IMG/VR virus record: IMGVR_UViG_3300010035_000001
Coordinates: 6,615 to 70,614 of that record
Length of the DNA: 64,000 nucleotides
Direction: 5' to 3' (one strand)
Source: a virus
How positions within the stretch are numbered: position 1 is the first letter of the stretch; each line of letters opens with the position of its first letter. A model generated the notes under the pieces. The model was given only the letters and a program-made list of their open reading frames with translations. It was not told where the DNA came from and did no database searches. This document shows, one piece after another, positions 1 to 64,000 of this stretch. A program made the position numbers and the translations under genes.

Positions 1-171
1 GATTTCATCTTTTGATGCTTCGGACTCTGCCGCTAGCGAAATCAATTCGTCATGCGACATCAATCCCAACTCAGGATCATACTCTGCGCGTTTGAGGTAG
101 CCACCAAGGCCCAGTGGAAAAACACCATCAACAGGTTCTGTGGGTTCTAAATCTGCAAGCTGTGTATGCAT
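1..171 (-). CDS. hypothetical protein, partial (runs off left edge)
   Basis: ATG at 171 after AAGGGG SD; frame open to position 1 (MHTQLADLEPTEPVDGVFPLGLGGYLKRAEYDPELG...). Confidence 0.55.
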   Translation of the reverse strand, partial: MHTQLADLEPTEPVDGVFPLGLGGYLKRAEYDPELGLMSHDELISLAAESEASKDEI

Positions 172-224
172 CACCCCTTAATCATGGGGTAAATCTGGAA
201 AGGAATCAAGGGGTACTGGATAAA

Positions 225-755
225 TCAACCACGTTTGCGTGCTTCTAAGACATCCAAAATAGATCCGAAATCAGAATGGAACGACGTAACACACCCTGTG
301 AACCACACGGACAGGTCTGGAGACGCCCCGGACCATGCTTCCCATACCAACACATCCCTTCCAAGGAAAGCCCCTAAACTGGCCTCTGAACGTGTCCCAT
401 CCCCTGCGTATTCATCCAACCGGACCAACACAATGTTGGCTCTGGCCAAAAGTCGTTCATCGCACTCCCGCAAAAATCGACAAGCTTGCCGGTACAACCG
501 CGGACTCAAAGTCGGAAGCTGCAACCAAGCATCCAAGACGAACAAATCCCAACCCAGAAACCGCGCCAATTCGTACTCAACCCCTTCCGTGGGATCGATC
601 ACACTGTAGCCAGCCATCTGCAATTTAGGTCTCACTTCTTGTCGCCAACCGACACCACGATCAGGTGCATGATCAATCGCACCCGACAGATAGATCGCTT
701 CCTTCCGCCTGCAAATGAAGGAAAACACCAATCGCCTCCAGACTTCCCGAATCAT
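225..755 (-). CDS. nucleoside 2-deoxyribosyltransferase-like / nucleotide N-glycosidase family protein
   Basis: IYLSGAID...GWRQ...GYSVIDP N-terminal motif and D-x-x-LLARANIVLVRLD...GTRSEAS...VLVW core; start moved to ATG 755 (GAGGA SD). Confidence 0.7.
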   Translation of the reverse strand: MIREVWRRLVFSFICRRKEAIYLSGAIDHAPDRGVGWRQEVRPKLQMAGYSVIDPTEGVEYELARFLGWDLFVLDAWLQLPTLSPRLYRQACRFLRECDERLLARANIVLVRLDEYAGDGTRSEASLGAFLGRDVLVWEAWSGASPDLSVWFTGCVTSFHSDFGSILDVLEARKRG

Positions 756-762
756 ACTGTCC

Positions 763-1125
763 TCAGCAATTGAAGTATGGGAAAAAGCCACTGAGACCAA
801 CACCAAACAACACACCAAACGCCCACCAAAATACACGAATTCGTGTTGATCTACCAAAAACATTCGACCGAAGCCTTTTGCAAACCATTGGAGTTGGATC
901 CGGCTCAGGGTACCACTTCACCAGTTGCCATTTGTAGTACCGTAGCGCAGCCTGACATGCGTCCAACTCTTGATCCAACCGATCTGCTGCCTCTTTCCCT
1001 CGAGAATCCCCCACAAAAGCTTCAATATTCCGAGACAAAGACCCAGCATCTATCTCTAGTTGTTTGATTTCTGACTTAAGTTGAATGCCAGTCAGACCTA
1101 CTTTGATCTTGTAATCCATGATCAC
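763..1125 (-). CDS. hypothetical protein with coiled coil and C-terminal transmembrane helix
   Basis: GTG start after GGAGGG; C-terminal VFWWAFGVLFGVGLSGFF hydrophobic stretch. Confidence 0.65.
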   Translation of the reverse strand: MIMDYKIKVGLTGIQLKSEIKQLEIDAGSLSRNIEAFVGDSRGKEAADRLDQELDACQAALRYYKWQLVKWYPEPDPTPMVCKRLRSNVFGRSTRIRVFWWAFGVLFGVGLSGFFPYFNC

Positions 1126-1145
1126 CCTCCCAAGTCTACAATAAA

Positions 1146-1174
1146 ACCATACACCATTTTGGAGGGTTTGAAAA
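1146..1174 (-). promoter_or_regulatory. putative sigma70-type promoter P1 with spacer palindrome variant CTCCAAAATGGTG
   Basis: TTTTCA-17 nt-TATGGT in the 1126-1183 intergenic gap; weak -35. Confidence 0.4.
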
Positions 1175-1183
1175 GAGAAAAGA

Positions 1184-2005
1184 TCAAAAATTCGTGATCA
1201 GTACCTCTCCGACCTTTCCACGCTTTTTGGTGTTACTGTTCACCCCACGTCCCACCCGAACAGTACTGATCAAAAATTTGGAATACCTGTTATGGATCCA
1301 TTCAGTATCGGAATTCGACAAAATCCATCTGACTTCTCGATCATGCAACTTCTCCAACGTAACAGCCAACCGCTCCTGATCATCCATACTAAATCCATCC
1401 GGCGTATAAGCCGTGAAATTCGCAGTAGCAGTCAATGGAACATAAGGTGGATCCAAATAAACCAAATCGCCTGAACCAGCGGATTTAATCGCCCTTTGAA
1501 AATCCTCCACAGACAAAGCTACATCCCACATCCGAAGGAGGGTATTCACAGCCAACAAATTTTCCCGATCACAAATCAAAGGGTTCTTATGCCGCCCAAA
1601 CGGAACATTGAACTTTCCCTTGGAATTCACTCGATACATCCCGTTGAAGCCAGTTTTGTTCAAATAGATCATCCGAGCGGCAACTACATCGTCCGGAAGG
1701 CCTTCAAGGTCCAACGCCCGTTCTGCCAAATAGAAATCCTTGTCATACGGCATTTTCTCCAACCGGAGAATCACCCTTTGCACAAACACCTGCAACGTCT
1801 TCCAGGTGACAATCAGCTCACGATTCATGTCGGATAGGTAACATCGTCTGGGTGCAATTCCATTCCGATACATCCCAAAGAAAACAGCCCCACCTCCCAA
1901 AAATGGCTCGTAATAGTCTCGAACAGAACCAATCAATGGGAGGATCGAATCCAACGATCGGCCTTTCCCCCCTACCCACTTCAAGAAAGGTCTAGGATTT
2001 TTCAT
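1184..2005 (-). CDS. dam: Dam-like DNA adenine methyltransferase (D12 class, alpha group)
   Basis: FLKWVGGK, YYEPFLGGGAVFF (motif I), YLNKTGFNGMYRVNSKGKFNVPFG, LVYLDPPY (motif IV), WILSNS; start placed at MKNPRPF. Confidence 0.93.
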   Translation of the reverse strand: MKNPRPFLKWVGGKGRSLDSILPLIGSVRDYYEPFLGGGAVFFGMYRNGIAPRRCYLSDMNRELIVTWKTLQVFVQRVILRLEKMPYDKDFYLAERALDLEGLPDDVVAARMIYLNKTGFNGMYRVNSKGKFNVPFGRHKNPLICDRENLLAVNTLLRMWDVALSVEDFQRAIKSAGSGDLVYLDPPYVPLTATANFTAYTPDGFSMDDQERLAVTLEKLHDREVRWILSNSDTEWIHNRYSKFLISTVRVGRGVNSNTKKRGKVGEVLITNF

Positions 2006-2147
2006 TCTTGTCCCGATTTCTCTTTCGGCCATAGATTGACCTTGGTTTTTGTTCGACAACAGGCTGGTAAACCACTTTCGCGGCGCAGTAACAAATCAAA
2101 CTACCTTGAGGAAAACAATGAATGGTGATCTCAGTCCCATCTATCAC
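1992..2147 (-). CDS. small hypothetical protein (51 aa)
   Basis: GTG after TAAGGAG SD; fills the gap between the two methyltransferases and overlaps the dam start. Confidence 0.45.
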   Translation of the reverse strand: MIDGTEITIHCFPQGSLICYCAAKVVYQPVVEQKPRSIYGRKRNRDKNEKS

Positions 2148-2163
2148 GGCTTGGTAGCACTCC

Positions 2164-2916
2164 TTAGGTTTTCGCGGTGGTTGATATCTTCCTCCCAAAA
2201 CGGGCCTCCATCACAGCTATGGCCTGCGGATTGGTATCAACCAAGACACACCGACGACTGTGTTTCAGCGCCGCTGCCCCAAACGTACCAGAGCCCGCAA
2301 AACAGTCCAACAAACGATCCCCCGTATACGAATGCACCTTTACAATCCGCTCCAACACCCCCAATGGCTTTTGAGTCGGATATCCCGTCTTCTCCTTACC
2401 ATTAGTTGGGACGATTGTATGCCACCAACAATCTGTAGGTGTCTTGCCCCGAGCCACCTTTTCGGCTGACACCAAACCCGGCGCCATGTAAGGAATCCGA
2501 TCCATCTGATCAAAGTTGAACGTGTATTTCTTGGGGTGTTTGGAATACCAAAAAATCATGTCGTGCTTCCGAGACCACCTTTTCGTAGCCCGACCACCAA
2601 AGTCATAGGCCCAGATAATCTGATTTTGGAAGCAATTCCTACCAAAAACACCATCCAGAGCCACCTTGGCGTAGTGCCCTTCACGCTCATCCATATGCAG
2701 AAAAAGCGATCCATGGGGTCTCAACAACCGGTGGCCTTCCTGCAAGAAAGGCAACAACCATTCTTGGTAATCTTCCCGATCATCCTCATAGGACAATTCA
2801 CCACGTTGCCGCGTCTTTCGGGTATTGAATGGTGGATCAAAATAGAGCAGATCAAAAAACTCACCCTCATGGGCTTTCATCCACTCCAGACCATCCGCAT
2901 GCACGATTTCTAACAT
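2164..2916 (-). CDS. beta-class N4-cytosine/N6-adenine DNA methyltransferase (orphan)
   Basis: DLLYFDPPFN (motif IV) before YPTQKPLGVLERIV and LLDCFAGSGT (motif I), which is the beta-group order. Confidence 0.92.
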   Translation of the reverse strand: MLEIVHADGLEWMKAHEGEFFDLLYFDPPFNTRKTRQRGELSYEDDREDYQEWLLPFLQEGHRLLRPHGSLFLHMDEREGHYAKVALDGVFGRNCFQNQIIWAYDFGGRATKRWSRKHDMIFWYSKHPKKYTFNFDQMDRIPYMAPGLVSAEKVARGKTPTDCWWHTIVPTNGKEKTGYPTQKPLGVLERIVKVHSYTGDRLLDCFAGSGTFGAAALKHSRRCVLVDTNPQAIAVMEARFGRKISTTAKT

Positions 2917-3140
2917 TCAACCCAATCCTGATTTACCCACCAAGGATCAAAAAGTAATTCACCATACCGATTGTCAAAGTAGGCCATCTTGTGGCGCCCG
3001 ACATGACGACAGAAGGTGTCCGCAAAGAATCGAATACCAACATAAGCTTCCGCCACCGAAAACCCTTTTTGACGCAACCGAATCACTTCCAAGGCCAATG
3101 CTCTGGAGACTTCCTCAACTGTTGTGGCCGGATTTTTCAT
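2910..3140 (-). CDS. hypothetical protein (76 aa)
   Basis: ATGA overlap with the endolysin stop; 3' overlap with the MTase start. Confidence 0.6.
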   Translation of the reverse strand: MKNPATTVEEVSRALALEVIRLRQKGFSVAEAYVGIRFFADTFCRHVGRHKMAYFDNRYGELLFDPWWVNQDWVEC

Positions 3141-4123
3141 TTTTCTGGAAACCACCTTGCCTGCAACCACCCATGCGACTGCAGACGATTTCGGAGAGCC
3201 ATTGCTGTTCTGGGGCCAACGACCCCATCCACACCGAGGCGCATCATTCTCTGGAAGGTCTTTACAGCCCGTTCAGTCCGCTCCGAATCGACCTCTTGGA
3301 GGAACACAGGGTAACCCAAGAGCAAAAGCCCCAAACGGGCCGTGGTCGGCTCACAGACCCCTTTAACTTTCATCAAATCGTTCTCTACCTGCTTCAAACG
3401 ATTCTCCCCATCGCTGTAGCCTCGCAGAAAAGACCACGTTTGAACAACCGATCGAGCCCCACGCAAGGGACCCCCCTGTTGGATCCGTACAATCCGTCGA
3501 AAATAATCCGCATCAAAAGGATTCTCGACCGCATTCCGCATGAATGTCAGCGGGAACAATGGGCCAGGATCTTTCTTTGATTGCTGAACGGCCGAATGCG
3601 GCAAAATTGTCTCCTGACAAATCTTTGGAAATCGATCCCTCATTTGGATCATCAAATCCCGCACTGTCTCCAACTGACCAACTGGGTACCTCCCCCAGGC
3701 ATGGCCAAGGACCTTCACCCGCCCCGGAGACCAATTCTTTTTGGCCATACCCGGATTGACAATCTCAATACCAAAATGGGTTTTATTCACCGACTTTGAA
3801 CCGGCATGCCAAGCCGACTTCTCCAACGGAACACACTGGACGACGATTGCCGGCAAACCCCGAATCAACGGCAAATCTCCTGCCAACTCCCTGTCTTTGT
3901 CGGTCCAATCATACCCAACCACGAAATGTGCAGACGCCTTGGATTGATATCGTCGGCGCATAAACCAACGAGTAGCCCCCAAGTAGGAATTTCCCCCAGT
4001 GTAATGGAGGATCACCCCATTGGGCTCAAACTCATTGTAAAACCAGGGTGAAGTCCTCTCAGTGATCCCATGTGCCTCAAAAACACGCCCAGAAAAAATC
4101 CGCAACTGATCAAAAAAGTCCAT
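3137..4123 (-). CDS. endolysin: N-acetylmuramoyl-L-alanine amidase (Amidase_2) with C-terminal peptidoglycan-binding domain
   Basis: GVILHYT, SAHFVVG, AWHAG, GIEIVN, ILPHS...KKDPGPLFP zinc amidase motifs; AVKTFQRMMRLGVDGVVGPRT PG-binding motif. Confidence 0.9.
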   Translation of the reverse strand: MDFFDQLRIFSGRVFEAHGITERTSPWFYNEFEPNGVILHYTGGNSYLGATRWFMRRRYQSKASAHFVVGYDWTDKDRELAGDLPLIRGLPAIVVQCVPLEKSAWHAGSKSVNKTHFGIEIVNPGMAKKNWSPGRVKVLGHAWGRYPVGQLETVRDLMIQMRDRFPKICQETILPHSAVQQSKKDPGPLFPLTFMRNAVENPFDADYFRRIVRIQQGGPLRGARSVVQTWSFLRGYSDGENRLKQVENDLMKVKGVCEPTTARLGLLLLGYPVFLQEVDSERTERAVKTFQRMMRLGVDGVVGPRTAMALRNRLQSHGWLQARWFPEK

Positions 4124-4126
4124 CTC

Positions 4127-5131
4127 TCACCCCATCTGCCAAATACAGATTGTTAAAGATCCAGAGTCCAACCGCAATGGGTGGCCTACATCTCCAGTGT
4201 AGCACAGGCGAGTTGAAGACTCAGGAGCATGCTTTAACGCCTCTTGAAGCACCTTCCCATTGATCTGCACCCATCCTTCTTGGTGACCTTGTGCATGATC
4301 CACCTCCACCGACGCTGTGATCACTTTACCCACACCCCCCTCTTCCCACGCACGCAACGTCAACAACCCCTCACCGAATTCAAGCTTGATTATCCCCAAA
4401 GCCGCCAAAGCCGCTGTTTGCCGCACCACTTCAAACAGTTCCTTTGTCGAAAAAAAATAGACAGCCCCGGTGGTATGCTCCGGGATAATCCCATTCGTGT
4501 CCGGAAAACCCACATTGACCAAGGGACTGTATCGGACTTCTTCCTCACCAATGAGAAAAAATCCATATGCCCGATCAAAGTAAGTCCGTACCTTGCCCTT
4601 CGGCCACGTCTTAAACAACTTGGCTGGAATCAATCCCTGCCAACGACCTTTCACCTTGGCTCGCGCCAAACGCCCCTTTGCCAAGGACTCCACATAGTCT
4701 GGATGAAAATGAACCACCCCATAGTCCTCTAACGTTTTCCCAGCCGCATGGGTAGCCGCCTTGACGTTTTGCCACAACACACACTCCTCAAAAAGATCTA
4801 ACGGTGGGATGTTCAAAAAAACACTATACGCATTGACATCCAATCCTTTCAGCAAATAATCCGCTGATTCAGACCGCAAATAGTAATCCCCATACCCGAC
4901 TGGGGTAAATGACAGGCTCCCAGTATCCTTGACCGCAGTCTTGATCACAGTTGCATCAAACAAAGCATTCGGAAGGGTCTCCTCTACGAACACCACCGAA
5001 GTAACGATGCCATCCGACCCACAAACCCAACTGGGACATCCTTCCGCTCCGGGAATCAAACGAAGCAATTTGGCCTCGTCCTTTTTCGTGGGCAATAGTT
5101 TGAGAGCCCGTGCCAAAGCTTTTTTAAGTTC
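4127..5131 (-). CDS. DNA sliding clamp (beta-clamp/DnaN-like), divergent
   Basis: 334 aa, beta-clamp-like size; N-terminus ELKKALARALKLLP; C-terminus QINGKVLQEALKH...LCYTGDVGHPLRL...ICIWQM resembles the DnaN tail. Confidence 0.6.
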   Translation of the reverse strand, partial: ELKKALARALKLLPTKKDEAKLLRLIPGAEGCPSWVCGSDGIVTSVVFVEETLPNALFDATVIKTAVKDTGSLSFTPVGYGDYYLRSESADYLLKGLDVNAYSVFLNIPPLDLFEECVLWQNVKAATHAAGKTLEDYGVVHFHPDYVESLAKGRLARAKVKGRWQGLIPAKLFKTWPKGKVRTYFDRAYGFFLIGEEEVRYSPLVNVGFPDTNGIIPEHTTGAVYFFSTKELFEVVRQTAALAALGIIKLEFGEGLLTLRAWEEGGVGKVITASVEVDHAQGHQEGWVQINGKVLQEALKHAPESSTRLCYTGDVGHPLRLDSGSLTICIWQMG

Positions 5132-5735
5132 CATAGGTCCGCACCCATCCAAAGTCCAACGCCAGACCACGACGCAATGGATCCAACACTGTCTCAGTTA
5201 CCTTGCCTTCCAAAAATTCCAACAAGCGTTTTGTCGCTGTAGGCAACCCTTTTCGTTTGATCCGTTTCATGTAGGTATGATAACACCTGCAACACAAACC
5301 CAAAGCACGATGGGAACGAGTCTCTGTACCACAATTCAAGCAACCGTAGAGACCATGTTTTTTGCACCAATAATCAGACACAAGCCACTTCAGCATTTCC
5401 CGAAATTGTTCATCCGAAATCATATACGACCCAGTGGGACTCGTTTTTTTCCACTTCTGCCCCAGCCCCCCACGAGCACGCAAGAAATGAGACATACTAT
5501 ACCCGGAAATCCGACAGACATCCTGAAGGCTATACGTGCCTCGACTTAAACCACCCGGGCCTACGAGCACCCGTGCTTTAGCGTAAACGGCCGCCCGAGA
5601 TCTGCCCCCCGGGTGGTTGGGCCATTCCGGATAACTGTCCCCTGTATTCCGCTGAAACCACTGAATCCCTGATGTACCCAATCCTTGTAACAAGACATTA
5701 GATTCCTGTTTTGACCACTTCTTACCCTTCCCCAT
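5124..5735 (-). CDS. putative DNA-binding protein (Myb-like HTH, winged HTH, Cys/His zinc finger)
   Basis: KKWSKQE..LL and RSRAAVYAKA; YSLQDVCRISGYS; CLNCG...HRALGLCCRCY. Confidence 0.5.
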   Translation of the reverse strand: MGKGKKWSKQESNVLLQGLGTSGIQWFQRNTGDSYPEWPNHPGGRSRAAVYAKARVLVGPGGLSRGTYSLQDVCRISGYSMSHFLRARGGLGQKWKKTSPTGSYMISDEQFREMLKWLVSDYWCKKHGLYGCLNCGTETRSHRALGLCCRCYHTYMKRIKRKGLPTATKRLLEFLEGKVTETVLDPLRRGLALDFGWVRTYGT

Positions 5736-6423
5736 TGTCTTCTTCCTTTTTTTCTGCTGCAGCGATCCTTGCACGCACCGCAGCTGTCCGATCCCGGGCA
5801 AGCATCAATGCTGCTTTTCGGGATTCATCAAGAGACAATTGGGGTTTCAAATTCGGTCTAGACGTATCCATGTCCCTAGGTACAAGCTCTGTTCCAATAC
5901 CCTGTCTTAACTCATCCAAATGCTTAGACAAGCTCACCAAGGCCCGTAACATTCCCTCTAATGAGTTTGGCTCAATCTTCATCTGGGTAGTCAAAGCCAT
6001 GCTCTTATCAAACAATTCAGTCATGTTCTTTAAAGTCTGAACACGGCCATTCACAATCTGTCGGCCTATCTCCTGTTCAAACTTGGCAGTGAGACCTTGA
6101 AAATACTGTTTCCGTCTCTCTACCCAATTATCTTCAACACACCATTTCTGGAGTGTCGACAAACAAACTCCAAACTCAGGCATCGCCGCTAAATCGCGCA
6201 AACCCAAAGACTCACAACTTGTCCTGTATATGATGCCTGCCTTTTCTCGTAACCAAACTCCCCCTTCATTCCGTTCTGCTTCCTGACAATTACCCAATTT
6301 CTGTTCAATCAATCTCAACTTTGCCTGGGCGGATGTCTCGGTCCGAATGATATCCGGCTTCACGTACGTTGCTTTCAACGTCGTGACCCGGAACAACGGT
6401 GGTCTTTTTTTCCGCCCAGCCAT
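5722..6423 (-). CDS. HTH protein, possible terminase small subunit
   Basis: LRDLAAMPEFGVCLSTLQKWCVEDNWVERRKQY HTH followed by long helical region. Confidence 0.45.
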   Translation of the reverse strand: MAGRKKRPPLFRVTTLKATYVKPDIIRTETSAQAKLRLIEQKLGNCQEAERNEGGVWLREKAGIIYRTSCESLGLRDLAAMPEFGVCLSTLQKWCVEDNWVERRKQYFQGLTAKFEQEIGRQIVNGRVQTLKNMTELFDKSMALTTQMKIEPNSLEGMLRALVSLSKHLDELRQGIGTELVPRDMDTSRPNLKPQLSLDESRKAALMLARDRTAAVRARIAAAEKKEEDNGEG

Positions 6424-6425
6424 TT

Positions 6426-6722
6426 TCAATTCCTCGTGTCGTGCATCCCTTTCAACCGCCTATTCAACTCCACCCTCAAATCAGACCATTCCTCTTGCAT
6501 GATACCCGCATATCGCTGTTCTTCCATAGGGGAAGCATCGTCAAAATCATCCACCTCAAAATTGACACTCAACTTGCCTATCTTATCAACCTTCACATCA
6601 GCGGAGACCTTTTCCAAATCTACATCCAAAGCTTTCGCAATCCGCATGGTCCCGAGTTCAATCATCTCCCTGAGAATCAATTCTCGATTCAACAAAAACA
6701 GACCGTCTTCCATGTCCGTCAT
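6426..6722 (-). CDS. acidic hypothetical protein
   Basis: ORF track; ATGA overlap with ruvC stop. Confidence 0.65.
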   Translation of the reverse strand: MTDMEDGLFLLNRELILREMIELGTMRIAKALDVDLEKVSADVKVDKIGKLSVNFEVDDFDDASPMEEQRYAGIMQEEWSDLRVELNRRLKGMHDTRN

Positions 6723-7357
6723 GATTTAACTCCCGTGTTGGCTTTCCAAAACCATTCTGTTGCAATGATCCCGTGTCCAGCCGCATCCGCAATGTGTTCA
6801 ACCCCCACAACCAAAGACTTGTTTAGAGCAAACGCTAGGCCGTCTACCTCAGCGCAAACCGAATCCTGAATCAAAAATTTTTCACTTTTTCGTGTTTGAA
6901 GAAATCTATTCGCCAAAGACGCAGCTATTGATATCCGAACAAATGCATTCGTAATCCCGGAAAGGCCCACAATACACCCATAAACTGCCATTGCTTTAAT
7001 CGCATCATTCTGTGAACCGACCTTGATTTGATGCCTATTCAGCACGTAAGCCTCCACCCCTATTACTTTTGGTTGGTAGAGCTTAAGTATCTCATCGTAT
7101 TTTCGAGCAATCATTACGTAGCGTCGAAGATCCTCGTCCATCACCCTATGCTTACTGCTTTTCCGAATCTCTTTCATCGGGATGCTTGGCGAAGTCGGGA
7201 TGTAAACTGCCCTGATTATATAAAACTCCCTCTTGGGAGTACAGCCCAAGACAGCAACACCCGTACTAGCAAAGCCAGGATCAACACCAACGACAATGAG
7301 GTCATTTGGTGTTTTCAACCGGCCGCGTAAAACAAGATCTTTTCGATCAATCTTCAT
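6719..7357 (-). CDS. ruvC: RuvC-like Holliday junction resolvase
   Basis: VVGVDPGFASTGVAVL, VIGVEAY, HIADAAGHG catalytic motifs. Confidence 0.88.
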   Translation of the reverse strand: MKIDRKDLVLRGRLKTPNDLIVVGVDPGFASTGVAVLGCTPKREFYIIRAVYIPTSPSIPMKEIRKSSKHRVMDEDLRRYVMIARKYDEILKLYQPKVIGVEAYVLNRHQIKVGSQNDAIKAMAVYGCIVGLSGITNAFVRISIAASLANRFLQTRKSEKFLIQDSVCAEVDGLAFALNKSLVVGVEHIADAAGHGIIATEWFWKANTGVKS

Positions 7358-7763
7358 TGTCCAATGCTTCCAGGGTTTCCACGACCTCGGATCGTTCCAT
7401 CCGAGTGAACTTGCAAAACTCGATATTGGAGGTCACTACCAAAATAGGCTTGGCCAACTTTTTTCCCAACTCCGTTCGAAGTTCCTTCACAAATGAAGTC
7501 GAGGCAGTCACCGGGACACTCACCACCTGGTACCGTCCCAAGGGCTTATCCAACATGTAAGCCCCGGCCTCAATCAATTCCCCCTCTTGATTCTTGGCAA
7601 AGACTTCAATCTTCCAAAAAGTCGATGTCCGCTTTCGTTTCTTCTTCTTTTTCTTCACAAGACCTTTCCGGCGAGCATCATTCTTGGCCCGTACTTCGTT
7701 GTACTTCTCAATCAATTCATCTTCCGTGGAACCCACTTCAGCTGTTTTCGGATTCTGATCCAT
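7347..7763 (-). CDS. hypothetical protein with basic KKKKKKRKR tract
   Basis: GGAGG SD; overlaps neighbours on both sides. Confidence 0.7.
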   Translation of the reverse strand: MDQNPKTAEVGSTEDELIEKYNEVRAKNDARRKGLVKKKKKKRKRTSTFWKIEVFAKNQEGELIEAGAYMLDKPLGRYQVVSVPVTASTSFVKELRTELGKKLAKPILVVTSNIEFCKFTRMERSEVVETLEALDNED

Positions 7764-9702
7764 CTGCTTCCTCCGGAGTCAACGTGATCGTCGTATCACC
7801 ATTTGTTTTGGTGAACAAAATCTGCCGATCAAAACTGGTCACAAAGTCAGGGGCATGCTCGATCACAAAAATAGAATCTTTGTGAGCACGGAATGCTGTC
7901 AACAATTCGATTGCAGCCTCCCGACCAGACGCATCCAAATTTCGAAATACCTCATCCAAAAACAAAACATTGAATGAAGTAGACGCTCGACGCGACATGA
8001 ACATGCTCAAACCGAAATCAACCGCAAACGATATTCGCCTCTTCTCACCACCAGAATACGAACGGTAATTGAAATCTACAACCGTGCCATCCGGATTTGC
8101 ATGGAAAACACGTATCTCCGGCGCATTCACAACTTGATTAGTTCTGGTGGTCTTCTCAGTTTGAAATTCAACCCAAAATGTACCATGCGTCAAAACAGAC
8201 AACCACTTGTTGGCAGCTTCCGACAATTCTTGAATCCTTTGATCCATGATGTAGGATTTCAGACCCTTCTTTCCAAAACCCTCCACCCAAAAATCCACAT
8301 GAGCCTCTTCACGCCTGGTAGCTTCCGCTCTCGCCTTGGCCTCTTCTACCTCCTGAGCCAGCACAGCCACTATTTGAGTCTGCTCTGCAACCTGACTATT
8401 GAACGGATTCTCTGAAGCCCTGAGTTGATCTATCTGACCCCTATAGTTTGCTAGATCAGACTCAAGACCAGCCACCTCTTTTCCAACAGTTTGTTCCAAG
8501 TAAAGCAATCGCTCATCAATTCCTGTCAATTGATCCTGGCTACGCTTATTCAAATCCCTATACTTCTGTTGATTCACTCGGCTCTCTGCCTGACCTACCT
8601 GTATTCGCGACTGAACAGAGGCTTTTTCCTGCTGCAACCTTTGTCCTGTTTCCTGCAACTGGCCCAATGCCTGATTTAACTCTGCGGTATGCACTTGATG
8701 CTGCCCCAAATCAACAGGTGTTTTACAAAGTGGGCAGACCCCTGAGGCCAATTGTCCTTGAGCCTGTAATTCCCCCTCAAGCTTTGCGGCCTCTCCCACA
8801 TTACTAAGGATTCTCTGATCCAACTCTGACAGCTGTTGATTACATTCTGAACTATCAAAATCGGGTGGAGCCATCAACATAGCTTGAGCCACTTGAACTT
8901 GTTTACGGGCCTCCAATAGACTATCCCGTTCTTGCAATTCCGCACGCTTTTGAACCAAATTCGCTTCTGTGGCCGTCACCGTATTCGCCAGTAAGGCTAT
9001 CTGATCCGTTTTATCATCTTCAAAACTATCCGCTTTCACCCGAGCTGAAGTCAACGCCATTTCAGCTTGATTGTGCGCCTGTTCTTTCCCCACCTGGTAG
9101 GCGTTCAAATCCACCAAATAGGTGCTCAACTGGCCCTTTCTCTCTTTCACACAGGCCAAACAACGATCTATCGCCTCCAACTCAAGCAGCTTTGTAAGGA
9201 CAGACATTCGGGCCGCATCGGTTGCATCTGCATACCGAATCAAATCAAACTGTCCAAACATGATCGTTGACTGAAAAACTGCTCGGTCAATCCCCAAAAC
9301 CTCTTCTACCAACTTCTGCGTTTCTCGAACATCCTTTCTCGTTTTATCCACGCCCCCCACTTTGAAAACCAACGTGGTCTTACCCCTCTTTCGCGTCCGA
9401 ACAATCCGAATTGCCATCCCTTGCTCATCTTCCAACAACAGGTCCACCCGGGCTTCGGCCTTCCCTTCGTGTAATGCCTTTCGATTGATAACCGCATCCA
9501 CATGATCCCCACGAGGATGAACCCCAAAGCAACACCAGTCGATCGCATCGAAAAAATACGACTTCCCAGCTCCATTTGAATCCATACCCGTCTCATCATT
9601 GTTCTTTCCCGAAAGCAGAACCAACCCCTGATCATCCAGAGAAAGACTATGTTCCCCTCGAAACAACGTAAAATCCTTGATTTTTATATGCTTAAATCGC
9701 AT
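7738..9702 (-). CDS. sbcC: SbcC/Rad50/gp46-like ABC ATPase, recombination nuclease subunit
   Basis: Walker A SGKN...NGAGKS, coiled coils with CPLC zinc hook, YSGGEKRR signature, VLFLDEVF Walker B, VIEH switch. Confidence 0.93.
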   Translation of the reverse strand: MRFKHIKIKDFTLFRGEHSLSLDDQGLVLLSGKNNDETGMDSNGAGKSYFFDAIDWCCFGVHPRGDHVDAVINRKALHEGKAEARVDLLLEDEQGMAIRIVRTRKRGKTTLVFKVGGVDKTRKDVRETQKLVEEVLGIDRAVFQSTIMFGQFDLIRYADATDAARMSVLTKLLELEAIDRCLACVKERKGQLSTYLVDLNAYQVGKEQAHNQAEMALTSARVKADSFEDDKTDQIALLANTVTATEANLVQKRAELQERDSLLEARKQVQVAQAMLMAPPDFDSSECNQQLSELDQRILSNVGEAAKLEGELQAQGQLASGVCPLCKTPVDLGQHQVHTAELNQALGQLQETGQRLQQEKASVQSRIQVGQAESRVNQQKYRDLNKRSQDQLTGIDERLLYLEQTVGKEVAGLESDLANYRGQIDQLRASENPFNSQVAEQTQIVAVLAQEVEEAKARAEATRREEAHVDFWVEGFGKKGLKSYIMDQRIQELSEAANKWLSVLTHGTFWVEFQTEKTTRTNQVVNAPEIRVFHANPDGTVVDFNYRSYSGGEKRRISFAVDFGLSMFMSRRASTSFNVLFLDEVFRNLDASGREAAIELLTAFRAHKDSIFVIEHAPDFVTSFDRQILFTKTNGDTTITLTPEEADGSESENS

Positions 9703-10648
9703 TGATGACCTCTTCAGCAATCTCTAACAATCTTTGCAGATCCAAACCATCTCCAAATTTCTTTGCGTACTCAACCGCAAAAGCACCTATACCGGCCCCT
9801 TCCGGCACAACCAACCGGGCTTCCTTCTTTTTGATCTTTGGACAAACATTCGCCTGTAACTGCATTGCGGCCAAATTAGCTTGAACAAGTTCGATCGACT
9901 CAGAAGGGGCAATCACCTTGATAATATCGTGAGAACGCATCCCCTCCGGATAAACGAAATTTGGATCAGTCATGTCCAACGAATAATAGCGAGGACCCCA
10001 ACCAGTGTCTACCCAATTGAAATGTCCCGTCTGTCTATTCCAGACCCCATACCCAGTCACATTACCTTCCTCATCCGCCCTAGTCTGATACGGGGAACCC
10101 ACGAATGTCACATTGCCCACCACCTGTCTCTTATGATAATGGCCTGAATAGACCCTGTTCGTCTCCGGAAAAACAGTCCCGCCTTTTGATTGGATCAACT
10201 TGTTCATTAAGCCCCCAGGTACATCCTGATGAGCCCAAATCACCTTTCCAGAAGCAGGTGCCCCCATATACAAAAAATCCGAATTGTACTCGGCCGCTTG
10301 ATGGGGCAACCAAACCCCCCAATCATTCAGCGTAGGTTTAGTGTAGACATGGACACCATCCACATGGCCAAACGCCTCAAGAGCCGTTTCCCCAGCTCCA
10401 TTGATCTGATCATGGTTGCCTGAAATCATGTGGATTTGACATCCCGCTTCTGTCAACGTCTCCAGCCAAACCAAGGATGCATTCAACAAATCCACTGGCA
10501 ATCGATACCGCACATGCCACCAATCACCCAAAAAACCAACAGCCCGATCAGCATCTTGCAAAGCCGCTTCAAAAATGCCTGGAAGAACTTCACCAAACAC
10601 GATATCAGCGGTCTTTGGCCGCAAGTGCAAGTCAGTGAAAATGATCAT
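9692..10648 (-). CDS. sbcD: SbcD/Mre11/gp47-like metallophosphoesterase nuclease
   Basis: FTDLHL, GDWWH, SGNHD, HQD, SGHYH motifs; adjacent to sbcC. Confidence 0.92.
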   Translation of the reverse strand: MIIFTDLHLRPKTADIVFGEVLPGIFEAALQDADRAVGFLGDWWHVRYRLPVDLLNASLVWLETLTEAGCQIHMISGNHDQINGAGETALEAFGHVDGVHVYTKPTLNDWGVWLPHQAAEYNSDFLYMGAPASGKVIWAHQDVPGGLMNKLIQSKGGTVFPETNRVYSGHYHKRQVVGNVTFVGSPYQTRADEEGNVTGYGVWNRQTGHFNWVDTGWGPRYYSLDMTDPNFVYPEGMRSHDIIKVIAPSESIELVQANLAAMQLQANVCPKIKKKEARLVVPEGAGIGAFAVEYAKKFGDGLDLQRLLEIAEEVINAI

Positions 10649-10650
10649 TC

Positions 10651-10881
10651 TCAGCTCCTATGCTGTAACGGAGCCGACTTCCCAAAGTGCCCCTTCACCC
10701 GGCGCCCATCCTTCAGAATGGCCTGCATTTCGTACTTGTGATGATGGGGCCCGCTGGTCATTTGACGACACCCTAACAACCCACACTCAGGGCAAACTGC
10801 GTCTTCGTTCCGTTCTGCCATTGGACGGATCAACTCGAATTCGCTCTGACAATTCCCACAGCTATATACGTACACTGGCAT
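10651..10881 (-). CDS. FmdB-family zinc ribbon protein
   Basis: MPVYVYSCGNCQSEFE...AVCPECG; GGAG SD. Confidence 0.85.
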   Translation of the reverse strand: MPVYVYSCGNCQSEFELIRPMAERNEDAVCPECGLLGCRQMTSGPHHHKYEMQAILKDGRRVKGHFGKSAPLQHRS

Positions 10882-11998
10882 GTTCCCGCTCCAAGTATGC
10901 ATCTTTCAAAACAGACATCAAACGTGGACCCAAACCAGGATCCTCTTCACACTTTTTGAACAACCCAGCCCAATTTTGGTATTTGATGATTTCGCCATCC
11001 ATGTCAATAGTACTCCAGCTACCATCTTTCACCCGAATACCATACTCGCCAAGGGAATTGTGAATATTCCAAACATTGTTGATCCCCTGACCGGTCACCA
11101 TCGCAATCTTCATTTCTCGAGGAGCATTCCCCAATTTGTTTTTCACAAGTTTCGCATTCAAAATGTGACCCATCAAACGCTTACCTGGACCCAATAATTG
11201 GCCACCCCAACTCAATCCCAAGCGCAACGTTGCCAGATGAGATAGGCCCTTTCCCCCGTAGGACGCACGATTCGAACCATAGCTGTTAAACGTTGTGTAT
11301 TGGTGGTTGCATATCACCACGGCCATATTGGTATTGCCTAGCAAGGCAGGAATCAAACGTCCCGCCTCTCTCATCACCTTGGCAGCAGCGCCGGGTTGAT
11401 TCGACGCGGCCAATCTATTAACAGATTCACCCTTTGTAGACGTGCCCCCCAAAGCATCAAACCCATAGATCACCGGGATCTCTGGATAGTTATTCCGCCA
11501 AAAATCAGCCGTATTGTAAATCGACTGCAAAATCCCCTCTAAATGCAATTCTTCCCGTTTAAACAACAAGTACTGCAATTGCGCTGGATCCACCCCCAAT
11601 CGTTGAGTGTAATGCTTGTCGCGGCCTCCCTCCGGCTCCGCAAGAACCACCACCCCACCAATCTTTTGAGCTGAGGCGAAAATGTGATCCAAAAATGTGG
11701 ATTTCCCCAAGTAAGGATCACCGTACACCTCTGTGACCCTCCCCCAAGGAATCCCCAAACCATTCATCATCAGATCCACACCAAGAGAACCAGTGGAGAA
11801 ATGCCCCGGCACATTCGCCAGGCAATCAGGTGCATCCAGAGACGTGACATTGACACCAGTCGTCTTCATCAAAGCCTGGTACTCGGCCAAAGGATCGCCC
11901 TTTTTGATCTTTGGTGTGTTTTTCGTCCCTTTAGATGCTTGTCTTCGAGACGACCCTTTGGCTTTTGTACCGGCTCCCTTTTTGGCTTTCGGAGCCAT
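10862..11998 (-). CDS. recA: RecA/UvsX-like recombinase
   Basis: STGSLGVDLMM.GLGIPWGRVTEVYG..GKST, YGFDALG, ICNHQ, SYGGKGLSHLATLRL, LVKNKLG. Confidence 0.93.
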   Translation of the reverse strand: MAPKAKKGAGTKAKGSSRRQASKGTKNTPKIKKGDPLAEYQALMKTTGVNVTSLDAPDCLANVPGHFSTGSLGVDLMMNGLGIPWGRVTEVYGDPYLGKSTFLDHIFASAQKIGGVVVLAEPEGGRDKHYTQRLGVDPAQLQYLLFKREELHLEGILQSIYNTADFWRNNYPEIPVIYGFDALGGTSTKGESVNRLAASNQPGAAAKVMREAGRLIPALLGNTNMAVVICNHQYTTFNSYGSNRASYGGKGLSHLATLRLGLSWGGQLLGPGKRLMGHILNAKLVKNKLGNAPREMKIAMVTGQGINNVWNIHNSLGEYGIRVKDGSWSTIDMDGEIIKYQNWAGLFKKCEEDPGLGPRLMSVLKDAYLEREHASVRI

Positions 11999-12003
11999 AC
12001 GGA

Positions 12004-13671
12004 TCACTTACCTCTGAGGCGTGCCTCAAGATTGGACATTTGTTGATCAACCGGATGTGTTCCAGGACCGGGCAAAACACCCGGTGGCGCAGACGGTAAC
12101 TGTGCTGGCTGTTGGCCCACACCACCGGGTGTCTGTTGGGGCACTTGAGGATGGGCTGCATGTGGCTGCTGAGGCATCATTGCCGGATTTGGTTGTCCAG
12201 GTTGTGGCGGTACCGCTGGATTCGATGGTTGTTGTGGTGGTTGCCCCTGTACCTGCGGTGCAGCTTGCTGAGGCGGTTGCTGCGGTGCCACTGGTACATT
12301 GCCAACTCCAGCCACAGACGGTTGTTGTCCCTGTTGTAACGCATACCCTGTGCCCAGATTAGACAGATTTGACCGGACGGGTGGAGGGGACACAGGGAGA
12401 CCAAATGGTTGTGGTGCCTGATGTACTGCCTGCTGTGGTGGAGTCTGGCTCATTGGTGACGCAGATGGAATCGCTGGTTGCTGACCCATTGATGCTACTG
12501 GCTGTGTGAACGGTTGCGCCATCGGTGGACTTGCCTGTTGAAACTGACCCGATAGTTGAGCCGGTGGTTGGGATGGTTGTTGGCCAACTGTCGGGAATGG
12601 ATTTGCCAATTGCCCTTGCGGAGCCATTGACTGAACTTGGGGACTTTGGACATTGATCGGACTCATGGAACCATTCGGTATCGGCAATCCATAACACTGG
12701 ATGGCCCGAACCATCTGTTCCTCCGTAGGCATTTGGCACTCTTGCTCCAAATCCCACATATGATTCAGCATAGGCATAAACTCTGGGGGTAACGGCATTG
12801 GATTATCATCAATCGCGCTGTACTTGATGTTCATTTTTTCAGGACCGGTCTTTTCACGGCTGATGCGAATCGGTCTCCCCTGTTGTGGATGAATCAACGC
12901 TGCAGCGCCCCCACGGGCATCAACAATCGTCCCAATGGCAGTGTGCAACATTCCAGGGGCCCCCAACAACAGCGGTCTGTAATACTGCTGTCCGGATTGA
13001 TCCTTGAACAAATGGGCCATGATGTTTTCCAGATACGCAATCTGATACAAAAATTGCGTCTGAACCCTGGCATTTTTGACACGCGGGGTCATTGCCGGAT
13101 CAGAGAGAGCCATGGTCTTTGCCTGACAAATCAAACAAAACTCAGGACCAGGACAACCAATCGACGCTCCCTGGGGCCGCTCCGGTGGCCTGAAAAAATG
13201 GGTCTTACTTTTGACAAAGTAGTTTTTTCCTTCCGCCCAAGAAGGCAACAAATAGATCACCGCTTGTGCTTTGTAACCGACCTGGACAGTGTCCCACTGC
13301 TTCTCGCCCTGCGGACCAAGAAATCGAAAGTAAATAGCTCTCGACGTATTGAAAGCCATTTGCTCAGCCTGTGCTGACTGATACGCCTGCTGAACAATAC
13401 TCTCATCCGGCATAAAAAACTGAGGCATCGGTTGCGCCCCATACACACCAGCTTGCGCCGGTGCTTGCACTGGGGGCTGTGCGTTGGGCTGTACTGGTTG
13501 TAATGGCATCGGTTGGCCATGGGGTACCATGGCCCCCGGTTGGGCTACCGGGGCTGGTATAACCTGTCCGGGAACACCTTGTTGCGGTGGTTGCTGGTAC
13601 CCAGGCTGCATCGGTGGTTGGCCTGGCTGAGGTGGCACCCCGGCTCCGTATTGGTTCGGATCAAATGTCAT
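12004..13671 (-). CDS. gp32-like single-stranded DNA-binding protein with long Pro/Gln-rich N- and C-terminal extensions
   Basis: core IYLLPS...THFF...CPGPEFCLICQ...FLYQI...HPQQGRPIRISREKTG...KYS matches the T4 gp32-type layout; lies between UvsY-like and RecA. Confidence 0.75.
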   Translation of the reverse strand: MTFDPNQYGAGVPPQPGQPPMQPGYQQPPQQGVPGQVIPAPVAQPGAMVPHGQPMPLQPVQPNAQPPVQAPAQAGVYGAQPMPQFFMPDESIVQQAYQSAQAEQMAFNTSRAIYFRFLGPQGEKQWDTVQVGYKAQAVIYLLPSWAEGKNYFVKSKTHFFRPPERPQGASIGCPGPEFCLICQAKTMALSDPAMTPRVKNARVQTQFLYQIAYLENIMAHLFKDQSGQQYYRPLLLGAPGMLHTAIGTIVDARGGAAALIHPQQGRPIRISREKTGPEKMNIKYSAIDDNPMPLPPEFMPMLNHMWDLEQECQMPTEEQMVRAIQCYGLPIPNGSMSPINVQSPQVQSMAPQGQLANPFPTVGQQPSQPPAQLSGQFQQASPPMAQPFTQPVASMGQQPAIPSASPMSQTPPQQAVHQAPQPFGLPVSPPPVRSNLSNLGTGYALQQGQQPSVAGVGNVPVAPQQPPQQAAPQVQGQPPQQPSNPAVPPQPGQPNPAMMPQQPHAAHPQVPQQTPGGVGQQPAQLPSAPPGVLPGPGTHPVDQQMSNLEARLRGK

Positions 13672-13729
13672 CTGTCTGTCTCCTCACTTTGTTAACACGC
13701 TCCAGCAACGATTTTTGGAACAAGAATTT

Positions 13730-14251
13730 TCAACCCGCTGCGTTTTGTTCGTAATCAACTCTTTTCCTTGGGATTATTGAAGCCTTTATTTTGAACCCCG
13801 TCATCACCATTTCACAACAACTGCAAGCTTCTTCTGCTTGTTCAATCAAACGCTGATGTTCCTGGTATCCAGGTTCCAAGCGCAACTGATTGTCCACCAT
13901 TTCCTTGGTTGGACGCTTCCAACCTTTCGGAGGATCCGCGGGTGGTTCGTAAAGACGCAAAGACACTTCCGCACGCCAGACCCGATAGTCCTTTTCTCGA
14001 ATCTGCCACACCCGGCGCATCAGAGCAGTCAATCGTCCCCAATTTGCCACCTGGCAAGGCAAGATAGCCTGATCCTCATGAACACGGTACTCTGGCATAC
14101 AAAGTTCGTTCATGATGTCCTGAACCGACACCGTGTACCAATTCAGAACCTGACCTTCACCATTGATCTGATCAATTTGCCAAGGTGGAATCGTCGAAAG
14201 CCGTTGCATAACCGCCTGCAATTTCTGTTCACCAGTTTCATGCGTATGCAT
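13730..14251 (-). CDS. UvsY-like recombination mediator (putative)
   Basis: helical; PTKEMVDNQLRLEPGYQEHQRLIEQAE...GFKIKASII pattern; between polymerase and SSB. Confidence 0.55.
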   Translation of the reverse strand: MHTHETGEQKLQAVMQRLSTIPPWQIDQINGEGQVLNWYTVSVQDIMNELCMPEYRVHEDQAILPCQVANWGRLTALMRRVWQIREKDYRVWRAEVSLRLYEPPADPPKGWKRPTKEMVDNQLRLEPGYQEHQRLIEQAEEACSCCEMVMTGFKIKASIIPRKRVDYEQNAAG

Positions 14252-14252
14252 A

Positions 14253-16244
14253 TTAAGCCGCCTTTTTGTCTGCCCACGAAGTAACGCTCCATTCGGCATC
14301 TACTTCGATAGTAATTGGTTGAAATTCTTGGTAATTCTCCATCTCGTACTTGATGATCCGGCTGACTTCCTGCAATTCGTCAAATGGAACGTCAAACTGG
14401 ATCTCATCGTGTACCGTGGCCACAATCTTTGTTTCCATTTTGCGGGCACGGATGGCCAACCAAATCCTCACCATGGATTCCTTTGTCAACTCCGCAGCCG
14501 TCCCTTGAATAAGGGTCGAAATGGCCATCCGCTCACCCCGACCACGCAGCTTAAGATCCATTGAACAGATCTCTGGAACGCGCCGCGGTCGGCCGAACAG
14601 ATTTTGAAAATTCCCCTTCTGTGAACGAACATAATTCCAGAAATTGACCCGAAAAGCCGCGAACCCCGAATATCGATCCATGAAGATTCCAAGGTACTCT
14701 CGCGCTTTATCCACCTCAACTTTTGCCAATTCTGAAAAGGTCCATTCCGTCATGCCATACGACAAACCAAAATTGATGATCTTGGCGTACTTCCGGATCT
14801 CCTTGTCCGTAGTACCAAACACTTCCATTGCAGTCCTGTCATGTAGATCCTGACCCTCCACATAAGCTTCAACCATAATCGGATCTTTGGAGTAAAACGC
14901 AATGACCCTCAATTCAATCTGAGAATAGTCCCAAAACATCCGGACGATTTCAGGACCCCCAACAATAAAAGCACGCCGGATACTCCAGGGATCGATCCCC
15001 CCATCTTTCAACTTTTTCCCAGAATACTTTTCCGCCCGATCGCTATCGTCCTGGGGTTGATTCTGAAAGTTGGGCCGCTGGCAACTTAACCGGCCCGTAT
15101 CTGTCCCTACCTGCTGATAGTCCGGATGCACACGATTCTGCTTATCCAACCTACTCAAAATCGTGTCGGTATAGGTCCCCTGGAGCTTGTCTGCAGTCCG
15201 CCATTCTATGATCAACTCCAACACAGGGAATCGATCCTTAAACGAAGACAATACTTTCTGATCAACAGCAAATGCATTCGGATGCCACAGATTCTTTTTC
15301 CTGGCCGTCTTCGTTCTTTTGGTGAGCTTGCAGCCCCAACTGTAAAGCATCTGCCGAAGTTCATCATCCGAATTAGGATTTACATACCGACCGATCATCG
15401 CCGTGATCTGCTCAATCAACACATCTTTGCGCTGACCCAGGGTTTCTTTCAATTCTTCCAGATACCCAACATCCACCAACATCCCGGTTTCTTCCATCTC
15501 AACGACAGCTTCCACCAGAGCCATTTCTGTTTTCCAGATTCTAGGATACTGTTTCGAAATCCCATTTCCCGCTTCATAGAGGGCGTAAAGACCGGTCGTG
15601 AACTCCACATCAAAACAACCATAAGTCCCAACCAAAGGAATATTCACCTGGGAATACCCATGGTCCTTCATATAGGCCTTTTTCCCCATATTCTGAGATT
15701 TGGCCAACCGCTCTACTTCCGATACAACCTTCCCCTCAAAATGAGAAGCGTCCATCCGGCCCAAATCCGTCTCAGATCGATACTTCAGGGCCGTTGAACG
15801 ATTCTCATCGTACAACTGCGCAGCGATCATCGTGTCATAAAACGGACCCACCGGATTCATCCCATCTTTATGGGCAAAATGAAGTTCAAACTTCAGATTG
15901 TGCGCCACCTTCATCGTGTTAGGTTTTTCCAACAGATACTTGAAACCCGGTTGAACCATGTCAAACGACAACTGTTGCACCCCAGGGGCATGATGCCGAT
16001 AGGGAACATAGAAATTATGAAGTTCTCCCACTTGGGGATCCCATCCAGCAAAACCCAACCCACAAGACTCAGACTGTTGAAACCATCGTGTCCCCGAAGT
16101 TTCATAATCAAACGTCAAAACCGGTGTTCGATCCAAAAAATTGATCATGGTCTGAAAATCATCTGCATTCATCACCAGGTGCTTGTCTGGATACCCTGTT
16201 TCATACTTCAGCCAAGGATCAATCTGAAGGGGTGCCCGCATCAT
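14253..16244 (-). CDS. polA: family A DNA polymerase with 3'-5' exonuclease
   Basis: FDYETSG, AHNLKFE, YGCFDV exonuclease motifs; DYSQIELRV, RKYAKIINFGLSYG, VHDEI polymerase motifs; ATGA overlap start. Confidence 0.96.
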   Translation of the reverse strand: MMRAPLQIDPWLKYETGYPDKHLVMNADDFQTMINFLDRTPVLTFDYETSGTRWFQQSESCGLGFAGWDPQVGELHNFYVPYRHHAPGVQQLSFDMVQPGFKYLLEKPNTMKVAHNLKFELHFAHKDGMNPVGPFYDTMIAAQLYDENRSTALKYRSETDLGRMDASHFEGKVVSEVERLAKSQNMGKKAYMKDHGYSQVNIPLVGTYGCFDVEFTTGLYALYEAGNGISKQYPRIWKTEMALVEAVVEMEETGMLVDVGYLEELKETLGQRKDVLIEQITAMIGRYVNPNSDDELRQMLYSWGCKLTKRTKTARKKNLWHPNAFAVDQKVLSSFKDRFPVLELIIEWRTADKLQGTYTDTILSRLDKQNRVHPDYQQVGTDTGRLSCQRPNFQNQPQDDSDRAEKYSGKKLKDGGIDPWSIRRAFIVGGPEIVRMFWDYSQIELRVIAFYSKDPIMVEAYVEGQDLHDRTAMEVFGTTDKEIRKYAKIINFGLSYGMTEWTFSELAKVEVDKAREYLGIFMDRYSGFAAFRVNFWNYVRSQKGNFQNLFGRPRRVPEICSMDLKLRGRGERMAISTLIQGTAAELTKESMVRIWLAIRARKMETKIVATVHDEIQFDVPFDELQEVSRIIKYEMENYQEFQPITIEVDAEWSVTSWADKKAA

Positions 16245-16954
16245 CGTTTTTTCTTTTTCCGTTTTCGGATTTTTGCAGGAACAAGATCCCGGTCTTCCAG
16301 AAATGAACGCAGCTTCCAAAACTTCGGACCACTGTAGGGACAAACTTGACGAAAACCCTCAGGACGACTGCCATCACCCAACAACTGCTTGGGTACCGAC
16401 TTGGTCCCCACAATAGACACCGTTGCAGCGTAAAGTGTAGGATAAGTCTCATCCCCCACCTTGTAGCCGCCATTCACCACAGTGAGTTGATACGTCTCCC
16501 CCCTCCACCTTGTGTCAATCACCATCCCAGGCGCGAGCAATCGAACCAACTCACTTTTTTGACGCTCACGCTCCCACCGATCCCCATCTCGACCAGACCC
16601 CCAAGGATGACCATGTCTCTTTGACTTTTTGACAATATCCTTTTCCGGCTTTTTCTTTTTCTGGACAGGTTCTGGGGTCTGGACAGGTTTTTGTTTTTGT
16701 GGTGGGGGGAAAGGTACGACACCTATGTTCTGCTGAAAATTCATTGCAAGCAAAATAGACTCTGCTGGAACATTCAGAAACACAGCCAATTGCTCCAATG
16801 ACGCTTTCGGCCCCAACTGCTGTTGGGCACTTAAAAGCGTTCCCTTCGAAAACTCGTATTGGCACTCATCGAACAGCCCACAAGAATAGACCCGACATGG
16901 TGACTCCTGCGTACCATTCCAAATGACGCCATAACACTTCGGTTTGTCAGCCAC
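16241..16954 (-). CDS. Cys-cluster protein with DUF2924/RAMA-like C-terminal domain
   Basis: N-terminal C-x12-C-x4-C-x5-C; DTRWRGETYQLTVVNGGYKVGDETYPTLYAATVSIVG...SGPKFWKL resembles DUF2924. Confidence 0.55.
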   Translation of the reverse strand: MADKPKCYGVIWNGTQESPCRVYSCGLFDECQYEFSKGTLLSAQQQLGPKASLEQLAVFLNVPAESILLAMNFQQNIGVVPFPPPQKQKPVQTPEPVQKKKKPEKDIVKKSKRHGHPWGSGRDGDRWERERQKSELVRLLAPGMVIDTRWRGETYQLTVVNGGYKVGDETYPTLYAATVSIVGTKSVPKQLLGDGSRPEGFRQVCPYSGPKFWKLRSFLEDRDLVPAKIRKRKKKKR

Positions 16955-17402
16955 GGTCCGCTCCTAGATAATTGGATAAACGACGCCGAGCACTTTTTAT
17001 CTTTCCAGAAAGACACCTTCGTGTTGTAGCGAGCCCCAACCGATCATGCAATTCCCGAACAGATCCGGCTGAAGCGAGTGCAACCAACATCTCCAGATCT
17101 TCCCCATGTGGGGAATCCGCCAACTCAGACAGCAAACATGCTGCCTCCATCTGCCTATCCCCAGGGTGCTGGGGTTCCAAATCTTCCACCCACACTTGCT
17201 TAGACCGGCCCAATGACCGAAGAAAAGAATATCTGGTGTTTGTCAACAGTCGATTCATCCACGAAGAGTCCCCTGGGTGCTCATGCATTTTCAAAAGGAA
17301 AATTTGACAGTAGTCAGACTGATCATTACCCAAGGAATCAACTTGGCCAGCTACAGGCGCGACTCTTCGAGCCAAAACAAGCGCCAATTCTGAATCTACC
17401 AT
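16947..17402 (-). CDS. degenerate ECF-type sigma-factor-like protein
   Basis: DYCQIFLLKMHE...WMNRLLTNTRYSFLR (region 2-like) and LSGKIKSARRRLSNYL (region 4-like); AGGA SD. Confidence 0.5.
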   Translation of the reverse strand: MVDSELALVLARRVAPVAGQVDSLGNDQSDYCQIFLLKMHEHPGDSSWMNRLLTNTRYSFLRSLGRSKQVWVEDLEPQHPGDRQMEAACLLSELADSPHGEDLEMLVALASAGSVRELHDRLGLATTRRCLSGKIKSARRRLSNYLGADRG

Positions 17403-17455
17403 TGATATTCCTTCCAGAAATAAACAACTGTAACAAAACTAAGAACTTCAAAGAA

Positions 17456-17484
17456 TCCGTACACCTAAATGGTGTTTTTGTCAA
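17456..17484 (-). promoter_or_regulatory. sigma70-type promoter P2 with spacer palindrome CACCATTTAGGTG
   Basis: TTGACA-17 nt-TACGGA upstream of the sigma-like/polA operon. Confidence 0.6.
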
Positions 17485-17536
17485 CTTTTCGTAGATCAAA
17501 TGTATGAATAGAAAGGGCCTCTATATTAGATACCTC

Positions 17537-17806
17537 CTACAACCGTTCCCGGGCTGTCTTCAACGCTTTCTGGAAAATTTTAGATACCGTGTTCAGGTAT
17601 TCTTCTCTTTTTTTGCTTCGAGGAAGCAAGGGGATCAGCTCAACAAGCAACAACGCACCCGCCAGCGAGTAGAACGCATTCTTGGGGAGTCCAATCCGAT
17701 CACAAACATCATGGATTGGTTCCAGAAATTCTCGCGGAATCCTTACATCGGCCCGCACACGGCCTTTGACTGCACCAAGAATCGAAGTTTTTTGATTTGC
17801 CGTCAT
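17537..17806 (-). CDS. ribbon-helix-helix (CopG/Arc-like) DNA-binding protein, putative
   Basis: RVRADVRIPREFLEPIHDVCDRIGLPKNAFYSLA strand-helix-helix pattern. Confidence 0.6.
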   Translation of the reverse strand: MTANQKTSILGAVKGRVRADVRIPREFLEPIHDVCDRIGLPKNAFYSLAGALLLVELIPLLPRSKKREEYLNTVSKIFQKALKTARERL

Positions 17807-18843
17807 GATGTCTCTCCTACGCTTGCGAACTTGGAAAACTGGGAATATGGTACTGCTTGTTCCAAATACCCCCGTAACGCCTCTCGAGGATACTCACCCG
17901 GATCCCCTTGAGGTAAAAAAACCAAACGAACATCGGGAAAGACCCCGGCCAGCCGCGGCGCATGATTGAACATCTCTTTCCACGCACCAAATGGCTCAGT
18001 CCTGGACGGTCCATCCCACATCAAAATGATCGAACGGACACCCTTTCTTTTCAGCTTCAAAATCTGCAATGGGGAAATGGTTTTCCCGAACGTCGCGACA
18101 GCATCATATCCTACGTGTATCGCATCAATGGGCCCCTCGGTAATCACCACCGTTGGATATTGGCAGGCTATGTCTAAGTTAAACAACACCTCCGTAGCAG
18201 TTGCACATTCCGCCAAATTTGGCGGATTCAGCGTTTTGATATACCGCCCCCAGGTTTGCTGGCTTTCTGACCACATCGCACGCGCCTGAAAATACTTCAG
18301 CTTCTGATCCTCCCAACACGGAAAGATCAACCGGTTTGCATACGTTCCAGACACGCAACCAAACAAACCAAAATGGTGTATATCATCTACTGTTATACCC
18401 CTGGATGCACAGTACGTCAATATGGTGTTTCGATTAAAATCCGATCCCGGGGGCCAGGGAATCTCCGGATGTTCAAAATTCCCTTCAACACTGCCCCAAT
18501 CAGGCGACAATACCTCCGGCAATTCCGCAGTACCCCCAGCCATCCCCCGGGCACCTTGCATCACAATCTGTACTGCACGAAACTTTGTGCACCCCTCCAC
18601 CAACTCAATCAATGCCAGGAGGCCCCCGGCACCCTTCACCGGAACCTTCTTACCAAATTGGTTATAAACGTACTCCTGACAAAAGAAACAATGCCAGGAC
18701 TTCCGCTGCATGTGCACAGCCAATTTCCGTTTACCACAAATCGGGCAGTCCATAATCCATTCGTGGCCTTTGATGTCCTCTCCACCTTGATCAGTCACGT
18801 AGGATTCAAGATCAAATAATTCAATTGCCCGATCTAAATTCAA
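17803..18843 (-). CDS. dnaG: DNA primase (zinc finger + TOPRIM)
   Basis: CPICGK...WHCFFC, RLIFP, VVITEGPIDAI, MWDG, DPG. Confidence 0.9.
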   Translation of the reverse strand: MNLDRAIELFDLESYVTDQGGEDIKGHEWIMDCPICGKRKLAVHMQRKSWHCFFCQEYVYNQFGKKVPVKGAGGLLALIELVEGCTKFRAVQIVMQGARGMAGGTAELPEVLSPDWGSVEGNFEHPEIPWPPGSDFNRNTILTYCASRGITVDDIHHFGLFGCVSGTYANRLIFPCWEDQKLKYFQARAMWSESQQTWGRYIKTLNPPNLAECATATEVLFNLDIACQYPTVVITEGPIDAIHVGYDAVATFGKTISPLQILKLKRKGVRSIILMWDGPSRTEPFGAWKEMFNHAPRLAGVFPDVRLVFLPQGDPGEYPREALRGYLEQAVPYSQFSKFASVGETS

Positions 18844-20285
18844 AAAGGCCCCCCTTGCTGAGTCGGGAACGCCTGTGGCGCATACCCAATAGGGGTACCA
18901 ATTTGGGGGGTAGGAATGATCTTCTCAGCAGAATCCCGCACAGTGGTAAACAGCATCCTTGAAAAATCGGCTCTAACCGTTGTCAGTTGTCCAGCCAAAT
19001 TGTCTCGGTAAATCTCATGGTACAACCGTGCTTGCTTCCCACGTCGCTCTTCCAACGTCTGATTAATCGTTCCCATGAAATCAACAATACGGACCTTTGC
19101 AAAGGCGTCTGCAACGTTCTTAACTTGGAGCACCCCCTCATCCACATCTATGTCTTTCACCGGTCTCTGCGCCTGGGATGCGGTCCACAGAGCGTACCCT
19201 CGCTTAGCCAGCTGTTTCAAATCCTGGAATGCCGCTGCCTGGTGAGAGGTTTCGTTGTGCTTGCCCTTCTCCTGGCTTCGGAGGAGATCCCCATAATCCA
19301 CCACCAACAGATCCGGACGCCATGAGAAGTTCCCTCGAAGATCCTTCAACTCCTCCCAAATGTCCGCGCAAGAATACGTCCACTTCTCAGTGAACGCGCG
19401 AATAACCAAAGACCGACCATACATCTGATATTCAAACTGGAGGCTGTTGAACACCTGAGAGGTCAGATCACTGCGTTTAACCTTGTTGTATAGCTCATTC
19501 GCAAAAAAGGTATCGTACCTCGCCTCGGTCTGTTGCCGATCCCCTTCGAACACCAAATGCAAAACAGGATGGGCCCCGCGTCGGATTGCTTGCGCCCCCA
19601 GGTTGATCAACATCGTGGATTTCCCACGCTTGGCGTAGGCCACCCAAGCGCCTATTTCCCCAATCGACAATCCCCCATCCAAAACTTGATCGGTCTCCGG
19701 CATACCAGTCGGTATGGCTTCCCAACTGGGGTCCACAGCCAGCCGATCCGAATACCTCTGAAGAAATTCTTCGAAGAAAAATGACCTATCAGGCATCTCC
19801 ATTTCAGTGTTCCGGATCGCTGACACGACCCGATCCATCACCTGATAGCTCTCTTCCAGCTCCCCCTTGTTGAACAAACTCCGGGCCTCATGGAAACCCT
19901 GATAGAAAAGACAACGCTTAACGAAATCAAGTGTCTTGTCCCTGACCCATTCCTCAGCTTGAAACTTGTTCGAACGAAGATGATCCAAAGACACCCTGTA
20001 CAATTCCCGAACTTCGGGAGTCAGCCCCCGTGCTTCCTCAATAAGAATCGCCAAAGTGGGAATCGCCTGGTACCGATCGTAATAGCTCTTGATCTGATGA
20101 ACGGCCCAAATCAAAACCTCATGTTCAAAGTATTCGGGTTCCAGAAAATTCAGAACCTTGACCGCAAAATACGGATCCGCGGTCAACAATTGGACCAACA
20201 CCTGTTGGAATTCCAGGCCATAAGGAAGGACTGGAGCCTGAGCCGCGGCTTCAGCCTGCTGATACCGCACAAGCTGATTATCCAT
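18840..20285 (-). CDS. dnaB: replicative DNA helicase (DnaB/gp41-like)
   Basis: Walker A AKRGKST, LVFEG, LVVDYGDLL, WTASQAQR. Confidence 0.9.
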   Translation of the reverse strand: MDNQLVRYQQAEAAAQAPVLPYGLEFQQVLVQLLTADPYFAVKVLNFLEPEYFEHEVLIWAVHQIKSYYDRYQAIPTLAILIEEARGLTPEVRELYRVSLDHLRSNKFQAEEWVRDKTLDFVKRCLFYQGFHEARSLFNKGELEESYQVMDRVVSAIRNTEMEMPDRSFFFEEFLQRYSDRLAVDPSWEAIPTGMPETDQVLDGGLSIGEIGAWVAYAKRGKSTMLINLGAQAIRRGAHPVLHLVFEGDRQQTEARYDTFFANELYNKVKRSDLTSQVFNSLQFEYQMYGRSLVIRAFTEKWTYSCADIWEELKDLRGNFSWRPDLLVVDYGDLLRSQEKGKHNETSHQAAAFQDLKQLAKRGYALWTASQAQRPVKDIDVDEGVLQVKNVADAFAKVRIVDFMGTINQTLEERRGKQARLYHEIYRDNLAGQLTTVRADFSRMLFTTVRDSAEKIIPTPQIGTPIGYAPQAFPTQQGGPF

Positions 20286-20943
20286 CGACGGGTTTCCTAG
20301 ACTTTGACTTTGATTTCATCGCCGCAAATAATGCCTGCGACCTGGCAGTAGATGATTTGATCAAACCATTACGCAAGGCCATGATGTCAAACGGGACACT
20401 CCCAACCAATCGATCGTGGCAACCAAAACGAAGAGAGCAAAACAAACACACTTCCGAATTGGGATGATACCCCATCGTGTTTTCGAAATCGTCAAAACAC
20501 TTCTGTGGATTCTGTTCGGTCTGGACATAGGAGATTTTCAGCTTTTCCACCCCCGGAGAAATATCGCGATTCGGATCATACCTTTCCGGATTGTCCACAT
20601 CATCGTAATCCTCAACCCCTTGCTCAGCCGCCAACCGTTGCTTGTATACCTTCCACCGACTCAAATTCTTGTACTTAGGATAGTGTTTTTCAGACTGAAG
20701 ATGCGCTTTTTCGAGACGAGGAGGGAAAAACCAACGGCGGACCGAAAACAGAGAATAGATCCACAACCGCGGATTCACCTCCTTTTCTTTCGACCAGGTC
20801 AAAAAGGATTCAATGATCTCCTGCCGTTCCGCCGTCAATTTCAGATCGCGCAAATGAGGATTTTGTTGTTTTCGTTTCTGGACATGGGCCGTCATGTTTC
20901 GATAGTAGTTGTAATCCGCAAAAATCTGATCGACAGAAGACAT
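20278..20943 (-). CDS. hypothetical protein, possible helicase loader or initiator
   Basis: ORF track; between SF2 helicase and DnaB; C-terminal CLFCSLRFGC. Confidence 0.6.
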   Translation of the reverse strand: MSSVDQIFADYNYYRNMTAHVQKRKQQNPHLRDLKLTAERQEIIESFLTWSKEKEVNPRLWIYSLFSVRRWFFPPRLEKAHLQSEKHYPKYKNLSRWKVYKQRLAAEQGVEDYDDVDNPERYDPNRDISPGVEKLKISYVQTEQNPQKCFDDFENTMGYHPNSEVCLFCSLRFGCHDRLVGSVPFDIMALRNGLIKSSTARSQALFAAMKSKSKSRKPVDG

Positions 20944-20955
20944 ACAAAATCTCCT

Positions 20956-22458
20956 TCACCCCGCTTGACGTTGACTCAACCACTGTGGAAACTCCTGAGC
21001 ATCATTCATCACCGAAACATCAAAAATCGGATCTTTTCCGTAGATACGCAATCGAGATGCACTGTGGTCCAAGAGCTTGTGATGATGCCTATCCGCGAAG
21101 TCCACAAGAATCGCATTCGTCTTTCCGGGATGAGCCGTACAGATTCTATACATCGCCTGAACCAAGCTCACTTCAGCCTTCTCACCACGCGCTAAAACCA
21201 GCGCATCCGCGGAAGGCATATCGACCCCCTCACCAAGAATCGTGGTCCCAATCAACACCTTAACAGCCCCACGTTCCTCAAACGAATCCAATACCTCCTT
21301 TTGCCGATCCCGCTTCATGTCGGTGGAAATGAACTCTATCGGATTCAAACTGGTATTCGGCTCTCGAGCCGGAGACAACCCCGACAGCATTTCGAGAATC
21401 ATTTTCCCTTGCTTCTTCGTGCCAACCAAAATCAGTACCGTGCGTCCCGTCTGCAACAAGAAGTTCGCCGTGTAGGAAACTAAGAGATTCCGATTCTCGT
21501 GCTCATGGATCCCGTGCTTCCCATAACCACCGGTCCAGCCACCTCGAATCCCACTGAGACTCTGGAATTGAGATGGGAGAAAAGCCACATGGACAGGCAC
21601 CAGATAGCCTCGACGCATTAGCTCATCACTCTTGATTTTGAACAACGTACGAGAAAGCTTGGCGTACAACGCGAGATCATCAGCCCCCGACCGAAAAAAA
21701 GTCCCGGTCATCCCGAGCCGATAATAGACATGAGGGCAACGCCCAAAAATCTCATTGTACGAGTCCGCGGCCGCATGATGGAATTCATCCACGATCAATG
21801 CTTCTCGCGTTTGATAAAACTCCTGTGGTAATTCTTTCGCCGTTGCAGCTGTACAAACCACCAATCGGGAACTTTGGTAATCCCCCCAACACGTGGCCCC
21901 CACCAAATGGTGGCCGTAATTCGGACCAAACCACTGATCAATGACCCCAACGGTCTGAGCCGCGATCCGATGTGTAGGCGCCAACCAGACCATTGGTACC
22001 GCCAACCGTCGAGCTATCTCCACCATGGTCCGCGTCTTGCCGGATCGCGGGGGCATGTCCAAAACACCCCGACCTTCCGCGACCGCGACATTAACGGCTT
22101 CCTGCTGGTAATCCCGCAATGGAATGTCAATCAGGGGAGGCACATCCCCCAAGGGCTTTTCCCGCATGTCCTGAATTCGAATGTAGGAACAAAGACCCAA
22201 CTGCCCAGATACCCACCAGGCCAAGTCCAACAAGCCTGTCGGGAACCAATCCGGATCCCGTTTATTCCGATGATACAACCGGTGGATCCCATCCCATCCC
22301 GGATTGATATCATCATCAGGCAGTTCAATGTTTTGCGCCCTGAGAATAGCGATCTGACTGGGGTAAGACAGGTACTCGTGGAGGCCGTTTGCAAGTAGTG
22401 TAGGAGGGTTTACTACTTCAACACGATCGTTGTAGACCTTAAACAGAATTTCCGACAT
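20956..22458 (-). CDS. superfamily 2 (UvsW/XPB-like) DNA helicase
   Basis: LRDYQ, PPRSGKT, IVDEFHH, GMTGT, LGEGVD, QAMYR motifs. Confidence 0.92.
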   Translation of the reverse strand: MSEILFKVYNDRVEVVNPPTLLANGLHEYLSYPSQIAILRAQNIELPDDDINPGWDGIHRLYHRNKRDPDWFPTGLLDLAWWVSGQLGLCSYIRIQDMREKPLGDVPPLIDIPLRDYQQEAVNVAVAEGRGVLDMPPRSGKTRTMVEIARRLAVPMVWLAPTHRIAAQTVGVIDQWFGPNYGHHLVGATCWGDYQSSRLVVCTAATAKELPQEFYQTREALIVDEFHHAAADSYNEIFGRCPHVYYRLGMTGTFFRSGADDLALYAKLSRTLFKIKSDELMRRGYLVPVHVAFLPSQFQSLSGIRGGWTGGYGKHGIHEHENRNLLVSYTANFLLQTGRTVLILVGTKKQGKMILEMLSGLSPAREPNTSLNPIEFISTDMKRDRQKEVLDSFEERGAVKVLIGTTILGEGVDMPSADALVLARGEKAEVSLVQAMYRICTAHPGKTNAILVDFADRHHHKLLDHSASRLRIYGKDPIFDVSVMNDAQEFPQWLSQRQAG

Positions 22459-22530
22459 GCCACACTCGCAAGCTCAAGATGCAACAGCTAAACAAGCCTG
22501 TTGGAATTCCGATAGTATTGAACATTGAAG

Positions 22531-22559
22531 AATGTACGCCATAATGGTGTTTTCGTCAA
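22531..22559 (-). promoter_or_regulatory. sigma70-type promoter P3 with spacer palindrome CACCATTATGGCG
   Basis: TTGACG-17 nt-TACATT upstream of the helicase-primase operon. Confidence 0.7.
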
Positions 22560-22981
22560 CCGAAAATCCGGCGTCTTTCTTCAACCCTTCTTGCTGCAGT
22601 GCGCCTAGCGTCTATTTCAAAAGGGTTTTTCTTGTACCCCACAACACACAAAAATACCAAATAGAGAATCCATTGAAACACAGAGAGCACCATCATCTGC
22701 TCCACATGCCGCATCTCGTGCTCAATTGTCAATTCTCTGATCCCCTTAGGCAACCGGCTTCGAATCACCACGAAAGGACCCCAGGCCCACCCGCGGAGAT
22801 TTGGAAACTTTCGACCCAACCAAGAGTTAGGCTTCAAGTAAAAGAAGGGGAATCGGCCCGTGTACCAATACCCCCAATGAATCCAACCCAACCAAAACGA
22901 CACCATGACCCCAAACCACGCGACCACAGTCACAGGAGCCATCCAAAGATTGCCAACAACATAAAAGAATTTTGAGTGCAT
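22556..22981 (-). CDS. small membrane protein with HExxH zincin-like motif
   Basis: two hydrophobic segments; IEHEMRHVEQ followed by NPFEIDAR. Confidence 0.7.
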   Translation of the reverse strand: MHSKFFYVVGNLWMAPVTVVAWFGVMVSFWLGWIHWGYWYTGRFPFFYLKPNSWLGRKFPNLRGWAWGPFVVIRSRLPKGIRELTIEHEMRHVEQMMVLSVFQWILYLVFLCVVGYKKNPFEIDARRTAARRVEERRRIFG

Positions 22982-23314
22982 AGATCTCTCCCAATATGAT
23001 CATAAGATCAATGGTTTTTATTTCTGGAATTAATGGTTTTTTCTTAAGAATTTTCATACTCTTTATTTCTGGAAAAATTCAAGATCATTTCTCACTGATT
23101 TTAAAAAAGCTATAGTAAGAAAGATAGTGATTACTATCTTAAACGCTTGAGAAAGAAAATTTGGAAAATTTATTTTTAACTATTTTATTTCTGGAAGAAC
23201 TAACCCAGTCAAATAAAAGGAAAAACGAGACGAAAAAAAGTTTCAAAAATTTGTTCCAGAAATAAATCTATTTTTCCAGAAAGAAAGAACCCAGAACAGA
23301 ATTTTAAAGGAAAA
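22982..23314. repeat. AT-rich non-coding region with five TTCCAGAAATAAA-type repeats and a perfect hairpin; candidate origin or regulatory hub
   Basis: TTTATTTCTGGAA at 23017, 23062, 23184; TTCCAGAAA(T/G)AAA at 23254, 23274; AAGATAGT-gatt-ACTATCTT at 23121-23140. Confidence 0.7.
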
Positions 23315-23803
23315 CTACCTAACTTGATCTATCACAAGAACGGTCAAACAGATGGCTAAAGTCGTACCCGCTGCCACTACGATCGGTTGCTTCCAGAATG
23401 AATCAAGACGGTCAATTTCTTTCAGATACATCTCTTCCTTTTTGGCATAGGTAACTTGATCAGATTCTCGAAGAGCATTTAGCCGATTGATTTCAGCTTG
23501 AAAAAGGCCCGTTTTCTTTTCCACTTCAAGATTGAGTCTTGCGTTGTAGTACATCGCTTTTTGTCCAAGATGAAGGGCCAGATTTGGAGTCAACAACTGT
23601 CCTGAAAACGGGGCAATATCTCCCTCCTCCATGTCCTGACTGCAATGGGTCGGTTTTTTCAAACTACATTCTGCGTTTTCCGTACCCGCTCCCACCTGAA
23701 CCGAGAACAAACTAGTCAACATCCCCAGCACGAACCAGAAATTTCGCCAGTTTAGCGGGATTTTTTCGCAATCTAATTGCCTCTTTTTGCTGCTTCTCAT
23801 TGA
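23315..23803 (-). CDS. secreted/membrane protein, spanin-like partner (signal peptide, coiled coil, C-terminal TM)
   Basis: FWFVLGMLTSLFSVQVGA signal-like; GDIAPFSGQLL; C-terminal IVVAAGTTLAICLTVLVI; overlaps upstream gene by ~90 nt. Confidence 0.5.
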   Translation of the reverse strand, partial: SMRSSKKRQLDCEKIPLNWRNFWFVLGMLTSLFSVQVGAGTENAECSLKKPTHCSQDMEEGDIAPFSGQLLTPNLALHLGQKAMYYNARLNLEVEKKTGLFQAEINRLNALRESDQVTYAKKEEMYLKEIDRLDSFWKQPIVVAAGTTLAICLTVLVIDQVR

Positions 23804-24017
23804 GATCTTCCTTTTGCCTCTCGTACTGGGCTCGGACTTCAGCAACGGCCCGATCATGGTCACTTCCTATTTGCGCTTCACGCACTCTCCGTTCCGCCTC
23901 AATGGCACTGACTTCTCGAAGTAACCTTGGGATAGGGTTTCGCCCTCGGAAGAGATACAGGGCTGCCACAAAGACACCAAACGGGATGATGTACCAGTAT
24001 GCCCGAAGCCACTTCAC
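23712..24017 (-). CDS. inner-membrane spanin-like protein
   Basis: N-terminal TM (YWYIIPFGVFVAALYLF) followed by coiled coil; directly after the holin candidate. Confidence 0.55.
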   Translation of the reverse strand: MKWLRAYWYIIPFGVFVAALYLFRGRNPIPRLLREVSAIEAERRVREAQIGSDHDRAVAEVRAQYERQKEDLNEKQQKEAIRLRKNPAKLAKFLVRAGDVD

Positions 24018-24334
24018 TAGACACCACCCATTTTAAAAGTTTCAGTTGTTCCATCCTTCCTGGTTTTTGAAAGGGTGGAGTTGATCTTGCTCCCGAGTTC
24101 ATAGCCGCAAAGCGTCATGAACACCGGCATCATTCCATCGGGCAATGGGGTTGCAGGATCCCCAAGAATGGCTTTTCGCCAACACCACATCATCATCAGC
24201 AAAACGGCCAACAAGGAAGCCCGGCCCAAAGAGACTCGGTTGATCCCATCGGGACCAGCCTTCATGATCAACCCACCGACATATTTATGTGTCCAGTTTT
24301 TGATCCCTTTCCAGATTTTCAGACTTTTTTCCAT
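24017..24334 (-). CDS. holin-like membrane protein
   Basis: 105 aa, two hydrophobic segments, charged C-terminus; follows the tail fibre block. Confidence 0.5.
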   Translation of the reverse strand: MEKSLKIWKGIKNWTHKYVGGLIMKAGPDGINRVSLGRASLLAVLLMMMWCWRKAILGDPATPLPDGMMPVFMTLCGYELGSKINSTLSKTRKDGTTETFKMGGV

Positions 24335-24647
24335 CGGGTTCTCCTTCTTCCACCTTGAAAAAATGTTGGATATCCCCCAGTTGTTTTCCTTGAAATAGCG
24401 TCATTTCCCGTTGACTATTCGCAATCATAGTTTGAAGTTTGGCCAACTCATCCTGCAATTGTCCAATCCGGGTCAAATTCCGTTTCATCTCTTCCAGAAA
24501 GTAGATCCCTAGGTCAGTCTTGGGTTCCCGTTTTCCAGACAAGTACTCTTCAATCAGCTTTGGACGATTGGCCGGCACTTCCGGCGAATCGACAGGCAAG
24601 ACTTCCATTTCTCCAGAGATGATTTTCTTCTTTGTGTCGTCGGACAT
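24285..24647 (-). CDS. hypothetical coiled-coil protein
   Basis: GGGAG SD; heptad-rich central region. Confidence 0.65.
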   Translation of the reverse strand: MSDDTKKKIISGEMEVLPVDSPEVPANRPKLIEEYLSGKREPKTDLGIYFLEEMKRNLTRIGQLQDELAKLQTMIANSQREMTLFQGKQLGDIQHFFKVEEGEPDGKKSENLERDQKLDT

Positions 24648-24665
24648 GATGTCTCCCTTTGTGTC

Positions 24666-27098
24666 TTATGTCCCAGTCCAATACGGGATGTAGATCGCAG
24701 TTGTTCCTGAATAGAATTTGATCCAACCTGTGTTGGACGAAGCATCAGAACCATTGATAGTTCGAGCAGTCGTCAAACCGGATGTGGTAACTGAACAATC
24801 GAAGGTGAAATAATTGGCTGCTCCCGAAGACGCAACACCAGTTTTTACTCGACCAATACCATCCAAGGATATTGTGGGATTACTTCCAACACCACCAATC
24901 GTGATGGTGTCTTCTGCATTGAGAGTCAATGTCCCAATTTCATAGTCGTAAGTTGTTCCTGGTTTGGCCACCATTTTAAATCCATTGAAGGCATTCCCAG
25001 GGGTGCTGTACTGGTGAGAACTGATCCTCAATTCATCTTGATCAACAACAATTCTGAATTTTCCAATGTCATTGGTTGCATCTTGATGGTTGAATTCCAA
25101 AGTCGCTTCACCAATGCTTGATTCATAGTTGATCGTTGCTTTGTTCACCGTGGCGTAATCCGAAAACACCGTACCCCAATTGAGTGATGTGCTCCCGATG
25201 TTACCTTCCCCATCTGCCCGCGGCAAAATGTCTGGATGAGTTCCGGTATCCCCGGCATCTCCTACTGTAATGCTCTCTAGCGCACCATTCGCATCTCGGG
25301 TGAACAAAAGACAATCATGCACAGCAGAGGCATTGTCTACGGAAGCAATAACAAAATTGTCTCCATCAGCCCGCATCGTTGCGGTATCGCGATTAATTGA
25401 AGCCGTGGAATTATAGATCTCGAAATACGTATCGTAAAACAAGCATCTTTGATCAAATTGGGTCCTGGTCGATGGATTCAAAAAGATCTGATTCGCCTCA
25501 AGATGTACGTCCCCACCAGCGCTGTCTGCTCGAAGCCAAAGATCTTCAATGGCCGGATTCACATTTGAAAATTTGTCTGCTTGCAAAAACACTGTGGAAT
25601 CAGCTCCAGCTGAAGTCAAAGATGCCATGTGGAGTTCACCTGTGTTCTTTGCTTCTACGCGCCACATCCCACCATCAGACGCAACCGCTGTTTCATTGAG
25701 ACGTAAAGAGGCGGTTGTATCTTTGATTCGGATTGCTTTAGTCCACAGCAATTCAAATGGTTTTGTCGTGGCACCAAGACTGACAGTGGACGAAGGTCCA
25801 GGTACCATGTCCAAACCGACTTCAATCCCATAGGTCTCAGAGGATTCAACACCCAATCCAAGATAGACCCCGAGTACATTGGTTTGTTGGACAGCATTCC
25901 CCGATCGGGTCATCTTCAAAGCAGATGTTCCCACGGTACCCACATCAGAAAGGCTTCTCAGTTCTAGAGTTCCAGCCGTCCCACTTAAAAATTCCCAACG
26001 TCTATGATCAACAGCAACCCCTGTGTTGTCCCATTCCAGTGAAGGATCCGATGTTTTCTTGATTTGGACATCATCAAAGTGTCCAATCAATGACCAAATG
26101 TCCCTCCATTTATTGGCCTCAACACCTAAACCAACTGCTGTGCTACCTTCCAAGGCAATATTGGATTCTCGATACGAGATTCGATTCGTCCCACCGACAG
26201 ATAGATTCAATTGATTTTCACTTCGATCCCAGATGAGAGAATCATTGGTGTCAAAATTGATCGCTGGGTCTGTTCCATCAAAGTTCAAATTGAAAGAAGC
26301 GTCACCTATTGCAAGTCTATCTTCCACTGGATTGGCGTCAAAACCTATGTTCAGCCCACCAATATCACGAGCGTACCATGCCCGTAACCCACGGCCATTG
26401 ATATCTTCCAACCTTTGCCGGATCGCAGAAAACATGGTCTGAAAATCTTTGATACCATAGGTCGCCCGGTCTGCATTTCGATCATTGGCAGTACCACCAC
26501 CATCTGTGGACCATCCAGATTGGTAGCTATTATGGATGGGACCCTCAAAGTAAAAACTCCGTTGATCTGTGATCCCTGTGGTCGGCGCGGCCAATGTTGC
26601 TTGATCAACTTCTCCAATTTTCAACCATTCCAACCCTCGAGAAGAAGTTTCCACCATCAAATTCCAATTGGCTTCTTGCCGTGTATCAATCGCCTGACTG
26701 TACTCAGAACCATTCCCAGCAGGATCCCAAAAAACACGACTTTCATTCTCCCCATCAATGTACTCAAACCGAATGTACACACCGTAGGTTCCAGGCGTAT
26801 AACTCCCAATGTCGATGATTCTGGTGGCTTCCCCTGCCACTGCAACAGACCCATATTTGATCGTTCCCAGGTCTCGTCTAGCCAACACAGCAGCACCACG
26901 TGTGACTCTAACCTGTTTTCCACTTGGGCAATCAATACCAAAACCGGAAATGATCCATGACCTGGTTTTCTGTGGATCTGTAAAAACGTTGGCGACTACA
27001 TCCCGGACATGTTGTTCTGACATGTCCCCACCAATGAAAGACACATCTTGGAGATCCATTCGTTCATTGCTTTGAACGTTGACCATATTTCCTGACAT
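24666..27098 (-). CDS. tail fibre / receptor-binding protein
   Basis: 810 aa, beta-rich G/D/S/T composition with internal repeated modules; GAGGTGG SD at the revised start. Confidence 0.7.
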   Translation of the reverse strand: MSGNMVNVQSNERMDLQDVSFIGGDMSEQHVRDVVANVFTDPQKTRSWIISGFGIDCPSGKQVRVTRGAAVLARRDLGTIKYGSVAVAGEATRIIDIGSYTPGTYGVYIRFEYIDGENESRVFWDPAGNGSEYSQAIDTRQEANWNLMVETSSRGLEWLKIGEVDQATLAAPTTGITDQRSFYFEGPIHNSYQSGWSTDGGGTANDRNADRATYGIKDFQTMFSAIRQRLEDINGRGLRAWYARDIGGLNIGFDANPVEDRLAIGDASFNLNFDGTDPAINFDTNDSLIWDRSENQLNLSVGGTNRISYRESNIALEGSTAVGLGVEANKWRDIWSLIGHFDDVQIKKTSDPSLEWDNTGVAVDHRRWEFLSGTAGTLELRSLSDVGTVGTSALKMTRSGNAVQQTNVLGVYLGLGVESSETYGIEVGLDMVPGPSSTVSLGATTKPFELLWTKAIRIKDTTASLRLNETAVASDGGMWRVEAKNTGELHMASLTSAGADSTVFLQADKFSNVNPAIEDLWLRADSAGGDVHLEANQIFLNPSTRTQFDQRCLFYDTYFEIYNSTASINRDTATMRADGDNFVIASVDNASAVHDCLLFTRDANGALESITVGDAGDTGTHPDILPRADGEGNIGSTSLNWGTVFSDYATVNKATINYESSIGEATLEFNHQDATNDIGKFRIVVDQDELRISSHQYSTPGNAFNGFKMVAKPGTTYDYEIGTLTLNAEDTITIGGVGSNPTISLDGIGRVKTGVASSGAANYFTFDCSVTTSGLTTARTINGSDASSNTGWIKFYSGTTAIYIPYWTGT

Positions 27099-27108
27099 AG
27101 ACCACCTC

Positions 27109-29952
27109 TCAAAAAGTGAAAACTGCATGGACTCCAGCCGCTGTGAGAACATCCATAAAGGCCTCCACGAGACCAATCGGGTTAGCCAAATACAGCGGAT
27201 AGTAGTCAAAGAGCAGTGGTGATGCTGAGATCATGTTATTTTGGATTTGAGAATTCTCCAACACTTGACCGCTCAAAACGTTTGTGATCGTCAATTTCAT
27301 GAGCAAATCTGTTGTCCACATTGGAGATCTCAAAGTTGCCAACTGATTTGGGGATGTTCCAAGGATATTTCCGCCATCTGACATCTTAAAGGGTAAGGGG
27401 CTTTCAGTTGCGAATGTGGGTTCCAGGTGAACATCTAGCCCTGTCTCGTTTGTAAAACTAGCTGAGGTCACTTCGCAGATGTTTGTTTTTTTCTTGATGG
27501 GTGTGTTCCAGAATGCCAAATCGTCTGCAGGACTATCCGGATCTCTCAGTATCGAGATGGTGTAACTTCCAGCATTTGATCCTGCACCCTCAATCACAAT
27601 GTCTTTTCCCAAATCATCTGGGAAAACCAATACTCGTTCTGACAACGTGATCCGTGTGGGAAGTACCGTCTGCACAAAGCAATCTGAGAGAGTGTCCCCC
27701 CTCAACTCTACGTTGGAAGCATCTATATATGAATGGATCTTCCATTTTCCATTGTTGGACCCCCCACCTGGGTTTGTAATTGCTGATTCTGTGACAGCCA
27801 AGTATTTTCCAACATCGCCCGAAACAAAGCCGGGATCTCCAGCACCTTTGGTTAACCTATCCGGATTCGCACCCAGAACGGATCCATTTCCATTGATGAC
27901 CCAGTAGTCTGTTGGATCTTCAATTTCCAATCCCAATTGTTTGGTGTGAAAAACCATCCCCGTGGACGTGGGTTCCAGTCCAAAAGTGATTTGGCGATTA
28001 GAAGACACTTGGGTAAATGCGCTGTAATCAACAGATGAAATGAGATTTCCATTGATAATCAACTCCATTCGTTTTTGACCGAACTTCTTGATCGTCAATT
28101 CGTGCCACGTGTCTGTAGGAGCCGCAGCTTTGGTTCCCAATTCGTTTCCTGTCCCATTTGCATTAAAACAAACAAAACCCATGGGAGTGTTCCCAAGTCC
28201 AACTCGAAGATTTTTGGAGCCGTCCTCAATCCCAAAATGCATTTGAGAATAGTCATACTGACCCACAACAGCGGCTGAAGGAATCAGCAACAGACAACTG
28301 ATTTCCACGTAACTGTCCGGTGTGATTCTCCCGCCTTTTGGTATATCCATTTGATACAAGACTGTTCCAGTTGGGGCCGTATTCTCGAACTTCGTGTACC
28401 CAGACAGTACCAAAACCGCCGTTGCTTCTGATTCAGACCCAACGTACCCCCAACCAATCCCCCCAGCATGCCCCGGATAGTATGGATATGTGATGACACT
28501 TGGTTTTTGTGCTTTGAAGGAAAAAAGATTGTTGATTGGGGATAGTTTCACACCACCCACAAGTTCTGTGTTTGCCGGTAAAGCAATTTCATCCAAATTC
28601 AGCGCCCCTTCCCCAGCCACACTGACATGTTCAGTAGTCAAATACCCTTTGCCCTCTTTAACATTGGATAGAATTGCGCTAGATCCCAAATTCACGAACA
28701 CCTTGTGTGGGTGTTGCAATAAATCTTCGGATACCGAGAAATTTCCCGTCCCAAGCAACCCCGTAAGAGCAGTCTCGATCCCATACAATGTGCCTTTGGG
28801 ATTGTAGGCAGACGCTTTTATGATTTCTCGATACTGATCGTCCCCCTCCAAACCTGCCAATCGACCAACTCCCAAATTACGACCAATCACAGTCAAGTAG
28901 GGACCTTCACTGGTTTCCACGTTTAAGGAACGATACACCAGATCTTGAGCACTCCAGATCTCGGAAGCATCCACTACCACAGAATGGAGTCTATGGGCCA
29001 CGGCTGCTCCTGCAGTTTCAACTCCATTTTTCATGAATGTGATTCCGGTTAGGGTATCATCCGTTCTACTGGTGTACTTATACTTGATGCCGTCAATTCC
29101 CACGTACCCATTTTCAGCCCAGTCTAAGACGGATTCCACTGCAAAACTTGTGGCCCCAGCACCGGCCACAGTACGAAGTCTGGTGGCTCTGTAGCCTGCA
29201 ATTGCAGAATCAGATTCACCTATGATTTCCGTAAGGGCCTCAATAATTAGTAGACTATCTAATCGTGGTGTCGTTGGTGTCGATATGTTCGGACTGGCTG
29301 ACACCTGGGCCGGAGCCGCGTAATTCGGTGGTGGTCCTTGAATTGGATTGTCGTAGGAAAACCCACTGTAGTAGTACGTTTTCAAATGATCCAATCCAGA
29401 GTCAAGCACGGTTTCGGCTCCACCTTGGTAAACCAAATCTCCATCATTCTCATCAACCGGATAGCTATTTTCTTTTCGACGGATCAACGTTCCTTCAAAG
29501 TCAGGATCAGCCGGATTGTCCCAAGTCAATGTGATTTGTCCCGGCCCGGGGGTCGCCACAAAATTGGTGATTGGGGGTGGTGCTGTGGTGTCTGGGGGCA
29601 ATGGACTTGCAGAACTTTGTGCGGCATTTGATGAGATATTCCAAATGTCAAAAGCAAAAGCAGAATAGAGATAGGTAATTCCAGTAGGCAGACCACTATC
29701 TGTATGGGATGTACCAGTCCCTGTGTAGACAGGATCACCGTCTGTTGGACTCGTGGGAAAGGTACCCACTTTGCGCCGAATCACAACTTCCTTGAAATCG
29801 GAATGGACTGGGTTTGTCCAAGACAAATCAATATCCCCAACCGCAGAACCCTGAACAGCTGAAAATCCTGTGACAGGCGAAAAGACATAGCTGGGGGCAT
29901 CATTCCCAGTAGATTCGATGGTCCAATGCCCTAGCGGTCCTTTGTAGGCCAT
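27109..29952 (-). CDS. baseplate wedge/tail protein with two N-terminal fibronectin type III domains and a lectin-like insert
   Basis: paired LSWTNP..DF..VIRRK...Y.YSAF repeats; LGVGRLAGLEGDDQYREII baseplate-like motif; TAATG overlap start. Confidence 0.75.
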   Translation of the reverse strand: MAYKGPLGHWTIESTGNDAPSYVFSPVTGFSAVQGSAVGDIDLSWTNPVHSDFKEVVIRRKVGTFPTSPTDGDPVYTGTGTSHTDSGLPTGITYLYSAFAFDIWNISSNAAQSSASPLPPDTTAPPPITNFVATPGPGQITLTWDNPADPDFEGTLIRRKENSYPVDENDGDLVYQGGAETVLDSGLDHLKTYYYSGFSYDNPIQGPPPNYAAPAQVSASPNISTPTTPRLDSLLIIEALTEIIGESDSAIAGYRATRLRTVAGAGATSFAVESVLDWAENGYVGIDGIKYKYTSRTDDTLTGITFMKNGVETAGAAVAHRLHSVVVDASEIWSAQDLVYRSLNVETSEGPYLTVIGRNLGVGRLAGLEGDDQYREIIKASAYNPKGTLYGIETALTGLLGTGNFSVSEDLLQHPHKVFVNLGSSAILSNVKEGKGYLTTEHVSVAGEGALNLDEIALPANTELVGGVKLSPINNLFSFKAQKPSVITYPYYPGHAGGIGWGYVGSESEATAVLVLSGYTKFENTAPTGTVLYQMDIPKGGRITPDSYVEISCLLLIPSAAVVGQYDYSQMHFGIEDGSKNLRVGLGNTPMGFVCFNANGTGNELGTKAAAPTDTWHELTIKKFGQKRMELIINGNLISSVDYSAFTQVSSNRQITFGLEPTSTGMVFHTKQLGLEIEDPTDYWVINGNGSVLGANPDRLTKGAGDPGFVSGDVGKYLAVTESAITNPGGGSNNGKWKIHSYIDASNVELRGDTLSDCFVQTVLPTRITLSERVLVFPDDLGKDIVIEGAGSNAGSYTISILRDPDSPADDLAFWNTPIKKKTNICEVTSASFTNETGLDVHLEPTFATESPLPFKMSDGGNILGTSPNQLATLRSPMWTTDLLMKLTITNVLSGQVLENSQIQNNMISASPLLFDYYPLYLANPIGLVEAFMDVLTAAGVHAVFTF

Positions 29953-31658
29953 TACTTCTTCTCCAATCGCCAAGTGACAACCCGACCACGCTTTTTACGA
30001 GTAATCGGTGGGTAGGTTCTACGAGTTAATCTTGAAAATCCCTTCATCTGTCCAATCAATAAATCATCTGCTCCACTGGGATCTGCCAATGGTCCCAATT
30101 TACTCCTGGAAGCATAGGGATAGGTTCTTCGTTTATGGGACAACGAAAAGATGTTCATATCATCCTCTTCTACGACAAAAAATCTACATGCTGCCTTTAG
30201 AAAGTCATTGACGGTTGATTCTGTGGATCCGGACTGAACAGGTGCCCCTTCTACATCAAAAACGATTCCTTCATCTATCCATCCCGGATTCCGTGTATTG
30301 TCGCCTGGTAAAGTGGATTCTTTTTCGGCGCCCACGGTATCATGGAAATCATCGTAGTAGTCCGGTTTGTATTGCACTGGTTTGACATAGTAATCATTGG
30401 TGATATTGTCCACTTCTGTGTCAGTCAAACGGCGAAGCCATATAGCCAACCAATACAAATCTCCATCAAAATGCTTGGCTGTAGATGCTTCATAATTGGC
30501 AATCAGAAAATCAGCTTCGTTTGATCGAAAAATTGGTGATACAGCCACACTGGATACCACCTCTGTCCCATCCACCTCGCATCTTAATTCACTCGTACCA
30601 TCCGCAACCTTTTGGTACCGCATAGCGAATGTTGACTTGATTCCTGCGGTTAATACGCTCGGGACCGTAACAGTTGTGGTTCCTGCTGCTGTTCCGTTTT
30701 TTGATATGGTAAAAACAACGTCATCTTCATTCTGGTAAATGAGCCAACAACGTTCATCTACGCCATTTTCATTCCATTTTCCCAAAATACCGACTGAATG
30801 AGACGCACCGACTTGATCTGGTGTGAACGTTCCCATCACTGTCAGATCACCACCCCATCGATCAGGTTCGAATAATCGAGTTTGATCCGGCCAAGATGGT
30901 CCTTGATCTCCATTGTGGACCGGCGTTCCAGTAACCGAAAAAGTATATCCACCAATCAATGTTGTGTGGGTTGCGGCCACGGTGTCATTGAAATCATCAT
31001 AGGCCTTACAATCAAAATCCATGGGATGGACATCATGGTTATCAAAAAGGTCTTCCAAATTCGTTTGGGTCAAAGTTTGTTCTGTGTAGCCCCACCAATA
31101 AATTCGATCGGGCCATTCTGTACTACCCAAACCATCTTGTGCAGCAATGACCACATTTGCGGTGGAATCATGCAGGCTGCTACCCAAACCAGTCAATTGC
31201 CCATTCAACGTTCCACCGGAATTGATTAAGTAGGCATCTAACGTTCCAGCGGTTTTGTCATAGACTAGAGCCACAAGTACATCATCCGTGGCAGACCAAG
31301 AATACGTTGCTGTGGCTGTTTGCCAGGTCGTCCCATTGAAAGAAATTCTTGCCTGGAAATTACCCGAAGAATTGAAACGGAGATCCCAACAATGCTGGCC
31401 TGAGGCCGAGTTGAATTTTGAAATAATGTTGTGGTCATTGGGGGTCGTGTCAATCCGGCACCGAACCAACAATGTGAAATCGTCGTCCGGAACAAAGTCT
31501 GAAGTCTTGCTGTCGGATTGAGTCAAGTAATCTGGATTTGTCTCATCGAAAAGCCAATAATCCGCATTCGGATCTTTGACCCTCAAACGCAAAGAGTCAA
31601 CATTGGGAGATCCGCGGAATTCCCAATGGGATGCTTCTGGCTGAACTCGAATAGGCAT
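29952..31658 (-). CDS. virion protein with tandem LamG/concanavalin A-like domains
   Basis: two repeats of FT.....IISK.N....CW.L...F.IS.NG with IA...Y..F.G.I..L.IW..LT tails. Confidence 0.75.
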   Translation of the reverse strand: MPIRVQPEASHWEFRGSPNVDSLRLRVKDPNADYWLFDETNPDYLTQSDSKTSDFVPDDDFTLLVRCRIDTTPNDHNIISKFNSASGQHCWDLRFNSSGNFQARISFNGTTWQTATATYSWSATDDVLVALVYDKTAGTLDAYLINSGGTLNGQLTGLGSSLHDSTANVVIAAQDGLGSTEWPDRIYWWGYTEQTLTQTNLEDLFDNHDVHPMDFDCKAYDDFNDTVAATHTTLIGGYTFSVTGTPVHNGDQGPSWPDQTRLFEPDRWGGDLTVMGTFTPDQVGASHSVGILGKWNENGVDERCWLIYQNEDDVVFTISKNGTAAGTTTVTVPSVLTAGIKSTFAMRYQKVADGTSELRCEVDGTEVVSSVAVSPIFRSNEADFLIANYEASTAKHFDGDLYWLAIWLRRLTDTEVDNITNDYYVKPVQYKPDYYDDFHDTVGAEKESTLPGDNTRNPGWIDEGIVFDVEGAPVQSGSTESTVNDFLKAACRFFVVEEDDMNIFSLSHKRRTYPYASRSKLGPLADPSGADDLLIGQMKGFSRLTRRTYPPITRKKRGRVVTWRLEKK

Positions 31659-31667
31659 GGCCTCTCC

Positions 31668-33578
31668 TTACGGCCAAATGAACGGCCCCATGACGTACCA
31701 TTGAGTATTCGTTGTATCATAAAAAATGAAAGCTTGTTCTTGGCCAGTTTCCCAGGGCATGTCTAATTCATCTTCTGATGCACCTGAACGTGTATCATAA
31801 ATTTTTCGAACAAAATTTTTGATTCCAAGTTGATAGACAAAACCACCGTAAGCAGAACGATCCGCATCCCAATTCACAATACTAAAAGGGGAAGATAAAA
31901 GATCTCCTGTGGCGTTTTCTTCATCGTCCATGTTACCCACAATAGTTGGAAGCATTGACATATAGGCTCCAACAATTTGACCCCTAGTGTCATAACCTCC
32001 ATTGGCCGCCCAAGGATTCCATGAAGTTGTAGAATTTGTGCATTTATCTTGTCTTCTGTGTGAAGGCCGATCCACCCGAAAACGGGAATTTGAAGAAACA
32101 TGAAATGGATGCATACTGGCAAACTGTGTGCCTGAAGTTGTTCTAAATTGATGCGCATAGGATATGCTGTTTCCTCGATTGATATAGGTAATAAAATGAG
32201 CTGGATCCTTTCCAATTTTTGCACCTGATTTGTAACTATAGATAAGAGGATCCCGAATGGTCAGGGTACCAGCGTTCCCTGTTCCTGGAGTAATGCCGGT
32301 GACGTAAACATTCTCCTGGACCATTTCATCCCCCTCCAGATCAGCCCAATTACCAGCTGTTGCACCCATGGATGTGTCTGAAGACCTGTCTTCATTGTTA
32401 ATCCAATCCAAGTAAGATTGAGACATGATCCTATATTTGGATTCCAATGAAAAAATTCGAACATCGTCAACATCAATAGATAGGGCCCCTGCTGCAATAT
32501 CTCCTCCGCCAACAGCATGAGCACTCGTAGTCCTTTCGTCTGAGAAGGGCTTGTAGGCACCCCAATAAAATGGTTGGAATTCGGTGCCGTCTTTATGCAT
32601 AGCTGTGATCGTGTCTTTACTAACTACGAACCAAACGTCTTTCGCGATAGTCTCTACCCCCTTGGGTCCAATAAAGGGCGTGGACATCTTAAGCACCGAA
32701 GATGCACCAACTTGTTGATTGTTGGAATTTGGAATGCCCCAACCTGCAGAGACAATATCGCAATCATAAACTCCGACGGCAACACCGGGAGTCGTTGTTT
32801 TGAATTTGTCATATGTGTACCGTCCTGCCCCATCATCGGTTTTGATCCATCGCATTTGTCCGTTATGGGCGGAACCGGCATCATTGATTTTCAGAAGACC
32901 TTGTCCATTTTCCCAAGCTTCACCAGACGGCCAACCATCCAAACCGATGATTGGATCCACGTTCCCTGTATCACCAATGGACCAACTGATTGTTCCCGTG
33001 CTCTGCCCAATGGAATTGGTCAAATCCCGATAGGCATACAACCTGAAATAAGGCTGAATGGAAGTTCCAGCGCTGCTGTCATAGGCCAGAATCAACACAT
33101 CTTCCGCATCGTGGGCTTCAGGTGACGTTGCCCCATACCCTCTTGTACACCCATTCAAATAATGTGGATCGGCCGTTCCACCGGCCCCCGTGGTGTCCAC
33201 CGTTCCAATCAAAATGGCCTCGCCATCAATGATGATGATATCGTTCGTGGCTAACCCAGTTGCGTCATGAATGGGGATAGAATCCGTTTGCGAATTGGTA
33301 ATGGCCGCAGTCAGCCAATTAAACCAGCCTCCTGGCTGTCTGGTGTTATACGACATGGCCCAATGCAAATGCACATGCCAATCTTTGGTGCCATCTTCTC
33401 CATTTGACTGAAGGAACCACCCCAAGATACGGGCATGTTTGTCGTCTTGCGCAGTTCTATTTATCAGGGTATCTGTGGGCCCTACCAATTGCCAACCTGC
33501 AGCCACCATGACATCTTTCAAAGTGTCAATATAATGGATCGCAGAATTGATTGGGTAATGATTACCTTTTACCGTCAT
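31668..33578 (-). CDS. tail/baseplate-associated structural protein
   Basis: 636 aa beta-rich protein in the adhesin block. Confidence 0.65.
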   Translation of the reverse strand: MTVKGNHYPINSAIHYIDTLKDVMVAAGWQLVGPTDTLINRTAQDDKHARILGWFLQSNGEDGTKDWHVHLHWAMSYNTRQPGGWFNWLTAAITNSQTDSIPIHDATGLATNDIIIIDGEAILIGTVDTTGAGGTADPHYLNGCTRGYGATSPEAHDAEDVLILAYDSSAGTSIQPYFRLYAYRDLTNSIGQSTGTISWSIGDTGNVDPIIGLDGWPSGEAWENGQGLLKINDAGSAHNGQMRWIKTDDGAGRYTYDKFKTTTPGVAVGVYDCDIVSAGWGIPNSNNQQVGASSVLKMSTPFIGPKGVETIAKDVWFVVSKDTITAMHKDGTEFQPFYWGAYKPFSDERTTSAHAVGGGDIAAGALSIDVDDVRIFSLESKYRIMSQSYLDWINNEDRSSDTSMGATAGNWADLEGDEMVQENVYVTGITPGTGNAGTLTIRDPLIYSYKSGAKIGKDPAHFITYINRGNSISYAHQFRTTSGTQFASMHPFHVSSNSRFRVDRPSHRRQDKCTNSTTSWNPWAANGGYDTRGQIVGAYMSMLPTIVGNMDDEENATGDLLSSPFSIVNWDADRSAYGGFVYQLGIKNFVRKIYDTRSGASEDELDMPWETGQEQAFIFYDTTNTQWYVMGPFIWP

Positions 33579-33592
33579 TCTATCCGTCCCTT

Positions 33593-33997
33593 CTACCCCG
33601 TGGGGAATTCCGAAATGGACTTTGGTCCTGTGTAATAGATCGGAGCCATCAATGTTCGAACGTCAAAAACCATGCTTTGATACTGTCGATACGTCGTTGT
33701 AACAATGTCCACCAAAGTACTGTGGATCAAAGTCACAGAATCTTGAACAGTCACGCTCAAAGTCGCATTTGCTGGTAGTCTTGGGGTATAGCATTTTAAA
33801 ACCGTTGTGGAATAGGGTAGGAGTCCATTTCCCTTATCGATCCCGCCACCGTGGCATGGAAAATCAAGAGTACTTTGGGTGTCACCAATGAATGCGTAGT
33901 AGGTCACACCGATTTCAAAAATTCCATTGATCTCGATTTCGGAACCACCGTTTTCGGGAATTTTGGACACATTTAAACTTGTGAGACTGAACGCCAT
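33593..33997 (-). CDS. IPT/TIG Ig-like domain virion protein
   Basis: LNVSKIPENGGSEIEING.F...YS.TVLKCYTP.LPA...SVTVQ; GAGGG SD. Confidence 0.6.
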   Translation of the reverse strand: MAFSLTSLNVSKIPENGGSEIEINGIFEIGVTYYAFIGDTQSTLDFPCHGGGIDKGNGLLPYSTTVLKCYTPRLPANATLSVTVQDSVTLIHSTLVDIVTTTYRQYQSMVFDVRTLMAPIYYTGPKSISEFPTG

Positions 33998-34005
33998 GGG
34001 AACCC

Positions 34006-35403
34006 TCAAATAACGGAAATATTCCCGTCTTCTATTCTTGGCAATTGGTTATCCAACAAAATCACGTCCGAGGTGGGGGCCGTAATTGTCGCATTATAGA
34101 CACCTGTCACAGAGGCTATTTTTCGGTACAACTGACTGATCAAAACGTCGCCACTAATTCCCAAACTATTGATGTATTCCTTGATCGCCTCCACTACATT
34201 GGCTCTAACCGTGACGGGGTCAAAACCTTCCGAAATAATCGTTGTGACGTTGACGGTCTGTACAGAATTGGTTGGTGTTTCAGCCAGAATGAGTGTCCCG
34301 GCCGCCCGCAATCCAGGATAGTTTGTTCGATCGTTTGCATCACCATCTATGATTTTTTGAGCGAGGGCAATTAGCCCTGTGAAATACCCATAGGTGTTCG
34401 CGACAATCTGTTCCCCAGCTGCTAATGCAGGACTGAAATTTACCTGCCCTGAAGCTGGATTTACCCAAAAAGCATAACTTGCACTGTACTCAAACCCACC
34501 GGTCAACACACCCCTTGTTGAGCTTGTAAGAGTGAATGTAGCTGTGGTTTTGATGGGCTTGTTGTTAAGGAAAAGCATTTCCTCACCACCCACAGCTGTA
34601 TCTCCGGGACCTAATCCAGCAGTCAAAATCTCGGATGTAGCTGTGGCACTACTTTCTGCAGATCCTGTTCCATCATCAATGTAAATCGTGGCGCGTCCCA
34701 AATTGACCTGATCTTCTACCCCTTTTGAATAAAGAATCGTTGCACCTGTATCAGTATCCGTCGCCCCCAAGACCCCTGTTTCAATTGCCTCCAAAGTGGA
34801 TCTGGGTAAAGATCGAATGTACGCCCTAATTCTGTTCCGGAAAGCATCGTCACTTTCTTTGTCTGTGCCATTGGCAAAGGGTGTTGGATTCGTCACAGAA
34901 TCTACACCCGTTGGTTTGGTTCCAAATTTGATCAATGTTCCGCTGGCAACATTCCCAGAAAGGCCAGCAACCGTTGCTGTGGCTGCGACCAATCCTGATT
35001 CGGTATTGCCATTTGTAATGGATCCTGCAACTGTGGTTTTGACAGCTTCCCCGTCTTCAGTTTTGACTTCGGTCCCCACCGGGATTGTGACAGTTCCAGT
35101 GGTTCCAGTCCTAGAAAATCGAAGATTACCTGTTGATTTTGTTGCGGCCTTTCGTTCAATCAACCCAGGTTGAATCTCTTTTGCACGATCATCAAGTTGA
35201 TTTCCGGACGCATAGTCAATTGAAAATTGATTCAAGAGCAAAGAGAGTTGGTAATAAATTCTATCGTCTTGTCGAGCCGCAGCAGCCAAGACGTGTTTTA
35301 CTCCAGAAGCATCAGAAATATCAGAAAGACCGGTCCGAGTAACGATCTTCCCAATCATCTGCTCCAAAATCTGCTCGTATCGAAGTGCAGTGAACCGTGG
35401 CAT
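34006..35403 (-). CDS. baseplate J-like wedge protein
   Basis: IDYASGNQLDDRA, TIPVGT, GNV..GT, GVDSVTN...GTDKESDDAFRNRI, YINSLGISGDV. Confidence 0.92.
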   Translation of the reverse strand: MPRFTALRYEQILEQMIGKIVTRTGLSDISDASGVKHVLAAAARQDDRIYYQLSLLLNQFSIDYASGNQLDDRAKEIQPGLIERKAATKSTGNLRFSRTGTTGTVTIPVGTEVKTEDGEAVKTTVAGSITNGNTESGLVAATATVAGLSGNVASGTLIKFGTKPTGVDSVTNPTPFANGTDKESDDAFRNRIRAYIRSLPRSTLEAIETGVLGATDTDTGATILYSKGVEDQVNLGRATIYIDDGTGSAESSATATSEILTAGLGPGDTAVGGEEMLFLNNKPIKTTATFTLTSSTRGVLTGGFEYSASYAFWVNPASGQVNFSPALAAGEQIVANTYGYFTGLIALAQKIIDGDANDRTNYPGLRAAGTLILAETPTNSVQTVNVTTIISEGFDPVTVRANVVEAIKEYINSLGISGDVLISQLYRKIASVTGVYNATITAPTSDVILLDNQLPRIEDGNISVI

Positions 35404-35415
35404 CTATGGCACCTT

Positions 35416-37377
35416 TCACAAGGACAGTCGAATGGTCCGCGTCTCCGCAAAGCCATGGGCTGCCAATTCGAAATCGATTTTCAAGACATCTTGATTTAAT
35501 TCCAACGTCATGTTTTTGATTGCACCAATCCGTGGATCCGACAACCATGCCTCTTGCAATCGGAATCGAATGATCTCCAAATCAATTCCAGCCGTACCAA
35601 GACCAACAATTTTTTCAGTACCTAGATTCCGGTAAAGTGGGTCTTGCCCCTTCTCAGTCAACAAGATGGTGGTGGCCACTTGGACCAAGTTGTCGATACC
35701 AGAAACTGTTTTGCAATCCACAGAACCATGGGCAGTATCAATCACAAAATCGTACTGAACACGTCCTGAGCCAGTCACATCATCTACCGGTTCTAACGCA
35801 AAGTCTGTGCCTAGGTATTGGGCTTCCAATGCTTCAGTTGCCTTGACACCAGCCACAGGAATTCCTGTTCCAGACAAAGTAGACGGCTGATTTGAAGGAA
35901 TTAAAATCTTGGAACCTAAACCCAAAGCCCCCGGAAATGGAGATTCATCAGCGCCAGCGAGTGCCCCTGTGACAGTACTTCCCGATCCAATGCCCTTGGC
36001 CAGTGGAGCCCCGGCTTGTGTGTCAACAAAGGGAGGTCGAAGCCCATTCAGAATTGCAATGTACTGCCACAATCGGGCATCTCCCATGTATCGAGCCGCG
36101 AGAGTCGCGAGGGTGTCTCCCTCCCCAATTACTACTTCCCTGGCCGATGTGAATTTCTGAATTTCTCCACCTGGAGATAATTGACCTTCTCCGGAAAGTA
36201 CATCCCCAGCGGTCAATTGGGTCCCGAGATTCTTGACTTCGTCAAAACTGGAGGGTGAACCCACAGCCAAAGCTTCTTCTTTTTCAGTATCAGAAACCGA
36301 TCGTCTGAATTCTTGTTGCTCCCTGATTTTCCGAATTTCTGTTTCCTGTGGACTCTCGAACAAACTGGGGTATCGTCCCAGAATTTCCAGATTGTCTACG
36401 ATGGTGTGAAGTTTTTGTTTGACTGAAACTGGGAAAGTCCGCCCTGATGTGTCGGTCTCCATCGTGTTGTTCACAATCCCGAGTGCAGATTCTAATTGAT
36501 CAATAGCCGTCTCAATAGACGCAAAAGGATGCTGGATGAATTCAGACAAACCATCTGTGAATTCTTTAGCTGCATTCACGATGTTCGTCACGCTGTCGAT
36601 GATAGACGCGATGTTTTGAATGAAACTTTTGATCTCTCCTAACAGGGCTGTGAGGTCATTGATTGCCCCGGTGACCCCATCAATCACTTTTTTGATCGTC
36701 GAAATGAAAGATTTGATGGAATCAAACAGAGATTGATCCTCTGAGAAATTAAAGGAAACGGCCGTGGCCTTGTCTACAACAAGCAATTCAATGTCGTAGT
36801 TGTACAATAAGGGTGCGGACGCATCCTGACTCAATTTGAAAGAAATCGGACTCACCAACCAATGCTCCCGATCTTTCGGATTGTGAAAAATCAGATGTGT
36901 ATCTTTGGCAGTCGAGGGATCACGTTTCAAATCTGCGTAAGTGCGAAATACCGTGTCTTGTAGGTAGTGAAAGTGTTTTTGTCCAGAGAGAGCCCCCACA
37001 ATGATTTCTGGAAGTTCCCTGCTGTAACTGGTGTTTTTTGTTGGAACCAATGCTGATTTCGCAAGCCCTTTCAGTTTCAGATCTCGTGGTCTGAAACCGG
37101 TATGTCCTTTGAGTCGGATTGTCCGTTGGATAATGCCGTTCTCTTCAGTGAACAATCCACCCCCTTGTGTAGGGGTGGACTCAATAGAAAAGGGCTCCTC
37201 CAGGGAGTAAGAAACGGGCGGAACTATGAGAGGGTACAGGTAGCTGGTCGAAAAAAAGTAGGCAGCCCGGGATGGAACCCTTAATTCGAAAAAGTAAAGA
37301 ATTCGTTTTAAAAAATTGGCATCATCATTGACCTTCTGTCTTGCCAGTTCTCGAATCACTGTCAGCGTCGAAGCCAT
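35416..37377 (-). CDS. baseplate protein: tube-initiator-like N-terminus, LysM domain and C-terminal gp25/W-like domain
   Basis: GEGDTLATLAARYMGDARLWQYIAILNGL (LysM); SGIDNLVQ...LLTEKG...LG...LSDPRI (gp25-like). Confidence 0.75.
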   Translation of the reverse strand: MASTLTVIRELARQKVNDDANFLKRILYFFELRVPSRAAYFFSTSYLYPLIVPPVSYSLEEPFSIESTPTQGGGLFTEENGIIQRTIRLKGHTGFRPRDLKLKGLAKSALVPTKNTSYSRELPEIIVGALSGQKHFHYLQDTVFRTYADLKRDPSTAKDTHLIFHNPKDREHWLVSPISFKLSQDASAPLLYNYDIELLVVDKATAVSFNFSEDQSLFDSIKSFISTIKKVIDGVTGAINDLTALLGEIKSFIQNIASIIDSVTNIVNAAKEFTDGLSEFIQHPFASIETAIDQLESALGIVNNTMETDTSGRTFPVSVKQKLHTIVDNLEILGRYPSLFESPQETEIRKIREQQEFRRSVSDTEKEEALAVGSPSSFDEVKNLGTQLTAGDVLSGEGQLSPGGEIQKFTSAREVVIGEGDTLATLAARYMGDARLWQYIAILNGLRPPFVDTQAGAPLAKGIGSGSTVTGALAGADESPFPGALGLGSKILIPSNQPSTLSGTGIPVAGVKATEALEAQYLGTDFALEPVDDVTGSGRVQYDFVIDTAHGSVDCKTVSGIDNLVQVATTILLTEKGQDPLYRNLGTEKIVGLGTAGIDLEIIRFRLQEAWLSDPRIGAIKNMTLELNQDVLKIDFELAAHGFAETRTIRLSL

Positions 37378-37426
37378 TGTAATACCTCTATTCTAGGATC
37401 TACGCAAGCACTCAACTGTCAATAGA

Positions 37427-38494
37427 TCAGCCTGTATCTGGAATTTTCAGCTTGTCTGATTGGATATTCGGATCCCATGCGGGTGGGGTCATGGTTGTGG
37501 GTGGGGTAGCCACCGTGGGATTAGTTGTAGGATCACCAGGTGGAGTGGACGTGTGGACATGACTATTGAATTTCGAAATTTCAGTGGAGAGGAGATTGTA
37601 AAGGGTCTGTAGATGCTCGGCCACTGTCACGCTCATGGCTCCATCCCCAATTGTGCATTTCGCGGCACCATCTTTCAATTCAGCTTTCAAGGTGGCACCT
37701 GAATCAACTGAAAGATTCCAGTAACCAGCCGCATCCTTGATTTGCCAAGTCCGACGATCTTTCAGGAGCGTTCCAATTGCTTTGGGATCCGGATTGTCCG
37801 GATCCACCATGTCATTGACTCTAACCTCTTGTTTTGCTTCAAGAGGAACGTCAAACAGGACATCTCCTTTACCAGCTGTAGTTGGGGATGGCTGTTCATG
37901 CCCATTGGCCTGAAGACTGCCATCATTCGCAAAAGTTGTATTCACCTGGAAATTACCTTGGTCTGAAACACCCCACTGGACCCCATGGTGCCGAAAGAAA
38001 TCCGGATCCCCATCAGCTACTTTTAATTTTTGCCGTCTTCCTAACTCCTTGTCTTCCCTACCTAAATCTGTAGAAGGATGAGGAAGACTTCGTAGAATCA
38101 AAGGTTGGCTCAAATTGTCATTGAGGAACCCGACCAACACATGATCCCCATCACAAGATGCCGGATTTGATCCCTCCGGCAAATTCAATTGATCCAGCCA
38201 GTCAATAGAGGCAGCCCGTGGTTTCCAGATACGGCCCCTATGCATTCCAGATATTTCTTGAGACACGAGAACATTCTTCAAACCCGACCAACGTTCTCCG
38301 GGAAGACTTGGGAAAAGCAAAACGTCACAGTAGACCGCGATTGCTGCCTGTGGTTCTGGGGCTTCTGCTTGCGGATGCAAAGCATCATCTGTGACGTAGG
38401 TTGCAACAACGATGCCGCGCAAAAGTAGACCATTCGCCCGTCGGGATCTTGCGGCCCGTGCATAGGCAGGAATGCCAGTTTGAAGTTTACTCAT
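37427..38494 (-). CDS. baseplate central spike (gpV/gp5-like)
   Basis: GDHVLVGFLND OB-fold motif; C-terminal FNSHVH metal-binding apex motif. Confidence 0.75.
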   Translation of the reverse strand: MSKLQTGIPAYARAARSRRANGLLLRGIVVATYVTDDALHPQAEAPEPQAAIAVYCDVLLFPSLPGERWSGLKNVLVSQEISGMHRGRIWKPRAASIDWLDQLNLPEGSNPASCDGDHVLVGFLNDNLSQPLILRSLPHPSTDLGREDKELGRRQKLKVADGDPDFFRHHGVQWGVSDQGNFQVNTTFANDGSLQANGHEQPSPTTAGKGDVLFDVPLEAKQEVRVNDMVDPDNPDPKAIGTLLKDRRTWQIKDAAGYWNLSVDSGATLKAELKDGAAKCTIGDGAMSVTVAEHLQTLYNLLSTEISKFNSHVHTSTPPGDPTTNPTVATPPTTMTPPAWDPNIQSDKLKIPDTG

Positions 38495-39987
38495 GCGTCT
38501 TTCCTTCTCTTGGGGACAACATATCTGGAAGACATTTTTTCCAGAGATTCAAGATAGGAGGCATCTGACCCAATCCAACCACGAGTTACCCCAAGCTTTG
38601 TTTTGGTTCCACGACCGAACACGTAATCGTGCATAACCTGTTCTACATAGTAAGTTTCGTCGTCCGATTGATTCACAGCAAATCCGGGAATTCGAATTCT
38701 TGTTCCAATTTTCAAATCTGGACGGCCGATTCCCAAATTTATTGTTCCAGAAATAAAATACGGATTCAATGCATACCAATCCCTCAAAATCCGGCGTTGA
38801 TGATCTGACATGGTTCCGTAATCCAAGTCTTTGACGGACGGCTTTTGCTGACTTTGGATGTCCATGCGACGCATACCATGGCGCTGGATATCTTTGAGAT
38901 CTACCATGGGGGCCAGAATCGTGATGGCATGCTGCCCAAGAGACTCTTGATGAAGCAGGGGTGCCACAAAATAAGCATTGAATCGTTCCTCCCCAGATTT
39001 CCCGACCGTATCCGACACAATTTCTTGTCTGGCCACGATGGAAACCGGAACTTGATCCCACCAGGAAGTAAAATCCACCCCAGAATCCACAACAGGAAAA
39101 GGCTTGTCCCGGACGATGATCGACATGATCCCTTCACCCGGAGCCATTGGATCTCCCGTGACCAATCGTTGGCTGAAAGGGTCTCCTCCTGGAAGAATGT
39201 CTGCGTAAAATTCGGTAAACAATGGATCCGAAAACTGCTGTGCTAATGACCAGAGAGTCCCCTGTGGCTGCAAATGGTTGGGGTTGAAGGCCTCCCTGGG
39301 GGGCTTGTGCTGAAAGTACTTCGAGTGAAAGGCTACGCTCTTCAGGAAAGAGTCATCGAGGATCCCCGGCATTCCTTTCGGGGGATTCCAATTGACACCA
39401 GCCGACGTGCTTAATTCTTCCAGAAAACCCCGTAAATAGGCTTCAACCGCTTCAGGTGGGGATTTGACAACTTGGGGAAGAGAATCCATGACTCGGTGAG
39501 CCACGGCATCGGTGACCAAATCAGCATCCGCATAGGGTGAGAACCAGACCGGCGTTTTCTCGAAGATCTTAGACCATTCTTGCCCTTGGATTGTGTATGT
39601 GACCGTTGTGGCCCCTGTTTTGCTTGTCACTCGATTTCTGGTGATCCGATCAATCAGTCCCCGCATCACATGCCATGGTTGATCATGCCGGTAAAAGACA
39701 ATGTCCACCCAATCATCGTCGACCATCCAATTCAGAATGTCCGGCGCCGAATACGAGGGCTTAAGTGTAAATTGCCATTGGCCGGCAGCCGATCCCAATC
39801 CTTTGGAGACGGAACAAGAAATGATGGAATGATGGGGATCTGATGGTCGCTTTCCGATCAACTCCTGTTTTCCACCCCCACCGGGAGTCAAAATCACAGG
39901 GTCATCTCCATGCTGGTAAAGGGTGATCTCAACCCAGGTTGTCTCCGAACCCTGGTACCCTGGTTGGCGGATTATACCTGGACGCAT
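38491..39987 (-). CDS. baseplate hub protein (gp27/gpD-like)
   Basis: between tape measure and spike; SVSKGL...FTL, GRPDLKIGTRI, YYVEQVMHDY...TKLGVTRG. Confidence 0.8.
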   Translation of the reverse strand: MRPGIIRQPGYQGSETTWVEITLYQHGDDPVILTPGGGGKQELIGKRPSDPHHSIISCSVSKGLGSAAGQWQFTLKPSYSAPDILNWMVDDDWVDIVFYRHDQPWHVMRGLIDRITRNRVTSKTGATTVTYTIQGQEWSKIFEKTPVWFSPYADADLVTDAVAHRVMDSLPQVVKSPPEAVEAYLRGFLEELSTSAGVNWNPPKGMPGILDDSFLKSVAFHSKYFQHKPPREAFNPNHLQPQGTLWSLAQQFSDPLFTEFYADILPGGDPFSQRLVTGDPMAPGEGIMSIIVRDKPFPVVDSGVDFTSWWDQVPVSIVARQEIVSDTVGKSGEERFNAYFVAPLLHQESLGQHAITILAPMVDLKDIQRHGMRRMDIQSQQKPSVKDLDYGTMSDHQRRILRDWYALNPYFISGTINLGIGRPDLKIGTRIRIPGFAVNQSDDETYYVEQVMHDYVFGRGTKTKLGVTRGWIGSDASYLESLEKMSSRYVVPKRRKDA

Positions 39988-39989
39988 GT

Positions 39990-42254
39990 TCAGCCCCCAA
40001 GTCCAACAGAAGGATTATCCCCAAACAAACTGTCCATATTTTCGGTCGCGGCTTCGATCTTTTCCGCGAATTGAACCAACCGAGATGTGACCCGTTTAAG
40101 AGTGTTCTCAGATAAATTCATGAATGCTGAATTTGTGAGCGCTGCAGACTTCGCCAAATTCTGGACTGAGGGAAGCACTTGTTGGCCCACCCCCAATTCT
40201 GTTACAGCCAAGCCCGCTCGTTGCTGCAGATTCCTGGCCATTCGATCGGCTCGCCCACGCGCGGCCTGGGCCAAGGCTCCGGGATCGGCAACTGCGGGAA
40301 GTTGACCAGCGGTCGCTTCCCGGCGAGCTTGTTCCTGTTGCATTAGAGTTTGCTCTTCTGGAGATAACTCCTCCCCGGCCAACCGTTTACCCAAGACAGA
40401 CATTTCTCGCGCCCCCACATTGACACCCATTCGGCCAAGGATTCTTCGGAGGAACAATCGACCCCCAGCGCCCCCACCACCCATTTCCATGATTCGGCGC
40501 ATGAACCCGCCCATTTTCCCGCCAGCATCAATGGATTGGATCCCCCCCTCCTGTAAAAGGGTTCCCATCTCTTCCAATTGAATGAATGCTTGCTCTAAAC
40601 CAGCAGCACCACCACCCTCATACCCACCCATGGTTTGCATCAAGAGAAGATCTAATCCGCTCCCGGGCCCCCGTTGCCCAATACCCTGGACGTATTGTTG
40701 GACTCCCTGACCAACCGCGGCCGCTCTTGTCCCAGTCAAACCCATGGAAAATTCTTTGGCTAAACTGGCCATGGATTGTTGATTGAAAGGTATTCCTGTG
40801 GATTGGAATTGACTGATCCCAGATGCCACTTGTTCCATGTACCGTGTCACTTCGGATCCGGACATCCCAAGTTCTACCGCAGTCCGAAGTGCATCAGTAA
40901 TGGCCTCAGCACCCGTACCCGCTCCAACTAAACCACCACGTCGAACACCTTGGCCAAACGCACCAGTTGTGGGAATACCCACCCCAAACAATTTCTGAGC
41001 CGATAGAGCGGTTTCAAAAGCACGCATACCTTGGCTTTGTCGCAGGACACCTCCGGCTCCCTGAGCATAAGTTGTTGCTTCCTGCAATACTTCCTGAGGA
41101 GTCATCCCAAGCCGAGTTCCTATCCTGGTCATTTGGGCTCGACTTGTCTTTGCTCGTTCCCGTCTGACTTCTTCCTGGAGCATGGACCGCATCCCAGCAT
41201 CAGATAGTTGTCGCGCTTGTACTCGTTCTCTATATTCGGCGTCGGTCTCATCAACTAACCGCTCACTCCAAGGGACTCGGACGGTTTCCCCTGGATAGGC
41301 TTCCGCTTCTCCTGTTTGCATCCGCTCTAACTGTTGCCCCAATGGACTTGAACGGGAGACGTATCGACCCTGTGGGGTCATGATCATGTTTGGGTCTGCA
41401 ATCCGGCCCAAACCACCTCCCACCCGACTCAGGGGGACTTCCATGGTGTCATCACCTGTCTCGAATGCGGCCAATTCCGCACGAGCACGCCGAAGACCGG
41501 GGGACGTTCCACCCAACTGCACAAAAGGAGAAGCCTGGTACAATTGCCGTTCGTAGGCCAAGGCTTGCTCCGCAAACCCCGCTGCGGACCCCAGTTGACC
41601 TGCCAGTACCCCTCCAAAAGGAAGGGCAGCTAGGCCTTGCTGAAAGCCTTGCAGACCCGTTGTCAAAGCACCCCCGGTCAAACCCCATCCTGCAGCCCCA
41701 CCGCGCCGGATACCACCACCAACCATCTGCCCAGCCAATTGGTGGTACATCCCTGGGCCTCGTTCAACAAAAGCTGATGGGATGGGCATTGCCTGGGCAA
41801 ACCCTTGGACAAAAGCCTGTCTTCTTTTTTCCCGATCAGCTTCGATTTGTTTTTGTTCTACTTCAGATTGCTTTCTGTGATCTTGTTCAGCTTTCATCAA
41901 TTGGCGTTGCGCGGCCGCAGCACCTTCATTTGCTCTTTGGATGGAGTCAATTGCTTGGGAAAGATCTCGATATTCTGCTTTAACACCCTGTAAGGCTTTC
42001 TGGAGCTTTTTGTACTCGTCGGTTCCTCTTTTTGTGTCCGCTAGTTGAGTAGCCAATTCTTTCTGTTGCTGGATGATCGGTTTAAGCCGATCTTCATACT
42101 TTTGGACTTCTTTTTGGGCTGCCTGAAAAGCTGCAGCCTGTTTCCGCATGCCTTCCAAACCAGCTCGATTGACACCCATCGTTTTTTGAAGTGCCGCGTC
42201 AAGCCCTTTTGTTTTCGCGGTTAAGGTGACATCTGTTTGGATGTTACTTGGCAT
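39990..42254 (-). CDS. tail tape measure protein
   Basis: 754 aa, helical A/G/Q-rich; follows the tail chaperone pair. Confidence 0.8.
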   Translation of the reverse strand: MPSNIQTDVTLTAKTKGLDAALQKTMGVNRAGLEGMRKQAAAFQAAQKEVQKYEDRLKPIIQQQKELATQLADTKRGTDEYKKLQKALQGVKAEYRDLSQAIDSIQRANEGAAAAQRQLMKAEQDHRKQSEVEQKQIEADREKRRQAFVQGFAQAMPIPSAFVERGPGMYHQLAGQMVGGGIRRGGAAGWGLTGGALTTGLQGFQQGLAALPFGGVLAGQLGSAAGFAEQALAYERQLYQASPFVQLGGTSPGLRRARAELAAFETGDDTMEVPLSRVGGGLGRIADPNMIMTPQGRYVSRSSPLGQQLERMQTGEAEAYPGETVRVPWSERLVDETDAEYRERVQARQLSDAGMRSMLQEEVRRERAKTSRAQMTRIGTRLGMTPQEVLQEATTYAQGAGGVLRQSQGMRAFETALSAQKLFGVGIPTTGAFGQGVRRGGLVGAGTGAEAITDALRTAVELGMSGSEVTRYMEQVASGISQFQSTGIPFNQQSMASLAKEFSMGLTGTRAAAVGQGVQQYVQGIGQRGPGSGLDLLLMQTMGGYEGGGAAGLEQAFIQLEEMGTLLQEGGIQSIDAGGKMGGFMRRIMEMGGGGAGGRLFLRRILGRMGVNVGAREMSVLGKRLAGEELSPEEQTLMQQEQARREATAGQLPAVADPGALAQAARGRADRMARNLQQRAGLAVTELGVGQQVLPSVQNLAKSAALTNSAFMNLSENTLKRVTSRLVQFAEKIEAATENMDSLFGDNPSVGLGG

Positions 42255-42618
42255 AGGCGAATCCTTTTTCTAGATCGGGGTCGCGGCCAGCTTCCAAGTC
42301 TTTGATCCATTCTTCGGCCAGTGCATCTCGCACAATCGTTGGATCAGGTTCGTCCAGTGCTTCCGCCAAAGCTGTGATGTGTGCCCGCAAAGCTTTTCGT
42401 TCTTCTCGGGACTTGGCATTTTCCCATTGTTCTTTCGCATCTTGGAGATTGGCATAAAAATCCTCATACATTTCAAGTAATAAACTCCCCATTGTCCGAT
42501 TCCGAAACAATGGATCTGTTGGAGGCCTACGGTATTTTTCCGACCACCAACGTGATAGCTGATGATCGTCTGGTTTATTTTTGGCCTTTGCTTTCCGTTT
42601 GATTCTCCGCGTATCCGA
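42244..42618 (-). CDS. tail assembly chaperone C-terminal extension (T part), probably expressed by frameshift
   Basis: frame open from 42666; RWWSEKYRRPPTDPLF lies upstream of any start codon. Confidence 0.7.
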   Translation of the reverse strand, partial: SDTRRIKRKAKAKNKPDDHQLSRWWSEKYRRPPTDPLFRNRTMGSLLLEMYEDFYANLQDAKEQWENAKSREERKALRAHITALAEALDEPDPTIVRDALAEEWIKDLEAGRDPDLEKGFAYAK

Positions 42619-43033
42619 GAAAGTAGGCCTCGTGCGAGAGGACCTCCGTGTAAATCTTTTCCAAAATCAAAAAATCATGAAGTTGCATCAAATCTTTGGC
42701 CCAATCCGGAAACTTGATCAAAGAGTATTTTAGGTGCGCCAACATCAAATGGATGTCCGCCGTGAGTCTATCCAGACTCTCAAAAGGAACCCCACCCGAA
42801 AGTTTTGCACGTAGAACCCCGACGGCAGAACGTTCTTGGATTGTTAGGATCTTATTGGTAAAAGCCCCTTCCCGAATACGCCCGCGGCCATCTTTGTGTT
42901 TGAATTGAAACGTCCAGATTTCCTCGCCTCGAGGATTGTCCAAATCAGATTCTTCAGTTTGTTGTTGTGCTTTATCTATTTCTTCTTTCAGATTGTCAAG
43001 ATGTGGCATGTTGTCGAGATCGGCAGTGGACAT
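42575..43033 (-). CDS. tail assembly chaperone (G part)
   Basis: directly after tail tube; AAGGAGG SD. Confidence 0.8.
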   Translation of the reverse strand: MSTADLDNMPHLDNLKEEIDKAQQQTEESDLDNPRGEEIWTFQFKHKDGRGRIREGAFTNKILTIQERSAVGVLRAKLSGGVPFESLDRLTADIHLMLAHLKYSLIKFPDWAKDLMQLHDFLILEKIYTEVLSHEAYFLGYAENQTESKGQK

Positions 43034-43109
43034 AGATTCCTCCTTGGATGTTCTAATCAAAAAATGACATGGAAATTAGGGACCGACAATGGGAGAGAGG
43101 GATTTGGAC

Positions 43110-43556
43110 TTAGATTTCAGATTCGTCTTTCACCCGTACAGCAACAAAAGTCACATTCATGGTAACCAGCTGGCCTTGTTGTACCCGCCATGTTTGAGAC
43201 GATATTTGGACCTGTTCAACCATAGTAACGATCGTGTCAGTTGCCACGTCCTCAATGGCTGCAGTCAGCTTGCTGCTGTTCAGAATGTTGAGCAAATGCT
43301 CATCTGTGTTGGCGCCGGTCTTAGGCATGAGTCCAAGACTCTTCAGTGAGTTTTTCACCAACCGTACCATGTCCGCGCTGAGTTGAACATCGTAAGATAC
43401 TGGAATATCTTCCTCTTTTTCGATGTTCCCCAAAACACGATACGGTTCAAAGGTGATGTTTTCTGTGACTTCTACTCCAGTGGCGAACCCAATCACTTTC
43501 CCGTTGATCAGGAATCGCGCTCGGGCACCACTTAGAACCAAACCTTTCTCAGCCAT
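43110..43556 (-). CDS. tail tube protein
   Basis: 148 aa after sheath; SGARARFLINGKVIGFA...E...RVLGN...Y.VQLSA. Confidence 0.85.
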   Translation of the reverse strand: MAEKGLVLSGARARFLINGKVIGFATGVEVTENITFEPYRVLGNIEKEEDIPVSYDVQLSADMVRLVKNSLKSLGLMPKTGANTDEHLLNILNSSKLTAAIEDVATDTIVTMVEQVQISSQTWRVQQGQLVTMNVTFVAVRVKDESEI

Positions 43557-43569
43557 CGATCAATCTCCT

Positions 43570-45900
43570 TTAGGCCGCCACTGAAATGGTGACCAAGTGG
43601 TATGTGATTGGGGCAAAGTTGACAGGCAAAACAGGAGCCAGTTCAACACTGATATTGATTCTATCTTGCACCAACTGAATGCTTAGACTTCTCCAAGTGA
43701 CCAAAAAGCCTTCGTCTCGGTACAAGCCCAAAGCATTCAAAGCTTGGGCTTTTGTTGCATTGACTGTCCCAGCAAAACCAGGTTGCCCAACGGCCGTTTC
43801 CATAAGAGTCCGGAAATCTTTGGTAACGTAATTGACAACTTCGTTGACGCTGCCTTCAATGAACGCCAAATTGTTGCTGGTCAAATGGGTGGTCAAATTT
43901 CGAACCACACGACGCCCTTGACCGCTGATATTCTCCACAAAAAGCAATCCAGCTTCCAACAGTTCCTCGCTGTCATCTCTGGGATTCCAAGACGCGTCTT
44001 GGCGAACAGCAACGGAGTTGGTGTACTTGAATGTCAACGGCATTCCAATTGCTGATCCTGCCTGCATCCCAGCAACAAGGGCAGCGAGATAGTACGGAGA
44101 AAACTCCTCAAGCTCACCGTCGGTATTGTACCGCGAGAGTGTTTGTCCAACCGCCCGGATATGACGGGTATTGAGTGCTGTAATTTGGCTCTTGATTTCG
44201 GTTTTGGTAGGAACGTCGGTACCAGCCGCATTCATCAAACCCACAACCCCATCTCGTTCATCTCGTCCAATCCCGCCCATCAATTCACAATGGGCTTTCA
44301 ATGCTGCATGGACGGCCGGGTCATGAGTCAGGGGGACGATGGTGTTGCATCCTACCTGCTTAAGCAAGTTCAGGGCATCCTGCCAATCCTGGAAAGCCAA
44401 AGGATTGCTGTCGGGGGCAGCGAGATTTTCCTCACCACCAGAAAGAAACACCGGAGAAGTTGTGTTTGAGACCGCACCACCGGCCGCACCGGTAGCTTTG
44501 GTGGCAGTCACATACTGAGAATTGGTTTTGATCCATTGAATCATTGCCCACAAATCAGCATGGAATCCGGGTTCTGCCGGAGAAAGGCAATTGACCGCTC
44601 CACTGGCGCCATCAGTCACATCCAAATCATCCGGATCGAACTTCAATAGACCGGTCACCTTTGTGAAAGTGAAGCCATACTTTGGACTGGAGCCGTAGCC
44701 TTTGGCATTGTAGAAATCCGCGATCTTGGAAATGGTATTTTGGTTGGTTCCCGATGTTCGAACTGCTTCGCCGGAGATGGTCACGGTTCGAGCCGCTTCT
44801 ACCTCGCCAACTGCTAAGAAAGTGACTTCTCCGAACGTGGCGGAACCACTGACCGACGTTGTTCCGGTCAACGTGAATTTCTCCATTTGAACAGATCCGG
44901 ATGCGGAGACACCAATCACCAACATGACCTTCGTTGTTGCCCCATCAGCCACGATTGACAAAGTGGAGGCAGCGTACATTGCAGCGCACACAGAGATTCC
45001 AGCTGTACCATTCGCTCCACTGGCAATGGTCAACATCGTAATTGGATCATCATCGGAGACGGTCACAGTGCCCGCAGTGGTCCCCACAATACGGGCACCC
45101 AAAATCACAGAAAAGACCTGAGTACCTGTAACCGTAGTTGTACCATTCAGGTTGAGTGTTTCGGAAGCAGCAGCGGCAGAAGCATCCAAACCATAGATGA
45201 TGATTTGTTGGGTGGTGTCCGCGGCATTTCCCGATACTGCGGACATCACAGAGTTGGCCAAAGGTTGTGCACTGATTTGGCCATCGAGTCCTGCTTGTGC
45301 CCTCGTTCCATCAGTGACGACATGGCCACCAGATTCGACCGTACAAGTCATTGTGTCCCAGCCACCAGTGGGCTTGGTGTATTTGATCGTGAAAATATCA
45401 TCCCCACCAAGATCATCCACTGATTCGATCTTGTCCTCAAAAGTGATAGTGAGCAATTTTCCTTTTGATGTACCAGTGGCCACGGCCACATTGACTTGAC
45501 TGGTGAATGCCCCATAATCGCTCGATGTCAAAGTCAAGGCATTGCCATAGGTGTTTCCTAAAGTAGCGGTGGACTGCGTCGCTGGGTTAACTTTCATGGC
45601 GATGACTTGTGCCGCACCACCTTGCACATCCGGATCTGAGGCTGGAGCAAACAGGATGTCTGCAACTTCCCGAAGCTGACCTGACCGAAATTTCTCCCGG
45701 GCATCGGAGGGACGATTGATGTAAACCACATCTTCCGGTTTCGTGATTGCAGATACGGGCTTTCCGCCTTCCGCCGTCCCAAGCACGGCAACGATCCCAC
45801 TGGCGGTTAAACCAATGGACTCAAGGCCCGATGCGTCCACGGTGGAATACGCGCCGGGAGTGCGGATTACCCGTCCGTCAAATTTGATTCCTGAGGCCAT
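43570..45900 (-). CDS. contractile tail sheath protein
   Basis: FDGRVIRTPGAYS, AVLGTAEGG N-terminus; AALVAGMQAG..IGMPLTFK, LLEAGL, VELAPVLPVNF C-terminus. Confidence 0.93.
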   Translation of the reverse strand: MASGIKFDGRVIRTPGAYSTVDASGLESIGLTASGIVAVLGTAEGGKPVSAITKPEDVVYINRPSDAREKFRSGQLREVADILFAPASDPDVQGGAAQVIAMKVNPATQSTATLGNTYGNALTLTSSDYGAFTSQVNVAVATGTSKGKLLTITFEDKIESVDDLGGDDIFTIKYTKPTGGWDTMTCTVESGGHVVTDGTRAQAGLDGQISAQPLANSVMSAVSGNAADTTQQIIIYGLDASAAAASETLNLNGTTTVTGTQVFSVILGARIVGTTAGTVTVSDDDPITMLTIASGANGTAGISVCAAMYAASTLSIVADGATTKVMLVIGVSASGSVQMEKFTLTGTTSVSGSATFGEVTFLAVGEVEAARTVTISGEAVRTSGTNQNTISKIADFYNAKGYGSSPKYGFTFTKVTGLLKFDPDDLDVTDGASGAVNCLSPAEPGFHADLWAMIQWIKTNSQYVTATKATGAAGGAVSNTTSPVFLSGGEENLAAPDSNPLAFQDWQDALNLLKQVGCNTIVPLTHDPAVHAALKAHCELMGGIGRDERDGVVGLMNAAGTDVPTKTEIKSQITALNTRHIRAVGQTLSRYNTDGELEEFSPYYLAALVAGMQAGSAIGMPLTFKYTNSVAVRQDASWNPRDDSEELLEAGLLFVENISGQGRRVVRNLTTHLTSNNLAFIEGSVNEVVNYVTKDFRTLMETAVGQPGFAGTVNATKAQALNALGLYRDEGFLVTWRSLSIQLVQDRINISVELAPVLPVNFAPITYHLVTISVAA

Positions 45901-45912
45901 CGTGATCTCCCT

Positions 45913-46101
45913 TTACCTAGTCGGTTTATTCATAAAATTTTTGTACATTTTCCGCCATTTAAGGACTGACATCGGGCCTAACTTTTCTTGTTTGGCGTAG
46001 TACACAAACCCAGCTGTTTGATCAGGCTTGTGCCCAGAAATCGAGACAAAGACTTCCAGAGATACAAGAACCGGTTCTGTTTCTGGACGTTTTTTCTTCA
46101 T
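45913..46101 (-). CDS. small conserved-type protein upstream of sheath
   Basis: 62 aa; ATGA overlap; C-terminal W..MY.NF..KP. Confidence 0.6.
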   Translation of the reverse strand: MKKKRPETEPVLVSLEVFVSISGHKPDQTAGFVYYAKQEKLGPMSVLKWRKMYKNFMNKPTR

Positions 46102-46766
46102 TCTTCTTCTCCCAGGGTGTAGACACCCACATTCGTCTCAGTCCCTTCCAGGTTACCGGACGATCCTTCGCTGTCAATGTGTAAACCGTCGATGTAATTG
46201 CCTTTTGGCAATGAATCCAGAATAGTCCTAGTAAATTGGGAACGGCATTTGAAAGTCAATTGCCGAACGAACAATTGTTCCGGCAATCCCAATTCATCGG
46301 GTCTCAATTCTGATCCTGAAAGATGAAATTGAAACATCCCCAGTTGCGTAAATTCCCGATAGCTTGCCACCATCATTGCTTTGGTCAATTCGTAGTAGTA
46401 CTGACTCTGATCCAAATGTCGCGCGTAGATGTACAAATTGAACATGTGCTCCATCAAAAAAACTTCGATTTGAGCACCATTGTATAGATCATCGGAATCT
46501 ACAATCATCCCACCGGCGTCACCCAAGAAATCTTGCACTTCCTGTTCAGACCCCAAGGTCACCAAAATAATGGGTGGTTCAGGCCGTGTTTGCGAAAAGC
46601 CATTCACCACTTGTGGAGTTTCCGCCAAAAACTTGGTTTTGATGGCTGTGATTTCTGTTTCCCTGGTTGTAAACACCCGAGAAAACAAGTCAGTCAACAT
46701 TTCTGGACGTGCTTGAAAAGATTCAATCTTTTCTTTGAGTAGCCGATAGATGTGTCGTTGAATCAT
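46098..46766 (-). CDS. tail terminator/completion protein (putative)
   Basis: position before sheath; start moved to ATGA overlap at 46766. Confidence 0.6.
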   Translation of the reverse strand: MIQRHIYRLLKEKIESFQARPEMLTDLFSRVFTTRETEITAIKTKFLAETPQVVNGFSQTRPEPPIILVTLGSEQEVQDFLGDAGGMIVDSDDLYNGAQIEVFLMEHMFNLYIYARHLDQSQYYYELTKAMMVASYREFTQLGMFQFHLSGSELRPDELGLPEQLFVRQLTFKCRSQFTRTILDSLPKGNYIDGLHIDSEGSSGNLEGTETNVGVYTLGEEE

Positions 46767-47524
46767 GATTCCCTCACTGATGCGATTGCGTGTTCCATTA
46801 CAGTTGCGGCGAATTGGGCTACTTGACGGGCGTAATGTCGCGCCCGAATTTGACCACGAATCCAGGTTCCATTTCTGGTAGCTGTAGAAATAGTTCTCCA
46901 CGTCATGTACTGTGTTCCTGTTTCCTTTTTCAGCCGACGTAGCCCAGCGTAGATATCCGTAAAATGAAGAGCCTTGGTCGTCGGATTCCGCAAACGAAAA
47001 GCACCCCCGGCACCGGGATCAAGTGATCCTTTCGCTTCTTTGGCCATGGCATAAATGGTACGTCCCATGGCTTTCCAATCAGGAACAACCCCTGCATAGG
47101 GTTTTCCGAAAGTCTGACCTACCACATTCCCAGAACCAGGTACTGTGTGTCTGAAAGGAATGTACCGGTAATAGGCCCCTGCTTTTGTAGCATGCATCCC
47201 CCGTTGGCCTTTGGGAACAACCTTGACTTTGGCTGGGTTCAACAAGACATCACGTAAATCCGTTTGGGGCGTCCCATCCTCCAACATGTGTGGGACTTCT
47301 CCAACCAAGCTGATAGATACTTCATCGGTGCCTTTACGCTGGACTTCTTGAATCCCATTGATGTAGTCCCCACGCATCGAGGAAGAATCTTCACCAGCCA
47401 ACCGGATCCAATGATTCCGGGCGGACTGGGCAACGTTTTCTAAAATCATTTCTTTCACGCCTGCAACAAGACCGCTCAACAGGTTTTCAGGCACTAGAAC
47501 CCGATTGTGTTCGACTTCGATCAT
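46763..47524 (-). CDS. neck/tail completion protein (HK97 gp10-like)
   Basis: YINGI, PHMLEDGT, YIPFRH, WRTIS...W motifs; neck region position. Confidence 0.6.
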   Translation of the reverse strand: MIEVEHNRVLVPENLLSGLVAGVKEMILENVAQSARNHWIRLAGEDSSSMRGDYINGIQEVQRKGTDEVSISLVGEVPHMLEDGTPQTDLRDVLLNPAKVKVVPKGQRGMHATKAGAYYRYIPFRHTVPGSGNVVGQTFGKPYAGVVPDWKAMGRTIYAMAKEAKGSLDPGAGGAFRLRNPTTKALHFTDIYAGLRRLKKETGTQYMTWRTISTATRNGTWIRGQIRARHYARQVAQFAATVMEHAIASVRES

Positions 47525-48336
47525 TTGGGAATCCCCAAAAATTCATAGCGCATCATTGCCTGAATTGGGAGTCTTTCAATGTTTCCCCTGGGTGTTTGAA
47601 GCACTGGTTGTTTCTTCTGCCGCTTGGATGTTCTGACCAAATGCGGATACTCAGACACCAACCAAACCGGATTGCAAAGATAGTGTGCTGTGATTCTGGT
47701 GTCTGTTGCAGGCTCCCGCCCAGAGACCCATTTAATTACTCCTGTGTCTAGGGTATAGTCCGTTTGCCAAACGTAATCTTGGCTGACCGAGGCGAGCAAA
47801 TTCACGCCCGCGGCTGGATAGGACGTTGGTAATGTCCCGTCTCCGGGAACCTTGAGTACTTCAGAGAACGTGATATAGGCATCGATCGCTGTCAGTCGAT
47901 CCCAAAATCCGATCTTGTTCTCGCTGCGTACAGTCAGCCGCATTGTTCCACTGTCCCAACGCCCAATTTGATCCAATGGTTTCCATGTTTGATTTGCAGT
48001 GGTCACTATCCCGTGAATCAACATCCCATTGTCGCGATCCAAAACCTGTTGTTGAAGAGTAGATAATTCACCGATGTCTTCTTCCACTTGTCGATTGACT
48101 GTCCCAAACCAAAAGACACCTAGCCCTTTGCACTTTGTGCAATTGGGATCAGGTTGTCCTTCTGATTCCGGGGAAACCGGATTGCATGGACATTTCGCAG
48201 CGCGAGTCCAAACTAGGCGGTATCCGTGCATTTCAATCAAAAGATCGAAATCATCTTTTTTGAGATCTACTCTTTTGCCGCTTTCCTTGGTACCTTCTGG
48301 CAAACCAATTTTGGGTGGTCCCATCGTGATAGCCAT
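47521..48336 (-). CDS. head closure/neck protein
   Basis: WTRAAKCPC...C..CKGLG, RLTV...IGFWDRLT; TAATG overlap start. Confidence 0.7.
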   Translation of the reverse strand: MAITMGPPKIGLPEGTKESGKRVDLKKDDFDLLIEMHGYRLVWTRAAKCPCNPVSPESEGQPDPNCTKCKGLGVFWFGTVNRQVEEDIGELSTLQQQVLDRDNGMLIHGIVTTANQTWKPLDQIGRWDSGTMRLTVRSENKIGFWDRLTAIDAYITFSEVLKVPGDGTLPTSYPAAGVNLLASVSQDYVWQTDYTLDTGVIKWVSGREPATDTRITAHYLCNPVWLVSEYPHLVRTSKRQKKQPVLQTPRGNIERLPIQAMMRYEFLGIPK

Positions 48337-49352
48337 TAGATCACCGCCACTGGGATTGCTTTGTAGTATTCTCTCAGTTGTGGAAGTTGGCGTTTGATGT
48401 CTTTCCAATATTGAACCAACCGTGCACCATATCCAGCATTCGTAGCACTTGAGGTAGTGGAAAAGCTTTGAGAGAGACCATCCAAGGAAATTGATTGTGA
48501 TGCGATACCCGCACCACCCAACAGATCTCCCGCGATGTTCAAGGGCCCAAAGGAAGCCAACATCCCAACCATGTTTACGATGGCTGGGGGTACTTCTCCG
48601 GAGGCAAAACCAGCCGTGTACGTTACTCTGAATGCATGCGGGATATACGAGGCATTTCGGTAAAAGGCTGGAAACCACGATCCCGATCCAAAAAATAGAG
48701 TCTCACTTTGCCCTGTGGACGGGACCAAATTGATTTGGCCCGAATCCTGTTCCAATTGGATCCAACTGTCCGGGAATGTGAAAACCGTTTGATTAGGGAC
48801 AACGAATTTTACTTCATCTACCTGAATCACAGGATAATGCTTCAATGCCAAAAAAGCGTATTGATGATAATCTTGACGCCGAAAATCATGTCTCTCTTCT
48901 GTGAGAGTTTTTGGCGCCAAGTTGATATCTAGATCATGTTCAAGCATGGAAACGGCCGATTTTATGAAAAACTCGTATTGAGTGACCGGAAAAGGGTTCC
49001 CGCTGTCATCAGTCAGATCCAAACCGAACAAATAGTTTTTCAAAAGTTCACCCACAGATAATATGGAAAGAGCTGGATCACCTTCCCCTTGTATCGGGTC
49101 GGACAACGATGATTCTTGCGCCGTGGTTGAATTGTAGAAACTCGACTTGTACCAATACTCCGGATCTCCTGTCGTGTCCTGATACACGTAGATTGTCTGA
49201 CTTCCCGCAATTGCTAAACGGGTGGTTGCATCTGTGATTTCGGTATAGGTTCCCGTTTGTCCTGTCGTACTCCGATAGACCTTCAATTGGTTAAACAGCG
49301 TAAGGACCGTTGTAGGGTCCGTCAAAACGATTCTGACTGAAATCAGGGGCAT
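48336..49352 (-). CDS. head-tail adaptor/neck protein with N-terminal Ig-like domain
   Basis: LKNYLFGLDL..D.GNPF, LKHYPVIQV, FRVTYTAGF, GIASQSISLDGLSQS. Confidence 0.75.
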   Translation of the reverse strand: MPLISVRIVLTDPTTVLTLFNQLKVYRSTTGQTGTYTEITDATTRLAIAGSQTIYVYQDTTGDPEYWYKSSFYNSTTAQESSLSDPIQGEGDPALSILSVGELLKNYLFGLDLTDDSGNPFPVTQYEFFIKSAVSMLEHDLDINLAPKTLTEERHDFRRQDYHQYAFLALKHYPVIQVDEVKFVVPNQTVFTFPDSWIQLEQDSGQINLVPSTGQSETLFFGSGSWFPAFYRNASYIPHAFRVTYTAGFASGEVPPAIVNMVGMLASFGPLNIAGDLLGGAGIASQSISLDGLSQSFSTTSSATNAGYGARLVQYWKDIKRQLPQLREYYKAIPVAVI

Positions 49353-49792
49353 GGGTCCTCCGGTTCATTTGGAAGTATAACAGGACGCAAGTTGGTCACC
49401 GATACCTGAGGCACCAGCGTTTTCCGCGTGTGATTCACAGGCACCATTTCCTCTGTGAATGTTCTTGGAAGTGTTTCTGATGCGGTCAATCGCCGTTCAT
49501 TGTCCAGAATCGTTGCTGGTGGTGGAACCCCTCCATCTGCCCCACCTCCAGTTCCCCCAAACAATTCATATTCGATTTCCAATGTGTCATTGGCAAGAGG
49601 TGCCTCTTTCATTCGGATGGTTCGGGGTTGGACTACTTCATACCCATCGTCAAGATGGTCAACCAAAAGTAGACCATTGTGGAAAACGTTGACCTGACCC
49701 ACCAAATCATTGGTGACAACGTAATCCCTGTTGGCGCCATCAATGGAACCAACCAACGTTTCACCTTGTGTCTCTTTGAGCCACCGCGCCAT
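49343..49792 (-). CDS. virion protein with small beta domain (paralog of next gene)
   Basis: DGANRDY..VFHNGLLL..LDDGYE..MKEAPL..DTL; TGATG overlap start. Confidence 0.7.
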   Translation of the reverse strand: MARWLKETQGETLVGSIDGANRDYVVTNDLVGQVNVFHNGLLLVDHLDDGYEVVQPRTIRMKEAPLANDTLEIEYELFGGTGGGADGGVPPPATILDNERRLTASETLPRTFTEEMVPVNHTRKTLVPQVSVTNLRPVILPNEPEDPCP

Positions 49793-50022
49793 CAGGGAAC
49801 CCCATACTTCACTTGCAACGTATCGCCAGGTAAAGGAGCCTCTTTCATTTGAAAAGCACCTTCGATCGATTCTTCGTACCCATCGTCCAATCGCGCAACC
49901 AAACGCACCCCATTCAACCAAACAGACAAACTGTTGGCTTGGTATGTCTGGGATACCTGGAACACCGTTGTCACTCCATCTGGAACCGGTGTTGGAATCT
50001 CCATCACTGGGTTCCTGGCCAT
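49792..50022 (-). CDS. small virion beta-domain protein
   Basis: DGVTTVF..VWLNGVRL..LDDGYE..MKEAPLPGDTL; GGAGGG SD. Confidence 0.7.
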   Translation of the reverse strand: MARNPVMEIPTPVPDGVTTVFQVSQTYQANSLSVWLNGVRLVARLDDGYEESIEGAFQMKEAPLPGDTLQVKYGVP

Positions 50023-50186
50023 TGACCCTCCATAACCAGCTCCTGACATTCTTTGTCCTTTGGTTCCATTTCCCGTTTGAACCGTTGGACATCTGATAAA
50101 AGACCTTCTAACAGGGGTTTTAGATGAGCCAGCTTCCCAATTACCTGAATCGTGTGTGGGGCTTTGGCCTTTTCTTCTAACGACAT
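50004..50186 (-). CDS. small hypothetical protein (60 aa)
   Basis: GGAGG SD. Confidence 0.55.
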   Translation of the reverse strand: MSLEEKAKAPHTIQVIGKLAHLKPLLEGLLSDVQRFKREMEPKDKECQELVMEGQWPGTQ

Positions 50187-50208
50187 GGGATAAATCCTCC
50201 GATGATCG

Positions 50209-50661
50209 TTACTTCCGTAATTGATCGTTTACGTATCCCTGCAGTTCCAATTTCAAGCGTCTTTCCAACTCATCTACTTTGTCGATCAAGGCTGGTCGAA
50301 CCCCTCTCAATTCTTCTTTCAGTCCGTCTAATACTGTGAAAACAGCATCCAATCTCATTGCACGTTCTGTTTCCAAAGCCACACTATCCCTGGTAGTCTG
50401 TCTCCATTCCTCTTGCAGTCTAGATAACGTTGCTTCGATTCTGTTGATATCGTGATTTTTCCTTTTCTCACAAGACGCCCTATCCGCGGTAATATCCTCC
50501 ACACTTCGAGTAATGGCTTTGAGTTCAGCTTCGAATTCAACACGGAGTCCGGCAATCATCAGTCTGATTGCGAAGACAATCAAACCGGTAATTGTAGGCA
50601 AAGCAATTCCCAGAGCCCAAAGAACCGTTGACGTGGGAATTCCCATTTCTTGTCCGGCCAT
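50209..50661 (-). CDS. membrane-anchored coiled-coil protein
   Basis: N-terminal TM VLWALGIALPTITGLIVFAI then heptads. Confidence 0.7.
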   Translation of the reverse strand: MAGQEMGIPTSTVLWALGIALPTITGLIVFAIRLMIAGLRVEFEAELKAITRSVEDITADRASCEKRKNHDINRIEATLSRLQEEWRQTTRDSVALETERAMRLDAVFTVLDGLKEELRGVRPALIDKVDELERRLKLELQGYVNDQLRK

Positions 50662-50733
50662 TATCTAACCTCTATTTCTACGCGCCAACCGGTATCGAGC
50701 GTCAAATGATGATTAAAAAAGCGCATCCCAGGT

Positions 50734-51348
50734 TTAGAGATTCACGATTTCGGGATCCTTGTCAGGATCAATCAAGTAAAAATCGATTTCGATAGTTGCG
50801 TTCCCTGCTTCGGCACCAAATGGATTCAGGTCAATTGTCCATGAACCACCTTTTCCGAAAATTTGAGTTGACGGTCTGGGGATGAGATTTGGGCCCAGCC
50901 CCAAAGGAAATTGTCTCTTGGTCGCTACCTGGGTAGCGCCAGTCATGCCATTACCAACACCATCCCATTTGTACACTGTGATACCTGATTCAGCGGTGGA
51001 TTTGCCATTCAAATTCGAAGGTGTAATTTCTGTGTGATTCGCTGTTGGCGCACTTGTAGCTGCTTTGATTGTTGCCAACAAGGGTTTATTGAAAGACGTA
51101 CTTCCACCATTCCAAAAAATGGTAAAAACATTCATGGCCATTAGTTTTGCGGCATTCGTGAATTCGAAGTACAGCATGGTACCACCGGAGGTGGTAACCG
51201 AAAGAAGATTAGTGGTGAACGAAAACGCTTGACCATCCAGACAATATGCCGCTCCGGCTGGAATAGACCGTGATTGCACATTAAGATTCCCACGTGGATC
51301 TACCACCGTAGGATGTTCAATTTTTTTGTACCGTCCGGTGACTTCCAT
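50734..51348 (-). CDS. putative virion structural protein
   Basis: beta-rich protein in the head-neck interval. Confidence 0.6.
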   Translation of the reverse strand: MEVTGRYKKIEHPTVVDPRGNLNVQSRSIPAGAAYCLDGQAFSFTTNLLSVTTSGGTMLYFEFTNAAKLMAMNVFTIFWNGGSTSFNKPLLATIKAATSAPTANHTEITPSNLNGKSTAESGITVYKWDGVGNGMTGATQVATKRQFPLGLGPNLIPRPSTQIFGKGGSWTIDLNPFGAEAGNATIEIDFYLIDPDKDPEIVNL

Positions 51349-51350
51349 TT

Positions 51351-51569
51351 TTACTCCTCCAGTTTTGCTAGATCATCAATATTTCCTTTAAGCCCGGAAA
51401 TAGCTGCAAGATGAACCACTGTTTTTTGCAACAGCTTTCTGATTCTTTGCAATTCTTCTAGAGCCCTGGAATCTTCCATCGCGACCACGTAGCGATCACG
51501 GATATGATAAACGTCAACTGGATTGCCATCCTTATCGAACAAAACGGATACTGGACTTTTGGAACTCAT
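51351..51569 (-). CDS. hypothetical protein
   Basis: ORF track; ATGA overlap. Confidence 0.6.
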   Translation of the reverse strand: MSSKSPVSVLFDKDGNPVDVYHIRDRYVVAMEDSRALEELQRIRKLLQKTVVHLAAISGLKGNIDDLAKLEE

Positions 51570-52096
51570 ATCGTGATTGTCCTTGTTCTTCTATTTTCAA
51601 AAACCAGATTGACGTATGTATAGTCATCAGTCACAGTCACCAGTACTGTTGTCCCGTCCGGATGATACAGTTTCCACACGATCTGTGAGTAGACAACCCC
51701 AGACCAAGTCAAAGTCTTTTCCAGAATTTTCTTGTCATCGTGGGTCCACCAAGTTTGATTTGTGTCAAATACCCCGTCCCATGTAGTGGTTTCGTACGCG
51801 CCTGAAACCGTCCCTTCAGCTGGCCCAGAGTCGATAAAATGGATCAACTGCCGAAGAGCTTTGTGCGTCTCTTCAGTCACGTACTGTCCCTGTATTTCAG
51901 TCAATGTCACTGGGATGGGGTCTTTCCAATTCAACGCCCCAATCATTCGGTTGATTTGGCTCAAAAGAAGATTTTGGAATTCTTGTTGGTCTTCGGCGGT
52001 AGATTCCGCATTTGCAATTTCAGAAGGGGTCTTAGAATCGTCGTAGAGATCCGAGGCACGAACATTCTTCAGGCGAATTCGTTGGGTTGGACTCAC
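51566..52096 (-). CDS. putative virion structural protein
   Basis: ORF track; RQLIHFID.GP.EG motif; GTG start. Confidence 0.65.
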   Translation of the reverse strand: MSPTQRIRLKNVRASDLYDDSKTPSEIANAESTAEDQQEFQNLLLSQINRMIGALNWKDPIPVTLTEIQGQYVTEETHKALRQLIHFIDSGPAEGTVSGAYETTTWDGVFDTNQTWWTHDDKKILEKTLTWSGVVYSQIVWKLYHPDGTTVLVTVTDDYTYVNLVFENRRTRTITI

Positions 52097-52110
52097 GAAA
52101 CACCCCCGAA

Positions 52111-52416
52111 TTAACCTCGCCGCTGGTAGGCAACCAATTCGATGTTGGATGTTCCACCATCACCCTTGATCCAAATGCTTTGGATCTCAGCAGGGCCAGA
52201 CCATCCATGTGGGTTTGCTGCTGCAGCTATAGGAACTTCAATATAGTCTGCATCCGTATCAAAGTTTTCTTGAGTGAAATAAACTTTGGCTGGAAAGGCA
52301 GATGCACGAATTTGAATGAATTTCGTCACAAAGGGAATAGGTAATTCCCTTCCTGCCGTTGTACAGCTTGACCGAATTACATGGGGCCAGCCACCGCGGT
52401 TTTCCATCACACTCAT
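52111..52416 (-). CDS. small beta-sandwich virion/decoration protein
   Basis: ORF track; position after capsid genes. Confidence 0.6.
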   Translation of the reverse strand: MSVMENRGGWPHVIRSSCTTAGRELPIPFVTKFIQIRASAFPAKVYFTQENFDTDADYIEVPIAAAANPHGWSGPAEIQSIWIKGDGGTSNIELVAYQRRG

Positions 52417-52434
52417 GGCGTGGTCCTTTCAGAA

Positions 52435-52758
52435 TTATTCGGTTTGGCCTTCCATGGCTCCGAAAATCAGCAAATCCACAACATCAGAAGCGGCGCCACC
52501 TGCAATTGTGAAACCAGTGAGAGTCTTACTACCGACGGTCAATTGACGCGCCACGGCCGTTTGGTTTGTGGGAAGGACCTGATAGGTCGCATTTTTCATA
52601 TCGGACAAACCCAAGGCTGCAAACGTGGTTGCGTGTGAAGCGCCACTGACCGTCACGGTCGCACCTTGAACGCTGCGGCCAGCCTCGCTACTGGCTAGGA
52701 CATGATCAATTCCCAACTCATTGAGAATCGGATCGTAGTCACTTACTTTCTTGGCCAT
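52435..52758 (-). CDS. putative capsid decoration protein
   Basis: AAGGAGGG SD; small A/G/T-rich protein after the capsid gene. Confidence 0.6.
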   Translation of the reverse strand: MAKKVSDYDPILNELGIDHVLASSEAGRSVQGATVTVSGASHATTFAALGLSDMKNATYQVLPTNQTAVARQLTVGSKTLTGFTIAGGAASDVVDLLIFGAMEGQTE

Positions 52759-52773
52759 TGAATGACCCTCCTT

Positions 52774-53334
52774 TTACTGACCTGGATACATCGCTTTCGT
52801 GATGGCATCCATCAGATCGGATTTGTTCATATTGCCTGTCTTAACGCCGTAGGCTTTGGCCATGGCTACCAGGTAATTCTTGGGCATGGATTCCTGGGGA
52901 TCCGGCCAATCTTCGCCTTCAGCAGGAATCATCCATTTCCCATCATTCCCATTTGCCTTTGGGGCTGCTGGTTCCGCTACGGGCTCGGGTTTTGCCGCGG
53001 GCTCGGGGGCTGGATCCGGTTCCACCTGGGCTTCGATCACGGGTTCAGGCTTGGCCGGAGAATCCGGTTGAATCGGTTCCGGAATTGGCGTTTTAGGTTC
53101 GGGGATCGGCTCGGGTTGTGGAATTGCCACAGGTTGAGCAACAGCAACCGCAGCTTCAACCACTGGCACCTTGGGCATATCCTCAACCACTTTCCATTCA
53201 TCCATCATCGACAGCATTTCGAAATCGCTCAGATCATCAACATCCAGGAAACCATTGACGTCAATCTGATACAGCTTTCCGTTGACGTTCAGTTGTTGGC
53301 CGTGCATAGGGCGTCTTTTGTTTAAGAGTCTCAT
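52774..53334 (-). CDS. protein with Pro/Glu-rich linker and C-terminal Rho-N/HeH-like helical domain
   Basis: PEPIPEPK...PEPAAKPEP linker; KNYLVAMAKAYGVKTGNMNKSDLMDAI. Confidence 0.7.
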   Translation of the reverse strand: MRLLNKRRPMHGQQLNVNGKLYQIDVNGFLDVDDLSDFEMLSMMDEWKVVEDMPKVPVVEAAVAVAQPVAIPQPEPIPEPKTPIPEPIQPDSPAKPEPVIEAQVEPDPAPEPAAKPEPVAEPAAPKANGNDGKWMIPAEGEDWPDPQESMPKNYLVAMAKAYGVKTGNMNKSDLMDAITKAMYPGQ

Positions 53335-53369
53335 GGTTGCGGTCCTCCTGGCTGGTTTGAAAGCAGTAA

Positions 53370-53396
53370 ACAGGAGGGGGTAATACCCCCTCCTGT
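53370..53396 (-). terminator. intrinsic terminator/hairpin after major capsid gene
   Basis: ACAGGAGGGGG-tatta-CCCCCTCCTGT perfect 11-bp stem followed by TTACTGCTTT. Confidence 0.8.
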
Positions 53397-53412
53397 CAAT
53401 GGGACTTACCTA

Positions 53413-54831
53413 TTATGGCGCCCCTACGTAATTGGCCGCCCGGCCGATGTTACGGAACAAAACGTGGCGATTCGGGGCGTACAATTCGGGTACGCAGTAG
53501 ATCAATTGGATCCACCGAATCCGCAGATTGATAACAGCCAAGGGCACTTTCATCATCGGGGCCAGCTGTTTCAGACCCATACCCTGGTTGTTTTGTTGGA
53601 ACAAGAAACCATCAGAAGTGAATGGCAAGTTTGCGTTGAGATCGGTCAACACTTGCTCACCAACACCGGCCGCATTCGGAATGCGATCGATCAAACTCAA
53701 TGCCGTGGCGCCCGGTTTGGACCGATACAATTCGTACCAGTCAACAGCCTGGGCTCCCGCGGGAGTCATGCCGACAGTTGCTTTCTGACCTGCAGCAATG
53801 GCTAGCGCAGCACCCAAAGAAACAACAGCTGACTTGCCATACCGGTTACAGGCTTTGACGGAATAGGTGTAACTACCAGCGTCGCTCGCTGTGAATTGAG
53901 AGGCAGCATCGACAGAAGCTGCCAACGCAGTGGAGATTGTTGGGGTACCCGGAATCTTGGAAGCGTCGCCTTGCGCGGCCGCCACCGGGGCACCACCCAC
54001 CCAAATGAACGGATTGGGTTCGAATTGAACGGGACCGGACTGGCTAACCCATCCACCGATAGTTCGACCCCAACTCACATTGGGTTCATTCGAATGGGTG
54101 TCGTGTCGTTCCTTCGGGAAGAAGGTTTTTGCCAGATCGGCAATCACTTTCGGATTGCAGTGGAAGTTGGTTGCCCGACCATAGTTCGGAGCATCCGAGA
54201 TAGTCAAACACGCATCCTCAAGGACATCTTGGGAGAGAGGTTTGCCGCGCATGTCGATGATGTTGTCGGCGTTGCTGTTGTCCAGGATCATTCGACGGAA
54301 ACCATCAAATTGAAGTGCGGACAGATTGCTATCGCCGTAGAACAAACCTCTTTCCAACATCCGAAGCAGATGCATGGTCCCATTTGCGGTTTCCTGACCG
54401 ATGGCCGGACCGTGGGCCGTGTTGATCAGTGTGGCAGCATGTTTTACAGAACGGGTGGTCGCCAAGAATTTCACCTTGACGTGCACACGCTCGTACGTGC
54501 TGTCGTCTTCTTCGGGAAGGTCTCCATCCTCGATCCAACCCGCATCCGGATTGTTGCCGTAGGCATGCAACCGGTTGTACTCCTCAACCGTGTTGTACGC
54601 TGGCTGTGCGATCAGAGATTTGTAGAGACGAAGATGTTCCATCTCGTACGTGATCACATGCAGCGTGTCTTCCAAGGACTCCATTCGCAGGGCAAACGCA
54701 TCGCCGGGCGTCAAAGACGCCGGGGGATTGACGCTGTCTCCCGCAGTCAGGGCTTTGTTAAGGTCGTCTAGCTCTTCACCAGACATCACCCCAAACCCAT
54801 CAAGATCTTCGTAGTCGCTCATGGTAACCAT
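53413..54831 (-). CDS. major capsid protein (HK97 fold, SPO1/Twort-like)
   Basis: KALTAG...ALRMESLEDTL, PAYNTVEEYN, E.DLPEEDDSTYERV.VKVKFL, LERGLFYGDS, LQFDG. Confidence 0.93.
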   Translation of the reverse strand: MVTMSDYEDLDGFGVMSGEELDDLNKALTAGDSVNPPASLTPGDAFALRMESLEDTLHVITYEMEHLRLYKSLIAQPAYNTVEEYNRLHAYGNNPDAGWIEDGDLPEEDDSTYERVHVKVKFLATTRSVKHAATLINTAHGPAIGQETANGTMHLLRMLERGLFYGDSNLSALQFDGFRRMILDNSNADNIIDMRGKPLSQDVLEDACLTISDAPNYGRATNFHCNPKVIADLAKTFFPKERHDTHSNEPNVSWGRTIGGWVSQSGPVQFEPNPFIWVGGAPVAAAQGDASKIPGTPTISTALAASVDAASQFTASDAGSYTYSVKACNRYGKSAVVSLGAALAIAAGQKATVGMTPAGAQAVDWYELYRSKPGATALSLIDRIPNAAGVGEQVLTDLNANLPFTSDGFLFQQNNQGMGLKQLAPMMKVPLAVINLRIRWIQLIYCVPELYAPNRHVLFRNIGRAANYVGAP

Positions 54832-54887
54832 TTATATTTCCTCCAATTTTCCTTTCATGGAACGATCAAAAAGTTGGGGGTGTGTCC

Positions 54888-55676
54888 CTATTTGCCCGCT
54901 TGAACGATCCGGTTGTACAACCTGCGATCGACGTTTCCAGTTTGTTCGAATTCCCCCATCGCAGCACCAAGGGGGAGACCTTCCGGGGAAAGACCTTGGT
55001 GGCCTTTGTCCACGGAGTCTTTGTGCATAGCCTTCAAGCCAGCTTTGATTTCACTTTTGTTCAGCCGTTCACCCTTGGCCTCCGGCCCGGCCTGTTTCCC
55101 AAAAGATTTTTGGAGCGGTTGCCCCATCTTGGATTTCGGGCCCCTTACCGGTTGTTCCATGTATTCGGCAAAGGATTTCTGCATGTCCAAAACCGTCCGG
55201 CCAACTTCCCCAATGGCCCGAGCCAAGGCCACATTGAAATTGCCCTGTTGAGTTTGATTGCTCTCTACCACAGCAGCCAAATTCCCAAACGACTTGACCA
55301 ATTCACCATGTTGTTCAGCAACAAACTCAGAAATATTGATGGTCTCCTGCACAACCGGATTTTCGGCCATCGACTTCAACAAACTGTCGCTCAACGGCGC
55401 CTCGTCTTCCTCATCGTCTGCCTGACCACCCATGGCCTTGAATAGGTCGGTCTTTTCTTCATCGGTCAGATCCTGGGTTTGGGCCTTTTTCAGGAGAGCT
55501 TGTTTCCGGTCTTCGGAATCGGCCGGAATATTGGCCTCCAGATTCTGGAGAGATTTTTCCAGATCGGAAGTTTCCAACCCGGTGTCCTCTTCATCTCCGC
55601 CCATGTCTTGGTCATGGCCAGTAGGGGCCATGGACTTGTACAGATCCTGGCCATACCCGTTCTTCCTCGTTTTCAT
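54888..55676 (-). CDS. capsid scaffolding protein
   Basis: acidic/helical; between protease and MCP; many L-x-K-S motifs; AGGAGG SD at the revised start. Confidence 0.75.
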   Translation of the reverse strand: MKTRKNGYGQDLYKSMAPTGHDQDMGGDEEDTGLETSDLEKSLQNLEANIPADSEDRKQALLKKAQTQDLTDEEKTDLFKAMGGQADDEEDEAPLSDSLLKSMAENPVVQETINISEFVAEQHGELVKSFGNLAAVVESNQTQQGNFNVALARAIGEVGRTVLDMQKSFAEYMEQPVRGPKSKMGQPLQKSFGKQAGPEAKGERLNKSEIKAGLKAMHKDSVDKGHQGLSPEGLPLGAAMGEFEQTGNVDRRLYNRIVQAGK

Positions 55677-56500
55677 TGATTCGCCTCCTGATTGTTTCCT
55701 GCGTTCTTTTGGATTTGGGTGATTTTGATCAACCGATTGATTTGAGAAATCGTAGCCTGCGGAAGATGGGTTGCGGCCCATGCATAAACTTGGCTTTTGG
55801 TAAGGGTTTTGCTTTTCTTACAAATCTTGCAGCCAGGCTTCCCACAGGAACAAGTTTGGGGATTTTTGACATCAGATTCCAGAGATTGACGAGAAATGAC
55901 GCGACCTGCAGAATCGCCGCTTTGAGGACCGGTAGGCACGGGTACTTCATGACTGGTCCCAAGCGCCTTACCGAATTCCTCTTCCGCAGCCTCCAAAGAT
56001 TTGGCCAACACATCTAATGTCGCATCTCTATGGACCGGACAATGTGTCACAGCCACATCGCGCACCAAAGCTTTCGCAATGGTCTTGCCATTCTTTCCAA
56101 TTCTTTTTTGGATTTTCCCCTCAACAGAAAATCCGAGTTTTCTGGGAGCATCAGTGAGACTGTTGGCCAGTTCCCAAATTTCGTTGGCTCGCTTGGTTCT
56201 AACCATGTTGGCCTCAATCCAATGCCCGGCCGCTTTCGCGATATCTCCAGAAGGCAATTCATCGCCTTTCTGGAAAAATTTGACAGTGTCTGGATAGCCG
56301 ATTCGGGCTCCAGTCCCGCCATCATGGTTATCGTTGATCCAACCCTCATTGATGAATGGCGTGAAATCAAGGCCCCTTTGAAGAATCAACTCCCCTTGCT
56401 GATCTTTGGTTTCCAGAGATGCAATTCCCCCGATTCGACGAGAACCGCCCTTTTCAAAGGGCCGGAGAGGTACGCTGAATCTGAATTCATCTTTTTCCAT
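55673..56500 (-). CDS. prohead maturation protease (HK97/herpes-type)
   Basis: IGGIASLETKDQQGE, INDNH, GFSVEG, VAVTHCPV..AT. Confidence 0.9.
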   Translation of the reverse strand: MEKDEFRFSVPLRPFEKGGSRRIGGIASLETKDQQGELILQRGLDFTPFINEGWINDNHDGGTGARIGYPDTVKFFQKGDELPSGDIAKAAGHWIEANMVRTKRANEIWELANSLTDAPRKLGFSVEGKIQKRIGKNGKTIAKALVRDVAVTHCPVHRDATLDVLAKSLEAAEEEFGKALGTSHEVPVPTGPQSGDSAGRVISRQSLESDVKNPQTCSCGKPGCKICKKSKTLTKSQVYAWAATHLPQATISQINRLIKITQIQKNAGNNQEANQ

Positions 56501-56515
56501 GGTCTCTCCAGAAAC

Positions 56516-56552
56516 AAAAAAAGGGGCAGATCAGCAAGAGCCAATCTGCCCC
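56516..56552 (-). terminator. intrinsic terminator in the leader of the protease-scaffold-capsid operon
   Basis: GGGGCAGAT(TGGC-TCTT-GCTG)ATCTGCCCC followed by T7, 15 nt upstream of the protease ATG. Confidence 0.8.
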
Positions 56553-56594
56553 AATCGGTTGCCTAAAATACAACCCTAGCGGGCTTCTGATTTT

Positions 56595-56623
56595 AGGCTA
56601 GAGATTATTTCTGGAATTGTCAA
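56595..56623 (-). promoter_or_regulatory. sigma70-type promoter with TTCCAGAAATAA in its spacer
   Basis: TTGACA-attccagaaataatctc (17 nt)-TAGCCT. Confidence 0.7.
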
Positions 56624-56629
56624 GCGGGA

Positions 56630-56667
56630 AGAAACAACAAAGGGGTTCCACCGTCGCGGAACCCCTT
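56630..56667 (-). terminator. intrinsic terminator after candidate ncRNA
   Basis: AAGGGGTTCC-gcgacggt-GGAACCCCTT 10-bp stem followed by TGTTGTTTCTT. Confidence 0.8.
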
Positions 56668-56678
56668 GAAAACTATTT

Positions 56679-56845
56679 GCGGACCGTGTCGGCCCATGTA
56701 AAGGTGACACGTTGGCCCGGCTACCTAGGGAGGCCGTTTACCCTTGAGTTTGGGGGCCCTGGCCGCGTCCGGCGCCACCTGTATCATCATGGGACTCAAA
56801 GACACCGCGCCCCATCGACCAAGAGGGTGTGCCCAAAGTCCGCGC
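56679..56845 (-). ncRNA. candidate structured non-coding RNA of unknown family (~167 nt plus terminator)
   Basis: GC-rich intergenic segment; 5' GCGGAC pairs with 3' GUCCGC; internal stems CUUUGAGU/ACUCAAGG, GGCCU/GGGCC, CGUGUC/GACACG, GGGCAC/GUGUCU. Confidence 0.55.
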
Positions 56846-56890
56846 AGTATTAGGATGACACAGGCCAAAACGATCATATCTAAAATCCGA

Positions 56891-57223
56891 TTAAGCAGTC
56901 AGTTGTCTTGGAATTTTGATCCAATTTGGATCGGTTTTTCGACGATGATCCAAAGCATCCTGAATTTGTTCCCAGAAAGGGACCAACAATGCCTGAACCA
57001 TTTCTTGTACCTGAGAATTGGTGATTCCCAATAGATGTTTTTCTGGGAGGCGGATCACATGTCTGAATGTACCAGCAAAACGATGATGAACTTCGATCTT
57101 TACGATACTTTCCAACCGGTGAGACACATGCCCTATTTCGACTATTTCAGCACGAAATTGGAACCTTTTCTTAAGCGCATCACAGACTATTTGGCCAATC
57201 CAAGACATCAGATCGCGCATGTT
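56891..57223 (-). CDS. hypothetical protein (110 aa)
   Basis: GAGAGGCGG SD before ATG 57223. Confidence 0.6.
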   Translation of the reverse strand, partial: NMRDLMSWIGQIVCDALKKRFQFRAEIVEIGHVSHRLESIVKIEVHHRFAGTFRHVIRLPEKHLLGITNSQVQEMVQALLVPFWEQIQDALDHRRKTDPNWIKIPRQLTA

Positions 57224-57277
57224 CGTAAACCGCCTCTCAAGGTACAAGTGGAAGTATGACAATCCCGTACTTGAGAA

Positions 57278-57493
57278 TCAAGCCTTGACCAACCGCACCT
57301 TCAATTCGAACATTTTTCCGGTTCCAGACTTTGACATCTTTTCTTTTTTCGCCAAAGCAGCACCGAGAGACATGCCGTCCGTCAATTGCAAAGGTTTGTT
57401 TTTCTGGTTACGCAAGCTGCCAAACACTGCGAAATCCATGTTGGTCTCCGGGAGCGGTTTCGAAATCTGAGCCAGCTTTACTTGATAGGTCAT
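57278..57493 (-). CDS. small basic hypothetical protein
   Basis: GGAGGG SD; first gene after promoter P4. Confidence 0.7.
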   Translation of the reverse strand: MTYQVKLAQISKPLPETNMDFAVFGSLRNQKNKPLQLTDGMSLGAALAKKEKMSKSGTGKMFELKVRLVKA

Positions 57494-57519
57494 GGGTTCC
57501 CTCCACGCGTTATAGAGAT

Positions 57520-57548
57520 ACAGTACACCATTATGGTGGGTCTGTCAA
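57520..57548 (-). promoter_or_regulatory. sigma70-type promoter P4 with perfect spacer palindrome CACCATAATGGTG
   Basis: TTGACA-17 nt-TACTGT. Confidence 0.75.
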
Positions 57549-57556
57549 CCTTATTT

Positions 57557-57598
57557 TTCCAGAAAAAAATATTTCTGGAAAATTTTTATTTCTGGAAA
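57557..57598. promoter_or_regulatory. three TTCCAGAAA-type sites (one inverted pair) between divergent promoters
   Basis: TTCCAGAAA 57557, ATTTCTGGAA 57571, TTTATTTCTGGAA 57586. Confidence 0.65.
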
Positions 57599-57652
57599 TT
57601 TTCTCTTTACCTTCCCTCCAAAGTGCCGTATATCATGTGGAGGAGGGTTACG

Positions 57653-57988
57653 ATGTACGAACACCAAAATGGGCTGAAAAATCGCAAAGCCAAAGACTTG
57701 GATCCGGGGGCTGCCATGGAAAAGATCGATCAGCAGTTCAGCCAAGGTTCAGTTGTCTTGGAAAAACTCCACAACATGGCCGCGGGTGTGGCTAAACTAG
57801 GTGGGGAACTTCGTTGTGTTTTTCTCCATCCTGGTGACTACAACGCATTGGTTCTCTGGAGTCTGGGTACACCCAGAGCATTCCCACATAATGATTTTGA
57901 AGTCTCACTCGGTGGACGAATGATTCCCATCAAAGTCAACACCCAGGGAAAACCCACACCTGGTGTTTTTCGGGTAGACTATGTCTAA
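57653..57988 (+). CDS. hypothetical protein (111 aa), plus strand
   Basis: GGAGGAGGG SD before ATG 57653; candidate -10 TATCAT at 57631. Confidence 0.7.
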   Translation: MYEHQNGLKNRKAKDLDPGAAMEKIDQQFSQGSVVLEKLHNMAAGVAKLGGELRCVFLHPGDYNALVLWSLGTPRAFPHNDFEVSLGGRMIPIKVNTQGKPTPGVFRVDYV

Positions 57989-58463
57989 GTCAGAAGCAGT
58001 TCTTTCCAGTCTGGAAAGCCGTATTGGGTTGAAGTTTTCCAGAAAGTATCGAGATTTGTTTTTGGATCTTCCAGAAATAAAGATTCAAGCTATTCATCGC
58101 TTCCTGAAAGTAACCGGGAAAGACGAAATTGATTTCTCTGTAGCGTATGGGTCCTGTTTCTTGTTTTCCACCAAGACAGGAATTCGACCCGGGTTGTCCA
58201 TGACCATCAGTCTGATCACCCCTTTATTTGAAGGGGCTCTCATGACATTCGAACAATCAACTTTCAAATCTACTCGATTCCCTACAGCTAAAATCTGGGA
58301 CCTTTTTCCAGCCTATATTGCAGCCAAAACCCATGCAGACTCAAAAGGCCGTTGCAACATGTGTGGTAAGGAATTGGAGAATATAGGAAAAAAATACTGC
58401 TCAACCGAATGCCGTAGGGCAGCTTTGGATGCAGGTAAAAGTTCAGCCACGATTGGGTGGTAA
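57981..58463 (+). CDS. hypothetical protein with C-terminal treble-clef zinc finger
   Basis: CNMCGKEL...KKYCSTECR; overlaps upstream gene stop. Confidence 0.7.
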   Translation: MSKSEAVLSSLESRIGLKFSRKYRDLFLDLPEIKIQAIHRFLKVTGKDEIDFSVAYGSCFLFSTKTGIRPGLSMTISLITPLFEGALMTFEQSTFKSTRFPTAKIWDLFPAYIAAKTHADSKGRCNMCGKELENIGKKYCSTECRRAALDAGKSSATIGW

Positions 58464-58673
58464 CCGCCGTCTTTTGTTTACAATCAATGGTTTATTCGGC
58501 ATCTTCTCACCCAAAATCAGTTTGATAGGTAAATCCACATCAGCTTTGCACCAAAAGCATTTGGCTTGGCACTTCCCACGCTCAGCATCGAACACCAATG
58601 GCCCCTGAGTTCTTAATCGGATTTGTGACCCAGATTGTTGAACGACATGATGTCCACACTGATGACATCTCAT
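58443..58673 (-). CDS. zinc-ribbon protein
   Basis: RCHQCG...KCFWCK; ATGA overlap with the MuF gene. Confidence 0.7.
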   Translation of the reverse strand: MRCHQCGHHVVQQSGSQIRLRTQGPLVFDAERGKCQAKCFWCKADVDLPIKLILGEKMPNKPLIVNKRRRLPPNRG

Positions 58674-60415
58674 TTGCTACCCCTTACCGGCGTCTGGATC
58701 AACGGTGATTTGTTTCTGGAAACATCCACTTCCAGAGTTTGCGTGTGTCGCCACTTCTTCAATCGGTTTTGTGCTCCCTCAATATCACGATCGGTCCGGA
58801 CTTCGCCAATCAGTGTCTCAATGGTTGGCCCCAAAGGTTCATGTTTAACCGGTCGATGCGTCACAGGTACAAGCAAATCCTCTTTCTCCCAGGCATTAGC
58901 TTTCCGCCGTCGATCCAACATTGCTTGATCATTGGCTTGTTGCTCTGGGGTTTGTTCCACAACTGGGTAGCCTCCCGAAGTCTTGTAGGACTCGCGTTTC
59001 GGTCTGGGGGTAGGTCGAATGTAGTTGGCAATGGTCCCGGGCGATGGGTTCCCGATTCCCCGAACCCCCACCAGAGCCATTTCCTTTGTGATGTTGCCTT
59101 TGCTTTTTCGGACCATGCCATCACTTGGATCACCCTGCTGGAACGTCTCCTGTACCGCCCGCTGCGCCAACAACCACCGCTTGAACGCATCCATCGACAT
59201 GGCCTGGAATCGGAGCACGAAATCATCTCGATCAAGATGGCGCCGATAGGCCATTTGGGCTTCCTTTGTTGACGAAAACCCCACCATGCATTTCTTCTCA
59301 TCGTAGAGACCGGTATGGGGATTCTTCTGATCCACGACATACGCCATTCGAGCTTTTTTGTCTGGCCCAACATACACGTCCAATTCATCCCCATCATCCC
59401 CTGGGATACCTGGGATATAGCCGTAAATGGCAGACATGATGGTTACACCTTCAGTTCCACTTTGATCGCACCATCGGCGTTCCATCCCCGGCTTGGACTC
59501 GATCACGATAGGGATTCCCTGAAAGACCATCTTCCCAATTGGCTTCCAAGATTTCCTGAGCGGTGGATCGCTCTTTTGAATCATGGATTCCGGGACAATA
59601 TCCCCATCCTTATTGAAAGCCCAACCATCTGGAATACGAATCAATTGACACTGGCAATGGGGATGCAACGCCCCCACGACAGGCAACCAATCTGCTACTT
59701 TCTTTCCCACGTTGGTTCCATTCGCCTCAAGTTCAGACAACTTGAAAATCTTGGGATTGCCGTTGTCGTCGAGGTAGAGCCGTTTACAATGCTTGCAGGC
59801 GTCCGGCATTGTCCTCTTTGCAACCAGGGAATCCGGCCCATGGGATTTCCGGTAATGATCAGCCAAGCCTTGTTGCATGGCCATGTGCTTTTCGGTGATG
59901 GCCACCCTTGTCCAATCTCGTTCCCATTTGTCCATTTGCCAGTGCAGATCGCTTGCGAGATTCTTGACAGCCTTTCGTTTAGCCACATTCAAAGCTGTGG
60001 CATCTTGGATGTTTTGCACACGAAGTTTTCGATCGGCCTCCTGAATGCTGTTATTGACCCCCACAGAAACACGTTGGCCAAGGCCAGTGATGTACTGCGC
60101 CGCATTAAGCGCGGCCATCTTGATCGCCTGCTTTTCGCCTGGGCCAAGGTCAGCTTCCACCTTGGGAATACGTTCCCGCATTTTCCCAACACCCATGGAT
60201 ATGGTGGTTTTGCTCGGACTCTGCCCAACCAGGTGGCCGTATAAGTACGCCTCTTTGATGGCTTCCATCTTGGGGGAATAGAGACCTAGGTCTTTCAGTC
60301 GCTGTAAAGTCTCCGGAGGCAATGCATCTGGACTGATCGTATTCGCAATGAAAGCATCATGGTGGTCCCGAATGATGTTCAGGATTTCAATCAACTGCTC
60401 AGGCGTTAGAAGCAT
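58670..60415 (-). CDS. MuF/SPP1 gp7-like head morphogenesis protein fused to an inorganic-pyrophosphatase-like (InPase) domain
   Basis: ACKHC...GALHPHCQC MuF motif; FQGIPIVIE.KPG..R...YGYIPG..GDDGDELDVYVGP...DEKKCMVGF InPase-like. Confidence 0.85.
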   Translation of the reverse strand: MLLTPEQLIEILNIIRDHHDAFIANTISPDALPPETLQRLKDLGLYSPKMEAIKEAYLYGHLVGQSPSKTTISMGVGKMRERIPKVEADLGPGEKQAIKMAALNAAQYITGLGQRVSVGVNNSIQEADRKLRVQNIQDATALNVAKRKAVKNLASDLHWQMDKWERDWTRVAITEKHMAMQQGLADHYRKSHGPDSLVAKRTMPDACKHCKRLYLDDNGNPKIFKLSELEANGTNVGKKVADWLPVVGALHPHCQCQLIRIPDGWAFNKDGDIVPESMIQKSDPPLRKSWKPIGKMVFQGIPIVIESKPGMERRWCDQSGTEGVTIMSAIYGYIPGIPGDDGDELDVYVGPDKKARMAYVVDQKNPHTGLYDEKKCMVGFSSTKEAQMAYRRHLDRDDFVLRFQAMSMDAFKRWLLAQRAVQETFQQGDPSDGMVRKSKGNITKEMALVGVRGIGNPSPGTIANYIRPTPRPKRESYKTSGGYPVVEQTPEQQANDQAMLDRRRKANAWEKEDLLVPVTHRPVKHEPLGPTIETLIGEVRTDRDIEGAQNRLKKWRHTQTLEVDVSRNKSPLIQTPVRGSK

Positions 60416-60845
60416 CGGCTTTCTCCAGATAGCCTAAAAGCTGATTCACACTCCAACCGTAAAACCGTCCGCCCTCTTCAAACTCTTCAGGACCATGGCC
60501 TTTCTTTTTCATTCTGGCTTTGATTTGAGCGTATTTGGCCCCGTCTTGATCTGCCAATTCTTGAGTGTGATCAAAGACCATGGATTTTGTCACAGGTTCT
60601 TCCAGACCACGTTCCATCACAGCCTGGATTTTTTGGATCATATCTGCCATAAGGCGTCTGTACTCTTTTTTTGCTTCGGACTGGATACCCCGCAAAGCTG
60701 GATATTTGAGGCCAGGCTCGGCTTCCGGGAGGCCTTTGACCAAGTCCAGGGTCCCATCAGGATCAACCAAATCAACAATGGCCTTAACCAAGTCGGCCCC
60801 TTGGGTTTCAATCTCTTCTTGTGTCGCATCGAGTTGAAAACGCAT
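60399..60845 (-). CDS. hypothetical head-module protein
   Basis: AGGAG SD; carries K-A/K-S motifs. Confidence 0.7.
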   Translation of the reverse strand: MRFQLDATQEEIETQGADLVKAIVDLVDPDGTLDLVKGLPEAEPGLKYPALRGIQSEAKKEYRRLMADMIQKIQAVMERGLEEPVTKSMVFDHTQELADQDGAKYAQIKARMKKKGHGPEEFEEGGRFYGWSVNQLLGYLEKADASNA

Positions 60846-60853
60846 GGCTACTC

Positions 60854-61237
60854 CTACGAAGCATTGCCCCAGATAACAAAACGTCCGGTGATATCTGTCC
60901 CAGTTTGTGCAGCGATATTCAGTTGAGTGACTGTTGCCTCCATGACATTTTGGGATTTCTGCGGGGTGGCTCCGGCTGGTACCAAACTGATCGCGGCCCC
61001 ACCATTGATTGCTAGATCACAGGCGCCGTCTACTTCGATGAAGAATCCTTTTCCCACATCGACATTGCCAAAAGGAAGGTTCTCATTGGTACCACCTGGA
61101 ATCTTCAGAGTCCCACCAGAAGCCATGTTGTACGTATCAATGATCCGCTCAGAAAGAGTATCGTCCAACCCAAACAACAGGTCTTTCATCTCCGTGTCCC
61201 AGGCAACGATGGGACGGACCTTTATCTTGATTCTCAT
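60854..61237 (-). CDS. hypothetical beta-rich virion protein
   Basis: ATGA overlap with the portal stop. Confidence 0.65.
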   Translation of the reverse strand: MRIKIKVRPIVAWDTEMKDLLFGLDDTLSERIIDTYNMASGGTLKIPGGTNENLPFGNVDVGKGFFIEVDGACDLAINGGAAISLVPAGATPQKSQNVMEATVTQLNIAAQTGTDITGRFVIWGNAS

Positions 61238-62919
61238 GATTTACGCTCCTTTTCGATCACAATTTCCCACCGTTTCGGTGCAGGCAAAAGCCCCTTCACC
61301 GGCCGGGCCGGATTCAAAGATTTGGTTGCTTGATTCCCGGTGGCATCGTCTCCAAACATCTCGGAAAATTCGGCATCAATGATTTCATCGTTGTCCATGT
61401 CTTCATCTTCATTGACAGCCGCAGCGGCTTCATCTGCGTTTTCATTCCCTTCCTCTTCTCCCATAGACACCTGCATTTGCATCTGGAGATTTTGGAACCA
61501 AACCGGGTTCAGGATGATAGCTCCCTTCCCATCTGGTAATGGTGGCAGATCTTCAGCAGCCCGGACTTCATCTACTGTCATGTACGTTGCAACTTGTTTT
61601 GCGCTCAGTTCCGCTCTTTCTTGGCGAGTCAAAGAATCCAACCCAACGAATTCGAATTCAAACTCTGGATTGATCTTCCAAACAATGTGCCGATTGATGT
61701 TGGAGGCTACCGAACGCAAAAGCGGCCGCAAACCACGTTCCTTTGATTCAGTCAGTTTCTCTTTGTTGTTTCCTTCAGACAGGGTTTGGCGTTGGCCAAC
61801 ATTTCCATACTGGAAATTGATTTCCAGTGGGTCCATTTGGTACGCGGCGCACACAACCTTGATCAAAAAGTCCATCCACGCGTTGAATTCCATATCTCGA
61901 GCCGACGGATTCATGTTGATCCATTCGACACCTTCCGCAGATGTGACAGGCGTCCGCCAAGCATTCTTGACACCGGTAGTGAGCTGGTGCCAATGGCGCC
62001 GGAAGTCGAGCAAGTTCCGACGATTGATCCCCTTAAAATTCAGGACACCCCGACCCATGAATCCTTGGGAAAAGAATTTTTGGTTGAACTCCCAGCTGTA
62101 CAACAACGACGTGATAGCTGGGATCAACATCTCCAATTCGGAAACACCATAGCCAGCTTGTTTAATGGCTGGTCGAGGATTCCGGATTCCAAAACACATT
62201 TCTTCCTGTGTGTACTCTTGATAGACCACATCGTCGTAAATCTGGACATACCTAATCTCGTCGGTCTCATCCTCGCTTACATGCTGTTTAGACGAGTCCG
62301 CGATCCGCATGGACGCCCCATCCACAACATGCCAATCCGCAGGTTGGCCTTTCCGGTTTGGAATGATTTCCCAGGCGTACTGATCATAAACCAGAGAATC
62401 AAAGATGGTTTGCCTCAGGAAAGATTCCATGGGTATCCGGCCCGCTGGGTTGTCGCTGACACCCGTGGTCTCCAAAACCCCTTCCATGTCTCGCGCCCAT
62501 TTCAGTTCAACCCGAGTAGGCTTCTTTTGGGTATCGCGAAGTTTGATTCTATATCCCAGTTGGAAGCGGTCCTGGACTGCCTGAGAGAAACTGGCCACCT
62601 GGTTGATTCGTTGTTGGATGACCAAGTGCACCACTGGGCATTTCCAAACCATGGCGTTCAGTGTGCCATAAGTCATTCGGGTGGGCCGGTCTTTGTACCC
62701 CAGTTGATTGATGATTGCGAATGGATCCCAAAAAAGTGATTTCGGATCTTCAGAGGCTTTTTCGGTGGGGACGGCTCCTTTGGTTTTTGCGAGAGCCTTG
62801 ATCTCTGATTCGTTCGTCTCTTTTGGTTCCCGCGCTGCTTTTGTCAATGCGGTTACACCCTGTCCTACAACATCGAGGACACCTAACCCTATGTCCCGGG
62901 CATCGTTCCAGAAACCCAT
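61234..62919 (-). CDS. portal protein
   Basis: DSLVYDQYAWEI, VDGASMR, YGVSELE, FFSQG...GVL, WRTPV, RDMEFNAW, LRPLL..V...IN, YMTVDEVRA..DLPPL. Confidence 0.93.
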   Translation of the reverse strand: MGFWNDARDIGLGVLDVVGQGVTALTKAAREPKETNESEIKALAKTKGAVPTEKASEDPKSLFWDPFAIINQLGYKDRPTRMTYGTLNAMVWKCPVVHLVIQQRINQVASFSQAVQDRFQLGYRIKLRDTQKKPTRVELKWARDMEGVLETTGVSDNPAGRIPMESFLRQTIFDSLVYDQYAWEIIPNRKGQPADWHVVDGASMRIADSSKQHVSEDETDEIRYVQIYDDVVYQEYTQEEMCFGIRNPRPAIKQAGYGVSELEMLIPAITSLLYSWEFNQKFFSQGFMGRGVLNFKGINRRNLLDFRRHWHQLTTGVKNAWRTPVTSAEGVEWINMNPSARDMEFNAWMDFLIKVVCAAYQMDPLEINFQYGNVGQRQTLSEGNNKEKLTESKERGLRPLLRSVASNINRHIVWKINPEFEFEFVGLDSLTRQERAELSAKQVATYMTVDEVRAAEDLPPLPDGKGAIILNPVWFQNLQMQMQVSMGEEEGNENADEAAAAVNEDEDMDNDEIIDAEFSEMFGDDATGNQATKSLNPARPVKGLLPAPKRWEIVIEKERKS

Positions 62920-62945
62920 GAGAGACCTCCTTAGGTATCAAAGAC

Positions 62946-63998
62946 TTAGGAGTCGTCTTCAACGTGAATCTGGCCGCGGGGAACTTTCTTGGGACGAAGT
63001 ATTCGCCGTTCTGCATCAGACACAGCCATCTGCCCAATGGTGTCTTTCTTCATCCATTGGTGTGTTTGGCCGATTCCACAGCCCGGACAAGCTGTCAACG
63101 CCTTGAGCATGATGGTTTGGCATTGAGGGCATTCTTTTTCCAAATGAGACATCTCCCGCTCATGGCCAGACCGATCATTTGAACTTGGCGCCACATGGAC
63201 CACCCGTCGACGCATCATCCGTCCTTTCCGCATGGCCATGACACGAGAAAGACGTTGCTCAATACTGCAAGGTTGATTGAATCCATCTCCGCGGCTGGGA
63301 TCCCTGAGATCTTCCATAGCCTGGTCCACCAAGGATTTCTGGACAGGTTTGGACTCTTCAAAGTCTTCCTCGAAGTTTGCGCCCACTTCCGAATGATGTT
63401 CACTCTTTCCAAGAGGCTCCCCACCGCTGAGGGCAAGCAATGCACTCAACCCTTCGTACGAAGTACCCATGGACTTTTTGACACCCTTGGACTTGTCCAT
63501 CAGGGCCTTTGTTCGGCTGATAGCTTCTTCAGCCGTTTTTCCACTGTGTCCCGGAAGCCTCTTACCCGAATCGAAATGGATATTGGCCACGTAGTCTCCC
63601 GATTTTCCCTTTCGGGCAACAATCTTTCCACCGGAAAAAGAAACACTCTTTGTGCCAGAGTCCTTTCCCACTTCCTTTTTCCCTTTTGTCTTTCCTTTTT
63701 CTTCTGACCAGGGAATTTTGTGTTCAGGGTCTTTGTATTTCCCGCCCTTTGGTCCAATGTAGGGACCGGCTTTTTCCAAAGGCTCCCCGCCACCAAATTC
63801 AATCAGTTCTTCCAGATACGTGGACATTGATTTCTCCATATTTTGAGATTGGATTGTTTGAATAGTTTCTTTGACCTTTGCAACAAAGGTAGTCAGGGCC
63901 GTGACGGGATGGTCTGGATTCGCCTTGGCTTCTTTGGTTTTGTAATCGGCATGTGTCCTGCGATATGACGTTGCAGCTTTCTGGGCACCTATGACGTA
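62946..63998 (-). CDS. putative internal head protein, partial (N-terminus beyond right edge)
   Basis: frame open for 53 more codons upstream of the track ATG at 63839, up to the window edge; LEKAGPYIGPKGGKY..P.H.IPW motif; C-terminal CPQC/CPGC. Confidence 0.65.
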   Translation of the reverse strand, partial: YVIGAQKAATSYRRTHADYKTKEAKANPDHPVTALTTFVAKVKETIQTIQSQNMEKSMSTYLEELIEFGGGEPLEKAGPYIGPKGGKYKDPEHKIPWSEEKGKTKGKKEVGKDSGTKSVSFSGGKIVARKGKSGDYVANIHFDSGKRLPGHSGKTAEEAISRTKALMDKSKGVKKSMGTSYEGLSALLALSGGEPLGKSEHHSEVGANFEEDFEESKPVQKSLVDQAMEDLRDPSRGDGFNQPCSIEQRLSRVMAMRKGRMMRRRVVHVAPSSNDRSGHEREMSHLEKECPQCQTIMLKALTACPGCGIGQTHQWMKKDTIGQMAVSDAERRILRPKKVPRGQIHVEDDS

Positions 63999-64000
63999 GT

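Follow-up and report, generated by a model that had tools for sequence, protein, structure and literature searches.

Does a short palindrome that recurs at dispersed promoters of a phage genome mark one operator-controlled regulon, and, if so, which protein reads it? We address this in a 64,000-nt stretch of DNA (the window) from an uncultured marine phage, a member of a family of ~110-kb phages. The original prediction held that four promoters, P1 to P4, form one early or middle regulon, with an 89-aa ribbon-helix-helix (RHH) protein encoded beside P2 as its autoregulatory candidate. For the genome itself our analysis covered the window and 6.6 kb and 6.8 kb read past its ends. Cultured phages gave primase matches of at most 27%, and a single-sequence scan of viral sequences matched distant helicases alone.

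Results

A palindrome abuts the −10 box of dispersed promoters

All four 13-mers lie at the coordinates originally given, on the minus strand, and each ends immediately 5' of the TA of a −10 hexamer at 17-nt spacing (Table 1). P2, P3 and P4 have TTGACA or TTGACG −35 boxes at a spacer of exactly 17 nt, and P1 has a 4/6 match; the weak boxes are the −35 of P1 and the −10 of P2.

Table 1. Promoters, candidate operators and genes in the window
Feature	Coordinates	Strand	Description
P1	1146..1174	-	-35 TTTTCA (weak); candidate operator CTCCAAAATGGTG at 1152-1164; -10 TATGGT
P2	17456..17484	-	-35 TTGACA; candidate operator CACCATTTAGGTG at 17462-17474; -10 TACGGA (weak, without the -7 T)
P3	22531..22559	-	-35 TTGACG; candidate operator CACCATTATGGCG at 22537-22549; -10 TACATT
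P4	57520..57548	-	-35 TTGACA; perfect candidate operator CACCATAATGGTG at 57526-57538; -10 TACTGT
P5 (new)	57606..57634	+	-35 TTTACC; hybrid site CTCCAAAGTGCCG at 57616-57628; -10 TATATC
Sigma70/ECF-like protein, 151 aa	16947..17402	-	First gene under P2; Atlas features 0.96, sigma70 r4 clusters
89-aa RHH protein	17537..17806	-	Proposed repressor; ribbon triad R18-D20-R22 and an additional C-terminal helix
DNA primase gene	17803..18843	-	Contains internal promoter and two operator-like sites
Primase-internal promoter	18392..18427	-	TTGACG-17-TATAAC; -35 overlapped by operator-like CACCATATTGACG (18415-18427)
Operator-like site	18366..18378		CACCATTTTGGTT; begins 13 nt below internal -10, about +7 to +19

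A plain search allowing 3 mismatches returned 20 matches where 16.8 were expected, and so was not above chance. Under motif-blind, register-aware nulls, the eight TTGAC-N18-TA sites of the window include three with a common spacer (p=0.00024) and three that are palindromic (p=0.0012). Matches to CACCA-N3-TGGYG-TA with no more than one mismatch number 6, where 0.37 would be expected. A scan of the window with a weight matrix (PWM) bore the motif out: leave-one-out matrices built without the −35 ranked the held-out sites 1, 1, 4 and 4 of ~128,000 positions. The candidate operator is better given as an inverted repeat of 17-19 bp, (G)TACACCA-N3-TGGTGTA(C), its right arm overlapping the −10. We predict that the palindrome is almost certainly a real protein-binding site.

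The candidate regulon extends beyond the four promoters

P1 heads a 118-aa ORF, an NDT-like ORF and then, outside the window, the terminase large subunit gene (terL); the NDT label holds as a resemblance, and Pfam returned no match. Under P2 lie sigma-like, DUF2924, polA, SSB-like, RecA and SbcCD-like genes, and the P3 operon reads SF2 helicase, 221-aa protein, DnaB, primase, RHH. P4 heads two small ORFs, neither of them present in the relatives tested; the ncRNA placed alongside them had no match in Rfam, where the scan, like that for tRNAs, was empty. The newly found P5 heads two divergent ORFs, and the right arm of its hybrid site is of the family type; as a weaker match, it is a less sure candidate member. 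Past the window, the same genome holds an out-of-sample perfect site, TTGACA-ggta-CACCAATCTGGTG-TACCTA, whose score of 19.0 exceeds the highest value among shuffled sequences, 17.0; the 6.8 kb of head genes outside the window contain no operator site. The regulon would therefore be larger than first reported, with 7-8 sites or more. Small ORFs under P4, P5 and the out-of-window P6 gave no family matches. Since the terL unit appears to belong too, "early or middle" is an approximate label, and a pure early shut-off fits poorly.

The sigma-like label of the first P2 gene is backed by Atlas, while Pfam and PHROG gave no match; its counterparts, judged by eye, precede the DUF2924 gene in most relatives. 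The protein may be a later-stage activator.

Register is conserved and arms vary among relatives

The palindrome is kept in the same register in most of ~22 relatives, often in 3-6 copies. Across 22 genomes, palindromes peak at the spacer register, with 25 there and 2-11 at offsets of up to 3 nt. Most relatives have a positional orthologue of P2 with the palindrome, 3' of the RHH gene, and two of them (G006 and G010) also have an operator-bearing promoter 5' of the helicase operon. The arms differ by lineage, being CACC in the window and CGGC, GGGC or AGGC elsewhere, and the lineage-specific multi-copy variants give 3-9 strand matches against shuffle means of at most 0.63.

The RHH gene is present in all operator-bearing loci that cover it; divergent copies in L102 and L111 were detected by HMM. 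It is missing from the complete genome G011 and from L087, both operator-free. As other conserved genes are missing from G011 too, and the sigma-like gene from L087, this absence does not single RHH out. The family ribbon is K-x-D-x-R, and the family operator core is the core of the KacA operator, TACGG-N7-CCGTA. Covariation of ribbon and operator has exceptions, in that L088 and L114 (K-x-T-x-T) and L107 (R-x-E-x-R) retain CGG./GCCG at P2; a tree yields only 4 independent pairs, each of them concordant (p=0.125 by sign test). The triad of the window protein is the same as that of KacA, yet the window arms are GTACAC rather than GTACGG.

The 89-aa protein belongs to the RHH superfamily

The RHH fold claimed for the 89-aa protein is upheld: an N-terminal ribbon in which polar and hydrophobic residues alternate is followed by two helices with a conserved Gly at the turn, G39 is near-invariant in the family alignment, and the family profile matches CopG (E=1.3e-5) as well as MazE6. 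Atlas scores the fold at 0.94, and the predicted structure has helices at 25-38 and 42-60. A fold search with this model gave TM 0.6-0.7 (by target) to CopG and Arc at Foldseek E>0.5, with Arc among the near structures. The protein is thus a member of the RHH (MetJ/Arc/CopG) superfamily. A DUF1778/TacA antitoxin of a GNAT toxin-antitoxin module was rejected: PF08681 matched 1/23 members, weakly (TacA1, E=0.049). The genes adjoining the RHH gene encode the primase and the sigma-like protein, not a GNAT toxin.

Near-complete members of the family have neither integrase nor CI. Integrase was found in none of 21 family genomes and S24 peptidase in none of 11, and G008 (complete, with 6 sites) and G002 carry no XRE helix-turn-helix (HTH), S24 or integrase gene; on these counts we set aside, for the family genomes covered, a lambdoid CI/Cro immunity switch. 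A phage-plasmid reading was rejected as well, ParA occurring in just 1/11 genomes. For Myxococcales and Latescibacterota, MAG "chromosomes" include family contigs; these are poor evidence of prophages because 0.3 and 1.8 Mb separate capsid from helicase.

We consider the RHH protein the likely reader of the palindrome, because it accompanies the operators, no XRE or CI protein is conserved, and the geometry resembles that of KacA.

Operator-like sites lie within the primase gene

The primase gene contains a promoter with an operator-like site on either side; the RHH gene lies 586 nt downstream of this promoter and would be transcribed from it. The site at about +7 to +19 is the fifth-best PWM match and is found in the window and the close relative L021 only. 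The primase-internal site carries the arm variant of each phage, even through amino-acid changes; in the window, G-I-L-P-Y of the primase has become T-I-L-T-Y, matching its operator variant. Pairing at this site reaches at least 4/5 in 10 of the 12 loci whose ribbon reads K/R-x-D/T-x-R and in 0/13 others, counts that are not phylogeny-corrected. Family G-x-L-P-Y codons of the primase partly create the internal palindrome.

At the level of sequence, operator-like sites thus occur at promoters 5' of RHH in its own operon, at P3 and inside the primase gene. Autoregulation, proposed from the position of the RHH gene right beside P2, stands as a candidate role; because P2 lies downstream of the RHH gene, P3 together with the primase-internal promoter is the more probable route. 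One operator-like site at several dispersed promoters is also the arrangement of autoregulated RHH regulons of the Reg576/F55 type.

Discussion

Alternative readings of the palindrome

The comparative data support one operator-controlled regulon with RHH as its probable reader, since the register is conserved, the arms co-vary and the predicted site beyond the window was found. A real operator could nevertheless be read by another phage protein, be it an XRE/Cro-type HTH encoded in the ~28 kb outside the read region or the DUF2924, 98-aa or 221-aa product. Inverted repeats of the form 7-N3-7 suit HTH dimers too, E. coli MqsA binds AACCT-N3-AGGTT (PMC4894380), and the exceptions to ribbon-operator covariation also favour a different reader. 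A CACC-W5-GGTG spacer heads unrelated mqsRA and cI/cro (XRE) loci as well; it recurs at 59 unrelated loci, which we rejected as evidence of a shared factor and regard as background, since control patterns are as common in viral contigs (9 permuted-arm and 5 register-shift matches against 6). At that background level, DUF1778 loci with CGGC arms are a mere lead. We judge another reader to be improbable: G008 and G002 carry the regulon but no XRE HTH, G003 and G008 share no additional HTH gene, and operator-bearing G006 and G010 lack the 225-aa HTH, whereas operator-free G011 has a 235-aa HTH and the 221-aa protein, and L087 retains DUF2924 without the operator.

The palindrome might instead be a positive element, defining a middle-promoter class read by the sigma-like protein or letting RHH or another phage protein activate weak promoters. 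The fixed register beside the −10 and the weak boxes of P1 and P2 would suit such an element, as would a sigma-like gene that is family-wide and lost together with the operator in L087; later expression would benefit the terL unit. Dyad symmetry and off-register or reversed sites, however, misfit sigma recognition, and sites also lie over a −35, at +7 or shifted by 2 nt, unlike a sigma-read element. P2, moreover, has to be transcribed before there is any sigma-like protein, and the sigma70 boxes of most promoters in the family are good, which makes this reading quite unlikely. MerR-type promoters have a 19-20-nt spacer and a MerR-family activator; with the 17-nt spacers here, a MerR-type operator was rejected.

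It is very unlikely that the reader is a host transcription factor, LexA-like or another global regulator, through which the phage early genes would respond to the state of the host. Similar promoters do occur at many unrelated bacterial and phage loci, but the control patterns mark these as background, the arms vary with phage lineage, and a search for the degenerate pattern across five MAGs with family contigs (21.6 Mb), which possibly are not true hosts, gave 0 matches. The palindrome is not known to match a LexA box. Chance, promoter duplication or an RNA/DNA hairpin without a protein reader is hardly credible even though the motif was defined post hoc, P2 and P3 also share flanks and primase codons can yield part of the internal site, because the motif-blind nulls (p at most 0.0012), the out-of-sample match, the arm mismatches CTCC/GGTG and CACC/GGCG that break pairing, and the genome-wide arm switch in several lineages all speak against it.

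Relation to known repressors

This type of circuit is known already, from Reg576, from F55, which is likewise an RHH protein, from Arc and Mnt, and from Aca14. In P22, a temperate phage that relies on CI, Arc and Mnt act at a single antirepressor promoter. Together with Aca14, which represses two operons (anti-defence; PMC13551039), they share with our candidate the use of a phage RHH repressor at sigma70-promoter operators, whereas the window phage has about 6-8 candidate sites genome-wide and no CI or integrase. The repressor F55 of Sulfolobus virus SSV1 has sites at several early promoters and at its own (PMC9608457), but these are 11-nt repeated sites at archaeal promoters of an integrating temperate virus with UV induction. 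Reg576 of Bacillus pumilus plasmid p576 is an autoregulating RHH repressor that binds as two dimers per operator and yields transient expression after entry into a new cell (PMC6294495, PMC8708921). It, too, is the repressor of a mobile element with one operator at several dispersed strong promoters; its operator repeats a heptamer in direct orientation, TTATCCC-nn-TTATCCC, and lies either 5' of the −35 or beyond +1, whereas that of the window phage is an inverted repeat placed within the spacer and extending into the −10, with replication, recombination and terL genes among the targets.

The KacA operator core TACGG-N7-CCGTA is read by R8/D10/R12 (PMC6698736). KacA/AtaR (DUF1778) operators, GTACGG-N7-CCGTAC with an AT-rich centre, coincide with the consensus core of the phage family (PMC6698736, PDB 5ZGN); the R-x-D-x-R triad compares with K/R-x-D-x-R in the phages, and two RHH dimers on two arms would be common to both. 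KacA differs in needing a GNAT toxin to bridge the dimers and in controlling one operon. The phage has no toxin partner, the window has its own arms, and the phage family is not DUF1778.

A model for the circuit

The best reading, which we hold to be reasonably probable, is an autoregulated RHH repressor that damps early and replication promoters used by host sigma70, with binding, repression and start sites deduced. Upon entry, host sigma70 RNA polymerase would fire P1-P5 and further promoters of the TTGAC-17-TA shape seen here. RHH would then be made from the helicase-primase-RHH operon, given its gene order, and from the primase-internal promoter. Two RHH dimers may occupy the two arms of the inverted repeat, covering about −29 to −10 in a geometry analogous to that of KacA. 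The effect of the bound protein is very probably repression: sigma70 would be blocked, and the replication, recombination, sigma-like, terL-unit and lineage-specific early genes, along with RHH itself, would be damped. Early expression in this family, which has neither integrase nor CI, may be a burst that limits itself.

A more far-reaching proposal, which we find doubtful, is that in this widespread ~110-kb family without integrase or CI one RHH protein acts as a master timer, or as the repressor of a carrier state, that controls replication, recombination, the sigma-like activator and terL and is fed by a promoter-operator in primase coding sequence, where operator shifts force primase amino-acid changes. 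If so, the arm variants of the family would be a natural series for the RHH ribbon recognition code.

Because the circuit type is familiar, the gain is descriptive rather than conceptual. A large phage family, uncultured, unstudied and present in many metagenomes, would gain its first concrete regulatory circuit. The paired RHH and operator variants (CACC, CGGC, GGGC, AGGC) offer a ready set for studying RHH recognition, and the promoter-operator embedded in the primase gene would be a case of dual coding, in which primase residues change as the operator drifts. The operator also flags genes that host-sigma70 promoters would express together, among them lineage-specific small ORFs, which are candidates for roles in host take-over or anti-defence.

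Four promoters and their palindrome

The four 13-mers lie on the minus strand exactly where the original prediction had placed them, each directly abutting the TA of a -10 hexamer. A TTGACA or TTGACG -35 box at 17 nt, claimed for three of the promoters, was borne out for P2, P3 and P4, and P1 has TTTTCA only. The P2 -10 box is TACGGA, without the -7 T; in a close TARA relative it is TATGGA or TATGTA, with the -35 box and palindrome retained. Loose motif counts allowing three mismatches were at chance level. In motif-blind tests, three of the eight TTGAC-N18-TA sites had a common spacer (p=0.00024) and three of the eight a palindromic one (p=0.0012). Held-out sites ranked 1, 1, 4 and 4 among ~128,000 positions in a leave-one-out matrix scan, and CACCA-N3-TGGYG-TA occurred six times against 0.37 expected. 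We conclude that the shared promoter palindrome is a real feature.

As read from the sequence, the putative regulon extends beyond these four sites. The next two matrix matches flank a TTGACG-17-TATAAC promoter within the primase gene, directed toward the ribbon-helix-helix (RHH) gene 586 nt distant. Within the 6.6 kb preceding the window start, a perfect GTACACCA-N3-TGGTGTAC lies in a TTGACA promoter, with a score that none of 100 shuffles reached, and two further, weaker sites are 2 nt off register; no site was found within 6.8 kb of head genes past the other window end. The P1 transcript unit contains two ORFs followed by the terminase large subunit gene (terL), and the terL unit is also preceded by an operator-bearing promoter in two related genomes, G003 and G008.

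Features in the window and in related genomes (G) and loci (L)
Feature	Position	Description
P1 palindrome	1152-1164	
P2 palindrome	17462-17474	
P3 palindrome	22537-22549	
P4 palindrome	57526-57538	
Operator-like site	18415-18427	overlaps -35 of primase-internal promoter; matrix match
Operator-like site	18366-18378	starts 13 nt below -10 of primase-internal promoter; matrix match
Hybrid site	57616-57628	same register; plus-strand promoter of two divergent genes
Methyltransferase genes	1184-2916	two adjoining (D12-type, N6/N4-type); at the end of the long stretch transcribed from P2, directly preceding P1
235-aa HTH protein	5722-6429	weak terminase small subunit match (PF10668, E=5e-4)
AT-rich gap	22982-23314	333 nt, upstream of helicase operon; 5-6 TTCCAGAA copies and GATC sites
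Second-motif clusters	23022-23274; 57557-57590	
Second-motif copies	17412; 17568; 56609	
TTGACA-17-TAGCCT promoter	56594-56623	before prohead protease; spacer holds TTCCAGAA copy, not RHH operator
MoxR/CbbQ-like AAA ATPase and large partner cassettes	L084:16025-18860; L085:15494-18801; L105:15043-18372	inserted between P2 and sigma-like gene in several relatives
ADP-ribosylglycohydrolase-like gene (by eye)	G006:99574; G010:74810	GGGC lineage; headed by operator-bearing promoter
Tandem palindromes	L102:9750-9830 approx.	three of GCACCA(A/T)ATGGTGC type, upstream of helicase

Putative operator variants in the phage family

The window belongs to a 110-kb phage contig. The phage is uncultured; one relative is marine, and no close cultured relatives were found. 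Alignment of helicase homologues retrieved ~30 loci of a ~110-kb phage family with the gene order SF2 helicase, 221-aa gene, DnaB, primase, RHH, sigma-like gene, DUF2924 and polA. Neither a tyrosine nor a serine integrase was found in 21 family records (nine at least 90% complete), nor an S24 peptidase in 11 family genomes; ParA occurs in one of 11 genomes, and one record is a provirus by IMG/VR class.

Most relatives carry a promoter with a same-register palindrome immediately after the RHH gene, and both arms are altered jointly, for example to CGGC/GCCG or CAGC/GCTG. Palindromes at promoter-like sites across 22 genomes reach their maximum at this register (25 vs 2-11 at neighbouring offsets). 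The arm variants are multi-copy and lineage-specific, and every one exceeds shuffles: CGGCA-N3-TGCCG in G001, G002, G003, G007 and G008, GGGCA-N3-TGCCY in G006 and G010, AGGC in G005, and CACCA-N3-TGGTG in the window phage only. The primase-internal site has each phage's own variant; in the window the family primase peptide G-I-L-P-Y becomes T-I-L-T-Y, giving the CACC arm. Because codons alone can create part of the palindrome, the evidence here is the variant switch, not presence alone.

Inserted cassette genes in L084 and L086 have operator-bearing promoters of their own. The tandem palindromes of L102, possibly iterons, are an even-centred look-alike of the window operator; the operator of L102 itself is of the GGGC type.

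The RHH protein as probable reader

By profile and structure model, the 89-aa protein is an RHH protein: its family profile matches CopG (1.3e-5), and the model has the expected helices and an extra C-terminal helix, with CopG and Arc as nearest sensible folds at weak E-values. The gene is present in all operator-bearing loci whose sequence spans it; it is absent from G011 (complete) and L087, as are the operators. Among the 12 loci with K/R-x-D/T-x-R ribbons, 10 have a well-paired internal site, vs none of 13 others; on the DnaB-primase tree this association comes down to only four independent pairs, all concordant (p=0.125). The proposal of an operator-controlled regulon read by the RHH protein is supported by the conserved register, the co-changing arms and the co-occurrence of RHH gene and operators, and the protein probably reads the operator. 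L088, L107 and L114 have other ribbons, yet keep CGG./GCCG at P2, and for this reason we go no further than probable.

That another phage protein reads the operator is unlikely. The geometry suits HTH dimers, and unrelated mqsRA and cI/cro loci are headed by the same spacer, but control patterns are as frequent as the spacer motif. No XRE HTH was found in G008 and G002, both with the regulon, and G003 and G008 have no further HTH gene in common; a 225-aa HTH is missing from G006 and G010, and the 235-aa HTH and 221-aa proteins are retained in G011. Somewhat more doubtful is a positive or sigma-read element, against which stand the dyad symmetry and the off-register sites. A host factor is very improbable, given lineage-specific arms and no matches in five MAGs, and chance or a hairpin is just as improbable.

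Despite the weak terminase small subunit match of its product, the 235-aa HTH gene is part of the recombination operon, and terL follows several genes further downstream. A second motif, TTCCAGAA/TTCTGGAA, has 30 copies in the 64-kb window (3143-62906), at promoters and inside genes. Its density is uneven in the family (141 in G002, 135 in G008, 1-2 in G009, G011 and G016), and it may be a site of the nucleoid or origin-binding type. The AT-rich gap is a candidate origin; in relatives, tracts rich in AT or GATC occupy the matching position.

Relation to known systems and proposed circuit

Independent evidence comes from KacA, whose crystallised operator has TACGG-N7-CCGTA at its core, contacted by residues R8, D10 and R12 from a pair of RHH dimers (PMC6698736). 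This core equals the phage family consensus, and the family ribbon K-x-D-x-R parallels the three KacA residues. The window's K-to-R change falls at the ribbon position that in KacA contacts the altered base; since KacA has R there with the other base, no simple recognition code follows. Unrelated DUF1778 RHH antitoxin operons (L204, L206, L210, L211, L213, L223; L030, L041, L057) carry palindromes at the equivalent promoter position, either CGGCA-N3-TGCCG with ribbon R-x-E-x-R or CACCA-N3-(T/A)GGYG with ribbon R-x-N-x-R.

That mobile elements can have RHH operator regulons is already established. An RHH protein damping promoters including its own is shown for Reg576 (PMC6294495, PMC8708921), and F55 (PMC9608457) and Aca14 (PMC13551039) follow similar logic. 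What is added here, a modest gain, is the tracing across the whole family and an operator-promoter within the primase gene.

The mechanism proposed here starts from what was observed: the shape of the promoters, the position of the operator, its conservation, the RHH fold and the order of the genes. Upon entry, host sigma70 polymerase would fire the operator-bearing promoters, and RHH would build up from P3 and the primase-internal promoter. Two RHH dimers would then cover the DNA between about -29 and -10 and prevent initiation. Early genes for replication and recombination, the sigma-like gene and lineage-specific early genes would be damped, and so would RHH itself. Some sites may instead serve activation, given the weak boxes of P1 and P2 and the inclusion of the terL unit in the regulon. 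Such a circuit may serve either the timing of the lytic programme or the upkeep of a non-integrated carrier state.

Follow-up and report, generated by a model that had tools for sequence, protein, structure and literature searches.

What do two long tails rich in proline and glutamine (P/Q) do on a phage SSB? The question is raised by a gene of an uncultured phage (110 kb), found at 12004..13671 on the minus strand of the 64,000-nucleotide stretch of DNA analysed here (the window). All features described below lie on the minus strand. As supported by its ORF and by orthologues, the gene encodes a protein of 555 aa, predicted to be a gp32-type SSB, in which a folded core is flanked on both sides by P/Q-rich tails. 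The ORF begins with ATG and its product ends in MSNLEARLRGK. A Shine-Dalgarno sequence, GAGGAG, is located 8 nt 5' of the ATG (13680..13685) and, together with the P/Q N-tails found in homologues, supports translation of the long N-terminal tail. Orthologues share 34-48% identity in the core.

The folded core and its putative zinc site

The core spans residues 110-333 (12673..13344) and was assigned to the gp32-type OB fold based on AF2, Foldseek, VIA and a family profile. The AF2 model of the core has a pLDDT of 93.2 and a pTM of 0.84. When this model was compared with the PDB in Foldseek, the top six matches were T4 and RB69 gp32 (E 6e-9 to 3e-6; TM 0.58-0.68), and the first non-gp32 match followed at E 0.045. 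VIA gave Z scores of 14.6 for RB69 gp32 and 14.2 for T4 gp32 over 191-192 aa (rmsd 3.5-3.6 A), the next fold being that of PRD1 P12 (Z 4.5). The predicted fold is therefore that of gp32 and, unlike in bacterial SSB, not the tetrameric PF00436 OB fold, since bacterial SSB chains reached Z 3.0 or less (2.6-3.0). Annotated phage SSBs were also among the top matches in a BFVD structure search with the core.

At the level of sequence the link to gp32 is weak, and the assignment depends mainly on the predicted structure. Identity to T4 and RB69 gp32 is 12-15%. Pfam scans of the protein produced no match at E<=1, neither to PF08804 nor to PF00436, and an NCBIfam scan produced no match either. When 10 relatives were scanned with the Pfam gp32 model, P0093 alone gave a match (E 0.1; 13 bits, the cut-off being 26.8). 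PHROG 1192, labelled 'SSB', gave one weak match to the protein (E 0.0028). As a single sequence, the core found nothing meaningful among PDB sequences; gp32 was reached only by the family profile (E 3.5e-4 to 8e-4), with the H and CxxC columns aligned.

These columns belong to a putative zinc-binding segment, residues 158-182 (13126..13200), which was recognised by its conservation. The candidate ligands H158, C173, C179 and C182 are kept in 99, 92, 96 and 92 of 111 family members, respectively (83-89%), while C312 and C326 are not conserved in the family. The spacing of the four residues is H-x14-C-x5-C-x2-C, compared with H-x12-C-x9-C-x2-C in RB69 gp32, and the profile alignment places the H and C-x2-C columns of the family on those of RB69 gp32. 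From this conservation, the core may well bind zinc. An earlier note, made from the letters of the window, had described the core as gp32-like with His/Cys zinc ligands. Foldseek and VIA, on the strength of a predicted structure, and the family profile all point to gp32, and four conserved residues now stand as candidates for the ligands.

Overall, the protein resembles gp32 of T4 and RB69 (PDB 1GPC, 2A1K and 8GME; PF08804) in its predicted core fold, shared over about 191 residues, in the putative His and Cys3 pattern, and in its three-part layout of N-terminal element, core and disordered C-terminal tail. The protein would be expected to coat ssDNA.

Composition and conserved elements of the tails

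The N-terminal tail, residues 1-82 (13426..13671), is composed of 27% P, 21% Q, 12% G and 11% A (48% P+Q), and contains a single acidic residue and no Lys or Arg. The C-terminal tail, residues 334-540 (12052..12672), is nearly uncharged and about 44% P+Q; from residue 336 to the end of the protein at 555, P accounts for 23%, Q for 21%, A for 10% and G for 9%, with two acidic and four basic residues. Both tails are predicted to be disordered, with no secondary structure and pLDDT values of 39-53 in the N-tail and 41-54 in the C-tail. In the window's remaining long ORFs on the minus strand, 59 in number, P+Q makes up 9.2%, and no comparable P/Q tract was found on any other ORF of the window. DNA-level tandem repeats were considered as the origin of the tails and were ruled out by a repeat check of the DNA.

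Composition and predicted disorder agree with the earlier description of a core flanked by tails dominated by P, Q, A and G. This overall division into core and tails was retained, and only its exact boundaries were shifted slightly, to an N-tail at residues 1-82, a pre-core helix region at 83-109, the core at 110-333, a C-tail at 334-540 and a terminal helix at 543-552.

The pre-core segment (13345..13425) is conserved, with the motif P-x-[YF]-x-x-P-D-[ED]...A-Y-Q and a predicted helix at residues 90-99. It is acidic to neutral and occupies the position of the basic cooperativity domain of T4 gp32; the VIA alignment starts at residue 28 of the model, which corresponds to gp32 residue 27. Unlike gp32, the phage protein is therefore without a basic N-terminal cooperativity domain and has an 82-aa uncharged P/Q tail and an acidic or neutral helix instead.

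Within the tails, an alignment of 47 members shows conservation to be highest in three short islands and in an amphipathic helix at the C-terminus. The first island, N-P-[YF] at residues 357-359 (12595..12603), has N in 29, P in 44 and Y in 41 of these members. The second and third, P-P-P-V-x-S (residues 429-434) and Y-x-P-Q-P (residues 443-447; Y-A-L-Q-Q in this phage), are also recognised by conservation (12331..12387) and together contain the longest proline-free stretch of the C-tail. The C-terminal tip, residues 541-555 (12007..12051), follows the pattern hydrophobic-x-x-L-[QE]-x-x-[LIM]-x-G, and its helix is predicted at residues 543-552. The family consensus is L-x-x-L-Q-x-x-L-x-G, with L at position 545 in 43 members, L548 in 46, Q549 in 39, L, I or M at 552 in 44, and G554 in 43. 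In the present protein these positions are M545, L548, E549, L552 and G554 (MSNLEARLRG). The last 11 residues carry a net charge of +2, which confirms the non-acidic tip noticed earlier. Unlike gp32, which has an acidic CTD of roughly 50 aa, the phage protein thus has about 215 uncharged P/Q residues with a slightly basic amphipathic helix at their end. The tip motif is absent from the remaining ORFs of the window and of five related loci.

The wider family and the gene neighbourhood

The family comprises at least 150 metagenomic cluster representatives. In 122 full-core homologues, the N-terminal flank is at least 30 aa long in 104 and the C-terminal flank at least 60 aa long in 116, with medians of 76 and 158 aa and P+Q fractions of 0.47 and 0.44, respectively. 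The tails are thus retained in nearly all of these homologues, and long P/Q tails are a family trait. Of the three outcomes that the earlier note named as refuting its reading, two were looked for and neither occurred, since the core is gp32/OB-like and homologues keep their tails. Short-tailed members, for example P0040, keep the tip.

In some clades the tip of bacterial SSB, D-D-I-P-F, replaces or supplements the helix tip. The well-supported members P0122, P0131 and P0099 end in D-D-D-I-P-F or E-D-D-I-P-F and keep the zinc ligand residues, which gives the family an SSB signature of independent origin from the fold evidence. The classes of tip in the family are the helix, a neutral G-x-P-F, the acidic D-D-I-P-F and a 4-Cys module. 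Mapped on the core tree, PF-type tips correspond to at least 12 changes. For the D-D-I-P-F clade, one 2.5-kb metagenome fragment was found and no locus in viral or genome contigs. A tblastn search with the whole protein found no relative among 50,697 deposited phage records, and PolA of this phage shares no more than 30% identity with any deposited phage; hence there is no cultured relative for comparison. These results define a sizeable family of phage SSBs which has so far been unannotated, being outside Pfam and NCBIfam and absent from deposited phages.

The downstream neighbour of the SSB gene (10862..12007) encodes a UvsX/RecA-like recombinase (Pfam RecA 1.6e-21; phrog_97 UvsX-like 2.4e-43). 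The recombinase gene starts with a GTG that overlaps the stop codon of the SSB gene, and an ATG is present 9 nt further on. A UvsX-like gene is found beside the SSB gene in all five related viral contigs. Upstream lies the gene for a conserved 189-aa protein (13730..14299), which keeps its place beside the SSB gene in six out of six related loci. Based on the ESM Atlas (feature score 0.95; TM 0.72 and 0.81 to clusters with 15-42% PF11056 members), this protein is a possible UvsY-like mediator, which is treated here as a lead only; neither Pfam scans nor a six-sequence profile against PDB sequences confirmed a UvsY identity. The whole module, in the order PolA, 189-aa protein, SSB, UvsX-like, SbcD, SbcC, is kept in five related viral contigs (17-109 kb), and its PolA, 189-aa protein, SSB part is also kept in a distant clade. 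Proteins of the module also include a DnaB-like helicase, a primase and an SF2 helicase. In having a UvsX-type recombinase, and possibly a UvsY, the module is a further likeness to T4 and RB69.

Tip class and gene content did not correlate in the few loci available, which were helix-tipped, PF-tipped, or, in one case, fetched by the D-D-I-P-F-clade profile, the tip of this last locus itself not being seen. The order PolA, 189-aa protein, SSB was present in all. As gene order is equal across tip classes, the neighbourhood points to no partner.

Possible roles of the tails

The findings are best explained, with fair probability, by a phage SSB on a gp32 scaffold that is built like a bacterial SSB, from a core, disordered linker tethers and docking peptides. 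The T4-gp32-type OB-fold core, with its putative His/Cys3 zinc site, would coat ssDNA in replication and UvsX-type recombination. The disordered, uncharged P/Q tails would be long flexible tethers bearing short docking peptides, namely the three islands (N-P-Y/F, P-P-P-V-x-S and Y-x-P-Q-P) and, above all, the C-terminal amphipathic helix, which would bring a partner protein to DNA coated with the SSB. The presence of conserved islands and a helix, together with a tip that has been exchanged for or supplemented with D-D-I-P-F, fits the pattern of a tether plus docking peptide. The partner of the tip is probably a neighbouring replication or recombination protein, such as the UvsX-like recombinase, the possible UvsY-like protein, PolA, a DnaB-like helicase or a primase.

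Such an arrangement would have two parallels. One is the acidic tail of T4 gp32, whose CTD is disordered and binds partners, and whose NTD mediates cooperativity (PMC12424635). The other is the IDL and D-D-D-I-P-F tip of bacterial SSB, where IDL and CTP recruit many partners (PMC7584906, PMC10164576). Like E. coli SSB, the phage protein consists of a DNA-binding core, a disordered linker of biased composition and a short conserved C-terminal docking peptide, and the logic is probably alike; some members of the family bear the D-D-I-P-F tip itself. Unlike in E. coli SSB, however, the linker has about four times the length and there is a second tail at the N-terminus, and in place of DDDIPF the tip is a non-acidic helix which ends ...LEARLRGK. 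A tether role alone leaves the 82-aa N-terminal tail unexplained, as well as the great length of the tether (about 215 aa, where E. coli SSB has about 55 aa).

Both the function of the core and the principle of tether plus tip are already established, and nothing known is overturned. What the family adds is the union of a gp32 core with a linker and docking tip in the style of bacterial SSB and, within one family, the natural interchange of a novel helical tip with a host-type D-D-I-P-F tip. It thereby offers a natural test set for partner choice by SSB tails and for the role of linker length and composition. Reagents for isothermal amplification include gp32-type SSBs, and variants that bear other tails could differ in their properties.

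A tethering role is compatible with a second one, as the one does not exclude the other: the P/Q tails could give a monomeric gp32-type SSB multivalency, with a liquid replication/recombination compartment concentrating UvsX, PolA and other clients. As an explanation this condensate scaffold, which the earlier note had proposed, was considered rather unlikely, although condensation by the tails is plausible by analogy. In vitro, E. coli SSB phase-separates, and its LLPS requires the Gln/Gly/Pro-rich IDL (PMC7584906); T4 gp32 and UvsX condense in PEG-containing buffer (PMC11951158). In the phage family, the uncharged low-complexity P/Q tails that flank the core are conserved in kind at either end, and the Tyr/Phe-containing islands could serve as stickers. 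However, aromatic stickers are sparse (four in the N-tail and five in the C-tail), charges are nearly absent, and proline richness favours expanded chains. Moreover, conservation is concentrated in discrete motifs and the tip and not in bulk composition alone, and the family includes short-tailed members. In E. coli SSB multivalency derives from tetramerisation, whereas no oligomerisation element is evident in the phage SSB. A more elaborate proposal, in which the P/Q arms would substitute for the multivalency of tetramerisation and SSB-coated ssDNA would nucleate a liquid replication/recombination compartment, is held to be a shade less probable. As clients, the helix would then choose partners from the phage, while the borrowed D-D-I-P-F tip of some clades would choose host SSB-interacting proteins. 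The phage SSB is a candidate for asking if P/Q tails let a monomeric SSB phase-separate.

It is doubtful that the P/Q arms only tune ssDNA binding (through spacing, cooperativity or kinetic gating of the cleft), with the terminal helix folding onto its own core and no partner being recruited. Regulation of this kind would not be without precedent, since the CTD of T4 gp32 is able to enter the binding cleft and governs how filaments form and come apart (PMC12424635), and in E. coli SSB the OB fold is a further binding site for the protein's own tip (PMC7584906). Conservation of the pre-core helix region (83-109), at the site of the gp32 cooperativity domain, would be in line with it. However, the motif which replaces or supplements the tip in some clades, D-D-I-P-F, binds host proteins and argues for recruitment in trans; being uncharged, the tails also cannot mimic DNA electrostatically in the way of the acidic gp32 CTD.

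That the gp32 fold was recruited elsewhere, for example as a specialised factor in repair or a regulator that binds RNA, or that the long ORF is an artefact of annotation or assembly, would be in keeping with the remoteness of the sequence similarity to characterised gp32, but is very improbable: the ORF is continuous and preceded by a strong SD, the architecture is common to five viral contigs and at least 150 cluster representatives, and the gene takes the place of an SSB gene, with polymerase on one side and recombinase on the other and with no other SSB candidate among the annotated module genes. Least credible is a prion-like SSB, as the earlier note had it, or an amyloid-forming one, whose Q-rich tails would switch to a self-templating aggregate, because despite about 21% Gln, few charges, low complexity and a PLAAC flag on the E. 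coli SSB IDL (PMC7584906), the tails are broken up about every four residues by proline (23-27%; proline-free runs reach 9 aa in the N-terminal tail and 19 aa in the C-terminal one), have no Q/N run longer than 2 and scarce Asn, and so lack the Q/N-rich, proline-poor tract of yeast-type Q/N prion domains, which makes a classical Q/N prion domain unlikely.

The tail columns of the family profile also match the P/Q region of E. coli ZipA (E 3e-4), a likeness that is compositional and not one of homology. Unlike the phage SSB, ZipA tethers FtsZ to the membrane, and its P/Q domain was reportedly described by Ohashi and co-workers in 2002 as an unstructured flexible tether.

[quoted passage not shown]

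The SSB is encoded on the minus strand (12004-13671) by a real ORF of 555 codons, which has an ATG start and a GAGGAG Shine-Dalgarno sequence 8 nt upstream of it. Its two ends are strongly biased in composition: residues 1-82 contain 27% Pro, 21% Gln and one charged residue, and residues 336-555 contain 23% Pro, 21% Gln and six charged residues. Across the remaining long minus-strand ORFs of the window P+Q amounts to 9.2%, and no tract comparable to the SSB tails was found in them. Translation confirmed the C-terminal sequence MSNLEARLRGK given in the earlier note. At the DNA level, the tails do not consist of tandem repeats. Over positions 12001-14000 the GC skew is reversed (+0.02 versus about -0.2 in adjoining regions) and GC reaches 0.53; the probable cause of the reversal is the wealth of CCN/CAR codons in the tails, not a replication signal. 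The window's only other strongly proline-rich tract is a central linker of about 90 aa with P-E-P-type repeats in a 186-aa ORF of the head-module region (52774-53334, minus strand). This linker is Pro/Glu/Ala-rich, hence acidic and not P/Q-rich, and the ORF is overlapped by a plus-strand ORF of similar length.

The SSB had no match in Pfam at E<=1 and none in NCBIfam; PHROG 1192 ('single strand DNA binding protein') matched residues 137-324 with an E-value of 0.0028. An exhaustive phmmer search of 1.84 billion cluster representatives with the core retrieved at least 150 relatives, of which 59 had an E-value of 1e-30 or lower. A profile built from 111 relatives matched the sequences of the RB69 and T4 gp32 crystal structures (E 3.5e-4 to 8e-4), with the His and Cys-x2-Cys columns of the family lining up with those of gp32. 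All structural statements on the window protein rest on predicted models. With the 111-relative alignment as input, AlphaFold2 modelled residues 83-340 at a pLDDT of 93.2 and a pTM of 0.84. The top six Foldseek matches of this model in the PDB were gp32 entries (1GPC, 2A1K, 8GME, 2ATQ; E 6e-9 to 3e-6, TM up to 0.68), followed by a first other match at E 0.045; 8GME is the gp32-Dda-dT17 complex. VIA-align gave Z-scores of 14.6 for RB69 gp32 and 14.2 for T4 gp32 over 191-192 residues (rmsd 3.5-3.6 Å), the top non-gp32 fold being PRD1 SSB P12 at 4.5. A comparison with predicted viral structures gave 75 matches to the core (E<=1e-3), and annotated phage SSBs were numerous among the top matches listed. 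The candidate zinc ligands follow the pattern H-x14-C-x5-C-x2-C and are conserved among the 111 members (H158 in 99, C173 in 92, C179 in 96 and C182 in 92); C312 and C326 are not conserved in that alignment.

The gp32-like core that had been proposed from the sequence was thus borne out by the AlphaFold2 model, by Foldseek and VIA-align, and by the family profile. Based on fold matches, profile alignment and conserved ligands, the modelled core is a remote gp32 homologue with a zinc-ligand set, and we infer that it binds zinc and ssDNA. Fold and ligands place the protein in the gp32 superfamily, but unlike the T4 gp32 family it has no Pfam-model match, basic N-domain or acidic C-domain. It resembles bacterial SSB in tail design, although it is not a PF00436 protein. 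The family is real, conserved and unannotated. Its core function is ordinary, and its novelty lies in an unusual architecture with two uncharged tails, and in a new terminal motif. No description of P/Q-tailed gp32-type SSBs was found in the limited literature searched, an absence that is not proof.

Tails, conserved islands and C-terminal tips

In the full-length AlphaFold2 model, residues 1-80 and 335-540 have a pLDDT of 39-54 and no secondary structure; the core is confident, and short helices were predicted at 90-99 and 543-552. The tails are predicted to be disordered and, judging by the relatives, are a family trait. In 122 relatives spanning the entire core, the N flank has a median length of 76 aa and the C flank of 158 aa (IQR 115-198), with a median P+Q of 0.47 and 0.44, respectively, and few charges. 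The same two-tailed architecture was found in five related IMG/VR loci, so that a check for tail loss in close homologues found the tails kept. A few relatives, such as P0040, have short tails (35-45 aa) and still keep the terminal motif. Moreover, 42 of the 122 members (among the cluster representatives P0002-P0112) carry a four-Cys module, C-F-G-x8-C-x2-C-P-x-W-I-K-x-Q-C, within the disordered C-tail immediately ahead of the terminal helix. The module, possibly a second, small zinc knuckle, is absent from the window SSB and its sister P0006.

Conservation was scored across 47 aligned members of the helix-tipped group, whose tails are largely unalignable outside discrete islands. These are N-P-[YF] at residues 357-359 (N 29/47, P 44/47, Y 41/47), P-P-P-V-x-S at 429-434 and Y-x-P-Q-P at 443-447 (Y 40/47). 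The C-terminal motif comprises L545 (43/47), L548 (46/47), Q549 (39/47), L/I/M552 (44/47) and G554 (43/47), and one face of the predicted terminal helix bears hydrophobic positions i, i+3 and i+7. A pre-core segment is also conserved (P83, P88-D89-[ED]90, Y97-Q98). It is not basic, and in the model it takes the place of the N-terminal domain of gp32, as the structural alignment begins at gp32 residue 27.

The helix-Gly motif occurs across most of the core tree and is probably the ancestral tip. Neutral G-x-x-P-F ends prevail in one well-supported 19-member clade. Other members, including P0122, P0131 and P0099, which keep all four zinc ligands, end in D-D-I-P-F or E-D-D-I-P-F, the canonical bacterial SSB C-terminal peptide; such acidic-tipped members often also have the helix motif just upstream. 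At least 12 changes of PF-type ends were counted on the FastTree core phylogeny, a count that is approximate because the tree is quick, with many weakly supported forks and a root for drawing only. The presence of the bacterial SSB docking peptide on proteins with a gp32 fold is independent support for an SSB role of the family and for the tail end as a docking site. The SSB tip motif was found on no other ORF of the window or the five related loci, and gene content did not vary with tip class in the few loci compared.

Possible roles of the tails

In T4 gp32, a basic N-terminal domain provides cooperativity, the core domain binds DNA, and a disordered, acidic C-terminal domain is the binding site for other proteins of replication and recombination (PMC12424635). 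Bacterial SSB recruits many partners via a disordered linker, variable in length and composition, and a conserved C-terminal peptide (PMC7584906, PMC10164576). By analogy, the window SSB is best read as a gp32 scaffold whose tails follow this logic: the core would coat ssDNA, the long uncharged P/Q chains would act as flexible tethers, and the conserved islands and terminal helix would dock partner proteins. Condensate formation is plausible on similar grounds and compatible with such tethering and docking, given that phase separation of E. coli SSB needs its Gln/Gly/Pro-rich linker (PMC7584906) and that droplets of T4 gp32 form in PEG buffer (PMC11951158); its outcome is, however, hard to predict because aromatic and charged residues are sparse in the tails. 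The prion-like character suggested in the earlier note, a Q/N-type switch, is unlikely from the tail sequence, in which Pro occurs about every four residues, no Q/N run exceeds two, and the longest proline-free run (19 aa) coincides with a conserved island.

The replication and recombination module

The SSB gene lies within a replication/recombination module encoded entirely on the minus strand. Along the strand, the order is SF2-type helicase, DnaB-like helicase, primase, PolA, a 189-aa protein, SSB, UvsX/RecA-like recombinase, an 83-aa zinc-ribbon protein, SbcD, SbcC and a RuvC-like resolvase. The order of PolA, 189-aa protein, SSB, UvsX-like protein, SbcD and SbcC is kept in five related viral contigs (17-109 kb), and that of the first three also in a distant metagenomic fragment.

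The 189-aa protein (13730-14299, minus strand), between PolA and SSB, is syntenic in 6/6 related loci. Neither Pfam nor a six-sequence profile against PDB sequences gave a match; in the ESM Atlas it adjoins clusters partly carrying PF11056 (UvsY), with a feature score of 0.95 and TM of 0.72/0.81. It may be a distant UvsY-type mediator of recombination, and it is a candidate for the protein that the SSB tip would dock. If it is UvsY-type, the T4-style presynaptic trio of UvsY, gp32 and UvsX would stand in a row.

The recombinase gene (10862-12007, minus strand) starts with a GTG that shares bases with the stop codon of the SSB gene (GTGA), with an ATG 9 nt downstream, an arrangement that suggests translational coupling. 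The 83-aa FmdB-like zinc-ribbon protein (10651-10902, minus strand), encoded between the genes for the recombinase and SbcD, is conserved in four related viral contigs; in the fifth, L003, it was not detected. At its N terminus the recombinase itself has a Lys/Arg-rich extension (about 25-40 aa), which is present in 5/5 orthologues from the related contigs (L001-L005).

Follow-up and report, generated by a model that had tools for sequence, protein, structure and literature searches.

The locus upstream of the prohead protease gene

The stretch of DNA analysed here (the window, 64,000 nt) comes from a contig of 110,097 bp that belongs to an uncultured phage with a genome of about 110 kb. Its minus strand encodes a MuF-like head protein with an InPase domain (58670-60415), the prohead protease (55673-56500), a probable scaffold protein (54888-55781) and the major capsid protein (53413-54831), the last being at most 37% identical to the capsid proteins of SPO1-like Bacillus phages. 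The closest relatives of the protease are only about 50% identical and are found on contigs of 105-112 kb, some of which have direct terminal repeats. The MuF/InPase protein is 581 aa long in the window; the genes at the corresponding position in L001 (1-3335) and L002 (1-3329) encode polyvalent proteins of 2,430-2,500 aa, and the counterpart in L004 has 1,417 aa with InPase and ddrB-ParB domains. When the host was searched for among genome contigs, the nearest matches were MAGs from many different phyla.

The protease gene is separated from an orphan ORF of 109 aa (56891-57220, minus strand, TAA stop at 56893-56891) by a gap of 390 nt (56501-56890), and within this gap, with the ORF directly upstream, lies a GC-rich element. 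The same ORF was also listed as 123 aa from a TTG at 57262, yet the 109-aa form starting at the ATG at 57220 is likelier, as public gene sets list the ORF in this form and the 42 nt upstream belong to a spacer conserved at 91%. Its product matched no family, and its structural look-alikes, viral hypothetical proteins and HPF/YfiA-like folds at a TM of about 0.5, are weak leads only.

The initial annotation had placed a GC-rich stretch of about 167 nt between the ORF stop (56891) and a strong terminator, and both observations are correct. The G+C content of 56679-56845 is 64.7% as compared with a window mean of 48.5%, ranking second among all 167-nt segments of the 64 kb, and the local peak falls exactly on these coordinates. 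In the 89 related loci compared, the GC excess reached a maximum of +0.114, whereas it is about +0.16 at the element; the lengths of the upstream gaps in these loci proved not to be comparable, as chance ORFs in GC-rich DNA shorten gaps. The intrinsic terminator, T1 (56628-56667, minus strand), consists of a GC-rich stem of 12 bp (56667-56640) followed by UUUGUUGUUUCUU, its tail being an interrupted T-tract (TGTTGTTTCT).

The stretch is non-coding and belongs to none of the RNA families to which it was compared. Covariance models of Rfam 15 gave no match in the whole window at the gathering score, and at E<=10 the region 56400-57000 gave four chance-level hits only, all of them outside the element, in agreement with the previously noted lack of a tRNA, SRP, RNase P, 6S or riboswitch identity; ARAGORN likewise detected no tRNA or tmRNA. 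A repeat or MITE was rejected, the element being single-copy in the window, and so was the idea that the element arose by degradation from the 68-aa four-Cys zinc-ribbon gene of relatives (see below), given that the Cys pattern appears in no frame and that there is no DNA similarity.

Downstream of T1 and outside the element, a promoter (TTGACA-17-TAGCCT), a leader and a second terminator, T2 (56552-56523), precede the protease gene on the minus strand (56501-56627); this promoter begins about 15-20 nt past the T-rich tail of T1, which is about 40 nt past its stem. The same order of promoter, leader and terminator is found in relatives that lack the element (L001 3860-4000, L002 3860-4000, L004 3870-4000). 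The leader contains a GCGATAGG-like box and the strong terminator is separated from the start codon of the protease gene by only about 15 nt, which, in phages whose proteases are about 50% identical, suggests a conserved attenuator controlling the head operon. The word TTCCAGAAA occurs 26 times in the window as compared with 1.4 expected (e.g., 56608-56616, 57557-57597 and 23021-23282); the spacer of the protease promoter contains one of these copies, and L001 and L002 have its reverse complement, TTCTGGAA, at the same place of the promoter. Antisense pairing of the element with the protease leader or T2 was also considered and rejected, as the duplex energy of -64.9 is matched by that of shuffles (-66.0 +/- 4.8, p=0.58).

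Occurrence in relatives and conservation

The element is known from the window phage and from one near-identical sequence, L006, an ENA metagenome contig of 1,094 bp. A further contig, L099, is a second contig of the window phage with an identical sequence, and therefore only two distinct sequences are available. The element was not found in about 95 related loci, 80 viral and 12 genome-derived loci among these, that were searched by blastn and nhmmer (85 loci) and with the covariance models R1 and R2 (97 sources, 649 kb), and the same two models showed it to be absent from five complete relatives of about 110 kb. Searching the 50,697 records of a cultured-phage collection by blastn with 56400-57000 returned nothing, nor did exact-word scans of public viral (four words), metagenome (two each) and genome (one) contigs. 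The restricted distribution extends to the proteins encoded upstream: in sets of 5.8 billion and 1.8 billion proteins, the sole homologues of the 109-aa protein and of a 71-aa protein encoded ahead of it are those of L006, the former with 77% amino-acid identity.

In L001-L005, whose proteases are about 50% identical to that of the window phage, the element is missing and the 68-aa four-Cys zinc-ribbon gene is present instead (L001 3667-3873, L002 3664-3870, L004 3555-3761). The 3' end of this gene runs into the -35 box of a TTGACA promoter, which is directly followed by a short leader, a terminator and the protease gene. As the promoter-leader-terminator unit is also present in the window (56627-56501), the element belongs to an island of about 2 kb that replaces the zinc-ribbon gene. 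This island comprises two plus-strand ORFs, the P4 promoter (TTGACA-17-TACTGT, at about 57545), which drives the 71-aa and then the 109-aa ORF, the element and T1. The four island proteins (56891-58463) have 71, 109, 111 and 160 aa, the last with a C-terminal Cys4 motif, and none of them matched Pfam, PHROG or PADLOC. Since all more distant relatives lack the element, phages of this family can express their head genes without it.

Comparison with L006 shows that the 390-nt gap is 94.4% identical, free of indels, and that the element itself is 92.2% identical (13 substitutions), whereas the nucleotide identities of the 109-aa and 71-aa ORFs are 80.6% and 84.7% and their third codon positions diverge by 31-34%. 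The proteins encoded by the 71-aa and 109-aa ORFs diverge fast (13% and 23% amino-acid difference, respectively), and the non-coding DNA flanking these ORFs is 91-98% identical. The higher identity of the gap than of the ORFs looks like constraint on non-coding DNA. However, the first 27 codons of the protease gene carry only 3 synonymous changes, and because their third-position divergence is only 11%, a recently shared block that extends from the ORF stop onward is an alternative, and the conservation argument alone is not decisive.

Such recent shared ancestry would also explain the similarity to L006 if the stretch were a non-functional remnant of GC-richer foreign DNA that was brought along with the 2-kb island. 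The element is single-copy, lineage-restricted and missing from all relatives, it has stop codons in all frames, and its divergence of 7.8% is about equal to the 11% of the adjacent protease codons, all of which fit a remnant. The complete lack of indels over 390 nt of non-coding DNA fits it poorly, and a donor sequence was not found in any collection searched. A remnant would also require the hairpin described in the next section to be a by-product of GC-rich composition, and we consider this explanation rather unlikely.

A different use of the stretch would be to encode a small protein. On the minus strand a 50-codon ORF (56725-56877) overlaps the element and begins with the hydrophobic sequence MIVLACVILIL, as might a type I toxin-like membrane peptide, and the mRNAs of type I toxins are typically highly structured. 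The frame is open and of equal length in L006, only 4 of the 50 residues differ, which is below the 13-23% seen in the neighbouring proteins, and identity is complete over the first 19 and the last 14 residues. The nucleotide changes, however, are distributed as in neutral DNA: six of nine fall at codon positions 1 and 2 and three at position 3, the neutral ratio of 2:1, as compared with 27:37 and 11:22 in the two neighbouring real genes, and none of the reading frames in the gap has substitutions between the window and L006 that look like those of a coding sequence. Among the four amino-acid changes, two are radical and arise from double-nucleotide changes, and one of these two is exactly the change that preserves a pair of the RNA helix described below. 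Unlike the neighbouring genes with their GGAG-type sites, the ORF has no clear Shine-Dalgarno sequence, and its ATG sits inside the -10 hexamer of a promoter-like site. The hydrophobic run extends over 11 residues only and is followed by an Arg, Pfam and PHROG gave no match, and no gene is called at this position in L006 or L099. An antisense promoter of the type I kind was looked for on the plus strand and none was found; a plus-strand terminator-like site at 56916-56934 has lost its T-tract in L006. The 50-codon ORF is thus probably not a gene, and we regard a small protein as a very unlikely product of this stretch.

A predicted 92-nt hairpin and the GC-rich 3' domain

The GC-rich stretch had initially been annotated as a compact RNA, in which complementary ends (GCGGAC/GUCCGC) close a set of further helices. 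In GC-rich sequence many helices arise by chance, and while the five named helices can all be drawn with standard pairs, as a set they are 13.5 kcal/mol worse than the best fold of the stretch and do not exceed chance. The folding energy of the 167 nt on the minus strand, -70.9 kcal/mol, is no better than that of dinucleotide shuffles (-67.3 +/- 4.3 kcal/mol, z -0.85; 39 of 200 shuffles equal it), as would be the case for a remnant, and the plus strand gives a z of -1.39. When the proposed helices are enforced in the 239-nt RNA, the energy worsens by 14 kcal/mol for the window sequence and by 23 kcal/mol for L006. Nor is the fold kept in relatives, as beyond the window phage the stretch was found only in the near-identical L006, where the best 167-nt fold is lost (base-pair distance 80, with about 18 kcal/mol lost on the fold of the window). 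In tests of where the substitutions fall, the 167-nt boundaries gave p=0.34-0.73 and the proposed helices p=0.12. We conclude that the compact 167-nt fold with complementary ends is not supported.

What does stand of a structured minus-strand RNA is an imperfect hairpin of 92 nt (56775-56866) that overlaps the stretch in part. Its structure begins 21 nt upstream of the annotated boundary, at 56866, and was revealed by adding these 21 nt, up to the start predicted from the promoter-like site; the window and L006 sequences then fold alike. The outer helix of 12 bp pairs 56865-56854 with 56788-56777 (GCCUGUGUCAUC with GAUGAUACAGGU) and is separated by an asymmetric internal loop of 12 nt and 3 nt from two inner helices, GGACUU/GAGUCC (56841-56836/56797-56792) and GGGCAC/GUGUCU (56834-56829/56805-56800), above which lies a short apical helix (56826-56822/56813-56808). 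The formerly proposed closing stem competes with the GGACUU/GAGUCC helix of this better-supported hairpin and, together with a long-range UUGAGU/ACUCAA helix, is mutually exclusive with the hairpin, whereas the GGGCAC/GUGUCU and CGUGUC/GACACG helices are common to the proposed fold and the supported structure.

In each of the two phages the hairpin is more stable than its dinucleotide shuffles, with a z of -2.38 for the window sequence and of -3.27 for that of L006, and since these shuffles keep composition, the result speaks against a by-product of GC-rich DNA. All 29 pairs are intact in both sequences. Of the eight substitutions that separate them five are unpaired and three keep their pair, changing A-U to G-U, U-A to U-G and G-U to G-C, i.e., three one-sided compatible changes, with neither double changes nor broken pairs; as only two distinct sequences exist, no compensatory double change is visible. 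We compared these substitutions with a null in which each substitution type is retained but its position is drawn at random among those with the same base. On the fold of the window itself, which is not fitted to L006, the L006 substitutions yield a ddG of -1.3 kcal/mol as compared with +11.6 +/- 4.9 kcal/mol under the null (p=0.0004, range to 0.002), the number of broken pairs is 0 as compared with 2.6 expected (p=0.016), and for the consensus folding energy p is 0.003 on the sense strand and 0.08-0.17 on the antisense strand, all these p-values needing an approximately 8-fold correction because several boundaries and statistics were tried. Due to seven G-U pairs, the sense form of the hairpin exceeds the antisense form in stability by 8.6 kcal/mol. 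The substitutions thus spare the pairs of the hairpin beyond chance, more clearly on the sense strand than on the antisense strand, which is not what a decaying remnant would be expected to show. The 239-nt RNA as a whole is not significantly structured (shuffle z -1.73), and a K-turn around the C/D-box-like AUGAUGA was rejected, its partner CUGA being absent and the motif not conserved. Judging from the two sequences, RNA-level structure on the minus strand is supported in part, the evidence covering the 92-nt hairpin only.

The remainder of the element is a GC-rich 3' domain (56680-56773, minus strand) for which small hairpins are predicted at 56773-56762, 56759-56731 and 56719-56680. It is nearly invariant, with 3 substitutions in 94 nt and 53 nt (56773-56721) without any change. 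All three changes are structure-neutral in the fold of the window, a test of low power (p ~0.1-0.18), and the domain as a whole does not stand out from shuffles (z -1.19); the one part that does is the 27-nt CGUGUC/GACACG hairpin (56711-56685, z -3.3).

With its 3' part nearly invariant and yet lacking demonstrable RNA structure, the stretch might instead be a DNA-level site, either one to which a regulator binds that acts on the head promoter, 60-250 bp further downstream, or one that serves recombination or packaging. The element lies just upstream of the conserved protease promoter, and GGGCC and CGGCC occur five times in the 3' part. However, relatives have the same promoter-leader-terminator unit without the element, the over-represented operator word of this phage, TTCCAGAAA, is absent from it, and the terminase genes are far away. 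In the 5' part, moreover, the substitution pattern is clearer on the sense RNA strand, where the G-U pairs form that would be C-A mismatches on the other strand. For these reasons a DNA-level site appears highly improbable to us.

Upstream of the hairpin, a promoter-like site (CTGACT-18-TATGAT, 56873-56902, minus strand) has 9 of 12 consensus matches, with its -35 hexamer in the last codons of the 109-aa ORF and a predicted start near G56866. Both hexamers are invariant in L006, the one change (56886) falling in the spacer, but as one such site was found and 1.2 are expected in shuffles, the site is without statistical support. The stem of T1 at the other end is also invariant in L006, with a single change in the tail at 56636. 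As the promoter-like site and T1 flank the region, a discrete RNA of about 235 nt is possible.

A proposed structured RNA and comparison with known systems

Based on these data we propose that a small, lineage-specific operon was inserted here, in which P4 would be followed by the 71-aa ORF and the 109-aa ORF, and that the stretch forms its structured, non-coding 3' end. The RNA would run on the minus strand to T1 at about 56632, either from about 56866 or, as a 3' UTR, from further upstream, and would consist of three parts, the selected 92-nt hairpin, the sequence-conserved GC-rich segment 56773-56680 and the hairpin of T1. Its most likely role would be that of a cis-acting RNA that stabilises or processes the 3' end of the island transcript, and the element and T1 together would act as an insulator between the island and the late head operon. 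Alternatively, a small RNA of the 3'-UTR type, about 235 nt long, might be released from this transcript or started at CTGACT-18-TATGAT. We assign a probability of roughly one half to this reading, in which a small inserted operon has a lineage-specific, structured 3' UTR ending at T1, or a small RNA is made from that UTR. What the data show are the GC island, T1, the thermodynamic excess of the hairpin and the pair-sparing substitutions that favour the sense strand, whereas the transcription of the stretch as a discrete RNA, as well as what such an RNA would do, is inferred.

It is conceivable that the RNA is instead initiated independently, giving a small RNA that would extend over about 235 nt, from 56866 to about 56632, would represent an undescribed family and would have been acquired with a mobile, early-expressed island inserted into the head module. 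Such an RNA would act in trans, for example on mRNAs of the host or the phage, or as a decoy for host proteins such as an RNA-binding defence factor or chaperone. We consider this quite unlikely. A remnant, a small protein and a DNA-level site each fit the sense-biased, pair-sparing substitutions less well than a structured RNA does.

As the case rests on two near-identical sequences and 8-16 substitutions, we regard the structured 3' end as a lead for transcript mapping rather than as a discovery. The analysis corrects both the boundary and the fold of the structure, and the unit that merits testing is the 92-nt hairpin from 56866, rather than the closed multi-helix fold of 167 nt. If real, it would be a new phage-encoded structured RNA in a small accessory island that interrupts the conserved head-gene module of a widespread, uncultured family of phages of about 110 kb. 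Such islands often hold host-takeover or counter-defence functions, and their RNA components are rarely recognised.

The roles suggested in the initial annotation were those of a packaging RNA, a protein sponge or a decoy. Among known phage RNAs, the phi29 packaging RNA, pRNA (RF00044), is likewise a phage-encoded structured RNA of similar length, but the element, unlike pRNA, has no Rfam match at E<=10, and the window phage, with its SPO1-like capsid protein, its size of about 110 kb and relatives that have direct terminal repeats, is not a phi29-like, protein-primed podovirus. From the cabRNA of staphylococcal phages it is known that a structured RNA of a morphogenesis region can be relevant to defence (PMC10686824). 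The element is similarly a candidate structured RNA from a region of virion-morphogenesis genes, although nothing in this analysis links it to a defence system.

The put RNAs of phage HK022 are cis-acting elements of processive antitermination that consist of two short stem-loops of about 70 nt in total. Like put, the element is structured and is placed between a promoter and terminators (T1 and T2) ahead of essential late genes; unlike put, it is dispensed with by relatives that keep the T2 attenuator, and because these retain both the head promoter and the attenuator without it, the element does not serve as a general antiterminator in this family. Hairpins processed by RNase III are found between the genes of phage T7 and in the sib and N-leader regions of lambda, the classical substrates comprising about two helical turns, and in a site of the T7 type the double-stranded RNA extends almost without interruption over at least about 20 bp. 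The element shares with these a long imperfect hairpin with internal loops in an intergenic position at the boundary between transcription units, but its longest helix is 12 bp, followed by the 12/3-nt asymmetric loop and then by helices of 6 bp.

Small RNAs derived from 3' UTRs, such as DapZ, MicL and NarS, share the terminator of their mRNA, and some of them have a promoter inside the upstream ORF (PMC7038943). The element is comparable in that it lies directly past a stop codon (56893-56891) and ends at the intrinsic terminator of the operon, T1, with no other ORF showing a coding signal in between, in that a promoter-like site, a chance-level match with hexamers that are invariant in L006, overlaps the end of the upstream ORF, and in that it is structured and more conserved in sequence than the preceding ORF. 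It differs from most of these RNAs in being GC-rich and longer, about 235 nt. The element resembles 3'-UTR-derived small RNAs in its position and the intergenic processing hairpins of phages in its form.
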